Shown here: positions 1 to 64,000 of the stretch, in pieces
Numbering within the stretch: the stretch's first letter is position 1
Layout: every line of letters starts with the position of its first letter
DNA from: Ginglymostoma cirratum
Taxonomy: Eukaryota
Direction of reading: 5' to 3'
Assembly: GCA_024137785.1 (NCBI GenBank)
Contig: JAHRHZ010000032.1
Span: 4,713,674 to 4,777,673, forward strand
DNA: 64,000 nt
The notes under the pieces: generated by a model
The model's input: the letters and a program-made list of their open reading frames with translations, nothing else
Database searches by the model: none
What the model was told of the DNA's origin: nothing
Position numbers and translations under genes: made by a program

Positions 1-444
1 GGCCTCGACCCTTCCAGGCCGAAATGTCAGCCTTCCTGCTCCTCTGATGCTGCTTGGCCCGCTGTGTTCATCCAGCTCTACACCTTGTTATCTCCTTCTC
101 AACCAGTCCTGCCACTTCCCAGCAGCGTTGTGGCTGTACTTACACTACGTGGACTGCAAGAAGCGAGTTCACCACCACCTCCTCAACAGCAATTACAGAT
201 AGACAGAAAAAACTACACTAGTACTTTCCGGATTCAGAAAATTGCTCCATGCCTTTGTCTGTAAGAGCCCAACGTGCTCCCCACACCACACTCTTAAAGT
301 CAAAGACTTGCAGTTACAGCACCTTTCAGAACTATAAGCTATCTGTCGCAAAGCACTCAGCCAACGAAAGTTGTATGTTGTGGGAAACAAAGGAGTTCAC
401 ACAACTGGGGTTTGATGGAGGCCTTCATGTCCCCAGGGCTCGAA

Positions 445-525
445 AAGAAACAGGTCACGCATGGATTAAAGCTCCTGTGCCTGCCCAACATAAGTATTGC
501 CATATAAGAGTTTTTGTGGAGCAGT
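445..525 (-). pseudogene. Probable leader exon of a further B7-like copy, which continues left of the window or is lost
   Basis: Homologous to the CR1-split segment 26737-26781 + 30885-30927 that lies just upstream of the B7-like V exon; reads TLIWQYLCWAGTGALIHA*. Confidence 0.4.
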
Positions 526-676
526 GACAGTGATCCTATCTTTGGACCAGACGGTCCAGTTTTAAGTCTAGAATGAGGATCTAATGAACAGATGGCAGTG
601 TGGCAACATGTCCAGATACATTGGTTAAAGACATCGCATCGCGCATCCATGGGCCGACAGTGCTGATTTGATGGGA

Positions 677-985
677 ATAACAAGATGTCGAGCTGGATGA
701 ACACAGCAGGCCAGTAGCATCAGAGGAACAGGAAAGCTGATGTTACCGGTCTAGACCCTTCTTCAGAAAACTATCCAACACTGTTTCATCAAGAAGACAG
801 GTACCTCAGGCATATTTTACTCTTCCAAACATATACAAACAAGAGATCCCAAAGGTTTTTGAAGAAGGGTCTAGACCCGAAACGCCAGCCTTCCTGCTCC
901 TCTGATGCTGCTTGGCCTGCTGCGTTCATCCAGCTCGACACCTTGTTATCTCAGATTCTCCAGCATCGGCAGTTCCTACTACCTC
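677..985. mobile_element. PLE terminal-repeat hairpin with about 90 bp of filler
   Basis: Inverted copies of the PLE 3' terminus at about 677-770 and 859-985. Confidence 0.75.
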
Positions 986-1664
986 TAGGGCTAATTTAAT
1001 GTTCTATTTTCTTGAGTTCGTTCGGTCTATTGTCATGAAGCACTTTTTCATTTATAAAACAGCTCTAATGCATTTCTTAGAATCACAATTAAATTCATAA
1101 ACGTTAATTTGCTCTTTCGATATCGATAGTTCTATATCCGAAACCCTTAACACCTATTATCAGACAGTCCGCTTGAAGGACTTGTTCATAATCAATCAGC
1201 AAAACATAAAGATATTCATCTAAACTTAACAGTATAAAAAGCTATCTACAAGAAATTGCGTATAACTTACATTATGTCTCAATTTTGTTCAGTACTAATA
1301 CAACAGATCCCAAAGCCGTGCAAACCGGAACACAAACTGCTCTGTTACCCTCCCAGAACTGTGTGTAAACTCCTATTAAAACTCCCGTTTCCACGCCGTC
1401 ACTTGTGTCTGGGCAGAAGAATCATTTAGAGGTTAGAAATAACGACCGCGCCTTAAACCAGACTAAACTCTAATCCGATTTAAATTTCAACGGACAGTAT
1501 TGGATTGATCTCAAGGTTTGTGTGATAAATAAACCTGAGTGAGTCCTCATTGTTTGTCAGGTGCAGAGTTTATTTCAAGAGCCCTAGTGATCAGACATAT
1601 ACAGGATGTGAAATGTATTCCTACAGTACTTCGTAAATAGATGGTTAGAAAGTGCGCACCTCCC

Positions 1665-1686
1665 GAAAGAGAAACGAAACCGAAAC
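1665..1686. promoter_or_regulatory. ISRE/IRF-element array upstream of B7-like copy 1
   Basis: GAAAgaGAAAcGAAAccGAAAC (four GAAA cores), about 400 bp upstream of a conserved minus-strand donor (gtaagt at 1265-1270). Confidence 0.6.
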
Positions 1687-2571
1687 AAACGCTGAATCGC
1701 TGACTATTATCATTTGCTGTTTTATTTCACAATTAGAGTATTCTCATTATTTGAGTTTTTGCTCAAATTACAATACTCACACATATACATCGAAAGGAGA
1801 AAGATTCCTGCGTGAGTTCAGCAGCTGGAAACCCTAATCCTCTACAATTAATTCCCTCAATCTATCGTTAACAAGGTCAATTTTCCAGATTCGTTCATTA
1901 CTTTAGCACCTGTTTCTCCCGCTCTGGTATCACACAAAATGTCAAGAGACATGAAATTGATTCAAAGAAGCAAATTCGACGAGTTTATGAATATATCATA
2001 AAACCATGTGACATCAGAGCAGAAATAGACTATTTCAGCGCATTGAGGGTATGTGGCATCATTCAATGAGATCATGCCTTATCTGATAACCCTCAACTCC
2101 ACTTTCCTATCTTTTCCCCATAATCCTATGATTCCCATACTGATTAAAAATCTGTCTACCTGATCCTTGAATGTATTTAGCGACCTAATCTGAATAGCTC
2201 CCTGCGGTAAAGAATTCCACAGATTCACAATCCTCTGAGAGAAGAAAAGCCTCCTCATATTTGGCTTAAAGTGTGCCCCCTTATTCTGAGATTATGCTCT
2301 CTGGTCCTAGACCTTCCACAAGGCAAAACAACCTTTCCATATCTACCGTGTCAAGTCCCCTAAGAATCTTATGCCTTTTCATTCTTCTATATTCAAATAA
2401 ATGCAGCTTCAACCTATTCAGCCTCTCCTCAAAAGACAGGCCCTCTATAATCTGCAACAATTCAGTGAACCTTCTCTGGATTGCTTCCAGTGCCAGCATT
2501 TCTTCAACAAAAAACTGAAAGAACTGTGAATGCTGGAAAACTGAAACCAAAACAGAAGTTGCTGGAAAATC

Positions 2572-2733
2572 TTGACGTTTCGGGCCTAGACCCTTCATCT
2601 GATTTCTGATTAAGGGTCTAGGCCCGAAACGTCAAGCTTTCCTGCTCCTATGATGCTGCTTGGCCTGCTGTGTTCATCCAGCTCCACACCTTGTTATCTC
2701 GGATTCTCCAGCATCTGCAGTTCCTATTATCTC
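2572..2733. mobile_element. PLE terminal-repeat hairpin nested in another PLE-derived short repeat
   Basis: ttgacgtttcgggcctagacccttcatc followed by its inverted copy; flanked by ttgctggaaaatct and ttgctggaaagtct. Confidence 0.75.
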
Positions 2734-3180
2734 TATTGCTGGAAAGTCTCACCAGATCTGCAGACAGTAGTCAGAGTTTTGGGTCCAGGGATCATTCTTC
2801 CCTCAATTCTGTGTCTTTTGCAGTCTTAAAACATGTAAATATTACTCAGCTTCCTGATAATGGGAATAACATCATTTTTCTCCACTTTAGATTCCATGTG
2901 CCAACCTTTCCCTTTGGCCTAGCCTGTCTATATCCTTCAGTAGATTTTTTAATCTCATCTTCAATACTTGTCTTCCCATTCATTTTTTTGTCTAATCCAG
3001 AAACATGGCTAAAGTACATTCACTTCTCATTGAAGTCATAGATCATAGAATCCCTACAATGTGGAATCAGGCCCTTCAGCCCAACAAGTCCACACTGGCC
3101 CTCAGAGCATCCCACCCAGACCAAGTTAATATATATTAATTCACATTATTTATAATCTTATTAATATATATTTTAAATAC

Positions 3181-3372
3181 CTGAGCCATGCTTTTATTTC
3201 AGCTAATGTTGCACATTTATAATCTACTGTTGTCTTCGGTCACATTTGCTTCACTATGTTCATTCAAATCTTTACCGAGTTTCTCTTTCCACCTAATCTC
3301 TAGTTCTGGGTACAAGCCTGAAGATTGCCAAGTCAGTACGTCATGATTATGCCCGTCAGACTTCCAGTAAGT
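3181..3372 (-). pseudogene. B7/BTN-like IgC exon, paralog of 34030-34298
   Basis: YWKSDGHNHDVLTWQSSGLYPELEIRWKEKLGKDLNEHSEANVTEDNSRL*; first Cys changed to Trp; truncated. Confidence 0.75.
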
Positions 3373-3574
3373 TTTGATGAGAAAATAAATATGAATAATA
3401 GTTTATGATTTTCAGCTTGCCATTCTATAAGAATCTGTAGGTAAACTGTAACCAGTTTTAGTACATGATAATTTTCAAAACAGCTGAGAACTCATATTTA
3501 AGAGATTATCTATTCTGTGGTTAATAATACAAGTTTCATTTATTCCATAGCAAAAACAATATGGAACTACTGGG

Positions 3575-3804
3575 GATAAAAGGTACTGCAGATGCTGGAG
3601 AATCCGAGATAACAAGCATGGGGCTGGATGAACACAGCAGGTCAAGCAGCATCATAGGAGCAGGAAAACTTGACGTTTCGGGCCTAAACCCTTCATCAGA
3701 AGGGTTTCATTTCTGATGAACGGTTTAGGCCCGAAACGTCAAGTTTTCCTGCTCCTATGATGCTGCTTGACCTGCTGTGTTCATCCAGCCCCATGCTTGT
3801 TATC
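3575..3804. mobile_element. Young PLE terminal-repeat hairpin with hammerhead cores on both strands
   Basis: Near-perfect arms of about 95 bp; TSD atggaactactggg at 3561-3574 and 3805-3818. Confidence 0.9.
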
Positions 3805-3904
3805 ATGGAACTACTGGGAGTGAGTTGCATTCTTTATGGGGGAATTACTGGCTTTAAGTTAAATAAAGGCATCTCAGAATCATAGAGGATTACAGGTCAT
3901 GCAG

Positions 3905-6570
3905 GCTCAATGACCCTCTGCAGTAAAGAATTCCACAGATGTATTAGTCAGACAGAAGAAATTCCTTCTAATCTGTTTTAAATGTGTGACTCACTATCCT
4001 CAGATTATGCTTTTTGTTCCTAAACTCTCCCACAAGGTGAAATGACCTTTAAAAAGTCTACCTTGTCAAATCCCTGAAGAAGCTTGTATGTTTCAGTTAG
4101 ATTGCCTTTCATTCATCTGTATTCCAACAAGTAGAGATCCAATCTACTTGACCTCTTCTCCTAAGACAGACCGTGCATACTTGGAATCAGCCTCAGGAAC
4201 CTTCTTTACACTACCTCCAATGCCGATAGATCTTTCCTTCGATAAGGGGGCCAAAACTGCTCACAGTATTCCAGCTATGGTCTGACTAGTCCCTTGTATA
4301 GTTTTAGCAAAATCTCCCTAACTTTATTCTCCACTCCTTTGAAATAAAGGCCAACATTCCATTTGCCTTCCCGATTAGCCACTGCAGTTGAATGCTAGCT
4401 TTGTGTGATTTATGGACAATAACTTCAAAATCTCTCTATTCCATAGCTTTCTGCAATCTTTTTCCATTTAAATATTATTCTGCTCCTCTAATCTTCCAGC
4501 CAAAGTTCATAACCTCACAGTTTCCAACATTGTATTTGATCTGCAAAGATTTTGTCCACTCACTTGACCTGATTATGTCCCTCTGCAAATTCTTTGAGTA
4601 ATCCTCACCGCTTGTCCCACCATTGTTTATTGTACACAAACTTGACTATCGTACATTCACTTACCTCATCCAAGTCATTACTATATATTGCCAATAATTG
4701 AGGCTTCAGTACTGATCCCTGTGGCACACGACTAATACAGGTTGCCATTCCTGAAAATGACACCTCTTCTCCTACCTCTCAATCTTCTATTCATTAGCTA
4801 ATCCTCTATTCATGTTAATATACTACTTCCAACACTATTGGCTTTTATTAAGTAGCTAAATGTGGCATTTTATCAAACTCCTTTTAAAAATGAAATATAT
4901 TACATACACTGCTTCTCCTTTATTTATCCTGCTTGTTACCTCTTTGATGATGCATGATGATGTTATGTATTTCTAAATACTTTCCTATTACATTCTTTAC
5001 AATAGACTCGAACCTTTCCCCAATAACAAATGTTAACTTAAAAGGCCGTCAGCTACTTTTTTTGTCTCCTTCCCTGTTTAAACAAAAGTGTTACATTCAC
5101 AGTTTTCAATACTCTGGGACTTTTAAGGAATCTAAGAATTCCTGGAAGATCACTGTGAGTGTGCGCATTATCTCTGTAGCTACCTTTTCTAATACCTTTA
5201 ATTTAATTCCTTCAATATTCCACATGGTCCAAGGGACTTATTAGCCTTTAGCACATCATTTTGCTAGGACTTTTTCTCTAGTGATAGTCATTGTATTTAT
5301 TTCCTGTTCTCCTTTTCTCCCTTGAATATTTAGTAATTTTCGAATACAATTTGTATCTTCTACTGCAAAGAATGATTCAAAGTATTCATTCAACTCCTGT
5401 GCCAGTTCCTAGTTCCCCATTATTATTTCCCCAGCCTCATTCTCTAACGGGCTGATATTCACTTTGGGTTCTTTATTATTTTTCGTACATTTGATAAGCC
5501 TCTTGCTGTTTGTCTATCTGCAAGTTTACTCTCAAAGTTTACCTTCTCCAAGCTTAGCATCTTTTTCATCTTCTTTTGTTGGTCTTTGAAACTTTCCCAA
5601 TCCTCTGGCTTTCCACTAATCTTCACCAATGTGTCTGTTATTTATTTCAATTTGGTGCTATCCTTAGCTTCTCTGGGTAACCATGGTTGGCTTATCCCCT
5701 CCTAGATTCCTTCATTTTTTCTGAGATATGCCTTTGCTATGAACCATGAACTCTTTTATTAAACATCTGCCATTGTTGCTCAACCATCTTTGCTGCTAAA
5801 TTCCTTTCCCAGTACACTCCAGCCAGCTCTGCCCTCATTCCTTTCCAGTTGCTCTTTTTTAAGCTTAACATAGTTGTTTCTGACACAAGTTTCTCTGTCT
5901 CAAACTGAATGCTAACGTCTACCATGTTTCACTTTTCCTGAGGAAACCATTTACTCTGACATTACTATATTGCACTTGTCCCATTATACATCATCAGTTG
6001 GATCCACAACATGTTGTTTTAGAAAACTGCCCAGAATACTTTCTATAAATTTTGCCTCATGGCTACCTTTCCCTATGTGACTATTTGCATCGACATGAAG
6101 ATTAAACTCACCCATGATTAATGTACTGCCATTCTTATATGTCTTCATTATCTTCTGATTTATTCTTTGTTCCACTGTTTAGCTTTATTTTGAAGGGGGG
6201 GCGGCGGTGGAGGTGTAGACTACTTCTACCACCTTCTTTTTCCCCTTTTTACTGGTGTTTGGTTAGCGCAGTTAGCTGAACATCTGGTTAGTGATGCACA
6301 TGTGATTGGGTTAATTTTCGCACTAGCTGAGGTTACGGTGAAGGACTCTCCTTCTCAACCCCTCTGGTGCCCTTACCTCCCCCTTTTTGTTTCTTACCGC
6401 CGCCCATATGGATCCTGCATCTTCCAATACAAAACTGTGTCTTGATATCATACTAATTCCATTCTGTACCAGCAACGCTACTGCATCACAGTTTCCTTCA
6501 TGCCTGTTCTTTTGAAAATTCACGGACCACTCAATCTTCCCACCTTCGCATTCTTTCTCATTTATATCAA
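3905..6570 (-). mobile_element. Old CR1 LINE (APE to 3' end), fragmented
   Basis: IMGEFNLHVD, FLKQHVVDPT and AVRNKKG remnants; degenerate RT region. Confidence 0.75.
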
Positions 6571-6752
6571 CCACCTAGGTGCAAAAGCTAGTTGGAAATT
6601 GGAATGATTTGCAAGTGGTATCAGTCGAAAAGAACAAGTAGATCTGTGAACAGTTCAGGAACTGCAAAGTGAGGTACTACTGTAGTGTATGAAACATATC
6701 GTTTCTGCTATCACTGCATTGGTGATCTGGAGAAAAATTCAAATCCTAATCA

Positions 6753-9700
6753 TTTCAGAGATAGTAGGAACTGCAGATGCTGGAGAATCTGAGATAAAAT
6801 CTGAGTTATCTCAGATTCTCCAACATCTGCAGTTCCTACTATCTCTGAAACAATTTTAATCCCACTGCGAAGCCTCTTCTAAGGATGCCCACCTTGAAGA
6901 AGTTACCCTCCTCCCTCCAGAAAGGCCTCAGTGGATCTCTCTCCGACTGCAACTCCCTCATAATCTCTTCGGCCCTGAAATTGCTCAACCACATCCTGAG
7001 GCAAACCAGGTACTACAGCCACATTACCTTTCTTAGCACATGCCTACAGAACCGGATCATCCCCAATGGACTACAATCCACATTTAGGCCTTTCCAATTT
7101 GTATGTGACAACCGCTACATTCAGAACATTGAAATCCTGCAAAAATATTTCTCCCTGCGACTCCTGAAGCACACTAGCAGCAATGCACCGGCATCTCCTG
7201 GCACTACAATCAAGCCTACCCCAGCTCAGACCCTCCCTCTCCCAGACCTGCAAAGGACCTCTTCTGTTTTTTATTCTTCGTAAGATCCACAACCTGAACT
7301 CACAATTCTACTCAGCTTTATTGGACACTAAAACCTGTAAGTACAGTAAACTTACTGATGCCTGCCACCCAACACGGGCTTCCTCCACCTCCCAAATGCC
7401 CAACCCTACCCAGGACATTCCCCACAATATACCCGCCGCCATTAGCCATGTGGCCACTGTCAGAGCACCCGCGGATGATGTAACATCCTCCGCCACCGGG
7501 TACGCCACTTCTAGGACAGCGAACGCCATCGACACCGCTGCTGATGCCACCGCCTCCGTTTCCGAGGCCAACACCACGGACACTGAGGACTTACCGACCG
7601 ACTCTGCTCCCCCCACCACGTACCCCGCTCCGCCCACCGCCGACACTGACATCACTCTGCCCACCGCCGACACCGACGTCACTCCGACAACACCGACGCC
7701 GAAGTCACTCCGCCCATCGCTTCCACAGCCAGCTCCAGAGGAGACTGTAGCACCCAGCCCTGCTGAGTCTTCACCATCCCCCCAGACCTCTCCCTCACTG
7801 AGGATGAACGGTCAGTCCTCAATAAAGGGCTCACCTTTGTCCCCCTCCACCCAAGCATCAATGAATTCTGCTCACGCTTGGACATTGAACAGTTTTTCTG
7901 CCGTTTCCGCCTCTGCACTTACTTCTTTAACCGTGAGCCTAACTCTCCCTCTGCTGACCCCTTCCCCCGCCTCCAACACATCCCCTCCTCCTGGACACCA
8001 CCCCAAGGCCTCCTACCCTCCCTTGACCTTTTCATCTCCAACTGCCGTCGAGACATCAATCACCTCAACCTCTCCACCCCTGTCACCCACTCCAACCTCT
8101 CCCCCGCAGAAAGTGCAGCCCTCCGCTCCCTCCGCTCCAATCCCAACCTCACCATAAAACCCATGGACAAGGGAGGCGCAGTTGTAGTATAGTGCACTGA
8201 CCTCTACATCGCTGAGGCCAGGCGCCAACTCTCCGACACCTCTCCTACCACTCCCTTGATCATGAGCCCCCTGCCGATCTCCAAGCCATCATCTCCCAAA
8301 CCATCCACTACCTCATCACCTCAGGTGATCTCCCACCCACAGCCTCCAACCTCATCGTTCCACAACCCTGCACCGCCCGCTTCTATATCCTTCCCAAAAT
8401 CCACAAATCTGACTGCCCTGGTCGACCCATTGTCTCCGCCTGCTCCTGCCCCACCAAACTTATCTCCACCTATCTCAACTCCATTTTCTCCCCTTGGTCC
8501 AGGATCTCCCAACCTATGTCCGTGAACCACCCATGCCCTCCACCTCCTCCAAAACTTCCAATTCCCTGGTCCACAACACCTCTCTTTACCATGGACATCC
8601 AGTCCTTATACACCTGCATTCCCCATGCAGATGGTCTAAAGGCCCTCCGCTTCTTCCTGTTCCGCAGGCCCGACCTGTCCCCCTCCACTGACACCCTCAT
8701 GCGCTTAGCCGAACTCGTCCTCACCCTCAACAACTTCTCTTTCAATTCCTCCCACTTCCTACAGACAAATGGGGTGGCCATGGATACCCACATGGGCCCA
8801 AGCTATGCCTGCCTCTTTGTAGGTTACGTGGAACAATCCCACTTCTGTAGCTACATTGGCCCTAAACCCCACCTCTTCCTCTGTTACATTGATGACTGTA
8901 TCAGCGCCGCCTCGTGCTCCCATGAGGAGCTCGAACAGTTCGTCCACTTCACCAACACCTTCCACCCCAATCTTAAGTTCACCTGGACCATCTCTGATAT
9001 CTCTAATATCTCTCTCCCCATCTTGGACCTCTCTGTTTCCATCTCTGGCAACCACCTGGAAACCGATATCCATTTCAAGCCCACCAGCTACCTAGAATAA
9101 ACCTCCGCCCACCCATCTTCCTGCAAAAATGACATCTCCTATTCCCAATTCCTTCGCCTCCATCTGCTCCCAGGATGAGGCATTCCACTCCCGAACATCT
9201 CAGATGTCCTCGTTTTTCAAAGACCGCAAATTCCCCCCGTCAGTGGTTGAAAATGCCCTCGACCGTGTCTCCCGCATTTCCCGCAACACATGCCGCACAC
9301 CCCCTCCCCGCAGTAACAACCAAAACAGAATGTCCCTCATCCTCACATACCACCCCATCAACCTCTGGATCCAACTCATCATCCTCCGACACTTCTGCCA
9401 TCTGCAATCCCACCCCACTACCAAAGACATTTTTCCCTTCCCACCCTTATCTGCTTTCCAGAGGGACTACTCTATCCGTGACTCCCTTGTCCGCTCCACA
9501 CTCCTCTCCAGTCCCACCACACGCAGCACTTTTCCCTGCAAACGCAGGAAGTGCTACACCGGCCCCCACACCTCCCCCTTCATCCCCATCCCACGCCCCA
9601 AGAAGACTTTCTACATTAAGCAAATGTTCACCTGCACATAATGTGGTTTACTGTATCCGCTGTTCCCGTTGTGGTCTCCTCTACATCGGGGAAACCAAGC

Positions 9701-10354
9701 GGAGGCTTGGGCTCCGCTTTGCGGAAAACCTACACTCGGTTTGCAATAAACAACTGCACCTCCCAGTCGCAAGCCATTTCAACTCCCTCTCCCATTCCTC
9801 AGATGACATGTCCACCCTGGGCCTCCTGCAGTGCCACAACAATGCCACCCGATGGTTGCAGGAACAGCACCTCATATTTCGCTTGGCAACCCTGCAGCCC
9901 AATGGTATCAATGTCCATCCACAAGCTTCAAAATCTCCTCTCCTCCAACCGCATCCCAAAACCAGCCCAGCTTGTCCCCATCTCCCTATCCTGTCCTTCC
10001 TCCCACCTATCCACTCCTCCCACCTCAAACCCCACACCCATCTCGTACCTACTAGCCTCATCCCGCCCCCTTGACCTGTCCGTCCTCCCTGGACTGACCT
10101 ATCCCCTCCCTAACTCCCCACCTACACACGCCTTTACTGGCTCCATCCCCGCCTCCTTGACCTGTCTGTCTCCTCTCCACCTATCTTCTCCTTTATCCAT
10201 CTTCTATCTGTCTCCCCCACTCTCTCTGTTTATTTCAGAACCCCCTTCCCCTCCCCATTTCTGAAGAAGGGTCTAGACCTGAAACGTCAGCTTTCCTGCT
10301 CCTCTGATGCTGCTTGGCCTGCTGTGTTCATCCAGCTCTACACCTTGTTATTTT
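6753..10354 (+). mobile_element. Near-full-length Penelope-like retroelement (RT + GIY-YIG), frameshifted
   Basis: ORF from 6885. RT motifs KPMDKGGAVVV, TMDIQSLYTCIPH, GVAM..MGPSYA and YIDD; GIY-YIG motif NVVYCIRCSRCGLLYIGETKRRL. Short inverted terminal piece at 6753-6850; TSD aaatcctaatca at 6741-6752 and 10355-10366. Confidence 0.92.
10261..10288 (+). ncRNA. Minimal hammerhead ribozyme core in the PLE 3' terminal repeat
   Basis: CUGAAGA-A-GGGUCUAGACCU-GAAAC-GUC. Confidence 0.7.
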
Positions 10355-10782
10355 AAATCCTAATCAACTGTTTTCTTCCAAGAACTTCCCAATTACTACC
10401 TCATAAATCTAATCTATGGGATTTAACTGAAATGTTGGGAATGGATAAAACATGACTCAAAGAGGAAAAGTCCTGGGAGCTTTGTCTAAATGGGCGAATC
10501 ATTCACCCTGCCCTGGCAATAATTGTCTGACCCCAATCTCCCGATTTTCTTACACCATCCCACTGTTTCCAATTTCAGCCAGACTTTGATTGAAAAGTTC
10601 AGTGGAATTTGTTATATTTGTTACATCTGTGCATACAGGCCAGGAAGTTTGAAACAAGGTATTACATAAATGAATATGAGTTATAGAAACATAGAATCAT
10701 AGAGTTGTCCAGCATGGAAACAGACCCTTTGGTTCAATTCGTCCATGCCGACCAGATATCCTAAATCAATCCAGTCCCATTT

Positions 10783-12690
10783 GAGGTGGTACTGAGCAAA
10801 TCTTTGGAGTGGCAGGCTAAAAGTCTTTGGGTCTTTACAGACTTAATTCTAGAGTCTTAAAAGAAGTGGCAGGTGAGATCGTTGACATACTGGGTTTAAT
10901 TATGCAGCCATCTCGACATTCCCATAGACCAATATTTCCAATTGATCACAAAAACTACATTTGATCCTTTTGCAATTGAAAGTTTTAAAGTTCCTTCAAA
11001 CATTGTTCAATACAATTACAGATTTGATGGACCTTTTAAAATTACAAATCTTCCTTGTTTCTGGGCCAAGGATTGTCATACAATTTTATGCATTCTGGGG
11101 GTGCTTTATATAATTGGTTAAAGTTTCATTGGTCAATAAGGAGTAATATGATAGATGACGATGTACTATTTATTGCTGCTTCCTGGTTTCTGCCCAATCC
11201 AGTTTCTCACTGACCTGCGAGAATGAGCAGAGGCCATGTTGAAGAGGAAGTTATGTTAGACTGGAAAATAGCAAATGTAAACCTTTATTCACAAGGGGAG
11301 GGAGACAAAGATCAAGAAATTACAAGCCACTTCGACTAACATCTGTCATAGGGAAAATGTTACAAGCTTTCATTAAAGACACAGTAACAAAGCACTGAGA
11401 CAATTTAACAGAGTGAACATCAGTTTGTTAAAGGAAATCATGTTTAACCAATTTGTTTGGAGTGCTTTTAAGAAGTTACATTGCTCTGAATTAAGATAAT
11501 TTTTCAGTGTACTGTGTTTAGATTTTGGGAAGATATTTTGGAAGGCCACATCTCAAAGGTTATTTTGGAAAATAAAGTTCACGGTGCATGGTCTATATTG
11601 GTATAGATAGAAGATTGGTTAGCTAACAGGAACTGGGGAGTTGTCTTAAATAGATTTTTTTGGGGTAAGCTGAAATGAGCAGTTTAGAAAAGACTTGGAT
11701 GAAGGTGTGGTTAAGCTTGATGATGACACAAAGAACAGTTGGAAAGTGAGTTTTGAAGTGAACGTACGTAGGCTACAAATAAATTTATACAGAGTGGGCA
11801 ATAATTTGGCATATAAATTATAATGTTGGAATATTTGAAATTGTCCATTTTGGCAGGAATAATAAAAATGGATCTGAAAAACAGTTATACTGGGTTTGAA
11901 ATGTTAACTCGTGTTTCTGCTATCCACAGATGCTGCCAGACCCATTGTGTTTCCATGCACTCTTTTGTTGTTTATAATAAAATTGGATATTGTCTAACTG
12001 AAGAGAAATTTTAGAGTTCTGAGGTGAAAAGGGGATCTGAGTGTCCTAGAACATTAGTATGCTGTAAATAATTAGGAAGTCTAATACCATTACTGTTTAT
12101 TGTAAGGGGAATTAATTGCAAATTTAGGGTGGCTATCCTTCAGTTATATAAGGTATTGGTGAAACCACATTGCAGTACTGTGTACAGTATTAAATCTCCT
12201 TCTTTAAGGATGGATGTAAATGTGTTGAAAGAATTCAGAGGTTTAGTAGACTTATCCCTTAAATGGGCAGGTTGTTTTCAATGAGAAGTTAGACAGGCTA
12301 AACTTGCATTCACTGGAATTTGTAAGTGTAAGAGGTGACTTTCTTGAAACAAGATCCTGATAGGTTGGATGTGGAAAAGATGTTTCTTCTTGTGAGACAA
12401 TCTACAACTAGGGACCATTGTTTCACAATAAGGAGTCACTCTTTTCGAGGCACGGACTAAGAAAAATACTTTCCCATAAAGGTCCATGAGTCTTTGCGAT
12501 TCTCATCACCATTATGCGGTGGAAGTATAATCCTTGAATATTGTAAATGCAGAGATAGCTAAATTCTTGAAAAGTGAGGGGATGAAAATTAATTGGTGTA
12601 GGCATATTAGTGATGTAATGAGATCAGCCATAATTTTATTGAATGGCAGAGCAGGTTCCTGGGATCCAGGTATAACTTCATACATTGGTA
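10783..12690 (+). mobile_element. Old CR1 LINE RT/3' remnant interrupted by a 330-bp insert
   Basis: RVLKEVAGEIVD before 10915 continues as DWKIANV.PLF after 11249. Confidence 0.75.
10921..11248 (+). repeat. Direct repeat of 12718-13058
   Basis: About 330 bp nearly identical to 12718-13058, apart from scattered substitutions and a 14-bp deletion near the 3' end. Confidence 0.95.
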
Positions 12691-13384
12691 CATTTTCCAG
12701 GTCAAGGGTCATCAAGTCCCATAGACCAATATTTCCTATTGATCACGAAAACTCCATTTGATCCTTTTTCAATTGAAAGTTTTAAAGTTCTTTCAAACTT
12801 TGTTCAATACAATTACAGATTTGATGGACCTTTTAAAATTACAAATCTTCCTTGTTTCTGGGCCAAGGATTGTCATACAATTTTATGCATTCTGGGGGCG
12901 CTTTATATAATTGGTTAAAGTTTCATTGATCAATAAGGAGTAATATGATAGATGATGATGTACTATTTATTGCTGCTTCCTGGTTTCTGCCCAATCCAGT
13001 TTCTCACTGACCTGCGAGAATGAGCAGAGGCCATGCAGAGCTCAAATCGTTGAAGAGGGAACAGCAGAAAGAGAAACAGCAGGAGGCTATAATTTCTCAC
13101 GACTTTTGCTCAGTAAAAGCAAAACATCTGAGATCCTTTTAGAGTTCAGATTTTCCAAGATTTTGGGTTACGTTTTGAAACACTCTACAAGATGAATCTG
13201 CTACTCATAAAAGGAAGTGCTGGCCAGCCAGCGATGCCCACGTCCCATGAGTGAATTAAATAAAATTGTTTACATGCATCTATTTTAGATGACCATTCAT
13301 ATAAACTCATAAAAAGCAAATTTCATCAGTTGAGGCTCCGGGAAGTTCCTACATAGCCAGAATGAAGTGCGATACTCTGCTGTA

Positions 13385-13510
13385 TTACTGGCTTAAGCCT
13401 TCACTTGTTACTATCTTGCTCATGCTGCAAAGATCCTCTGTAGCTGTTTGAAAGGAGCCTGCTTTTAAAAACCTGACGACCATGATGACCTTCACAATTA
13501 CTGCTCTGGT
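13385..13510 (-). mobile_element. PIF/Harbinger transposase remnant
   Basis: VIVKVIMVVRFLKAGSFQTATEDLCSMSK resembles the HARBI1-type motif LxFxAxGSFQ...GDLCGxSQ. Confidence 0.55.
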
Positions 13511-13664
13511 GCAGCTGCATAAGTGGACAGTTATCGAATGAATAGTGTATATTAGAAACATCATCCAATCCACAAGTCACAATGCACCTTTCTTTAAGTA
13601 GTGCAAGTCATTAATGATAATTTGGCCTCTCAGTGAACAGCACAGCACCCACATTGACATTAGA

Positions 13665-15118
13665 GAGTTCCAGGATTTTGTCCCAGTGACACCGGAGGAA
13701 TGGTTATATATTTCCAAGTTAGGATAGCAAGTGGCTTGGAAGGAAACATACAGGTGGTGGTGTTCCCATGTGTCTGCTGCCCTTGTCCTTTTAGGTGGTT
13801 GGGTTGTGGCTATGGAAGGTACTGCTCAAGGAGCCTTGGTGGATTTCTTAAGTACATGTTGTAAAAATATACTGCTACTGAAGGTCAGAGGTGGAGGGAG
13901 TGAATGTTTGAGGATTTGGTGTGAATTAAGCAAGCTGCTTTGTTCTGGATGGTATTAAACATCTAGAGGAATTTAAAAATCGCAACAACTGTGGATGCTG
14001 AAAATCAGAAACAAAAACAGAAGTTTCTGGAAAAGCTTAGCAGGTCTGGCAGCTTCTGTGGAGTGAAAGCACAGTTGATGTATTAGGTCCATTGACACTT
14101 CTTCAGACCATTCTGAGGAAGGGTTAACTCTGATTTCTCTCCACAGATGCTGCCATACATGCTGATCTTTTCCAGCAATTTCTGCTTTTGTTTCAAACAA
14201 CTTGAGTTTTATTGGCGCTTCACTCATCTAGACAAGTGGAGAATAATTCATTATCTTCCTTGACACGTGCCTTTTTAGGCTGTATGCAGACTTTGGGTGT
14301 CAGGACATGAGTTACTTAGCGCAAGATTCATAGCTTGTGACGTGCTCTTAGAGTCATATAGGTCTACAACATAGTAAAAATCCCTTCAGCTCTTCAAGTC
14401 TGCACCAGTCAAAAACATCCACCTAACTATTCTAATGCCATTTTTTAGCACTTGGCCTGTGTCCTTGTATGTTTTGGTATTGCAAGTGTAGCCTGCAGCA
14501 TTAACTTTTATAGTCCAGCTCAGTTTTTGGTCAATGGTGACCCTAGGCTGTTAACAGTGGGAGAACTTGTGATAGTAATGCCATTGAATGTCAAGGGACA
14601 ATGACTGAATTCTCTCTTCCAAGAGATGGTCCTTGCCTGGCATTTGTATAGCATGAATGTTACTTGTCAGCTCAAGGACTGAATGTTATCCAAGTCTTAC
14701 AACATTTTGACATGGACTTCTTCAGTATCTCAGGAGGTGGAAATAGTGCTGAATATCATTAGCAAACATCCCCACTTCAGATTTTATGATGGAAGGAAGG
14801 TCATTGAAGAAGCAACTGAAGATTGTTATGCCTATACACAATCCTGAGGAACCCCCTGCACAGATGCCCTGGAGACACAAAGATGACTGACCTCCAAACA
14901 TCACAACTACCTTCCTTTATGTCCGATATGACTCCAGTCAGCAGAGAGATTTCCCTTTGATTCTCATTGACTCAGATTTTGTCTTGATGTCAAGATCAGT
15001 CACTTTCACCTCCCCTCTGAAGTTCAGCTTTGTCGTCCATATTTGAACCAAGGCCGAAATGAGGTCTTGAGCTGAGCAACCCTAGTAGAACCCGAACTAA
15101 GCATCAATCAGTAAGTTG
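13665..15118 (-). mobile_element. Decayed CR1/L2-clade LINE (related copy at 52366-52790)
   Basis: IFSCFFNDLPSIIKSEVGMFAND; the related copy reads GVPQGSVLGPTIFSCIINELPS...FTDDC. Confidence 0.7.
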
Positions 15119-15851
15119 TTGCAAATTTCCTAAATGGGTAAATCCTCATCCTGAAGGTCTGCAAGCAATTAATCAAAATATGAACACAATATGAAATGCT
15201 TTGATAGAATTTTCAAAGATCACAGGAAACAACTATTGCTGTCATGAACATGTATGCAATGAAGAGTTAAGACAAAAGTTGACGTCAAACTGTCCAACAC
15301 AATTACTTTCTCATTTCCAAGACAATTCCATTCTTAGTTCAACTGTTGAAGTTGAGTTACCAAGTGTATCTGAAATACAAGCACAGGAAATCAGAATGTT
15401 TCCAGGAAACTGAGAGGTGAGAAAATAACACGCCAAATAAGGATGCAGAAAGAAATAAATGACAGAGTATACAAAAGTTTTGGCAGAAGAAAAGTATAAA
15501 TTCAACCAGTGTTTCCTTGGTATTTCAACTTTAATTTGTTTCAAGCAGGATATACTTTGTTTCAAAAAAAACTCACAAAGGTAATAAAATTACAGCAAAA
15601 CACATCCAAATAATCTGACAAGAGGTTAAAATGCCGAGTCTTATATGGAACATGAAGTAGGGAATGCTGCCCTTGAGGTCAGTGTACTCCAAATGATTTC
15701 TGTACCACAAACTACTGCTCCAGTTTCTAGCCCTTTTCTGAAGAAGGGTCCCAACCTAAAATGTCAACTTTCCTGCTCCTCTAATGCTGCCTGGCCTGCT
15801 GTGCTCCTCCAGCTCCATACGGCGTTGTCACTGCTCCAGTAGTAACTTGAG

Positions 15852-16190
15852 GAGGTGATGGTGTTGTGGTAAAGTCACTGCACGAGCAATCCAGACCCGA
15901 GGCCAATGTCCTGGGGACACAGATTTGAAATCTATTATGGAAGGTGGTGAATTGTGAATTTAATATTATCTGGAATTAAAAGTCAGCCAAATGTCAACCA
16001 TGTACTTACTGTCAGTTGTTGTAAAAACCCATATGGTTCAGTAATGTTCTTTAAGGAAGGAAATCTGCTCTTCTTACCTGATCTGGCTTACATATGACTC
16101 CAAACCTATAGCGATGTCATTGCCTATCAACTGCCCTCTGGGGCAACTAGGGATGGTCAATAATTGCTGACCTGAGCAGTGACACCTGAA
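15852..16190 (+). mobile_element. Deu-domain tRNA SINE, SacSINE1-like (other copies at about 37935-38250 and 40945-41235)
   Basis: tRNA-like head, then the conserved ctttaaggaaggaaatctgc...ctggcttacatatgactcca block, present in three copies. Confidence 0.65.
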
Positions 16191-16577
16191 TGAAATGAAC
16201 TCCACACAGGCAGTCACCCAGGGCTGGAATTGAATCCAGATCCCTGGTACTGTGGAGCAACATTATGCCACCTAATTTTGTTCTTTGCCTATTTCACCAA
16301 TTTGCCAATTCTAAACTTCTGCTTCTTAAGATACCCAATAAACTATTTGAAAATTGCTGAAAATTTCATCGGAGGCAGTTCAAAGAAGGTTCATCAGATC
16401 AGTTCCAGAGATGAAAGGCTTGCCTCATAAGGAGACATTGACCAATTTAGGCTATACTCTCTAAATTTTAGAAGGATGAAAGAAGAACTGGTTCAGGTGT
16501 ATAAGATGATAAAGGGGTTTGACAAAGTAGAGGTAGAGTGGATGTTTCCCACACTGGAACAATCAAGAATGAGAGGT

Positions 16578-19500
16578 AACAAGGTGTAAAGCTGGATGAA
16601 CACAGCAGGCCAAGCAGCATCAGAGGAGCAGGAAAGCTGACGTTTCAGGTCTAGACCCTTCTTCAGAAATGGGGGAGGGGAAAGGGATTCTGAAATAAAT
16701 AGGGAGAGAGGGGGAGGCGGATAGAAGATGGATAAAGGAGAAGATAGGTGGACAGGAGACAGACAGGTCAAAGAGGCGGGGTTGCAGCCAGTAAAGGTGA
16801 GTGTAGGTGGGGAGTTAAAGAGGGGATAGGTCATTCCAGAGAGGACGGACAGGTCAAGGAGGCAGGATGAGGCAAGTAGGTAGGAGAGGGGATGGGGCTT
16901 GAGGTGGGAGGAGTGGATAGGTGGGAGGACAGTTTAGGGAGATGTGGACCAGCTGGGCTGGTTTTGGGATGTGGTCGGGGGAGGGGAGATTTTGATGCTT
17001 GCGAAGTCCACATTGATACAATTGGGCTGCAGGGTTCCCAAGCAAAATATGAGATGCTGTTCCTGCAACCTTCGGGTGTCATCGTTGTGGCACTGCAGGA
17101 GGCCCAGGATGGACATGTCGTCCAAGGAATGGGAGAGGGAGTTGAAATGGTTCGCGACTGGGAGGTGCAGTTGTTTGTTGCGAACCGAGCATAGGTGTTC
17201 AACAAAGTGGTCCCCAAGCCTCCACTTGGTTTCCCTGATGTAGAGGAGGCCACAGTGGGAACAGCGGATACAGTATACCACATTAGCAGATGTGCAGGTG
17301 AACATCAGTTTGATGTGGAAGGACTTGTTAGGGACTGGGATGGGGGTGATGGGGGGAGGTGTAGGGGCAGGTGTAGCACTTCCTGTGGTTTCAGGGAAAA
17401 GTGCTGCGTGTGGGAAAAGTGGGGCTGGTGGGAAGTGTGGAGCAGACAAGGGAGTCACGGAGAGAGTGGTCCCTCCGGAAGGCAGATAATGGTGGGGAGG
17501 GAAAAATGTCTTTGGTAGTGGGGTCGGCTTGCAGATGGCAGAAGTGTCAGAGGATGATGCGTTGGATCCAGATGTTGGTGGGGTGGTACGTGAGGACGAG
17601 GGGCATTCTGTTTTGGTTGTTATTGCAGGGAGGGGGTGTGAGGGATAAGTTGCGGGAAATGCGAGAGACACGGTCAAGGGAGCTTTCGACCACTGTGGAG
17701 GGGATGTTGCGGTCCTTGAAAAACGAGGACATCTGGGATGTCTGGGGGTGGAATGCCTCATCTCTGGAGCAGATGCGGCAGAGGCAAAGGAATTGGGAAT
17801 AAGGGATGGCCTTTTTGCAGGAAGGTGGGTGAGAGAAGGTGTATTCTAGATAGCTGTGGGAGTCGGTAGGCTTGAAATGGATATCGGTTTCCAAATGGTT
17901 GCCAGAGATGTAAACAGAGATGTCCAGGAAGGGGAGAGAGTTATCAGAGATGGTCCAGGTGAACTTAAGGTTGGGGTGGAGGTGTTGGTGAAGTGGACGA
18001 ACTGATCGAGCTCCTCATGGGAGCTCGAGGTGGCACCGAAACAGTCATCGATGTAATGGAGGAAGAGGGTGGGAATAGGGCCAGTGTAGCATCGGAAGGT
18101 TGTTCCATGTATCCTACAAAGAGGCAGACATAGCTTGGGCCCATGCGGGTACCCAAGGCCACCCCCTTTGTCCCACGGGCCCGACCAGTCCCCCTCCACT
18201 GACACCCTTATCCGCTTAGCTGAACTCGTCCTCACCCTTAACAACTTCTCCTTCAATTCCTCCCACTTCCTACAGACACAGGAGGTGGCCATGGGTACCC
18301 GCATGGGCCCAAGCTATGCCTGCCTCTTTGTAGGAGACATGGAACAATCCCTCTTCCAAAGCTACACTGGCCCTAAACCCCACCTCTTCCTCCATTACAT
18401 CGATGACTGTATCGGCGCTGCCTTGTGCTCCCACGAGGAACTCAAACAGTTCATCCACTTCACTAACACCTTCCACCCCAACCTTAAGTTTACCCAGACC
18501 ATCTCCAAGACCTCCCTCCCCTTCCTGGACCTCTCTGTTTCCATATCTGACAACCACCTGAAAACCGATATCCATTTCAAATCTACCAACTCCCACTGCT
18601 ACCCAGAATACACCTCCTCTCACCCACCCTCCAGCATAAAGGCCATCCCTTATTCCCAATTCCTTCGCCCCCGCCACATCTGCTCCCGAGATGAGGCATT
18701 CCACTCCCGGACATCCCAGGTGTCCTCGTTTTTCAAGGACCGCAGCTTCCCCTCCACAGTGGTCGAAAACGCCCTTGACCGTGTCTCTCGCATTTCCCAC
18801 AACTCATCACTCACAACCCTCCCCGCAATAACAACCAAAACAGAATCCCCCTTGTCCTCACATACCACCCCACCAACCTCCGGATCCAACGCATCTTCCT
18901 CTGACATTTCCGCCATCTGCAATCTGACCCCACTACCAAAGACATTTTTCCCTTCCCACCCTTATCTGCTTTCTGGAGGGACCACTCTCTCCATGACTCC
19001 CCTGTCTGCTCCACACTCCCCACCTGCCCCACCACACGCAGCACTTTTCCCTGCAACCGCAGGAAGTGCTACACCGGCCCCTACACCTCCCCCATTACCC
19101 CCATCCCAGGCCCTAGGAAGACCTTCCACATCAAACAGATGTTCACCTGCACATCTGCTAATGTGGTATACTGTAACCACTGTTCCCTTTGTGGCCTACT
19201 CTACATCAGGGAAACCAAGTGGAGGCTTGGGGGCCACTTTATGGAACACCTATGCTCGGTTCGCAACAAACAACTGCACCTCCCAATCGTGAACCATTTC
19301 AACTCTCTCTCTCACTCCTTGGACGACATGTCCATCCTGGGCTTCCTGCAGTGCCACAACAATGACACCCGAAGGTTGCAGGAACAGCATCTCATATTTC
19401 GCTTGGGAACCCTGCAGCCCAATTGTATCAACGTGGACTTCACAAGCTTCAAAATCTCCCCTCCCCGACCGCATCCCAAAACCAGCCCAGCTGGTCCCCG

Positions 19501-19902
19501 CCTCCCTAAACTGTCCTCCCACCTATCCCCTCCTCCCACCTCAAGCCCCACCCCCATCTCCTACCTCCTCGCCTCATCCCGCTCCCTTGACCTGCCCGTC
19601 CTCCCTGGACCGACCTATCCCCTCCCTACCTCCCCACCTACACTCATCTTTACTGGCTCCAACCCCGCCTCTTTGACCTGTCTGTCTCCTGTCCACCTAT
19701 CTTCTCCTTTATCCATCTTCTATCTGCCTCCCCCTCTCTCCCTATCTATTTCAGAATCCCCTTCCCCTCCCCCATTTCTGAAGGAGGGTCTAAACCCAAA
19801 ACGTCAGCTTTCCTGCTCCTCTGATGCTGCTTGGCCTGTTGTGTTCATCCAGCTCTACACCTTGTTATCTCAGATTCTCCAGCATCAGCAGATCCTACTA
19901 TC
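16578..19902. mobile_element. Fold-back Penelope-like insertion (minus arm about 16578-18168, plus arm about 18169-19902)
   Basis: Both arms encode the RT C-terminal half and GIY-YIG. 15-bp TSD tcaagaatgagaggt at 16563-16577 and 19903-19917, inside a CR1 3' fragment. Confidence 0.92.
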
Positions 19903-20898
19903 TCAAGAATGAGAGGTCATCGCTTTAGGTTAAGCAGTGGCAAATTTAGAACAAAGATGAGGAAGAATTGCTTCAGTCAAAGTTTCATGAATCTGTGAAA
20001 TTCATTACGTAAGAACATACATAGGGACATACATAGGAATTAGGCGTGGAAGGAGGCATTTCAGACCTTCACGTCCATTCTGCCATTTAACATGACCTAA
20101 TCCTGCTCTCAATTCCACTTTTCTGTTTGCTCCCCATACCTCTTTATACTGTTTTTAATCAGAAACATATTGATTTCCTTCTTGAATCTGTTGGTTGATT
20201 CTGCCTCCACTACACTCTGGTGCAGTGAGTTCCACAGATTCATAACCTTCCGAGAGAAATAGTTTCTCCTCATCTCAGCTTTACTCTAGCGTGCAGTGGA
20301 TGTCAGGACACTGAATAAATGGAAGGAGCAGACAGACCGATTTTTAATTAGTAACAGGTTAAAGGGTTACGGGAAGTAGGCAGGAAGGTTAAGGCCGAGA
20401 TGAGATCAGCCATGATCATACTAAATGGCGGAGCAGGCTCAAAGGGATGAATCACATATTGCAGCTTCTGGCTCTTATGTTTTATGACTGCCTGTATTAG
20501 GTAATTGTGTTCAGTGTGAAATAGCGCTGCACATCTTGTGTCTGGAAAACCTTTACAGTCTGTATAAAAAACAGAAGAATTATTCAGAGAAGGCATTTGA
20601 AGACTTTAATATTAACATTGCTTTTGATTTATAAATCTGGAGGAGGTTCTCCATCATCTGGACGAATCATGGTGTTCCCATCTGAAACAAAAAGGAAATG
20701 TAATGACATATAACTATTGCTGCTGATTACAATTTCATATGATGTGTTAGTGTGTAAAACCAGTCCTATCATGGAAAAGTCCCACATTGTCGAAGACAAC
20801 CAAAGATCCAAGCTAGTTTTGGCTTAACACTCTGTATAACTCAAGAAAAAAAATGAAGATAACGGAAAGAATAAACACTTCATGAGCTTCCTGATATC

Positions 20899-21136
20899 TT
20901 AGCAAAGGCAATGGGGCAAAAAGCAAAGAGAGAAGAAGACTGCTGTTAGCAAATAGATAGACAATCACTTCGAGCCACGGAGCACAGTTTCATCTATCCC
21001 ATTATCCAATCTGTGGTCCGTGTACTGCTCTGAGCAAAGTGCCCCCATCATCCATGAAGATTAGTGTTGCTATTAGTATTTTTAGTAGCATTGCCCAATC
21101 CAGTATTCCCATTTGGTACCAGTCAAACATTTTCAC
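20899..21136 (-). pseudogene. Possible stalk and C-terminal hydrophobic-tail exon of the B7-like pseudogene
   Basis: Acceptor cataacag; Asn/Thr-rich NGNTGLGNATKNTNSNTN, then after a frameshift ETVLRGSK*LSIYLLTAVFFSLCFLPHCLC*. Confidence 0.4.
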
Positions 21137-21461
21137 CTGTTATGTGTTGTGTATCTTTTTCTACTTATTTATATCATATCTAAATTATTGATTCTTAAGA
21201 AACTTAAATTCAACTGCCTAAAAATTGCTTATGAATTCTTAACCACTTATTTTGGATAATCTGCGAATTACAAACCCTAAATCTGACAAAACTCAATTCA
21301 ATTATAAACAGATCCAAATTTAGAAATGTTCTTTTTTCATTTTCCAAGGTCATGTTATTGGTGTGCGTCTCCTCTACCTAACAGATTTTTTATTTAACAC
21401 AACTTTTATAATGGTTTGTTGTTACCTTTAGTATCAATAATGATCTCAGAAATAAACTCAC

Positions 21462-21680
21462 CTGTGAATATGACTCAAGCACGCTTGGACTTTGCCATCC
21501 ATCTGTGCCATATGGAACAGATATATTGATTTTTGGAGTCATGCTTTTGTATCAGGTCATGGTCCACTGCTACTTGATATGATTTGTGGAATTAACTTCA
21601 ACCACCTTTACCAGTACATCATTCTAGATCCTAGCAACAGGATTTTATTAATCAAATATTTGAAAATATTCTCTGCACTT
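21462..21680 (-). pseudogene. B7-like IgC exon remnant, internally deleted
   Basis: Acceptor tttttgtgcag; 3' end reads KHDSKNQYICSIWHRWMAKSKRA*VIFT|gtgagt; homologous to the 3' part of the 34-kb exon. Confidence 0.65.
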
Positions 21681-24600
21681 CTGCACAAAAATAAATGATT
21701 TTGAATCTGATTTCCGGTTACTGACTCACTCACTAAATAGAGTAGGTCAAAAAAGAAACTGTTCTATTATAACCTCTGATCATCTTGAAAATCCTGATTA
21801 AACCACCCTTTTCCCTTCTCATAACTTTTCAACATCTCCCCAAAACTGAAATTATATATTCCTGACAGCATCTGCATTTTCTAAAGGCTTCATTTGCTGA
21901 CACCAAAGAGCATGCACAGTTTACTCCAGGAAGATGTTTATACATGGGCTAGTGCATGAAACTTATTGAGAAATGTCTTTGTCACTGGGCTGGTTGTCAA
22001 TATGAAAAAGGCTGGATCCACAGATGGTGTCTGTGACTCTTTGCTTTAACTTCTTCTGCATTTTGGCTGGCTTCTTACCTTTCAATATCTATACCATTTC
22101 AATAATTTTCAGACTTTAGTAATATTTTTGAATATTTTTTGAATATATAGTTTTAATTATTTTCATCTTTAAAGATCAGGTGGGGTGAAAAGATCAAGCA
22201 TCGTGGGACAGAAAGAAAAGTGGTGGGGAAAGAGATCAGATGGGGCCCATTTTCCCCTACTCGCAGACCCAAAACTCCCAGCAGACCTATCCATTCTCTC
22301 TCTCCCTCCTCCTCCCACTCAGGTTCTTTCTCTCCATACTCTTGTCCCCATCTATTCCTGCACACTGTCAATTTGAGCTCTTCTGATGCCCCACAGCCTT
22401 GTCAGTTCTCTGCCCATTCGATTCTCATTTCAAGCCCATATCATTTCTGCACACATGCACAATGTGAACTTGCATGAATGATGCAAAAACGTTAACATAC
22501 AGGAACTGTGCATATGCACATTACCATATGAATGCATATGTACAGTCACCTCAAATTTCCAGCGTCACCAAACATTACAGCTAATTAAAGCATACTGCCT
22601 TTCCAGACTGTACCTCCCCACAGCTCTTCACACTTTGTCAAACTGAACTTTATCTGTCATGTTCCTGCCTATTTTACCATGATGTCTACGTCATTCTGAA
22701 ACCTAGAACCACCCTAATTTATAGGCAATGTTTAATACCATCTTCAAACTTTATAATGCTACCCCCCAGCTAGAATATAGGCTGGTGAGAAACAGACAGC
22801 AGTGGACAGTGACACAGTTGGTAGTGCTAATATCTGAATCAAAATCATGTGGATTTTTTGCTCCAATTCAGAGATTTTAACACTCCAGTGTAGGACAGGT
22901 TATTCAATGAACCTTAAAAATTGTCATAAGCCTTCATTCATTTCCCTTGATATCCTTAATGCATTAACTTTGAATGTTCTATCCTTTCTCTTCAAAGATG
23001 GATGTTTAGTTTGTAGCTAATTGATCTTTTCCCTGAATAAGCTCCATATTTATTATTAAATTGATACAAGGTCCAGATGAGACAAGCCCTTTGTAAACAT
23101 TGTCATGTTGATGTTCTGTTATCTCAATGAATATTGTTATGATACCAAATTAGGCAGCTAACTTCATGTTATGATGTGGTTAGAGTCCAATAACCTTTTA
23201 GGTATATGAAAGATGAGATCTTGAGGACTTATTAAGAGAAAAATGTCAAAAGATTCCAGATTTTGGACAAACGATAACACTTTTCTGTATAAGATATAAC
23301 ATTAATACAAAGTGCAATACATGCGCAACTTAGTACCTAGAATTAACAGTGATAAGCACGGGTAGTATACTGTGACGGAACACACCACAGTGAGCATGGA
23401 ATGTATTCAGGTCAGATCCCACGGATTTCTCAGCAACTCCACACCAGATATAAATGACGTGGTGGGTCTTCAAATCTCTTCCAATCCAGCCTTAAAAATC
23501 CTTTCCAAGAGCCAAATCCAACAGATTCCGGTTCAAAGTCTGCTCATGTTCTAATCACTCACTTCTTGTGTGCTTTTCAACCCCCTACTCTCAGCTTTAC
23601 AGCCCTACTTGCAGCACTCTGTGTCCTATGAGCCACCAAAACTTCCAGGATTTTTTCCTAAGCCCCTACTACAATGCCTCAGCTGCTTAACAAGTCATTC
23701 AACTTGGGCTGAGTTCCAACACCGTGAAGATAGCAAACTGTTGTTGACATCTTCTCACCATTTCCTCCACAGGACAACTATGAAAATCAGTTGTCTTTCA
23801 CACATAGTAGAGCTAAATATCAGCACTTCTGACATGGAATCTACTCTGGCTCTTGCATATACATATAGACCTTCAGTAACTGCCGCAGAGCAAATTTTAG
23901 AATTTTGTGCACTCTAGATATTACAGTTCATAGAATTCTGGCTTAATACATAAAAAAGGATATTACTCATAAATTTCATCACAACGTCTTGTTTTCTTGA
24001 AATTTTCCAATGATGTTTATAAATGAATATATGTGCAATATTACAATTTCTTTTCATTTCATTCCAAGAACACCACTGGCAAATGCACCCTTTTCCTCTG
24101 CCGGAGGTTTTCAATTCACCTGAACACAGTGTGGAGAAGAACCTGATAGGGAGAATGACCAATCTTTGACAGAGCTATTGATCATAAATGGGATAAGCAA
24201 CTAATGTGTGACCCTCACAACTTTGCCTACCTCTCCATGAACTGCCACAAAAACCAGAACAACTAAATGCAGACACAGGACAGCCTTCACCAGTTAATAC
24301 CGGCAGTATCAGTGGTGGTCACTTTAGAATGACAAAGAGCTGAAGCTCAGAACAATTCTGTTTTGCTACACTCACCAGCTCAGAAAAACAGGCAGTTCAA
24401 CAAATTCACTGTAGCCGATTTTCAACTTCCATTTGGCATGTGTTTGAAGATCAACTAGCAGCTGAAAACCAGGAGCATGGTATGTTCGATTCCAATCCCA
24501 TATTCTACATGCAAATCTTGCCACACTCAATTTGCAGGCTCCTTGAATGTTTGTTGGACTCTGTTTACAATTTTCAGGAGCAGGTAGGTGATCTCCGTCC

Positions 24601-25066
24601 CATGCATACTCAGGCCATTTATTCCATGCAGTGGATAGTCTAACTAACTATTCTGAAAGTGATAATGAAAGCACAGGCCTAGGATTTTTTTTGGGATCAG
24701 TGCTTTTATTCCAAAAAAGCTCCCATTACATTTTTACAGTACTGTCATTCTAATCTGATCTGCTGACTTTCCATTTTGTCAATCTCCTCTATTATCTAAT
24801 TGTCCTCCATGGTGCCTTTGAAGTTCAAATATTTTTGTTTCTTTAACATCTGGCTAACATAATCCTTTATACAGATGACCAGTTCCCAGCTTTTCAATGC
24901 AAATCACTGGCTTTTATTAACAATGCTTCTCCACCCACACTACCACTGCCCCCCTCCCACCCACCCACCCATCTCCGGAAAGGACATCAGGAATTTAGAT
25001 TCATCAATAGTTCAGAATTGTGTTATTGTTCAAATCACTACCTATGCACAGGGTAAAATTTCCTTT

Positions 25067-25100
25067 CTGAGGAAGGGTCACCGGACCCGAAACGTTAACT
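25067..25100 (+). ncRNA. Minimal hammerhead ribozyme core, second PLE-derived family
   Basis: CUGAGGA-A-GGGUC accg GACCC-GAAAC-GUU-AACU; perfect 5-bp stem II. Confidence 0.7.
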
Positions 25101-25643
25101 CTGTTTTCTCCTTCACAGGTGCTGCCAGACCTGCTGAGCTTTTCCAGCAACTTTGTTTTTGTTCCGTAGAATTTGACAAATTGCATCATCGAGGCCAACC
25201 AGTCAAATTTTGTCAGACGTCTCTTGATCCCCCCACTGTAGCTTAAATTTAAAACCCTGCAGAAATTGCACAATCACTGACCCTTCTGCAAGATCACATC
25301 CAACACATCAGACCTGATGCACCATTTAATGAGATAATGGCTCATCTAATGATAGTTTTAACTGCACTTTCCTTCACGTCCCCCATTCCCTTGACATGTG
25401 TAAATCAAGAAATCTGTCCAACTCAGCCTCAATACTTTCAATGACTTCATTGCTCTGTCAAGAAAGAATTCCACAGACTAATGAGACTAACAGACTAACA
25501 TCTCTGAGAGATGAAATTCTTCCTCATCCCTATATCAAAACTAACCAGTCAGAGATCCATTATTTTTAAACAGTTAAGGCTGCCAGGAACAGCCTCACAG
25601 GGTAGTTGAGATGTATGCCATAAAGTGACTTTCAAATGGACTT

Positions 25644-25818
25644 GAGATAAAAGGTACTGCAGATGCTGGAGAATCCGAGATAACAAGTTCCTTAGAAGAG
25701 GCTTCGCAGTGGGGTTAAAATTGTATCAGAGATGAAGGGTTTAGGCCCGAAACGTCAAGTTTTCCTGCTCCTATGATGCTGCTTGACCTGCTGTGTTCAT
25801 CCAGCCCCATGCTTGTTA
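25644..25818. mobile_element. Short rearranged PLE insertion, same subfamily as 3575-3804
   Basis: Shares the diagnostic tttaggccc, gcttgacctg and ccccatgcttg variants; TSD tttcaaatggactt at 25630-25643 and 25819-25832. Confidence 0.85.
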
Positions 25819-26372
25819 TTTCAAATGGACTTTTCTGTTTTACTGAAAGTTTCTAAATGTAAGTTTACGTGAAAAACTAGTATCACAGAGTCCCTCAAGG
25901 CTATGCTAATATTACCACTCTGAAAATAACAGTTTATCCTATTCTAGACTTCTCCAACAAAGGTGAGACAATCTCTCAGTATCCACCCTGTCAACCTGCC
26001 TTAGAATTTTGTATGTTTCAGTAAGATTAGCTCTCATTATCCTGTACTCTAATGATATCAGCCCACTTTAGGAGATCAGGACAATCCTTCAGTAACTAAG
26101 AAATCATATTTACATGATAACAAGATGTAGAGCTGGATGAACACAGCAGGCCAAGCAGCATCATAGGAGCAGGAACATTGTTGCTTAGTTTGGCTATCCT
26201 GATGAGAAGCCATTATTATTATCTTTCCGTAGAAAAGAACTTTGCTCATTACTACAAGAAGTGAAAACTGTCCTTCCCTTTGTTATCATTGAAAATCTTC
26301 GCAATAATTTCTTTAATTATTTCATAAACAAATGATTCTAATTGCAGACAGAGAGCAGAACAGTTGATACAC

Positions 26373-26697
26373 CCCAAACAGACAGCACAATTGTTTCATC
26401 ATCAAATCCATTGTTGGCGCTGAAGCTGCACTTGTACATTCCTTCATCCCAAACATTAACATTCTTCAGAGTAAGAGATGCATCTCTTCTGTTGACTGAG
26501 AACCTGCAAATGCAGTTCTCTTGGTGTAGTTGTGTTGTTCACTGAAGTCATCCTGTCTCTGTACTCATAGATAGTTTGCTCTTCACCTACCCTCTTCCAG
26601 ATCACTATTGGGTTACTGCTGTCATGCCCCTCAAAGGTACATTTGAGAGTGACAAGTTTATCAATTCTGTATGAATATGCTGGTCACAAGAGCATTT
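26373..26697 (-). pseudogene. B7/butyrophilin-family V-set exon, frameshifted
   Basis: Pieces translate as RIDKLVTLKCTFEGHDSSNPIVIWKRVGEEQTIYEY, DDFSEQHNYTKRTAF and RDASLTLKNVNVWDEGMYKCSFSANNGFDDETIVLSVW|gt. DASLxLxNV..DEGxYxC is typical of CD276/VTCN1/HHLA2/BTN V domains. Confidence 0.8.
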
Positions 26698-26781
26698 AGA
26701 GATAGACAAAAAAGAAAAATGCATCACTAACATACTTATTCAAAGAAGCGCATGGATTAAATCTCCTGTGCCTGTCCAACA

Positions 26782-29700
26782 GGAGCGGCAGAGATGTCAC
26801 TGAGAGGAATTCTGGGAGATGGCACTGCAGTCACCGTGACCACTCTGAATATCTTGGAGGAAATGGTGTCAAGGAGTGGTTAAACCTGAAACACTACGTT
26901 AGTGTTCCCCTCACCCCCAACCCCTTCCACCTCCTCTAGCCAAAAAGAAAATCACTGTGTCATGTTGAGGCAATGTAAGATTTCTATTTTTTTTAAGCGT
27001 AAAAGATTCAGTTAAGGTGGTGATATGCTCCTCCTGTCAGATGCGGGATATCAGAGAGCAGTCTGGTGTGCCCGATAACTCCATCTGCAGGAAGTGTGAC
27101 CAGCTGCAGCTCCTCACAGACCGCGTGGTTTGGTTGGATACAGGCGGCGCATTCAGGGTCAGAGAGAGTGATTGATTCTACCTATAGGGAGGTGGTCACA
27201 CCACAGGTCCAGGCAGATGGGTGGGTGACCGCCAGGCGAGGCAGGCAGGTAGTTCAGGAGTCTCCTGTGGCTATTCCCTTTTCAAACAGGTATACTGTTT
27301 TGCATATTGTTGGGGGGGACAGCTTCTCAGGAGATTGTACTAGCAATAGCCAGACCTGTGCCACCCTGTAGAGCAGGACATGGCAATGTCTAGGTGAATG
27401 ATAGTAGAGGTTACTCAATATTCAGGGGCACAGACAGATGTTTCCGGGGCCGTGAATAAGACACTGGGATGGTGTGTTGCATCCCTCGTGCCAGGGTCCT
27501 TGATATCTTTGAGTGGGTACAGGACATCCTGAATCAGGAGGGAAAACAGCCAGGAATCATTGTCCACATTGGCACAAATGATATAGGTAGGAAGAAGGAA
27601 GAGGTCCGGCAAAGACAATTCAGGGAGTTAGGCAGGGAGCTAAAACGCAGGACTACCAGGGTAGTAATCTCAGGATTACTACCTGTGCCATGTGCTAGGG
27701 AAACTAAGAACAGAGAGAGAGTGAAGTTGAACGCGTGACTACAAGCTGGTGTAGAAGGGAGGGCTTTAGACATATGGATCATTAGGATGCCTTCTGGGGA
27801 AGGTGGGACCTGTACAGGAAGGATGCGTTGCACCTGAACTGGAGGAGCACCAATATCCTGGGCAGGTTTGCTAGAGCTCTTTGGGAGGGTTTAAACTAGT
27901 GTGGCAGGGGAACTGGGATACTATGCCAGTAATTGCAGGGACTGGGGACAAAAGTGTGACAGAGATATGCATGGCACAGAGTAAGAGCAGGCACAGGGAA
28001 GTTGCAGGGCTCAGAGGGACTGGAGGACTGGAGTGCATCTACTTCAATGCAAGAAGTATAGCAGGTAAATCAGATGAACTAAGAGCGTGGATTATTGCAT
28101 GGAATTATGATGTTATTGCCATTACAGAGACATGGTTAAAGGAGGGGCAGGACTGTCAGCTTAACATTCCTGGATATCGCTGTTTTAGAAGGGACAGAAA
28201 GGAAAACAAAATGGAGCGGGGGGAGTTGCATTGCTGATTAGGGATCACATCACAGCTGCGTTGCGGAAGGACACATTGGAGAGATCTTGCAGTGAGGCAT
28301 TATGGGTGGAGAGCAGGAATAGGAAGGGTGAAATCACAATGTTGGGAGTTTTCTATAGATCTCCCAACAGCCCATGGCAGACAGAGGAGCAAATATGCAG
28401 TCAGATACTGGAAAAGTGTGAAAAGAACAAGGTAGTTGTGGTGGGTGACTTCAACTTTCCTCTTATTGACTGGGAATCCCTCAGAGCCAGGGGCTCGGAT
28501 AGAGAGCAATTTGTTAGTTGTGTCCAGGAGGGCTTTTTGAGGCAGTATGTTGACAATCCAACCAAAGAGGAGGCATATTAGACTTGGTCATGGGGAATGA
28601 GCCAGGACAGGTGATTGATGTTTCAGTAGGAGAGCATTTCGGGCATAGTGACCATAACTCCATAAGATTGAATAGTCATGGATAATGACACAAGTGGCCC
28701 TCCGGTGATGGTGCTTAATTGGGCGAAAGCCGATTACACCCAAATTAGACAGGAACTGGAGAATGTGGATTGGAAGCAGTTATATGAGGGCAAATCTACC
28801 TCTGGCATATGGGAGGCTTTTAAAGACCAGTTGACTAAAGTGCAGGACATGCATGTCCCTGCAAAATTAAAGGATAGGAATAGCAGGATTCAGGAACCAA
28901 TGATGACAAGGGAAATTGTAAGGTTAGTCAAAAGAAAAAGGGAAGCATATGACATATTTAGGGAACTATAAACTGACAAAGCCCTGGAGGAGTACTGAGA
29001 AATTAGGAAGGAACTTAAATGCGCAATTAGGAAGGCAAAAAGGAGCCATGAAATGTCTTTAGCAAACAGGGTCAAGTAGAACGACAAGGCTTTTCATGCA
29101 TATGTTAGGAGAAAGAGGGTATCGAGGGAAACAGTGGGCCTATCAAGTACGAAGACGGGAAGCTATATATAGAGCCACAGGAAGTGGGGGAGATCCTGAA
29201 TGAGTACTTTGTATCGGTTTTCATCAAAGAGAAGGACATGACTAATGTTGAGATCAGGGATGAGCGTGTGAATACTCTAGAGAATGTCAACATAATGAAA
29301 GAGGAAGTTTTAGGAATCCTAAATTCCATTAAGATAGACAAGTCCCCAGGACCAGATGGGCTCTACCCCAGATTACTCAGAGAGGCAAGGGAGGAAATAG
29401 CTGGGGCATTGGCAGATATCTTCACATCCTCATTGATCACAGGTGAAATTTCAGAGGACTGGAGATTAGCCAAAGTTGTTCCCTTGTTTAAGAAATGATG
29501 CAAGGATAATCCAGGAAACTGTAGGCCAGTGAGTTTGATGTCTGTGGTGAGGAAGCTCTTGGAGAAGATACTGAGGGACAAAATATATGCGTATTTGGAG
29601 GAAAATGGACTAGGTAGTGACATGCAGCATGGTTTTGTCAGGGGAAGGTCATTGAAATTTATAAAGAAGTAACGAGGATAATTGATGAGGAAAGGGCTGT

Positions 29701-30884
29701 GGATGTAGTTTATACGGACTTTAGTAAGGCATTTGATAAAGTCCCACATGGCAGGTTGGTACAAAAACAAGGGAGTCGGGGTGGCCTGGCTAAATAGATA
29801 GAAAACTGGCTTGGTCATTGAAGACAGAGAGTAGTGGTGTAAGGATGTTTTTCAGAATGGACACTGGTAACTAGTGGTGTTCCACAGTAGTCAGTCTTAG
29901 GTCTTTTGTTGTTGTATATATAAATGAGCTGGAGGAAAATGTGGGTGCTCTGATAATCAAATTTGCCGATGACACAAAGATTGGTGGAGTTGCTGATAGT
30001 GCCAACGATTGTGAAAGGATACAACAGGATATAGATAGATTGGTGACTTGGGCACAGAAATGGCAGATGGAGTTTAATCCAGCCAAATGCAAGGTGATGC
30101 ATTTTGGAGGATCAAATTTAGATGTGAATTATATTGTAAATGGTAGAATCCTTAGGAACACTAACATTCAGACAGATCTGGGCATGCAGGTCCACAGTTC
30201 CCTGAAAGTGGCAACACAGGTGACCAAGGCGATTAAGAAGGCATATGGCATGCTTGCCTTCATTGCCAGGGGCGTGGAGTACAAGAGTTGGCAAAACATG
30301 TTGCAGCTGTACAAAACCCTTGTTCGGCCACATATGGAGTATTGTGTGCAGTTTTCATCACCACATTACCTGTAGGATGTGGAAGCTTTGGGGAGAGTAT
30401 AGAGAAGGTTCACCAGGGTGTTGCCCAGTCTTGAGGGCATTGGCAATGAGGAAAGGTTAAAAACACTAGGATTGTTTTCACTGGAAAGACAGAGGTTGAG
30501 AGGAGACCTCATGGAAGTCTACAAAATTATGAGAAGCATAGATAGGGTGGATGGTCAGAGCCTTTTTCCCAGGGTTGAAGTTTCAATTACTACGGGGCAC
30601 AGGTTCAAGGTCAGAGGAGGAAAGTTTAAGGGAGATGTGCAAGGGAGGTTTTTCACACAGAGAGTGGTAGCAGCCTGGAATGCCCTACCAGAGGAGATGG
30701 TGGAAGTGGGCACATTGAAGACATTGAAGGGGGACCTAGAAGGGTACATGAATAGGGAGGGAATAGAGGGACATGGATCGAAAAGTGGCAAGTTTGTTTT
30801 TAGATTAATTAGGGCATGATGGTCAGCACAGACTTGGAGGGCTGAAGGGCCTGTTCCTGTGCAGTACTTTTTCATTTGTTCAAT
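26782..30884 (+). mobile_element. Near-full-length CR1 LINE (ORF1 zinc finger + SGNH esterase; ORF2 APE + RT), inactivated
   Basis: ORF1 CSSC...CRKC and IVHIGTNDIGR; ORF2 YFNARSI, IAITETWL, GDFNFP, KSPGPDG and KFADDTK. Degenerate TSD tgtccaaca / tgttcgaca. Confidence 0.92.
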
Positions 30885-30925
30885 TGTTCGACATAAATAT
30901 GGCGATATGACAGTTTTGTGAGAAC

Positions 30926-30963
30926 AGTTCTGAGGAAGGGTCCCCGGGCCGGAAACGTTAACT
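30926..30963 (+). ncRNA. Minimal hammerhead ribozyme with intact stem I
   Basis: AGUU-CUGAGGA-A-GGGUCCCCGGGCCG-GAAAC-GUU-AACU; AGUU pairs with AACU. Confidence 0.65.
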
Positions 30964-31566
30964 CTGTTTTCTCCTTCACAGATGCTGCCAGACCTGCTGA
31001 GCTTTTCCAGCAACTTTGTTTTTGCGCTTGAAGGACTTGTTCATAATCAATCAGCAGAACATATAAATGTTCATCTAGACTTAAAGTTATTCAAAAAACA
31101 AAACTATCTACAAAAATACGTTGAATATAACTCACATTACGTCTCAATTTTGTTCAATATTCACGCGAAACAATGATTCCCAGGTCTGTACAAACACGAA
31201 CACAAACTGCTCTGCAGCCCTCCCAGAACTGGGTGTAAAGTCTTATTGAAACTCAACTTTGGAGCCCTTCACTTGTGTCTAAGCAATATTTAGATAATTT
31301 AGAAGTTAGAAATAACGACCGCGCCTTAAACCAGACTAACAGCTAATCCGTTTTAACAGGAAACCATTCGAAACCTCAAAATTGAAATCCAGTATTGGAT
31401 TTATCTCAAGGTTTGTGTGTTAAATTAACTTGAGCGAGTTCTCATTTGTATATCAGGCACATGGTTTATGCCAAGAGCGCTAGTGATCAGATACATACAG
31501 GATGTGAAATGTCTTCCTACTTTTAAATAGATCGTGACCAAGTGCTAAAGTGAATTACAAACCCCA

Positions 31567-31588
31567 GAAAGAGAAACGGAACTGAAAC
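31567..31588. promoter_or_regulatory. IRF element plus EICE upstream of B7-like copy 2
   Basis: GAAAgaGAAAcGGAActGAAAC at the position paralogous to 1665-1686; conserved donor gtgagt at 31130-31135. Confidence 0.55.
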
Positions 31589-31778
31589 AAACGTTGAATC
31601 GTTGACTGTTATCATTTTTATTTCAAAATTACAACATTCCCAGTATTCGAGATTTTGCTCAAATTAGAATATTCACACATTTTCATTGATAGGAGGAAGG
31701 TTCCCGCGTGAGTTCAGGAGCCGGAATTCCTCACTCATTTATAATTAATTCCATTCATCTAATGGTAATAGGGTCAAT

Positions 31779-32445
31779 ACAGCATGGAGCTGGAGGAACT
31801 TAGCAGGTCAGGCAGCATCAGAGGAATATGGGGGTCAACATTTCCGGCCGGACCCTTCATCAGGCCTGGGGTGGGGGAAGAGAGCTCGGAAATAAATAGA
31901 GGGTAGGGCTGGCGAAGGTAGGTGGCATGGGGATAAGTGGATGCAGGTTGGGTGTGGTGGGGATTGGTCAGTGGGATTGGTGGGAGAGAAGATGGACAGG
32001 TTGTCTAAGGTCAAGGAGGCGGGGATAAGAGGGAGGGTTGGACGTTGGATAAGGCCAAGAGTGGGGAGATTTTGAAACTCGTGAATTCTATGTTCAGGCC
32101 ATCGGGCTGTAGGCTCCAGAGGTGTAATATGAGGTGTTGCTCCTCCAGTTTGAGTGTGGTGTAATTATGCCACTGGAGGAGGCCCAGGATGGACATGTTC
32201 CTAAGGGAATGGGAGGGGGAGATAAAATGGTTCAGGACCAGAAGGTGTTGTTGATTGTAGCATACAGAAAAAGCTGCTCCGGAAATCGGTCACGGAGTCT
32301 ATGTTTGGCCTCACCGACCACATCAGGAGCATTGGATACAGTAGACCAGGTTGGCGGATGTACAGGTGAATCCCTGTCAGGTATGGAAAATTTGTCTTGG
32401 ACCTTGAATGGAGGTGAGAGGTGAGGTGTAACACCTCCTGCTCTC
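31779..32445 (-). mobile_element. Truncated Penelope-like element (GIY-YIG end and terminal repeat)
   Basis: MSILGLLQW..LEEQHLILHL..LQPDGLNIEF; TSD agggtcaat at 31770-31778 and 32446-32454; empty site at 1874-1890 in the paralogous block. Confidence 0.85.
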
Positions 32446-34029
32446 AGGGTCAATTTTCCAGATTTGTCCATCACTTTAGCACTTGTTTCTCACACAAAAT
32501 GTCAAGTGAAATGAAATTTATTCAAAGGAGCACATTTGAAGATTTCATGGATATACCGTAAAACCATGTGACATTGAAGCAGAAATTGGCCATTCAGCCT
32601 ATCGAGGGCATGTGACATTATTTAATGGAATCATGGTTGATCTGATAACACTCAAACCCTCAAAAAAGTTGTCAATCTCAGCCTTGAATATATTGAACTA
32701 CCCAACCTGAACAGTTGTGTGGTAAAATAAATTCCACAGGTTCATGACCGTTTAAGAGGAGAAACTATTCATATTTGTCTTAAATGTGTGCACCCTTATT
32801 TTGAGATTATGCCCTCTGATCCAACATCTTCCACAAGGGGAAATACATTTCCACATCTATTGTGTCAAGTCCTTAAGAATCCTGTATGTTTCAATGAGGT
32901 TACTTTCCATTTTTCTTTTTTTCCAATGAGTTCAGGGTCCACCTAATCAGCCTGTCTTCAAAAGACAGTCTGTGCATAGTTGGTAACAATTCAGTGAACA
33001 TTCTCTGGACTTCCTCCAATGCCAATATATCGCTCGACAAAAAGAAAACCAAAAGAACAGCAGATGTTGGAAATCTGAAACAAAAACAGAAATTGCTAGA
33101 AAATCTCAGCAGGTCTGGCAGCATTTGTGGAGAAAAATCAGAGTTAACGTATTGGCTGTGGCTTCTGCAGTCTTTCTACATGAAAATAATATTCAGCTTC
33201 CTGCCAATGTGCATAACCTCACATTTTCCCACTTTATGTGTTCCATGTGCCAACTTTTTCCTTTGGTCTAGCCTGTCAATAACCTTCTGTAGACTTTGTA
33301 TCTCATATTCATCACTTGTCTTCCCATTTATTTTTGACTCATCCACAAACTTGGCTAAAGTACATTTACGGCTCATCTCTGTCATTAATATATTTAGTGA
33401 ATTCCTGTGCCCTTATCGCACTTCACTAGTTACAGGTTAAGGATCCCCTTATCCCAATCTTTTGTCTTTCTACTAGTTAAGCCTCTGTCCATAATATATT
33501 ATTTATATGGTACCTTGAACACCATGGTCTCATTATGTAGCCTAATGTGTTGTCGCTTTTCAAATGCTGCCTTAAAATCCAAATATCTCACATCTATTGC
33601 TTCCCCTTTATTTATCCTGCTTGTTACCTCTGAACATTAAATCTTACAAAACTAGGAATGCATATAAATTAATGACTATTTTTTCAAATTTTCATCAATC
33701 CAATTACTTGTTAAAGATGATACCAAGAATTCTAATGCATCGGATCCAGTGACCCTTCTTCAGAACCTTCATTACAGTACCAGATAAAGGTGTTTCAAAT
33801 ATTGAAACAAGCACAATGAATTTTCATGCTGTAATATTTTGCAGTACATGTTTCCTACGTCTTTCAATACTGTGAAGAAGAGCAGATTAACCTCTTTCCT
33901 TTCACAGCTACTGAAGCCATACTTTGATTTCTTTTTCCTCTACCCAACAGATATATTTCTTTTGCACAAATTTTATAATAGTCGGTAAAGATACCTTGAG
34001 CATCAACATTAATCTAGAAATAAACTTAC

Positions 34030-34298
34030 CTTTGAATTTGACTCAAGCATACTCCGACTCTGCCATCCACTTGTACTGTATAGAACGGATATACTTATTT
34101 GCAAAATCATGCAAAGTCACATACATATTCCCCTGTTGTCTGTGGTCACGTTTGCTTCAATAACTTCATTCAAATCCTTACCAACTTTCTGTTTCCAACT
34201 AATCACTGGTTCTGGGTAGAAGCCTGAAGATTGGCAAGTCAGCATGTTATGATTATGGCCATCACTCTTCCAGAAGATATAGATACTTTCAGTATATA
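34030..34298 (-). pseudogene. B7/BTN-like IgC exon, orphan and decayed
   Basis: IFWKSDGHNHNMLTCQSSGFYPEPVISWKQKVGKDLNEVIEANVTTDNRG ... YIRSIQYKWMAESEYA*VKFK|gtaagt. Acceptor AG appears mutated to AA and the second Cys to Arg. Confidence 0.8.
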
Positions 34299-36680
34299 TT
34301 GGTAAGAAAATAAATATGGATAATAGTTGGCAATTTTTAGCATGCCATTCTATATGGATCTATATAGATAACTCTAAACTGTTTTAGAATGTGATAGTTT
34401 TCATAACAGCTGAGAACACATATTTAAGAGATTCCATATTCTGTGGTTAAAAATGTAAGTTTCATTTATTCCAGAGTAAAAACAGGATGTAACTACTAGG
34501 CATAGGTTGAGTGATACATGGTGGAATTATTGGCTTTAAATTAAATAAAAGCACCTGAGAATCATAGAGGATTACAGACATGGTGTCATGCAGACTCAAC
34601 AGCCCTCTGTAGTAAAAATTCCACAGATTCACTGAGAGACAAGAGAGAAGAGTTTTTTTTTACATCTGTCTTAAATGTGTGACGCATTATTCTCTTATGC
34701 TGTTTGATTATGCTGTTTAGTGCTAGACTGTGCCACAAGGGGAAACAATCTTTAAAAGTCGCCTTAGGACCTTGTACATTTCAATCAGATTGCCTCTCAT
34801 TCTTCTGTATTCCACTGAGTGCAGGGCCAATCTACATGACGTATTCTCATAATACAGTCCCTCTATACTTGGTATCAGCCTTGTGAACCTTCTCTAGACT
34901 GCCTCCAATGCCAATAGATCTTTCTTTTTATAAGGGGCCGTAAACTGCACACGGTATTCCAACTGTGGTCTGACTAGTCCCTTGTATAGTTTTAGCAAAA
35001 CCACCCAAACTTTATTTTCTGTTCCTTTAAATAAAGGCCACATTCCATTTGACTTCCCACTGCACTTGGATGCTAGCTTTATGTGATTCATGGGCGATGA
35101 CTTTCAAATCTCTGCGTAGCGTTCTGCTATCTTTTTCCATTTAAATACTTTCCAGCTACTCTCCTCTTCCTCCCCCTTATCCCCTCAAATAATTTGATTA
35201 AATTTGTCAGGGATGGATTTCCCCTCATGAAGCCCTGATGGCTCTGCCTGATGATGGTATGGATTTAGAGTCATAGTGCTGTGCAGCTTGGAAACGGACC
35301 CTTCGGTCCGACTCGTCCATGCCGACCAGATATCCAAAATTAATCTAGTCCCATTTTACAGCTTTTGGCCCATATTTTTCCTATTCATATACTGACCCAA
35401 ATGTCTTTTAAATGTTGTAATTTTAACAGCCTCCATCACTTCCTATGGTAGCTCATCCCAAACACACACCACCACCTTCATGAAAATGTTGCCCCTTAGG
35501 TCCTTTTTAAATATTTCCCCTCTCACTTTAAATCTATGCCCTCTAGTTTTGGACTTCACTACCCTAGGGAAAAGACCTTGGCTATTCAACCTATCTATGC
35601 CCCTCATGATTTTATAAACTTCTATAAAGTCACCCCTCAATCTCTGATGCTCTATGGAAAATAGCCCCAGCCTATTCAGTCTCTCCCTGTAGCTCAAACC
35701 CATTTCTAAACGGTTTCCTATTTCATTCTTCATAATAGACTCATATTCCTCATAATAATGTTACCCCAATAATATATGTTAACCTAAATGGCCTCTAGCT
35801 ACCGCTCTAATTATCAGTTAGTCTGCCATTACACACTACCTATTATTAGTCACTAACTGTCCCCATGAACATCTATTCAACCATCTAGCCAGATCATTAA
35901 CAACTCCTTTGTCTATCCAACTGCTCTGTTTGCGCTCTGTAACCACCTATTGTTTACTCCTTACCTCCTCCCTATCTTCTGCATATAAACCAACATTTTC
36001 CTACCCACCATCAGTTCTGAGGAAGGGTCACCACACCCAAAATGTTAACTCTGATTTTTCTTCACAAATGCTGAGAAACCTGCTGAGCTTTTCCAGCAAC
36101 TTTTGTTTTTGTTCAGTCACATTTCTGTAGGTCTGGAGTCACGTGTAGACCAGACCAGGTAATGATGGCAGTTTTCTTCCCTAAGAACTAGATGGGTTTT
36201 TCCCCAAAAATACCTGAATGAATACTGGTTGGTAGCTTATTGGACTATGGAATGATTAGATCAGAGTTAAGCATGTGCCTATCCTTCCCTTCTATCTACA
36301 AGTGCTTTCAGGAGGAGTGAGTAGCAGTGTAGCAAATAGGACTGAGAATATTAGCTAACCTTCTCTGCTTGAGGAATACTGAGTCCAATTTCCAGCTAAT
36401 TGAAACTAAGTAGGACAAGACATACTACGACATACAATACATTATAAGAACTCATGCCACTAATGAGACTGTCTTCACTTAATTAGAGAAATGTGTCTTT
36501 TGAGTGTAATTCATAGTTTCTCTCCATTTAATGCTTTATCAACAATGACAAATGTTTCACAGCAGGCCAAGCAGCATCGTAGGAGCAGGAAAGCTTGACG
36601 TTTCGGGCCTAGACCCTTCATCAGAAATTTCTGATTTCTGATGAAGGGTCTAGGCCCGAAACGTCAAGCTTTCCTGCTCC

Positions 36681-37080
36681 NNNNNNNNNNNNNNNNNNNN
36701 NNNNNNNNNNNNNNNNNNNNNNNNNNNNNNNNNNNNNNNNNNNNNNNNNNNNNNNNNNNNNNNNNNNNNNNNNNNNNNNNNNNNNNNNNNNNNNNNNNNN
36801 NNNNNNNNNNNNNNNNNNNNNNNNNNNNNNNNNNNNNNNNNNNNNNNNNNNNNNNNNNNNNNNNNNNNNNNNNNNNNNNNNNNNNNNNNNNNNNNNNNNN
36901 NNNNNNNNNNNNNNNNNNNNNNNNNNNNNNNNNNNNNNNNNNNNNNNNNNNNNNNNNNNNNNNNNNNNNNNNNNNNNNNNNNNNNNNNNNNNNNNNNNNN
37001 NNNNNNNNNNNNNNNNNNNNNNNNNNNNNNNNNNNNNNNNNNNNNNNNNNNNNNNNNNNNNNNNNNNNNNNNNNNNNNNN
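36681..37080. other. Assembly gap (400 N)
   Basis: Run of N. Confidence 1.
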
Positions 37081-37087
37081 GAAATTT

Positions 37088-37115
37088 CTGATGAAGGGTC
37101 TAGGCCCGAAACGTC
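37088..37115 (+). ncRNA. Minimal hammerhead ribozyme core (others at 36638-36665 +, 36597-36624 -, 3672-3699 -, 16639-16666 -, 45591-45618 -)
   Basis: CUGAUGA-A-GGGUCUAGGCCC-GAAAC-GUC. Confidence 0.7.
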
Positions 37116-38753
37116 AAGCTTTCCTGCTCCTATGATGCTGCTTGGCCTGCTGTGTTCATCCAGCCCCACACCTTGTTATCTCGGATTCTCCAGCATCTGC
37201 AGTACCTTTTATCTCATGACAAATGTTTCAGTTTGATAACATTATTGTTAAATATGAATTTATTAGCAGATAACGTGTAAACATATTGGAAGCAGTTCAA
37301 AGAAGTTTACTACATGAATATCTGAAATGTGTGGGCTCTTTATGAGGAAGGATTGGACAGGCTAGATTTTGATTACCGGAGTTTAGAAGAGGAAAGGGTG
37401 ACTTGATTGAGACATACAAGATCCTTGACAGATAGAATATGGGAAAGGATGTTTCCACTTGTGGGAAAATCTAGAGTAAAGGATCATTGGTTAGAGATAA
37501 TGGATCATTAATCTAAGATAAAGGATTTTCTTTTTCTCCCAGAGTCTTTGGATTTCTCTTCCTGAAAAGGCACTGAAAAGTCTTTGAATATTTTGTAAGT
37601 AGAATTGGATAGGTAAACAATAAAGTGATAAGTTTTTAGGGGGTAGTTGGGTATGTGGAGTTGAGGTTACAATCAGATCAGCAATGATCTTATTGAATGG
37701 CAGAGAAGGCAAATGGGCAATTCCTTCTCCTATGTGTATAGCTCAAGTGTTTGTACGTATCAAGGACATTATATAGTTTAAGCGCAGGTAATTTCACGAA
37801 AAAAAATTCAGGGGATAATTAGGTACAGGTTGAGAAATTAATAAGGAGTGCAATAGAATGATGGGAATTGCAAGTGATAAGCAGGGAGGAGTGGAGAAGG
37901 GGTTTAGTTCACATTGTGGGAAAGTTTAAGAGAGTCAATGGCCTAGTGGTAGTATTGCTGGACTGTTAATCCAGAGACCCAGATAATGTTCTGGGGACCT
38001 GGGTATGAATGCTGCCTTGGCTGATGACAGAATTTGAATTCAATTTAAAAAATCTGGAATTAACAGTTTAATGATGACCATTGTAGATTGACAGGAAAAC
38101 CCATCTGGTACACTAATGTCCTTTAAGAAAGGAAACTGCCATCCTGGTCTGGCCTAGCAATGTGGTTAATGCTTAAGTGCCCTCCAGGGCACTTCGGGAT
38201 GGGCAATAAATTCTGGCCCAGCCAGTAATGCCCACATTTCATAAATGGATTAACAGAAAATTTGCTGCTGAGTCTCAATATTGCTCTTAATTGTAGGGAT
38301 CATGAGGTTTAATTTTGATATCAGTGGGGATTGGGTTCTAACTGGGTCATCAACTCTGTTTATATTCCTAGAACTGTCATATGATATTGCTGATATGCTG
38401 TTTAACCATATGAGACTTGACCATGTGACAGTTGCTTCTTCTTTCCAGATGTTATTCAATTATATCTTAGTATCGGCCTGTTGTATAATGTATTTTGTTC
38501 TTGGAGTCAGGCAGCTTTGATACTTCTGTCTAATGACTGGCCCTCATCTCCCTGAAGCTGGCTTTCTGCAGTAGAGTGTAAAAGGTAGTGAACTGTGTTC
38601 AGCTTGGGTTCTCCATACAAAAGCCGTGAAAGGTAATAAAATTGTAGAACACTTTGACTGCAAATCACTTACATCAATTGCATTTTTGAAAATCAGGGAA
38701 AATTTACTTACAGTTTCTCATTGCAGGCCTGTGAAAGCATCACTATAGTAGAA

Positions 38754-38835
38754 TTTATTTAAACATTACTTATTCTTAACTGTTTTATTCTTTCGAGTTC
38801 CTCCTTTTATGTATAAATCATGTTGCTCACCGGGC
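38754..38835 (-). other. Candidate terminal exon of the VJ receptor (GPVSNMIYT* if read through) with polyadenylation signals
   Basis: Acceptor ttttgttttaag; phase-1 frame ends TAA at 38807-38809; AATAAA on the minus strand at 38784-38789 and 38754-38759. Confidence 0.5.
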
Positions 38836-41800
38836 CTTAAAACAAAATGTCAAAAATATACTTCGGAGCTTGCCAATGAAAATTGCCTGGAAGGTTCAAA
38901 GTAACTAGGTGAGGAAGAAACAGTTCACATGAACTCTTCTGCTCTCCAGCTTGTAACTATCCCTCACTCCTCAGTTTGTTTATTTCTCAATTTTGCCCTC
39001 TCTCAGGAATGAAGGGCTCATCATATGAAGAGCACTGAGGGCTGTGAATATGTACACAGTGGAGTTTAGAAGGATGAGGAGGAATCTCATTGAAACTTAT
39101 AGAATATAGAAAGGGTTGGATAAAGTGAACATGGGGAAGATGTTTCCATTAGTAGGAGAGACTAGGACCCGAGGGCACAACCTCAGAGTGAAGGGATGAT
39201 CTTGAGAAGTGAGATGAGGAGGAATTTCTTCAGCCAGAAGGAGGTGAATCTTTGGAACTCATTGCCATAGAAGACTGTGGAGATGAAGTTATTGAGTATC
39301 TTTAAGAGAAAGGTAGGTAGGTTGTTGATTGGTAAGGGGATCAAAGATTAGGGGGAGAAGGCAGAAGAATGGGTTTGAGAAATATATCAGTCATTTTTGA
39401 ATAGCGGAACAGCCTTAATAGACTGAATGATCTAGTTCAGCTCCTATATCTTATAATTTTATGGTCTCTTTCTTTTCAGTCTCTGTTTCTTTCTCTTCCT
39501 TGCCTAGTTACTCTCTCAGGACACCTGCAGGTTCCAGGCAATTTTCCTGTGAAGATTCTTCAACTTAATGGCTTTATATGTGAAGAATTTTTCTTTGGAA
39601 GTAGTGAAGGTAGAGGTTGTACTTCATCACATGCTCTCAAATGGACTGTTTTTCTGCAATATTTGCATGATACTTCACAACTTTGGGCACCATAGCACTG
39701 GATTTATGGTTTATGGATTTGCACTTGCTCTTCCATGTATACTTGCTTTTCTGATGTTTCTTTTATAATCCTGTAGTTAAGAACTGCATGGTCACTGGAG
39801 GTTTCCTGAGCCAAGGTTGCTTGTTACTACCTAGCATTGCTCTGTTATATTTATAGATGGCTGTTCATCTTATCAGCTGTGTTGCTTTTTCTATGGTGAT
39901 GTCTATCCTCAGATTGCAAAAAGCTTGACAGGTATTCATCAATAATATCAACAGCAATGCAGCCTCAGATTAATTCTAGTTATCGATCTCCACTTTTGAA
40001 TCATTCAGCTGGGCTGTATAGGTCTTTAATAAAAGTAGTTACTGGTTCACATAGTTTCTGGACCCTGTGTTGAATTTGTCCTTTTCCAGGATGCTGTTGC
40101 TCCTGAGATTGAAAGAGTCACTGAAGCCTTTTAAGACTTCAGCAGATTTATGCCTTGTCTTGTAACAAGTCTGCTATTGTTCCTATGGATCAATGTGTTG
40201 ACATGTTCAGCTTCAGCCTTACTGTCCAATCCTTAAGAATCTTTTTCCTCCGAAGTGCCAGTTTTGAGTTTAATTTGGCCCTGCCAAAGCTGTTGAAAAC
40301 TGTTTTACATTAAGTTATTTCAATAGCCTCTTTACTTCCTCTCCCTGGAGTATTGAATATTTGCAGCCACTCTTTAGTTTTTCTTGTTGTGTTACCTTGC
40401 TGTCACCGTGTTTAGTGGTGATGACTTCAGACCCAGAGAGCAGGATATTAAACATAAGCTGCCCTTACTAGGGATCTGATTTTTCCAAACTATGTTCCCT
40501 GTAATTCTTACTTCCATTATGAAGATCTCCAAGGTCAGTGCACAGCACTGGTTACCAGAACCAGACCTCAAAGTCCCAGCATGTCAATTGGCATGCATGG
40601 AACCTTCAAATGACTTCTACATGATAACTTAGGGGGGTCTATTGTTCCCACAGGTGTCTGCCTAATGCACAATTTTAATTGATCTTTTACTGTTTTTTAA
40701 AAGTTGCTCACCAGATCCATGATCTTTGTTTGGTTCTCTTACTCGAAGCCTGCAACTAAAGGATTGGGATTTTCTTCACAGGCTGCTATGATTCTCTGTG
40801 CAGCCTTCAAAAACTATTTCTGACTCTCCAATTTGACTATGGAGCTGCTTTGGGAGTTCATCAACTGTTGTTCTTCTGCTGTTTTGGCATCGCAGTTTCA
40901 GCGCTCTGTAGTCCATCACTGCTGCCCCCATGTCATTTAGGAAAAAGTGGTGGGGTAATGGGTAATGTCACTGGACTTGTAATACCGAACCCAAGGTTAA
41001 TGTCCTGGGGATATGTGTTAGAATCCCACCACAGCAGATGTTCAAAATTTGAGTTCAATAAAAAGTTAGACTAATAGTGACAATGTAACCATTGTAAATT
41101 GTCATAAGCACTCATTCAGTTCACTAATCCCTTTAGGAAGGAAACCTGCCATTCCCCTCTAGTCTAGATGCGACTACAAACTTACAGCAATGTAGTTGAT
41201 TTGGTCCTAGCCATCGATGCAGACATCTCATGAAGAAATAGATGTTGATTAGTTTTGGAATGATTACCTAATTGCCGGTATTTTCAAATAACAGCTGATT
41301 AATTACATACTGCTGAATTATAACTCCGTACGGTGAGGTCCTACATTGTTGAAACCATGATCATTCTCCCAATATTTCTGAGTCATATGCCATCTTACGT
41401 AATTATGTCGCAGTCATTAACATTTACAAACCCAGATACAACAGAATTCGTGGCAAAAACATGCTGAATGATAGGGAGATAGGATGCCTCAGGAGATGTG
41501 ACTTTAATTGGAACAATCTGTACTATGAAGAAACCAATTAGAAATAAACAGAAAATACAAACAAAATATAAGAGTTTTGCTATTGTTCCAGTTCCTTCTT
41601 GTAGAGACAGTGCAGAACTTCCTGAACAGAAAATAGAGAAGCAAATGATGTGATTGTTATTTCAAATATCGCAAAGCATTTAAAAATTATTAAATGTTAT
41701 TTAAAAATTATTTAAAATTATTATAGCACCATCCATAGACATAACATGTTACAGGCACGTTAAAAATGCTTCATTGACTGAAATGCCATATAATGGTCTG

Positions 41801-42509
41801 AAGTTGTTAAGGGCATTGTATGAAAATATTTTGTTTATAGATCCAATTCTGTGAACTATTTCAGGGCAAATGCAGGAAGGATGTTCTGAATGACCAGGGA
41901 GTCCAGAACGAAGGGTCACAGTTTAAGGATACAAGGTAGGGCATTTAGGACAGAGATGAGGAGAAATTCCTTCACCCAGAGGGGGTGAGTATGTGTAATC
42001 TGTACCACAGAATCAGTTGAGGTTAAAAGATTGAATGTCTTCAAGAAGAAGTTAGATGTAGTTCTTAGGATGAAAGGGCAATCGGCGAAAGTGGAAAAAG
42101 GGTACTGATTAATCGTGATCATATTGACTGCTAGAGCAGGCTGAATGGCCTACTCCTGCTCCTATTTTCTCTGTGCCTATGTTTCTATTTCCCATTTTAA
42201 TGCATAACTAGTCAGTGTCTGGTGATTTTGCACTTAGGATGTCAAGATCTATGGTCTATTCAGATCGATCAATTTACAGGCAGGAATAATTGAATTAGAG
42301 CAAGAAACACAACAAAAAGTGCAGCTAGTTGGTTGATTTGCAATACTGAATGATACCAACAATAGGGGTACCATTCCCACACCAGTTGAGCTTAACATAA
42401 AGGACCTGCCTTCACAACCTCACCCCTTGCCTGACCTGTGGTGACCTTCAGGTTAAACCACAACCACTCATCCAACTCTAATGCGAGAGCAGTCCTATGG
42501 AATGATGGT

Positions 42510-43985
42510 TACTGTACTCGACAATAGGGTTTTGATAAAACTGCACCTGGAGTACCATGCACAAGGGATCACAAAAGATCGTAGACCAGTTGAAAACGTA
42601 CTTTTGTTTTGTCTTCACAAAGGACACAAATAATATGTCAAAAATGTTGGGGAAAACAGGATCTAGTGGGAGGGAGGAACTGAAGGAAATCAGTATTAGT
42701 AGGGAAATAATGTTGGAGAAATTGACAGGATCATAAATCCCAGGGCTGACCAATCTACATCCCATAGTAATTAAGGAAGTGGTTGAAAAATAATGGATAC
42801 ATTGGTGGTCATCTTTCAAACTTCTACAGGCTCTGGAACAGTTCCCATGGTTTGGAGGGTAGCTAATGTAAACCCATTATTAAAAAAAAAAGCTAGAGAC
42901 AAAACGGAATTATAGGCTGGTTAGCTTGAAATCTGTAGTGGGGTAAATGTTACAGTCCCTTATTATAGATTAATAGCAGAACACTTTAATAGCAGAGTGA
43001 AAAACAATGATAGGATCAGACAGATTCAGTATGGATTTACAAAATAGGGAAATCATGCTTGACAAATTTACCAGAATTTTTTGAGGATGTAATTAATAGG
43101 GTTGATGAGGGGGTGCCAGTGGGTGTGGTTTACTTGGACTTTCAGAAGGCTTCCAATAATGTAATACATAAGACATTAGCATGTAAAATTAAAGCATGTG
43201 AGATTGGGGATAATGTACTGACATGAATAGAGAGCCAACTGGCGGACAGGGTACAAAGTGTCGGAATAAACAGGCCTTTTTCCAACTGGCAGGCAGTGAC
43301 TAGTGGGATTAGTGTTTAGATTCCAGCTATTCATTAATATATATAAATGATTAGATGAGGGAACTAAATCGAATATCTTCAAGTTTGCAGGCAGCACAAA
43401 GCTGGGTGGGAGAGTGAGCTGTGAGCAGAATCTTCAATATGATTTGACAAGTGACTCGAGGGCAAATGTACACAGAGGTTGTATAATATGGATAAATGTG
43501 AGGCTATCCTCTTTGGTTGTAGAAACAGTAAGGCAGATTACTATCTGAATGGTGATAGATTACAAAAGGGGGAGTTGCAGCGAGATTGGGGTGTCCTGTA
43601 GAATAGTCACTGAAAATAAATATGGAGGTGCAGCAGGCAGTGAAGAAGGAAAATGTTATGTTAGTCTTCATAGCAAGAAGATTTGAGTAGAGGAGCAAGG
43701 ACGTCTTCCTGCAATTTTACAGAGCCTTGGACTGAGGAGAAATGTCTTGCATGAGAAAGTAGTGAACCTGTGGAATGCTCTGCCACAGAAAGCAGTTGAG
43801 GTCAAGCCATTGAATGTTTTAAAGAAGTAGATAGACACAATTCATGGGGCTAAAGGGATCAAAAAGTATGAAGACATATAAGGAACAGGGTACTGTGTTG
43901 GATGATCAGCCATGAGTATATTGAATAGTGCAGCATGCTCAAAGGGCTGAAATGACCTAGCCCTGCTCCTATTTTTGATGTTTCT
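42510..43985 (+). mobile_element. Decayed CR1 LINE (RT region and 3' end)
   Basis: Degenerate KSCLTNL, YLDFQKA and KFA motifs; CR1-type 3' UTR. Confidence 0.8.
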
Positions 43986-45280
43986 TCGTGTCCTTGTCTA
44001 ATCAAGGATGTTAGTTACTCTGGAGATGTTGCATAGTACATTTACTAAACTGATCTCTGAATAAAAAAGTTGTCCTGAGGAAGTTGGCCAATATCCTCTA
44101 GAGTTTAGAAAATATGTGCTCTCATTGAAGTATTTAAAAACCTTAGAGGGCTGGACAGGGTGAAATTAGAGAAGTTCTTTCCACTGCCTACAGAGGCTAT
44201 GACTAATGGTCATAATTTCAGGATAAGACAATGGCTATTTAAGATTGAGGTTTTGAAAGATCATGTAGTTGAAATGTTTTTGAATTCCAGAGGACTATGG
44301 ATGCTTAGTCAATTAGTCTGTTTAAGATCAAGATCAATAGACTTGAACCTCAACAGACTTGAAACACAAGCATTACCAAAGGACTTAACTGAGAAATGTG
44401 ATAGTAGACTGGAAAGTGATGTTAAGGTACAAATTCAGTCTTGTATAGAATGGCAGTATGGGTTTGATGGGCTTGGGGCCTGCTGTGTTTTTATTTCTTA
44501 TATTCTTACTTAGGAGGAAGAAGGGAATATGTATTGCTTAGATTGGAGGTCATTTCCAGGTATTGAAAGTTATTGCTGGGGATTCAGTGGGGATGGGAGT
44601 ACTGGAAAGGGTGCTCAGTGGAGGCAGAAGAGATTTTCTTCCAACTAAACTACTCAGTGGAGGCCAAATTCTGTGTCCTACAGATTAAACAGGCACAAGA
44701 ACTCAGTTTACAAGCACCATCCCAACTACTAGTCATTTTTCCTGGAGATCGGAGGGGTTAGCAGTATGCATTGCTAATGGATTATGTGATTACATGTCTC
44801 ATTAAGCCTGATTATGTTGTGGCACAGAGGTCGTGTCCCTACTCCTGGAGCTGGAGGCCTGGGTTTAAGTCCCACCTACTCCAGAGATGTGTAATAACAT
44901 TTCTGAACAGGCTGGTTAGAGAAATAAGTTAAGCCTGATTGTCAGAGACCAACTGGAATTCACCAGCCTTTAAATATTCAATTAAAGGAAATTGTGAATC
45001 ATACGTAACAATGTCAGACAGAGCAGTCTGGTCCCATAGAGAAAGTTACAAGGTTTAAGAAAGTGACAGAGAGATCGATCTGGATCTTGTCAAAGAAAGA
45101 TGACCCTCATCCTTAGCAGAACTAGATAGTAGAGGAAATGAAATGAAGAAGAAAAGGAGTATAGGGTTAAATATCACAGCGTGTCAGAGAATAAAGAGAG
45201 TCTGTTTCTATCTTTTCCTCAAATTAAAATCAAGTTAGCATGAACAAGTGAAATCCACTGACCACACAACGTATACATAC

Positions 45281-45391
45281 CTTTGTTTCGTGTTTAGTAG
45301 AATTTCGCAATGAGGATGAAGTAACATATGAGCAGAATGAATAAAATATAGCGGACGTTTGACAGGACAGTGCCCAAAGTGATCTTGGTTT
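45281..45391 (-). CDS. Transmembrane exon of the VJ receptor, Arg in the TM, in-frame TAA at 45294-45296
   Basis: Acceptor gtgttgcag, donor gtatgt; 111 nt, phase 1-1. Reads (E/K)TKITLGTVLSNVRYILFILLICYFILIAKFY*TRNK. Confidence 0.7.
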
Positions 45392-45533
45392 CTGCAACAC
45401 AATCATACTGAATAAAATATAATCCTTCAATTGTGAGAAAACTATGATTTTTATCACAAAGTGAAATCTAAAATCATTGATAAGTGAGGGAAATCAGCAG
45501 CCAATCTTAAAAGATGGTGCTGTAGGAACAGAT

Positions 45534-45809
45534 AACATGGTGTGGAGCTGGAGGAACACAGCAGGCCAGCATCAGAAGAGCAGGAAAGTTGACGTTTCGG
45601 TTTAGGACCCTTCTTCAGAAAGATCACCCTCATCCTGCGCAGAACTAAATAGTAGAGGAAATTTAATGAAGAAGAATAGGGTGTCTGAAGAAGGGTCCCA
45701 ACCTAAAATTCAACTTTTCTGCTCCTCTGATGCTGCCTGGCCTGCTGTGTTCCTCCAGCTCCACACTGTGTTATCTCTGACTGTAGCATCTGCAGTTCTT
45801 GCTAACCCC
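45534..45809. mobile_element. PLE terminal-repeat hairpin with captured local DNA as its loop
   Basis: Inverted arms around 45617-45684; degenerate TSD gctgtaggaacagat / gctataggaagagat. Confidence 0.8.
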
Positions 45810-46517
45810 GCTATAGGAAGAGATTTCTTCAGATCTCTGTTTTAATAAAATCTATTCTATGGAACAGACAAATGAAGGCTGACTCTCCCTCCTCCTGCTC
45901 CTGCTCCTGGCAGAGGATTTTGTCCCAGCTCCTGCCAAAGCCCCAGCCTCTGCCTGCCTCCTCAGCCTCCCCCTCAATGGCACATGTGGTTTAGATGCCG
46001 TTATTGCATACTGTATGTACAGTAATGACTGCATTGGTGCATGCAGCGACATTTCTTGCAGACTGCCCTGTTGCAGGCAGCTGGCATCTGAGGTCACATC
46101 TGCAGTGTGCAGCAGCCATTTAGTGATGTAGGTAATCATTCTGTCGAAAGACTTTAGAGCTTTTAGTAGCTAATTCAAGTTGCAAGAACCAGTTCAATAA
46201 AAATTGGAAGGGAATTAAAGGCCCATCTTTGTACTTTATTTATTTTTACTAGGCATAATATTTCATTTGGAAAGTATAAAAGAAAATAGTCCTTCAGGTG
46301 TTGCTGACAATTTTAGCACAATTTCCAAGTTGTGCGTAGTCATCTAGTGAGGGCTCAGTGCTGTCAGTTCCTTCCCTTTCCAAATATGCAAGTTCTTCTT
46401 TGTCCCATCCCATCTCTATTATTTCTGCCCACCACTACTTATAATGAGACATAATTAAAATATAAAGAGGCAATTCTAATGGGGAAATGAAAAATAGCAG
46501 CAATATAATGCACCTAC

Positions 46518-46547
46518 TTTCATAGGGGTCATATTTGTGAAACAGAT
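46518..46547 (-). CDS. Candidate stalk micro-exon (DLFHKYDPYE) of the VJ receptor
   Basis: TACTAAC branch point, pyrimidine tract, ttttcacag acceptor and gtaggt donor; 30 nt, phase 1-1. Confidence 0.55.
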
Positions 46548-48084
46548 CTGTGAAAATTAAATTTAAGAAAGTTAGTATCAAGAAACAAACTTTCAGCAGT
46601 AAGTATTTCAGAAGTGTGATAATTTTTGGCACTCCATTGTTATTATAATCACAAATAAATAAAGAGAAACATGATCTGTTAAAGTTTCATCTAAAAAAGT
46701 GATCTATCTCTCAGCAGATACTCAGAATGAGACCAAAGTATAGTTTTCTCCGGAATGACAGTGTTGCTTTTGCCAAGTTTTGTGACATTCACATCAAACC
46801 CTAGAAATTGATATAAGGAATAAATTTGAGGTAGCAAACAAGATCTTCATAGAGATCTAATGACAAAGTGCAGGGGAGTAGGTTGGTGGAAGCACTGGAA
46901 GGGATGTTCCATGTTTCCAATGTGAAATCACCACTACTTCTAACATGCGCAACTTGAATTTGGGTTCTTAACATAAAGTGTTCAAAGCTGTAGATGATGA
47001 ATAGAAGACATAATCACATCAAAGGAAGCACCTCAAAAGGTACAGAACAAATTCCATAAAAATTATAAATGAGCAGAACAATGGCAAACTAAATTTATCC
47101 AGATACATATCAAGTAACTCATAAAGAAATAAAAGAGAAATTATATGCAAATTCCATGAGATCACTAAGGATAAAGCCAAAACAGTCATAGAAGTCTAAG
47201 TACGGTCATAAAAGTTATAGAATTGTACAGTACGGAAACAGACCCTTCAGTCCAACGCGTCCATGCTGACCAGATATCCTAAATTAATCTAGTCCCATTT
47301 GGCCCATATCCCCCTAAACCTTTCTATTCATGTACCCATCCAGATGCCTTTTAAATATTGTAATTGTACCAGCCTCCACCAGCTCTCTGGCAGTTCATTC
47401 TGCGTGATCGCTGGTTGTTTTTTAATCCCACAACATTTTGTCTTCAATCCCCACCTCCCCTCCTAGGTGTCTGTAATGAATTCTAACAGACTGTAATTGA
47501 TGAGTTTCAATTCTAGGCAGTAAGAAATTGGGAATAATTATTCCTATTACCCGCCATAGACCTCAGGGTGACAAACAGCCGTCACCATGACAACTGCCCC
47601 AGCCCTTCACACTCGGCCACTTCCCCTACCCCACATCATCATTAAAACAATATTTTCCACCATTGAGAAACGTAAGTAAAACTACTGATAGGTGATTCTG
47701 CCTTTGATTTCAAACCCAAGTCAAAAGTCCTTTCTAAATGAAGGCTTTGACTTTGTTTTCTTAAGATACAGTTGCAGCAGCAACGAGCACAGGAAATGAG
47801 TCAGGCACCATCTTGCTGCACTTGACACGTATACTTAACATGTCAACATGCCCAGCCAACGAGGTACAACAGATAATAATTAATTATCAGTATTGACCTA
47901 TACATCCCAAACATTAGAGTATATATTTTTTATTCACTTGTGGGGTGTGGGCATCGCTGGTTGGCCAGCATTTATTGCCCATCCCTAGTTGCCCTTGAGA
48001 AGTTGGTGGTGAGCTGCCTTCTTGAACTGCTGCAGTCTACCTGCTGTGGGTTGACCCACAATGCCATGAAGGAGGGAATGACCT

Positions 48085-51000
48085 TTCAGGGGCTAGCAGC
48101 AGCAGTCAGGTCAGTGGCACTGTGACCGGCTCTGAAGCTCAAATGGAAAGGGTACAGTCAAACAGATTGAAACTGATAGGAGACTGAATTGTGAGGGGGA
48201 CAAACAGGAAATTCTGTTGTTGCAGAAGAGGCACCAGGATAGTGTGTTGCCTCCCAGGTGCCAGTGTCAAGGATGTCTCTGAGCGGTTGCAGAACATTCT
48301 GAAGGGGGAAGGATGAACAGCCAGAGGTCATTGTGCACATCAGTACAAATGACATGAGTAGACAAAGGGATGGGGTCTTGCAAGATGAGTGTAGGGAATT
48401 AGGTAAGAAGTTAAAAAGCAGGACCTTAGGGGTAGTGATCTCCTGATCACTCCCAGTGCCACGTGCCAGAGAGGCTAGAAATAGAAAGATAAGGCAGATG
48501 AATGCGTGGCTGAGGAGTGTAGGGTGTAGGGGGCAGGGTTTTCTCTTCTTGGATCATTAGGATCTTTTCTGGGGTAGAGGTTACCTGTACAAGGGTTGCA
48601 CTTGAACCAGATGGGCTCAAATATCCTTGCATGGAGATTTGCTAGTGTTACCCAGGAGAGTTTAAATTAGTTTGACGGGAGGGTGTGGGACTCTGAATAA
48701 GAGAGAGACCATTGAGAAGTCAGGGGAAAATACATTAGCCATCGAGAGCAAGTTTACTATTCAGGATAGACAGGGGCACAGTGAAGGGAAGGAAAAGACT
48801 TCTGGTTTAAAGTGCATTTATTTCAACACATGAGGTCTGACTGGCAAGGCAGATGAGCTCAGAGCATGGATTGAATCTGGGGACTGGTATATTTTAGCCA
48901 TAACAGATAATATGGCTGAGAGAAGGGCAGAATTGGCAGCTCAATGTTCCAGGATACAGAAGCTACAGACATGACAGGAGTACAAGTAAGTAAAGAGGGG
49001 ATATTGCCCTTTTGATAAGGGAGGACATAACAACAGTGTTTAGAGAGGATATTCTCAAGCGGTTATCAAATGAAGAACTTAGGAACAAGAAGGGGCTGGT
49101 CACTCTGTTGGGATTGTATTATAGACCCCCAAATAGCCAGCGGGTACTAGAGGAGCAGATGTGTAGAGAGATTGCAGATACCTGCAGGAATAATAGAGTA
49201 GTATTGGTTGGAGATTTTAATTTCCCCTGTACTGACTGCGCCACCTAGAGTGTAAAAGGCCCAGAAGGGGTGGAATTTTTCAAATGTATCCAAGAAAGCT
49301 TCCTAAATCAATATGTAGAGGGCCCCCATCGGGAGGGTGCAACACTAGACCTCCTCTTTGGAAACAAGGTCGGGCAAGTGATTGAAGTATCAGTCGGAGA
49401 ACACTTTGGTTCCAGTGACCATAACACTCTTAGTTTTAACACAGTTGTGGAAAAAGTTAGGACCAGTCCATAGGTTAAGGTGCTAAATGAGAGCAGGGCC
49501 AATTTTGGGGCCATTAGGCAGGATCGAGCAGCGATCGACGGGATGAGTCTGTTTGAAGGAAAAGAAACAGCTGGCAAATAAGAGGCTTTTAAAAGTATGA
49601 TATCAAGAGTCCAGGCACAGTATGTTTAGGGATCCCTGGCTGACGAGGGATATTGAGGCTCCGGTCAGGAAAAAGAAGGCTTCCCTTGGGTTTAAGCTAT
49701 CGGGCTCAACTGAATTCCGAGAAGACTCTAAAAAGTGTAGGACCACCCTTAAGAGGGAAATCAGAAGAGCAAAAAGAGGATATGAGATCGATCTGGCCGA
49801 TAAGGTTAAAGATAATCCAAAGGGGGTTTATAGCTATATTCAGAGTAAAAGGGTGGCTAGGGAGAGAATAGGTCCCCTTAAAGATCAGCATGGCCATCAA
49901 TGTGTGGAGCCACAGGAGATGGGGGAGATTTTTAATGAATATTTCTCCTCAGTGTTGACTGAGGAGAGAAACTTGGATGCTAAGGAAATAAGGGAAATAA
50001 GTGGGAGTGTTTTGGTCTGCATACACATACCCAGAGAGGAGGTGTTTGAAGCCTGAAAGAAGGTTAAGGTGGATAAATCCCCTGGGCCTGATCAAGTCCA
50101 TCCTCAGATGTTATGGGAGGCTAGGGAAGAAATTGCAGAGGCCCTTGCAGAGATTTTTGCCTCAGCTTTAGCCACTGGTGAAGTTCCAGAAAACTGGAAG
50201 GTGGCTAATGTTGTTCCATTGTTTAAGAAAGGTAGCAAAGACAAGCCAGGGACCTACAGGCCAGTGAGCCTGACATCAGTGGTAGGCAAGTTATTAGAGA
50301 AGATACTGAGGGACAGGATCAAATATAATTTGAATAGTCAAGGTCTGATTAGGAATAGTCTGCATGGATTTGTGCACGGGAAGTCGTGTCTGACGAATCC
50401 TTTAGAATTTTTCAAAGAAGGAACGAAGAGGATGGATGAAGGTAAGCAGTGGATATTGTCTATATGGACTTTAGTAAGGCCTTTGACAAGGTCCCGAATG
50501 TCAGGCTAGTCATGAAAGTTAGGTCGCATGGGATCCAGGGAGAGCTAGCTAATTGGATTCAAAATTGGCTCGAAGGCAGGAAGCAGAGGGTGATGGTTGA
50601 AGATTGTTTCTCAGACTGGAGGCCTGTGACTAGTGAAGTGCCACAGGGGTCAGTGCTGGGACCTTTGTTATTTGTTATTTACATAAATGATCTGGATGTG
50701 AATGTACAAGACATGATTAGTAAGTTTGCAGATGATACAAAATTAGGAGGTATCGTTGATAGTGAAGAAGGTTATCAAAAATTACAGAGGGATCTTGATC
50801 AGATGGGGAAGTCAGCTGAGGGTTGGCAAATGCAATTCAATACAGGTAAGTGTGAGAAGTTGCACTTTGGAAAGTCAAACTACGGTAGGACTTATACAGT
50901 AAATAGTAAGGTCCTGAGGAGTGTTGTAGAACAGAGGGACCTAGGAGTACAAGTACATAGTTTGGTGAAAGCAGCGTCACAGGTCAACAGTTTAATGAAG

Positions 51001-52365
51001 AAGGCATTTAGCATCCTGGCCTTCATCGGTTGAGGCACTGAGTGTAGGAGTTGGGACATTATGTTATAGGTGTATAAGTCATTGATGAGGCCACACTTGG
51101 AGCATTGTGTACAGTTTTGGTCACCCTGTTATAGGAAAGATATAGTTAAGCTGGAAAGTGTGCAAAGAAGATTTACAAGGATGTTGCCAGGATTAGTAAG
51201 CCTGAGTTATAGGAAGAGGTTGGCCAGGATAGGACTTTATTCCTTGATATGTAGGAGAATGAGGTGTGACCTTCTTGAGGGGTATAAAATCATGAGGGAC
51301 ATAGACAGGATGAATGCATATCGTCTTTTTCCTAGGGAAGGGGAATTGAAAATTAGAGGGTTTAGGTTTAGGGTGAGTAGGGAAAGATTTAAGAAGGACA
51401 TGAGGGGCAACTTCTTCGTGCAGACAGTGTGCGTTTATGGAATGGCCTGCCTGAGAAAGTGGTTGAGGCAAGTACAGTAGCAACATTTTAAAAACATTTG
51501 GATTGGTACATGGATGAGAAGGGTTTAAGACCATAAGACCATAAGACATAGGAGCAGAAATTAGGCCATTCAGCCCATTGCGTCTGCTCTGCCATTCAAT
51601 CATGGCTGATAAGTTCCTCAACCCCATTCTCCTGCTTTCTCTCCATAACCCTTGATCACCTTAATAATCAAGAACCTATCTATCTCAGTCTTCAATGTAC
51701 TCAATGATCTGGCCTCCACAGCCTTCTGTGGCAGTGAATTCCATAGATTCACCACTCTCTACCTGAAGACGTTTCTCCTTATCTCCGTTCTAAAAGGTCT
51801 TCTCTTTACTCTAAGGCTGTATCCTTGAGTCCTAGACTCTCCTACCAATGGAAGCATCTTTCCAACATCCATTTTGTCCAGGCTATTCAGTATTCTGACA
51901 GTTTCAGTTTGATCCCCCCTTCTTCTAAACGCCAATGAGTATAATCTCAGAGTCCTCAAACGTTCCTCATATGTTAAGATTTCCATTTCTCGGACCATTC
52001 TCGTGAACCTCCTCTGAATCTGCTCCAGGGCCATTACATCCTTCCTGAGATATGTGGCCCAAAACTGCACACAATACTCCAAATGTGGCCTGACCAGAGC
52101 CTTATTAAGCCTCAGTAGTACATCCCTGCTTTTTATATTCAAGTCCTTTCAAAATAAATGCCAACATTGCATTTGCCTTCCTGACTACTGACTCAACCTG
52201 CAAGTTTACCTTGAGAGAATCCTGGACTAGGACTCCCAGGTTCTTTGCACTTCAGTGAGGGATATGGACCAAATGCGGGCAATTGGAACTAGTTGAGAGG
52301 GCACCATGGTCAGTATGGACCAGTTTGGGCTGTAGGGCCTGTTTCCATGCTGTATAACTCTATGT
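48085..52365 (+). mobile_element. 5'-truncated CR1 LINE (esterase remnant, APE, RT), 3' end interrupted by a second CR1
   Basis: GDFNFP, KSPGPDQ, YMDFSKAFDKVP, VPQGSVLGPLLF and KFADDTK; the 3' UTR resumes at about 52256. Confidence 0.9.
51530..52253 (-). mobile_element. CR1 3' fragment nested in the 48-52 kb CR1
   Basis: KALVRPHLEYCVQFW..YLRKD; (accataag)n tail at 51530-51550. Confidence 0.85.
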
Positions 52366-53949
52366 GGTGAGTACAGGTGAGTTTTGATCAATGATAACTC
52401 CCAGAGTGTTGATAATGGGGGATTCAGTAATGGTAACACCATTGAATGTCAGGGGATGTTGGGTTAGATTGTCTCCTATTGGTGATGGTCGTGGGCTGGC
52501 ATTTGTGTAGCGTGAATGTTACTTGCCACTTGTCAGTGCAAGCCTGGATATTGTCCAGATCTTGTTGCATTTGGACACAGACTGCTTCAGTGTCGGAGGA
52601 TTCACGAATGGTGCTGAACATTATGCAATCATCGGTGAACAATCCCATTTCTGACGTTCTGATGGAGGGAAGCTCATTGATGATGCAGCTGAAGATGGTT
52701 GGGCCCAGGACACTACCCTGAGGAACTCCAGCAGAGATGTCCTGGAGCTGAGATGACTGACCTCCAACAACCACGACCATCTTCCTCTGTTAGAGGGAGT
52801 CATAACCAAGCAGTGCAAAGTAATTGTGAGATGATAAACTAACTACTGTGTGTAATCTTTGTTGCAGCAGCACAAGGGAGAGGATCAAGCACTAAATGCT
52901 ACATGCAGGAAATAATCAGAATGTTAATCTTTAGGAAGTGGGTTCTGAATATGAGGCAAGACCGGTAAAGCCTGTGATTTTTAACCTGGGAAAAGAACGT
53001 ATAAGGGGAGACGTTATAGAGTTTTTATGGTCATTTATGATTAAAAGATTGTCAATTATATATTTGACGTGTTATTTTAAGTTAAATTGTAAAAGTAGGG
53101 CAATATCAATACTAAATCATTGATCGGTTACAGCACAGGAAGTTTCTGTATCCATGCTCTCTCACTGCTGATTTCTTCATATGCTTATCTCTTCAGATTC
53201 TTATCAATTCTTTTATGAAAGCCATGATTGAATCTTTTTCCACCATTTCATGCATGCATTCCAATCCTAACCACTTGCTGTATATAAAAGAAAAAATCTG
53301 CATTAAACTCTACTTTGTTTTACCATTCAACTAACATGTTCTTTAATTCTTGGTTGTTTTGTCAATGGAAACAGTCTCTGCCTATCTACCCTCTTCAGGC
53401 CCCTCCTGACTTGAACACATCTACCAAATCTCCTCTCAAACTTCTCTAAGGAGAACTACCCCAGCTTCAAAGGTGGCAAACATGAGATTACACAGGTGCC
53501 ACATACTAATACATTGCAACGGATGATTGGTAGGCAAAACTGTAAAGGAACAGTGAGCTAATATAAAAGAGGGGATGGTTCACATTAGGTGAAACTACAT
53601 CCCCCATGACAGTCAAAGGTACGGCAATCAAAGCCAGAGGTCCAAGGATGATAAAATAAGTAGAGGCTGGATATTTGCTGCAGCTGACACATCTACTGAG
53701 TAATCTGAGGTTGCATGCTGCTCCTTAACATGTGGAACCATGTGCCCAGGTCATTATTGAATGCTCAGAATAGCTCACAGTCGGACTGCTTCTGAGGTCC
53801 TGCCAGCATTGAAACATGCACCCACTAATAAACTGGAGCAGCTGCCACTGGCAGTAGTCTATCACACTATCTTTTGTCCATGAGCAAAAACGTAAGAGAG
53901 GACCCAAAGAAGTGAAGAGTTAAACCATCTTCACATCATTGCCTCAAAA

Positions 53950-55755
53950 GAACATAGAACATAGAACAGTACAGCACAGTACAGGCCCTTCGGCCCATGA
54001 TGTTGTGCGGAACCTTTACCCTAAGCCTGAGGTCTATCTAACCTCCACCTCTACCTTATACTATCATCCATATGCCTCTCTAATAGTCACTTAAATGCCC
54101 CTAATGAGGCCGACTCCACTACCCTCTCCGGCAATGCATTCCATGCCTCTACCATTCTCTGAGGAAAGAATCTACCTCTGATATTTCCCCAATATCTACC
54201 TCCACTCACTTTAAAACTATGTCCCCTCGTAATAGCTACCTCCACCCTAGGAAAAAGTCTCTGGCTGTCTACTCTATCTATACCTCTGATCATTTTATAC
54301 ACCTCTATCAAGTCACCTCTTATCCTTCAAAAGAGAAAAGCCCTAGCTCTCTCAACTTTTCCTTGTAAGACCTTCCCTCCATTCCAGGCAACATCCTGGT
54401 AAATCTCCTCTGCACCTTTTCCAACACTTCCATATCTTTCCTGTAATGAGGTGACCAGAACTGGACACAATACTCCACATGTGGCTTTTGTATAGCTGGA
54501 GCATAACTTCACGGCTCTTGAACTCAGTCCCTCTATTAATGAAAGCTAACACACCATTTGCCTTCTTAACAACTCTATCCACCTGGGTGGCAGCTTTCAG
54601 GGAACTGTGGACATGAACCCTGACATCCCTCTGCTCCTCCACACTGCCAAGAATCTTTCCGTTAACCCTGTATTCTGCTTTCAAATTTGTCCTTCCAAAA
54701 TAATCACCTCACACTTTTCAGGGTTAAACTCCATCTGCCACTTCTCACCCCAGCTCTGCATCCTATCAATGTCTCTTTGTAACCTAGAACAGCCCTCCGC
54801 ACTATCCACAACTCGACCCACCTTCATATCATCCGTGAACTTAATAATACACCGTTCCACTCCTACGTCCAAATTATTTACAAAAATCACAAATAGAAGA
54901 GGACCCAGAACAGATCCTTGCGGTACACCACTCGTAACTGAGCACCATGTTGAATATTTTCCGTCCACTACCACCCTTTGTCTTTGAAGGGTCAGCCAAT
55001 TCTGAATCCAGTCTGCCACATTCCCCCATCCCATGCCTCCTTACTTTCTGCATGAGCCTATCATGGGGAACCTTATCAAACGCCTTACTTAAATCTATGT
55101 ATACCACATCCACTGCTCTACCTTCATCCACTTGTTTGGTCACCCCTTCAAAGAATTCAATAAGGTTTGTGAGGCATGATCTACCCCTCACAAATCCATG
55201 CTGACTATGACAAATCAAACTGTGCCTATCCAAGTGATCATAAATCCTAAATCTGAGAGCCCTTTCCAATAATTTGCTCATCGCTGAAGTAAGACTAACT
55301 GGCCTGTAATTTCCGGGGTTGTCCCTATTCTCTTTTTTTGACCAAGGGAATGATGTTTGCCTGTGTCCAATCTTCCAGCATTATACCCATGGACATTGAG
55401 GATGAAAAGATCATCGCCAAAGGCCCTGCGACCTCTTCCCTCACTTCCCATAGAATCCTTGGATAAATCCCATCAGGCCCTGGGGACTTATCTATCTTCA
55501 AGTTCCTCTAAATTCCTATTCGTCTTTCACACTAGCATCCACCTCCTCTAGCCTACCAGCCTGTTTCACACTGTCCTCCCCTACAACTAGGTCCTTCTCA
55601 GTTGTGAATACTGAAGAAAAGTATTCATTAAGGACCTCTTCTATCTCTTTAGGCTCCGTGCACAAATTCCCTTTACAATCCTTGATTGGGCCTACCCTTT
55701 CTCTGGTCATTCTCTTATTCCTCACGTACGTGTAAAAAGCCTTGGGGATTTCCTT
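53950..55755 (-). mobile_element. CR1 LINE 3' half (RT)
   Basis: QHGFVRGRSCLTNL, SGVPQGSVLGPLLF; (agaacat)n tail at 53950-53967. Confidence 0.9.
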
Positions 55756-56099
55756 GAAGTGGAAGAGGGAGTATGAGTCACAATCATACACCATGAAGAT
55801 ATCAGTCAAGGAAAAATTGGCACTCATGTTAGAGATGAGATTGTAAATGACATTGCACTTATTAAGGAGTTGTAATATACTGCACATACCCAGCAGCATG
55901 CCAGACACAATTTTCATTGGAAAGCCTTGTTCCAAGAGAAGCTTTTACTCTCTAATGCCAAATGTCATGATCTCCTCTAACATGCGGGTGCTAATGTCCA
56001 CATAAGGAGACCTGTCCCTATCCATCATTAGGCCAACATGATCAGCAAACATTCACAATCATACCTTACAAATGCACCACTTGTGCATTGCAGATATAA

Positions 56100-56295
56100 T
56101 CATAGAATCCCAAGAGTGCAGAAAGAGACCAAACAGCCCATTGAGTCTGCACCGACCTTCAGCATCCCACCCAGACTGCCCCCCTCCACTTAACCTCGTA
56201 ACCCTGCATTTATTATGGCTAAACTATCTAATCTGCATGTTTCTAGGCACTATGGGGCAAGTTAGCATCAATCCACCTAACCTGCGCATTTTTGC
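56100..56295 (-). mobile_element. HE1-type V-SINE fragment (others at about 3040-3122 and 16195-16272)
   Basis: Minus strand gcaggttaggtggattgatgctaacttgcccc V-domain-like block and CR1-like tail. Confidence 0.6.
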
Positions 56296-57485
56296 ATTCA
56301 ACTTAGTGGATTCTCATGTGCAATTAGATCACTGACACTGGGTGAGGAGCATGAAACCACCATGCAGAATATTGCAGAGGTAGATTTGGGCAACTCTCCC
56401 TGATGGAGAGAGGACAGACACAGCCTTGCCGAGCCATGCAGATGCAGAGTCTCAGGAATGGAGCTTCTACCTTGTAATTTAGAAGCATAACTTCTGCTAC
56501 TGGCCTAAGTATCCTAAGGCTGTGTAGGATTGTGAGCTAAAAGTGGAAAAGTCCAGCCAGTTCATGTGCATGGCTATGGCTCAGAGTCTGTGTGTGCATA
56601 AACCTCTCTGTTGAGAGAGTCGTGAACCACATGGTGAGTGAAACAGTTAAGTGAGTTATGCTTTAGACATACAGTCAGCGATACACAAAGCGAGCAAAGC
56701 ATGGGGCAACTCCAGATGCATAAAGCAATCAGAACAAACAAAGCATTCAGACTATCAAAGTTAGCAGCTAGAAGCCACACTATCAGAGGCCTTACGGGAT
56801 AGAACAGACAATGCCTATGAAAGACTGTGGGAAGCAAAGATAATATGGGACATGCAGATCAAAAAGTGTGGGAATTGTAATATGTGTGCTTCATCTGTAT
56901 AAAGCTTGAAGATTATCTGGAACCCAACACACTGAGCTTTAACCTTCCCCTTCATATATGTGTCTGAAAAAAATGATTGCTACCCTGTTTTCCTGAAGTC
57001 TTGTATCAATCTATTAAGTGCACCTAGAAGAGTGAGCCATTAGTGGCAGCACCTTCAATGCATAAAGGAACTGTCCATTGATGTCCACATGATGGAGCCT
57101 CACATTAAGTTTTCTAGATTAGTCAGTGGCATTGGCGGCACGTTAATATTTTGAGAGGATATCAGTTGGGTCCCTCCTGATGCTCCCCTCCAGACATCCA
57201 AGAGTACAGGAAAGAGGGTGTCAACAAGGAGAGATCATGTGGCGTTCCTAAGAGGTGCCTGTCTTTGTGTCTGTGCAGCAGGGCCAAGGTGAGGAGGCTC
57301 CCCCTGTAATGATTCAAAAGCAGTTTCCTCTGGAGACCCCCCATCCATTCATCCATGATGACGTTAACCACCACAGATGACTCGTCTAAGATAAGTCAGC
57401 AGGATGCTCCCACCTTCTTTCAGTCCACAAGGAGAGAATCACATAGAATCAGCCAATGGCAAAGGCGAAAGCCTGTTAGGCAGAA

Positions 57486-57572
57486 GATAACAAGGTGTAG
57501 AGCTGGATGACAAAAATCCAGCTCTAAACTTTGTTATCTCAGATTCTCCAGCATCTGCAGTTCCTACTATCT
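57486..57572. mobile_element. Very short PLE terminal hairpin
   Basis: TSD ctgttaggcagaa at 57473-57485 and 57573-57585. Confidence 0.8.
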
Positions 57573-58685
57573 CTGTTAGGCAGAACATTGAGTGAGTCAT
57601 TGTGTTTTCTCCTTGCTGCTTGCAATGTAGTAATCTTTTCTAAATATAATAAAAATACTGACATTTGAAGGCATGGGTGTGAGTCTCACTTTTTTGATGG
57701 TAAAATGTGAAGAAGGGTATAAACTGGTGAAAGAGATAAAGAATTCCTCAGCGGTAATACCAAAGGACAATGTGCATCATTCATTGGCAGTAACTGTGTG
57801 CATGTTCCAGGCTGCGTTAGTGATGCCAAGGGATTATTTTCTTGTTTGTTCATTCATGGATGTGGACGTAACTGGCTAGGCCAGCATTTATTGTCCATTT
57901 TTAATTACCAGTGGGCAGTTAAGAGTTAACCATATTTCTGTGGTCTGTGCCCACACGTATGTCAGATCGGATAAGGACTGTGGCTTCCTCTCGTAAAGGA
58001 TGTAAGTGAACTAGACAGATATTTACAACAATTAACACTCATTAATAGGTTGGCTTGTTTTATGGTTCAAGATTTTCATTGACTCAAATTGATTCAAAGA
58101 CTTTAGGGAGATTCCTAGAACTTTCTAGATGAGGGACTTTACTGAAGTTTGGATAAATTGAAGAAGCTGGGATTGTTCTCCTTAAAGAGAAGGTTGAGAG
58201 GAATTTTGATTGGTATTAAACATCATGAGGGGCCCAGCGTAGAGATAGTTTCCATTGACCAAAGTTGTGGGGACCAGAGGGCACAGAGGAAAACATTTTT
58301 TTTAAACTCAGTCTGTGCATTAGAGTCTGCAACACACTGCCTGAAAAGTTAGCGGAGGCAAATTCAACAGTGGCTTTCCAAAGGCATCTGGATAAACCCT
58401 TTGGGGGTGGGTGAAAAACCTGCAGCGGTACTGGATAGAAAGGAATGGGGAAGGCTGTGCTGCTCCTGCAGAGAAAGAGAGCTGATGATGGTTTTCTGTA
58501 TTTCTGGATCTTTCTACCAATTGAGGCTTACTGTAATAGCGTATACTTCCAAAATATTAACTAAAGGACATGTGCTGCTGTTATAGTTTCACCGTGCTTT
58601 AATGTTGTAGAAATTCTAAGAATGAACACATTACTTCGTGTACGATTGCATCTTACATCTGAAACAATTTCTCCAAAGTACTAAC

Positions 58686-58727
58686 CTGCCTTTGTAGTTA
58701 CATGTACTTCTGTGCACATTTTTGTGG
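58686..58727 (-). CDS. Candidate hinge exon (ATKMCTEVHVTTKA) of the VJ receptor
   Basis: Branch-like cactaat, acceptor ttaaacag, donor gttagt; 42 nt, phase 1-1, in frame with the V exon. An internal gcacag acceptor gives an in-frame 24-nt alternative. Confidence 0.55.
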
Positions 58728-59315
58728 CTGTTTAATCACCAATTAGTGAACACAATTTCACAAGCTATTTAGTGCTCTTGTAGTGCACTGACAGCATAAC
58801 GTGAGCTGGGCCTGGATTCAAGTCCGAACTACTTCAGTGTATTATAACAGGATGATTAAAGCTTTTATAAAAGGCTCTCAGTTAAATTCGAGGCCGAAAC
58901 ATTCACTGGATACGGTTGACGAGTGGAAAAGGACATGAGTTCTGACGAAGAGTAACTAGACTCTAAGACCTTAACTCTGCTACCTGCTCACAGATGCTGC
59001 CAGACCTGCTGAGCTTTGCCAGCAATTTCTGTTTTTGTGTTGGAAAAGGATTACTGATTTGATGCCCGAATGGGTACTAGACAGAGCACCAGACAGTGGG
59101 AAATGTTCCACGCTGCTGTCAGAACAGCCTGAAGGGAGCTCATTTATGCTAGATTACATTCATAGATTATTTCTCATATTCTCATGTTAATAGTTCATAA
59201 ACACAGCAAGTCTGGCCATTCAGGATTTTCAGATGTACAAAATTTGCTTTTTTTGGTTTCCAATTCAATACCTAACCCAAACTATAGGGAGTTTCATTGA
59301 GATATTTTCCCTTAC

Positions 59316-59663
59316 CTTGAACAATTAGGTGAGTCCCGGGGCCAGTGATCTTTCTCAGTTGTGAACCTTCACGAATGACCATGTTGCAATAATACAAACC
59401 AATGTCAGAATAGCGAACACCTTTAATGAACAATCTGCTGTGAAAATTAGGCATGTTGCTACTGAAGAAAATGAAACGACTATCCTCCTCAGTACTGATA
59501 TTTCTCACTTGCTTTTCACCAAATTCACTTTGGTAATGCCAATAGAAATGGGCTTTCACTGCTTTGCCTTTGTATTGCAGATCACAATTGAAGCGGGCAG
59601 AGTGGTTTGCCAGCAGCCTCAGTAATGAGGGAGATTGTAGCAGCTCCAGTTCAGTGGCAGCAC
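59316..59663 (-). CDS. VJ-type IgSF receptor, exon 2: intact V-set Ig domain with germline-joined J-like motif (NKp30/NCR3-, TMIGD2- or CD28-family-like)
   Basis: Acceptor ttataatag, donor gtaagg, 348 nt, phase 1-1, open frame: CAATELELLQSPSLLRLLANHSARFNCDLQYKGKAVKAHFYWHYQSEFGEKQVRNISTEEDSRFIFFSSNMPNFHSRLFIKGVRYSDIGLYYCNMVIREGSQLRKITGPGTHLIVQ. B-strand Cys, C-strand Trp, DxGxYYC and GxGT are all present. Confidence 0.9.
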
Positions 59664-59780
59664 CTATTATAACACAATTTTGAAGATAGTAAAGAAAATA
59701 CGCGAACCATTCTAAAAAACCTGCACAGTACTAAATAGTTAATTATGCATGTTACTTCAAAGTGGAATCAATGTACTTAC

Positions 59781-59817
59781 ACACTGAATACAACAGCAAT
59801 ATAACAATTAACATCAT
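59781..59817 (-). CDS. VJ-type IgSF receptor, exon 1 (signal peptide MMLIVILLLYSV, phase-1 donor)
   Basis: Minus strand reads ATG ATG TTA ATT GTT ATA TTG CTG TTG TAT TCA GTG T|gtaagt. Hydrophobic leader, canonical donor, 117-bp intron to the V exon. Confidence 0.85.
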
Positions 59818-59891
59818 GCCTTGGTCACAGTGATAGGAACAACCACGGCTTCTGGCTGAATAAAAGCAACTGAGCCACAATTTTGCAGTAA

Positions 59892-59908
59892 TTTCAGTTC
59901 CTCTTCCG
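59892..59908 (-). promoter_or_regulatory. Ets-IRF composite element (EICE) plus an adjacent Ets core in the receptor promoter
   Basis: Minus strand CGGAAGAGGAACTGAAA, about 75 bp upstream of the ATG; matches GGAAnnGAAA. Confidence 0.55.
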
Positions 59909-62559
59909 TAATAGAAAACTCTTTTCTTAGAATAAAGTTGCTATCAGAAATGATCCTTATTTTTGTTTGAATATTCAATTGAAAAATCCGTCTGGTCCAT
60001 GAATTTCTGAGAATTTAAAGAACATTTCCAAAAATCTTCTCATTAGTTGATAATGGAGAGTCAGGTCAGTGATTTTTTTTTTAATAAAGTTACTTTCTTT
60101 TCATTTAGAGGTTAATTTTTAGCACGAAACGCCCTATCTGATTGGCTGTAGAGAATGTTACTTGGACCAATTCCACCAGAACAGAAAAGGCCATGAAATG
60201 AGCTCACAGAATTTTATACGATCAATGGGGTGAAGGGCGAAAGATTATTTGGTTGAGTTGGAGAGTCAATGACAAGGGTTAATCAATTTAAAATAACAAC
60301 TAAGAGAATGAAGAGAGACTAGGAGAGATATATTTATACAGCAGGTTATTAATGGTTACTATGCCTCTTCATTGTGAGTAATTGTATTTTTAAATACAAT
60401 GTAAATATATATTTGGAGCAGAGAGATTAATTTCACAATGAGAAATAAGCTGTTGGAAAAACTTCGGAAAGCCAGGCAACATCTTACAGAAAAATGCATG
60501 TTTCAGTCACTGATCTTCCATCAGGTTTCAAATTTCCAGCACCTGCAGCATTTTGCTTTGTATTAGATTTGGAATGCTTTAGCATAGAGTTAGCACAGAT
60601 ATCATGGTCTAAATAGCCTGAAACCTGCGCTGGTATCCTTTTTTGGTTCTATAATGTCATGAAAGCTGATTGAGTACATGCAAAGCAAAAATTTTGCCAT
60701 AGTTGGAACTTGACCTCTTGCCTCCATTTTGTTGTTGCCACTAAATTAGTTGTTTGGTAGGAGAGAAGTTGAGAATTGCTGAATACAACTTGAGACAGGC
60801 TTTGAAGCTTTTTCTGTTGCACTCATCAGGACAAATGCAAGAATACCAAAATTCAAGGGGAGCAACAGTTTATACTTCATGAGCAATTGGTGCTGATTAG
60901 TTGCTAAATCAATTCTGATTGATAGAAGCATTGTTGTGAAGAGTGCCCAGGGACATTATTGTCACCACACTTTTTTTTAATTCAAAAAGATACAATGACT
61001 GGACTTTTTTTCTGCTTACAGAGGACTGGTCATTTATGTGAATATATGTAGCTTCGAACAAGTATAAATGAACCACATTGCGAGCCTGACTGATAAACCT
61101 AAATTGGTTGTTTGCGTAATCTTCAAGTAATTGGGAATGTTCAAGAAATGCTGCCCAATCACAGAATCACATTGAAAGCTAAATATGGAGCAGAATCTTA
61201 TGACAGCCTGAATGGTGTGGACTGTTGTAAGAAATGTGGCACAATTGCACAATAAATCCAGTGAGGGAGGCCTATCTCAACATTGGGAGTAACCTGATAT
61301 ATCTGTTAACTGAGATCTGGGTATTGAGGTGATATTCTCGCTAGGGAGCAGTGATTGTTGTGAAGCTTCATCAGAGGCTGCACTGATGATGTTACCCAGC
61401 AGGGTAATGATACGTCTGCAGAATAACAAACCAGCTTGGCCAGCCAACCAACCACAACATCCACAACCCGAGCTACAAATCTACTCTAAAACCTTAGAGC
61501 AGTGATTGCTTATTGAGGGGATTATTGCTTGTTAACAATTTTATTAAATATACATCTCACCTCATTAATATGTACCTTTCCATCCTACCTTCCACTGCAA
61601 ACAAATTAGATGTCAGTAAATCTCAATATGAAAATCAGGCCAAGAATCTACCAACATTAGCTCTCCACTGGTTGCTAAGACCCTCTATGTTAGACCACCA
61701 GCACCAACATCTCAAGGCACACTTCATAGGCCCTAGTCATGTACATCCCATGTCAAAGGATGTATGCCTCGAAGGACCTTCGTAACACATGTCCAATCCA
61801 CTAACTGTGAGTTTATGCGCTTCAATGTGCACCTTGGGGCAAAGCAGCAACTACCAGTATAATGTTGCAGCAAGGCCACTCCACACTCAGAAACACAGAA
61901 CCCAGCTCAAGGACTTTCATCTCTGAATTGTCTCCTTGCTGTCATGGTGCTCACTCTCCTTGACTCTATCTGGATGCCCACAGCATCCTTACCTTGCCTT
62001 GCATTTTTGTGCTTTACCCCCTCAATGATAGGTACCAGGCACACAGTACTTCTGCCTTGCAGTGCTGTTTTGTGCAGGCACAAAGCCAGGAAACCTGTCG
62101 TGCTTGTTAGTCGTCCTCAGTCAGGTCAAGGCCTTCGATCACAGGGTCCCAACAAGTATGTCGAAGCCAGTTTTCAATACCAATCTAGAGGCTGCACACA
62201 GTCAGTCAGCCACACAGTGCAGAGTCAGGATCCTGTCTTCGAAAGGGGTGAGGATTGTTACTTGAGAGGGACTGGTGTTAACGGAGATGAAAGTGGGTGG
62301 CACACCTATTACATCTGGTGTAGGTGGGCTGGTGTCCCAACCCAGAGAGTAGGACAATGCAGAGGACATGCAGGGTTCGTGGTGTTGTTGGTTTGATTGG
62401 GTGTGAGCAAGTGAGGGAAGATGTTGCAGGTAATAATGAGAGCAGTAGAGCATGAGCCATGGTGGATGGTGGATGGTGGATGGTGGGTATGGCAGTAGAA
62501 GCAGAGTAAGTGTGAGTTATCAGAGAGAAGATAGTGGCACTTGTACTGATGGAGTGAAG

Positions 62560-62800
62560 ATGTCTTTCTTCCAATATTGCTGGGCAATGGCTAAGACTGC
62601 ATTGACTTGGATGACAACCTCAGGTTGCCAATGGTCTGGTGTTGAGGCTTCCACTGCTAGTCCCGGGGAATGAGGATATCCCCCTCTGCACCACCCTGAC
62701 CAGCAGAAGATCCAGGTCCCTGCTGACTTTCTCTTGTCGTATATGGCTGGGGAGAAAATGTCGGGAAATACGCTGGGCAGCTCCAGTCAAACAGTGCTTG
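62560..62800 (-). mobile_element. Harbinger Myb/SANT-like ORF remnant
   Basis: RDLDLLLVRVVQR...EVVIQVNAVLA..QQYWKK resembles the trihelix/Myb protein of Harbinger elements. Confidence 0.45.
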
Positions 62801-63149
62801 TCCAGGTGCATTACACTGTTTTAAAGATGGCACCTCTTCAGGGATACCCTAGCAATAGTGAATCCTTCTGGGTACAGCATTTGGTACAATGGGGTTACAG
62901 TTGAGTTGGGGGCACCAAGATGTATTAAGATTAAATGTTCACAGAGCAAAAGCAGGGTAAATTGCATTTATTTCTCTTCCAACATGGTTAAAGACATTGA
63001 TTGTGTTTGACCGTGTTTTGCAAAGTGAAAAATATAAGTTATAACCGTGATTGGTATGTGTCTAGACTTTTTTTATTAAGCCCTAAGAAAATGAAATCCT
63101 TTAAAAATCTGGAAGTAATTGGATATAACAGTTAATGATAAGGCACACA

Positions 63150-64000
63150 AAAAACAGTACCAGACGTAGACCACTCAGTCCCATGAGGCTGGCCTGCCAT
63201 TCGATAAGATCACGATTCATGTGTTTGTGTTTCAAATGCAACATTACCATCTACCCTGATAACATTTGATTCCCTTGCCTAACAAAAATCTATCTGCTTC
63301 TGCTTTAAAAATATTTAATAACTCCTCCTCTTTCTCCTTCTGAAGTAGAGTGATGCAAAGTCACACAATCCTCTAAGAGAAAACAAAAATCCCCTAATCT
63401 CTGAAAGTTTTAAAAGGGTGATTCCAAGTTTAAAAATAGTGCCCCCTAATTCTGCACTAACTCACTAAAGGAAACATTCTCTACATGTCCACATTGTCAA
63501 GTCCAGTTAGGATCTTATACACTTCAATCAAGTCACCCAACACTGTTCTGAACTTCAGTAGAAACAAGCCCAACCAGTCCAAACTACCTTGATAAGATAA
63601 CACACTCATTCCAGGTAGCAATCTAGTAAACCTTCTTTGAATTACTTCCAAAGCATTTACATCCTTCCTTAAATAAGGAGAACAAAGCTGCACACAGTAT
63701 TCAAGAGGTATCACCAATACCCTGTACAACTGAAGTATTACCTTCCTTAGTTTATGTTCAGTTTATCTCATAATAAAGGATAGTGTGCCATGAGGCTTCT
63801 TGATATGTGCTGTGCCAGCCAACCTCATAACTATGCTAGTTTGTTATGCCAATCAGCCCTGCATTTTTGTAAAGACCTTTGCTGTGGCACCTTATCAAGT
63901 GCCTACTGGAAGTCCAAGTATATCTAAAGGTTCCTCTTTATCCACAGGACATGTTACTCCTTCAAAGAACTCCAAGAAATTGGTTAAGCACCAATTCCCT
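63150..64000 (-). mobile_element. CR1 3' fragment
   Basis: LEYCVQLCSPYLRKDVNALEVIQRRFTRLLPG. Confidence 0.8.

Follow-up and report, generated by a model that had tools for sequence, protein, structure and literature searches.

The window, by which we mean the whole 64-kb stretch of DNA that was analyzed, contains one intact receptor gene and the remains of three immunoglobulin-type exons, all on the minus strand. Apart from the features given below in the direction of that strand, the window consists of LINE and SINE sequence, and neither another gene nor an MHC marker gene was found within the 64 kb.

59781-59817, minus strand: leader exon, with the ATG at 59817, 37 coding nt and a phase-1 GTAAGT donor after 59781
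59316-59663, minus strand: germline-joined, intact V-J exon of 348 nt, phase 1-1
45281-45391, minus strand: transmembrane exon encoding (E)TKITLGTVLSNVRYILFILLICYFILIAKFY, then a stop at 45296-45294
41398-41621, minus strand: second transmembrane-like open frame, a candidate, with Lys in a hydrophobic span, a tail of ~40 aa and a good phase-1 acceptor
36681-37080, no strand: assembly gap between the arms (36558-36680 and 37081-37154) of an inverted SINE pair
34030-34296, minus strand: Ig-C exon relic 1, its first half open and followed by a frameshift, a Trp replacing the second Cys and an in-frame stop
26373-26679, minus strand: Ig-V exon relic of 307 nt with phase-1 borders and one frameshift near 26520-26535
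2809-4497 (2809-3030 + 3212-4497), minus strand: duplicated segment B, matching segment A (33156-33376 + 34118-35170) in the same orientation
3214-3378, minus strand: Ig-C exon relic 2, duplicating the first half of relic 1 but with Trp in place of the first Cys, and closed by a stop
459-490, minus strand: 32-nt stretch matching (30/32) positions 26750-26781 in the intron that immediately precedes the V relic

The leader, V-J and transmembrane exons make up a receptor gene that is intact and 160 codons long. The V-J exon shows the hallmarks C..W..YYC..GPGTHLIVQ, its 3′ end (...TGPGTHLIVQ) supplying a J-like G-x-G-T-x-L-x-V strand, and is recognized as a Pfam V-set domain (3.9e-6). The transmembrane exon, whose acceptor fits the V-J exon in phase 1 and which is directly followed by a GT (45280-45279), reads ...LSNVRYILFILLICYFILIAKFY-stop. 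A basic residue (Arg) consequently lies within the membrane span, with the stop four residues past the span and a tail that carries no signaling motif. Position 59781 is joined to 59663, with removal of a 117-nt GT..AG intron, in an RNA contig of run X2 and in one read of run X7, and contigs of runs X1 and X2 span the V-J exon with zero differences and terminate exactly at the donor (59316). Use of the leader-to-V splice and of the V donor is seen in RNA contigs from two studies, and zero depth in unique intron bins indicates that the X1 and X2 runs are RNA. The gene is thus of the VJ type, has an arginine-bearing membrane span, is tail-less and is transcribed.

The initial annotation had described a spliced V-J/hinge/Arg-TM gene ending at 38.8 kb. 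Its V-J and transmembrane exons stand, and the leader/V splice is seen in RNA, but the coding region already stops at 45.3 kb and the hinge exon could not be recovered: no separate one turned up when 45392-59316 was scanned for open phase-1/1 micro-exons similar to the stalk of a Mustelus relative (see below). The best hinge candidate, at 57618-57568 (AARRKHNDSL...), was rejected on account of its lack of statistical significance, poor acceptor, abutting SINE and RNA depth of zero. The stalk is unusually short; a hinge exon may lie within 45.4-54.0 kb and the protein model may be incomplete. The second transmembrane-like frame (41398-41621) is single-copy within the window, has no Pfam match and drew no RNA or homology support. 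The spliced model was compared with databases exon by exon, and structure prediction for the V-J domain, from a three-sequence alignment, gave a pLDDT of 43, too low to be of use.

Only two close relatives of the V-J domain were found among 1.8 billion cluster representatives, namely Chiloscyllium plagiosum XP_043556870.1 (67% identical to the V-J exon of the window) and Mustelus asterias XP_078088791.1 (52%). When the V exon and XP_078088791.1 served as queries, word-indexed homologue searches likewise returned these two proteins alone. The Mustelus protein shares with the window gene the C-terminus ...VRYILF..CYFIL...FY, with its membrane-span arginine, and the position of the stop; by tblastn, its residues 140-171 are 56% identical to the transmembrane exon (E 9.8e-7), the Arg and the C-terminal FY being common to both. 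It differs by ~10 additional stalk residues (VAARKNQNYE). The Chiloscyllium model, unlike the window gene, lacks a transmembrane segment, and its tail matches window positions 58555-58400, a stretch that here is interrupted by a stop and lacks RNA coverage. Automatic annotation names XP_043556870.1 'CD8 beta chain-like' and leaves XP_078088791.1 uncharacterized. We rejected CD8-beta identity in view of the transmembrane Arg, the absent tail and a score that does not surpass that of NKp30. The next-best library matches, at ~30% identity per domain, are elasmobranch multi-VJ-domain receptors of Chiloscyllium, Hemiscyllium and Scyliorhinus annotated as 'SIRP-like', 'IgSF2/3-like' or 'perlecan-like', which have three to nine tandem Ig domains in contrast to the single one of the window gene. 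A protein-atlas search matched the receptor V domain, and also the V relic, to generic V-set or Ig clusters only. The receptor belongs to a small, fast-evolving, elasmobranch-restricted family that is mis-annotated or unannotated.

The receptor had been called NKp30-like, a description borne out by its architecture only. NKp30 (NCR3) and the window gene both have a single V-J-type Ig domain in one exon with a germline-joined J-like strand, both place an arginine in or at the membrane span, and neither has a signaling motif of its own; unlike NKp30, the window gene has almost no stalk residues and a four-residue tail. At the sequence level, V domains of TCR-alpha and Ig light chains score higher. 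A single-sequence search of solved structures gave E 0.006 for NKp30 vs. 2.8e-5 for an Ig light chain, and a family-profile search gave 2.1e-5 for NKp30 vs. 7e-8 for TCR-alpha. None of the 31 library matches to the receptor is named NCR3. Nevertheless, NKp30 is the best non-rearranging match to the receptor V domain among solved structures, and since it holds that rank (at 2.1e-5) a true NKp30 relationship, with a ligand of the B7-H6 type, is conceivable.

Downstream of the receptor, a C relic (34.2 kb) comes first along the minus strand, then the V relic (26.5 kb) and lastly the other C relic (3.3 kb). The assignment of these relics to the B7/butyrophilin type was borne out by Ig-C relic 1, whose open part (34296-34120) matches Pfam PF22705 (BTN3A2-like Ig-C) at 1.2e-7 and 32.1 bits, over the cut-off of 27, and whose top Ig matches among solved structures are the Ig-C domains of BTN3A1/2/3 (3e-4). 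This exon retains a GTAAGT donor at 34029, after the in-frame stop. Ig-C relic 2, which is truncated by loss of the second half, reaches 19.5 bits (1e-3) with the same profile over 3402-3220, under the cut-off. The Ig-V relic keeps the hallmarks C..W..DEGMYKC; its second half matches Pfam V-set (4.6e-6), its first half matches no specific family, and against solved structures it is a generic Ig domain, with B7-H3, BTN2A1 and B7-H4 at 1e-3 to 6e-3. B7-H6 chains, which are present among the solved structures, fell outside the top 60 for every relic piece, the pieces being short (49-66 aa) and the comparison weak accordingly. As in the IgV + IgC ectodomains of butyrophilins and B7 proteins, the relics comprise V and C exons on one strand with phase-1 borders. 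They differ from them in that every copy is broken and the V relic is only generically V-set. The earlier view of the copies as pseudogenes agrees with the lesions found: V is frameshifted, the first C combines a frameshift with a stop and the loss of a Cys, and the second C is truncated and has a Cys to Trp change. Since the single frameshift of the V relic could be an assembly error, that exon may still be live. It could also be that the V relic and Ig-C relic 2 belonged to one gene, now separated by 23 kb of retroelements. Leader, transmembrane or B30.2 exons accompanying the relics were not found in the window.

The extent and spacing of this group are more modest than had been proposed. 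The first relic lies ~11 kb from the receptor stop codon, rather than within about 4.5 kb, and in place of a series of C and V exons reaching the window start there are three fragments: tblastn of the window gave one V and two C fragments and no further copies of either. At the window start (445-490), no V exon is recognizable beyond the 32-nt intron match. The two C copies belong to segments A and B, whose blocks are 73-81% identical by blastn; in global alignment the exon, the intron and a LINE fragment are each 82% identical, and the codon differences between the C copies are 15 nonsynonymous and 5 synonymous. Because the divergence of the exon equals that of the flanking intron and LINE, the C copies have drifted neutrally. 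Neutral drift since the duplication in turn means that dead DNA was duplicated, as opposed to a birth and death of working ligand genes, so that three fragments of this kind do not bear out the birth-and-death ligand cluster of the initial annotation.

The assembly gap separates the whole receptor from every one of the B7-like relics, and so their linkage rests on the join across it. We considered whether the receptor (above 37080) and the relics (below 36681) were misjoined, their adjacency being an artefact. Besides this partition, the high-copy SINE flanking the gap would favor such an error. However, the right flank (37084-37130) is identical to the left flank's final 47 nt (36634-36680) and completes, with one mismatch, the inverted SINE pair started on the left; moreover, an intact inverted pair of the same structure occurs at 3575-3810. 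The simplest inference from the repeated flank and the completed palindromic SINE pair is that the gap flanks are overlapping contig ends, and we regard a misassembly as highly improbable. No exon or reading frame crosses the gap, the nearest exons being >2 kb away.

We favor, with a probability of roughly two in three, the explanation that the window holds one live receptor gene and debris, the adjacency of the two being a leftover of an IgSF-rich, possibly MHC-related region and not a functional receptor-ligand module. The live gene would encode a 160-residue type I membrane protein with a signal peptide, one germline-joined V-J Ig domain, a stalk of few residues, a membrane span whose arginine sits close to the outer end, and a tail of four residues. 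Judging from the arginine, and by analogy with NKp30, NKp44, TREM and receptors like them, this residue may pair with an acidic residue of an ITAM adaptor of the CD3-zeta, FcR-gamma or DAP12 type, in which case ligand binding by the V domain would be expected to activate the cell. The three decayed exons downstream on the same strand probably derive from one or two B7/butyrophilin-type genes; the two C copies would have arisen when a segment already in neutral drift was duplicated, in a region heavily colonized by retroelements. Since only three broken exon fragments adjoin the receptor and these are unable to encode a ligand, no working receptor-ligand pair is present here, and the functional linked module proposed earlier found no support.

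The proposal had also assumed that such receptor and ligand genes are unlinked in mammals. This is true of NKp30 and B7-H6, but human butyrophilin/BTNL genes, including BTN and BTNL2, share the MHC region with NCR3, and a VJ gene beside BTN-like DNA accordingly needs no receptor-ligand account. A related possibility is that the receptor represents the genuine NCR3 orthologue of sharks, located in MHC class III, and the relics are MHC-linked butyrophilin/BTNL-type genes, i.e., ordinary MHC synteny with no receptor-ligand meaning. The C relic, being closest to the butyrophilin Ig-C family, fits this reading, as does the MHC linkage of BTN and BTNL2 in humans. Moreover, PMC10751288 describes NKp30 as a VJ gene encoded in the MHC throughout vertebrates. 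We nevertheless think MHC synteny unlikely, as the 64 kb are devoid of an MHC marker gene, the library and profile matches do not establish NCR3 orthology, and the relatives are automatically named 'CD8 beta-like' and 'uncharacterized'.

In full, the linkage idea of the initial annotation would make the receptor an NKp30 homologue linked to B7-H6-type ligands, with the window as the decayed edge of a birth-and-death cluster, a proto-MHC relic whose working ligands lie just outside. The NKp30-style architecture, the rank of NKp30 among non-rearranging structures and the presence of B7/BTN-type V and C relics on the same strand, ~11 kb from the stop codon, are in keeping with it, and so is the published argument for co-evolution: a 2012 paper by Flajnik et al. 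is said to argue that NKp30 and B7H6 co-evolved. Flajnik et al. 2012 is cited by PMC11599192 and PMC10751288. Weighing against such a cluster are the higher scores of TCR-alpha and Ig V domains, the lack of any NCR3 among the 31 named library matches, the standing of butyrophilin as the best family with B7-H6 outside the top 60 for any relic piece, and the neutrality of the C copies since their duplication. It is thus quite unlikely. That a divergent NKp30-lineage receptor still sits next to what is left of its family of B7-type ligands, with intact co-evolving copies just outside the window, seems to us very doubtful.

NKp30 and other VJ receptors that do not rearrange feature in discussions as kin of the gene into which the RAG transposon inserted, and NKp30/B7-H6 is the textbook example of a receptor and a ligand that co-evolved while unlinked. 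Conserved linkage in cartilaginous fish, if true, would bear on the origin of receptor-ligand pairs, and if the NKp30-lineage reading were true the locus would provide direct physical evidence for an origin of NKp30-type VJ receptors and B7 ligands side by side in the proto-MHC. What the window actually offers is a transcribed member of a single-VJ, Arg-TM receptor family beside long-dead butyrophilin-like exons. Rather than as evidence of a linked module, the result is of use for the annotation of shark immune genes and as a lead for synteny work.

The minus strand encodes a genuine receptor that is expressed and belongs to a small family of elasmobranch proteins combining a VJ domain with an arginine in the transmembrane (TM) segment, an architecture of the NKp30 style, and the exons beside its gene are long-dead and butyrophilin-like. 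The spliced receptor model, which was searched exon by exon, consists of the following pieces.

59817-59781 (-), leader exon, with its ATG at 59817 and its last base T followed by GTAAGT, phase 1
59663-59316 (-), V-J exon of 348 nt, open throughout, with phase-1 borders
45391-45281 (-), TM exon, preceded by ...gttgcag, with TAA at 45296-45294 and GTATGT following at 45280

Both canonical cysteines are present in the V-J exon, along with the tryptophan, a YYC motif and the J-like segment TGPGTHLIVQ, and Pfam recognized a V-set domain in it (3.9e-6). At 45.3 kb, a hydrophobicity scan picked up the Arg-containing span of the TM exon, whose first two bases form a split codon with the final G of the V-J exon and whose translation reads (E)TKITLGTVLSNVRYILFILLICYFILIAKFY before the TAA. 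Together, the leader, V-J and TM exons provide 37 + 348 + 95 = 480 nt of coding sequence, or 160 codons.

Using reads aligned to 54000-59950, we found that the gene is transcribed and that its splicing follows the prediction at the leader/V joint and the V donor. A 676-nt contig from sequencing run X2 covers 59316-59661 with zero differences and splices 59663 to 59781, skipping a 117-nt GT..AG intron. Likewise, a 213-nt contig from X1, a run of a separate study, stops exactly at 59316, with 78 further letters lying elsewhere, and in the poly-A RNA run X7 a single read carries the same 59663/59781 joint. Unique intron bins had zero depth in X1 and X2, which are therefore RNA, and it is this, together with the contigs and joint at the predicted borders, that establishes transcription and splicing. 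The X2 contig extends 268 letters past the V donor, outside 54000-59950; 111 of these would correspond to the TM exon, which leaves 157 nt or more of the transcript beyond the exons of the model.

When 1.8 billion cluster representatives were scanned, only two close relatives of the V-J domain were found: XP_043556870.1 of Chiloscyllium plagiosum (P0001; 67% identity), automatically named "CD8 beta chain-like", and XP_078088791.1 of Mustelus asterias (P0002; 52% identity), named "uncharacterized". The C-terminus of the Mustelus protein, ...SVVRYILFVLLMCYFILVETFY, aligned by tblastn to 45392-45297 with 56% identity (E 9.8e-7) and shares the position of the Arg and the stop. The next relatives were elasmobranch multi-VJ-domain proteins. 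Similarity to NKp30 lies in the architecture, namely a single VJ domain, a TM segment containing an Arg and the lack of a signalling tail; on this basis the receptor probably works like NKp30, with sequence leaving its family membership unassigned, and the conserved Arg suggests signalling by way of an acidic ITAM adaptor. Searched singly, the V-J sequence matched NKp30 at E 0.006, with Ig light chain (2.8e-5) and TCR-alpha ahead. When a profile was built from the three shark sequences, NKp30 rose to 2.1e-5, the best non-rearranging protein, above MXRA8 and CD8-beta, with TCR-alpha V domains (7e-8) still above it. Protein atlas matches for the domain were generic V-set clusters, and its AlphaFold model (pLDDT 43) was too low for use. 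The label "NKp30-like" in the initial annotation thus holds for the architecture and is not settled by sequence, given the higher scores of TCR-alpha and Ig light chain and the absence of the name NCR3 from all 31 library matches.

The same annotation described a spliced V-J/hinge/Arg-TM gene running from 59.8 to 38.8 kb, of which the V-J domain, the Arg-TM segment and the splicing were recovered; no hinge exon was located, and coding stops at 45.3 kb. Mustelus XP_078088791.1 differs from the window receptor by approximately 10 additional stalk residues (VAARKNQNYE). A peptide resembling them, AARRKHNDSL... at 57618-57568 (-), was rejected as a hinge, since the resemblance is not significant, the peptide abuts a SINE and RNA cover is zero. 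The SINE insertion, at 57485-57575, lies directly against the peptide and might have inactivated a hinge micro-exon there. Two further segments could represent alternative exons.

41621-41398 (-), second TM-like open frame, with Lys in a hydrophobic span, a tail of approximately 40 aa containing ..EASYLPI.., and a strong phase-1 acceptor
58555-58400 (-), segment aligned to the last 49 residues of XP_043556870.1 with 56% identity and one stop

The acceptor of the former is phase-compatible with the V-J exon, and the frame yielded no Pfam match and no second copy within the window; it may serve as an alternative terminal exon, may be left over from a second receptor since lost, or may have arisen by chance. 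The latter follows the V-J exon at a distance of approximately 0.8 kb, and RNA cover over it was zero in this species; it may be a lineage-specific alternative exon, perhaps for a secreted form, or else the Chiloscyllium model is wrongly annotated.

A motif scan, the list of open frames and tblastn searches with the individual pieces revealed exactly three B7-like relics in the window, all on the minus strand.

~34290-34030 (-), C relic 1, with its first half, ...WKSDGHNHNMLTCQSSGFYPEPVISWKQKVGKDLNE..., open and its second half broken
26679-26373 (-), V relic, bordered in phase 1 and showing the pattern VTLKC...IWKR...DASLTLKNVNVWDEGMYKC...IVLSVW
~3378-3214 (-), C relic 2, duplicating the first half of C relic 1, with Trp in place of the first Cys, a stop, and no second half

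The first half of C relic 1 matched Pfam PF22705 "BTN3A2-like Ig-C" (1.2e-7; 32.1 bits vs. a cut-off of 27), and the relic also matched the Ig-C domains of BTN3A1/2/3 (3e-4); it is butyrophilin-like rather than demonstrably B7-H6-like. Its second half requires a frameshift, has Trp at the second-Cys position and meets a stop before a phase-1 GTAAGT donor. The V relic, searched in pieces, contains a single frameshift near 26520-26535 and is a V-set domain by Pfam whose family is not assignable: B7-H3, BTN2A1 and B7-H4 matched at 1e-3 to 6e-3 amid NCAM and contactin, and its first half gave nothing specific in domain, structure or protein-atlas matches. Frameshifts, stops and lost cysteines confirm that the B7-like copies in the window are pseudogenes, as initially noted. 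With only three fragments, to speak of ligand genes clustered in tandem with the receptor is an overstatement; the nearest relic lies approximately 11 kb, not 4.5 kb, from the receptor stop codon, and the repeats said to reach the window start amount at 445-490 to 32 nt that match the intron lying upstream of the V relic.

Both C copies lie in a segmental duplication in which 2809-3030 and 3212-4497 match 33156-33376 and 34118-35170. Exon, adjoining intron and included LINE fragment are equally 82% identical, and the codon differences comprise 15 nonsynonymous and 5 synonymous, indicating that the C exon has drifted neutrally since duplication. The copies are old neutral duplicates, in which dead DNA was copied, and this divergence does not represent the turnover of working genes implied by birth-and-death evolution of ligands.

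The surrounding sequence is AT-rich vertebrate DNA of shark type, crowded with LINE reverse-transcriptase and endonuclease fragments and one high-copy SINE. Among the larger open frames searched on both strands, Pfam recognized nothing beyond immunoglobulin and retroelement domains.

27000-30800 (+), 48900-51500 (+), 51700-52800 (-) and 54000-55950 (-), LINE fragments (RVT_1 2e-17, Exo_endo_phos_2 2e-7)
6800-10300 (+), 16500-18300 (-) and 18100-19900 (+), three copies of a Pro/Ser/Thr-rich retroelement, weakly similar to RVT_1
3575-3810, inverted (palindromic) SINE pair, intact
36558-37154, inverted SINE pair, interrupted by the gap
36681-37080, assembly gap, the sole run of N in the window

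The 14-kb intron that separates the V-J exon from the TM exon contains two of the LINE fragments, and the RNA runs were rich in reads from these LINE families. The Pro/Ser/Thr-rich copies, sited between the V relic and C relic 2, alternate in orientation and produce strong GC-skew swings. Open frames spanning 36681-37080 are artefacts of the N run, and with the nearest exons of the set described here at 34296 and 41398, the gap affects no reading frame. The receptor lies wholly above it and all B7-like relics below, and the claimed linkage therefore rests on this join. On the left flank, an inverted SINE pair stops after 47 nt of its second arm. The identical 47 nt open the right flank (37084-37130 = 36634-36680, 100%), which then extends that arm, complementing the first with one mismatch. 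The simplest reading is that the flanks would be overlapping ends of one sequence broken at a hairpin-forming repeat.

In humans, the butyrophilin/BTNL genes and NCR3 are both located within the MHC. Shared ancestry of the region would suffice to explain the adjacency of receptor and relics, and a receptor-ligand relationship is not needed. NKp30 has likewise been treated as an MHC-borne VJ gene (PMC10751288). Overall, the original observation was partly right, its pseudogene caveat being sound and its ligand-cluster wording too strong. The significance of the arrangement is modest unless intact B7-type neighbours prove syntenic with the receptor.
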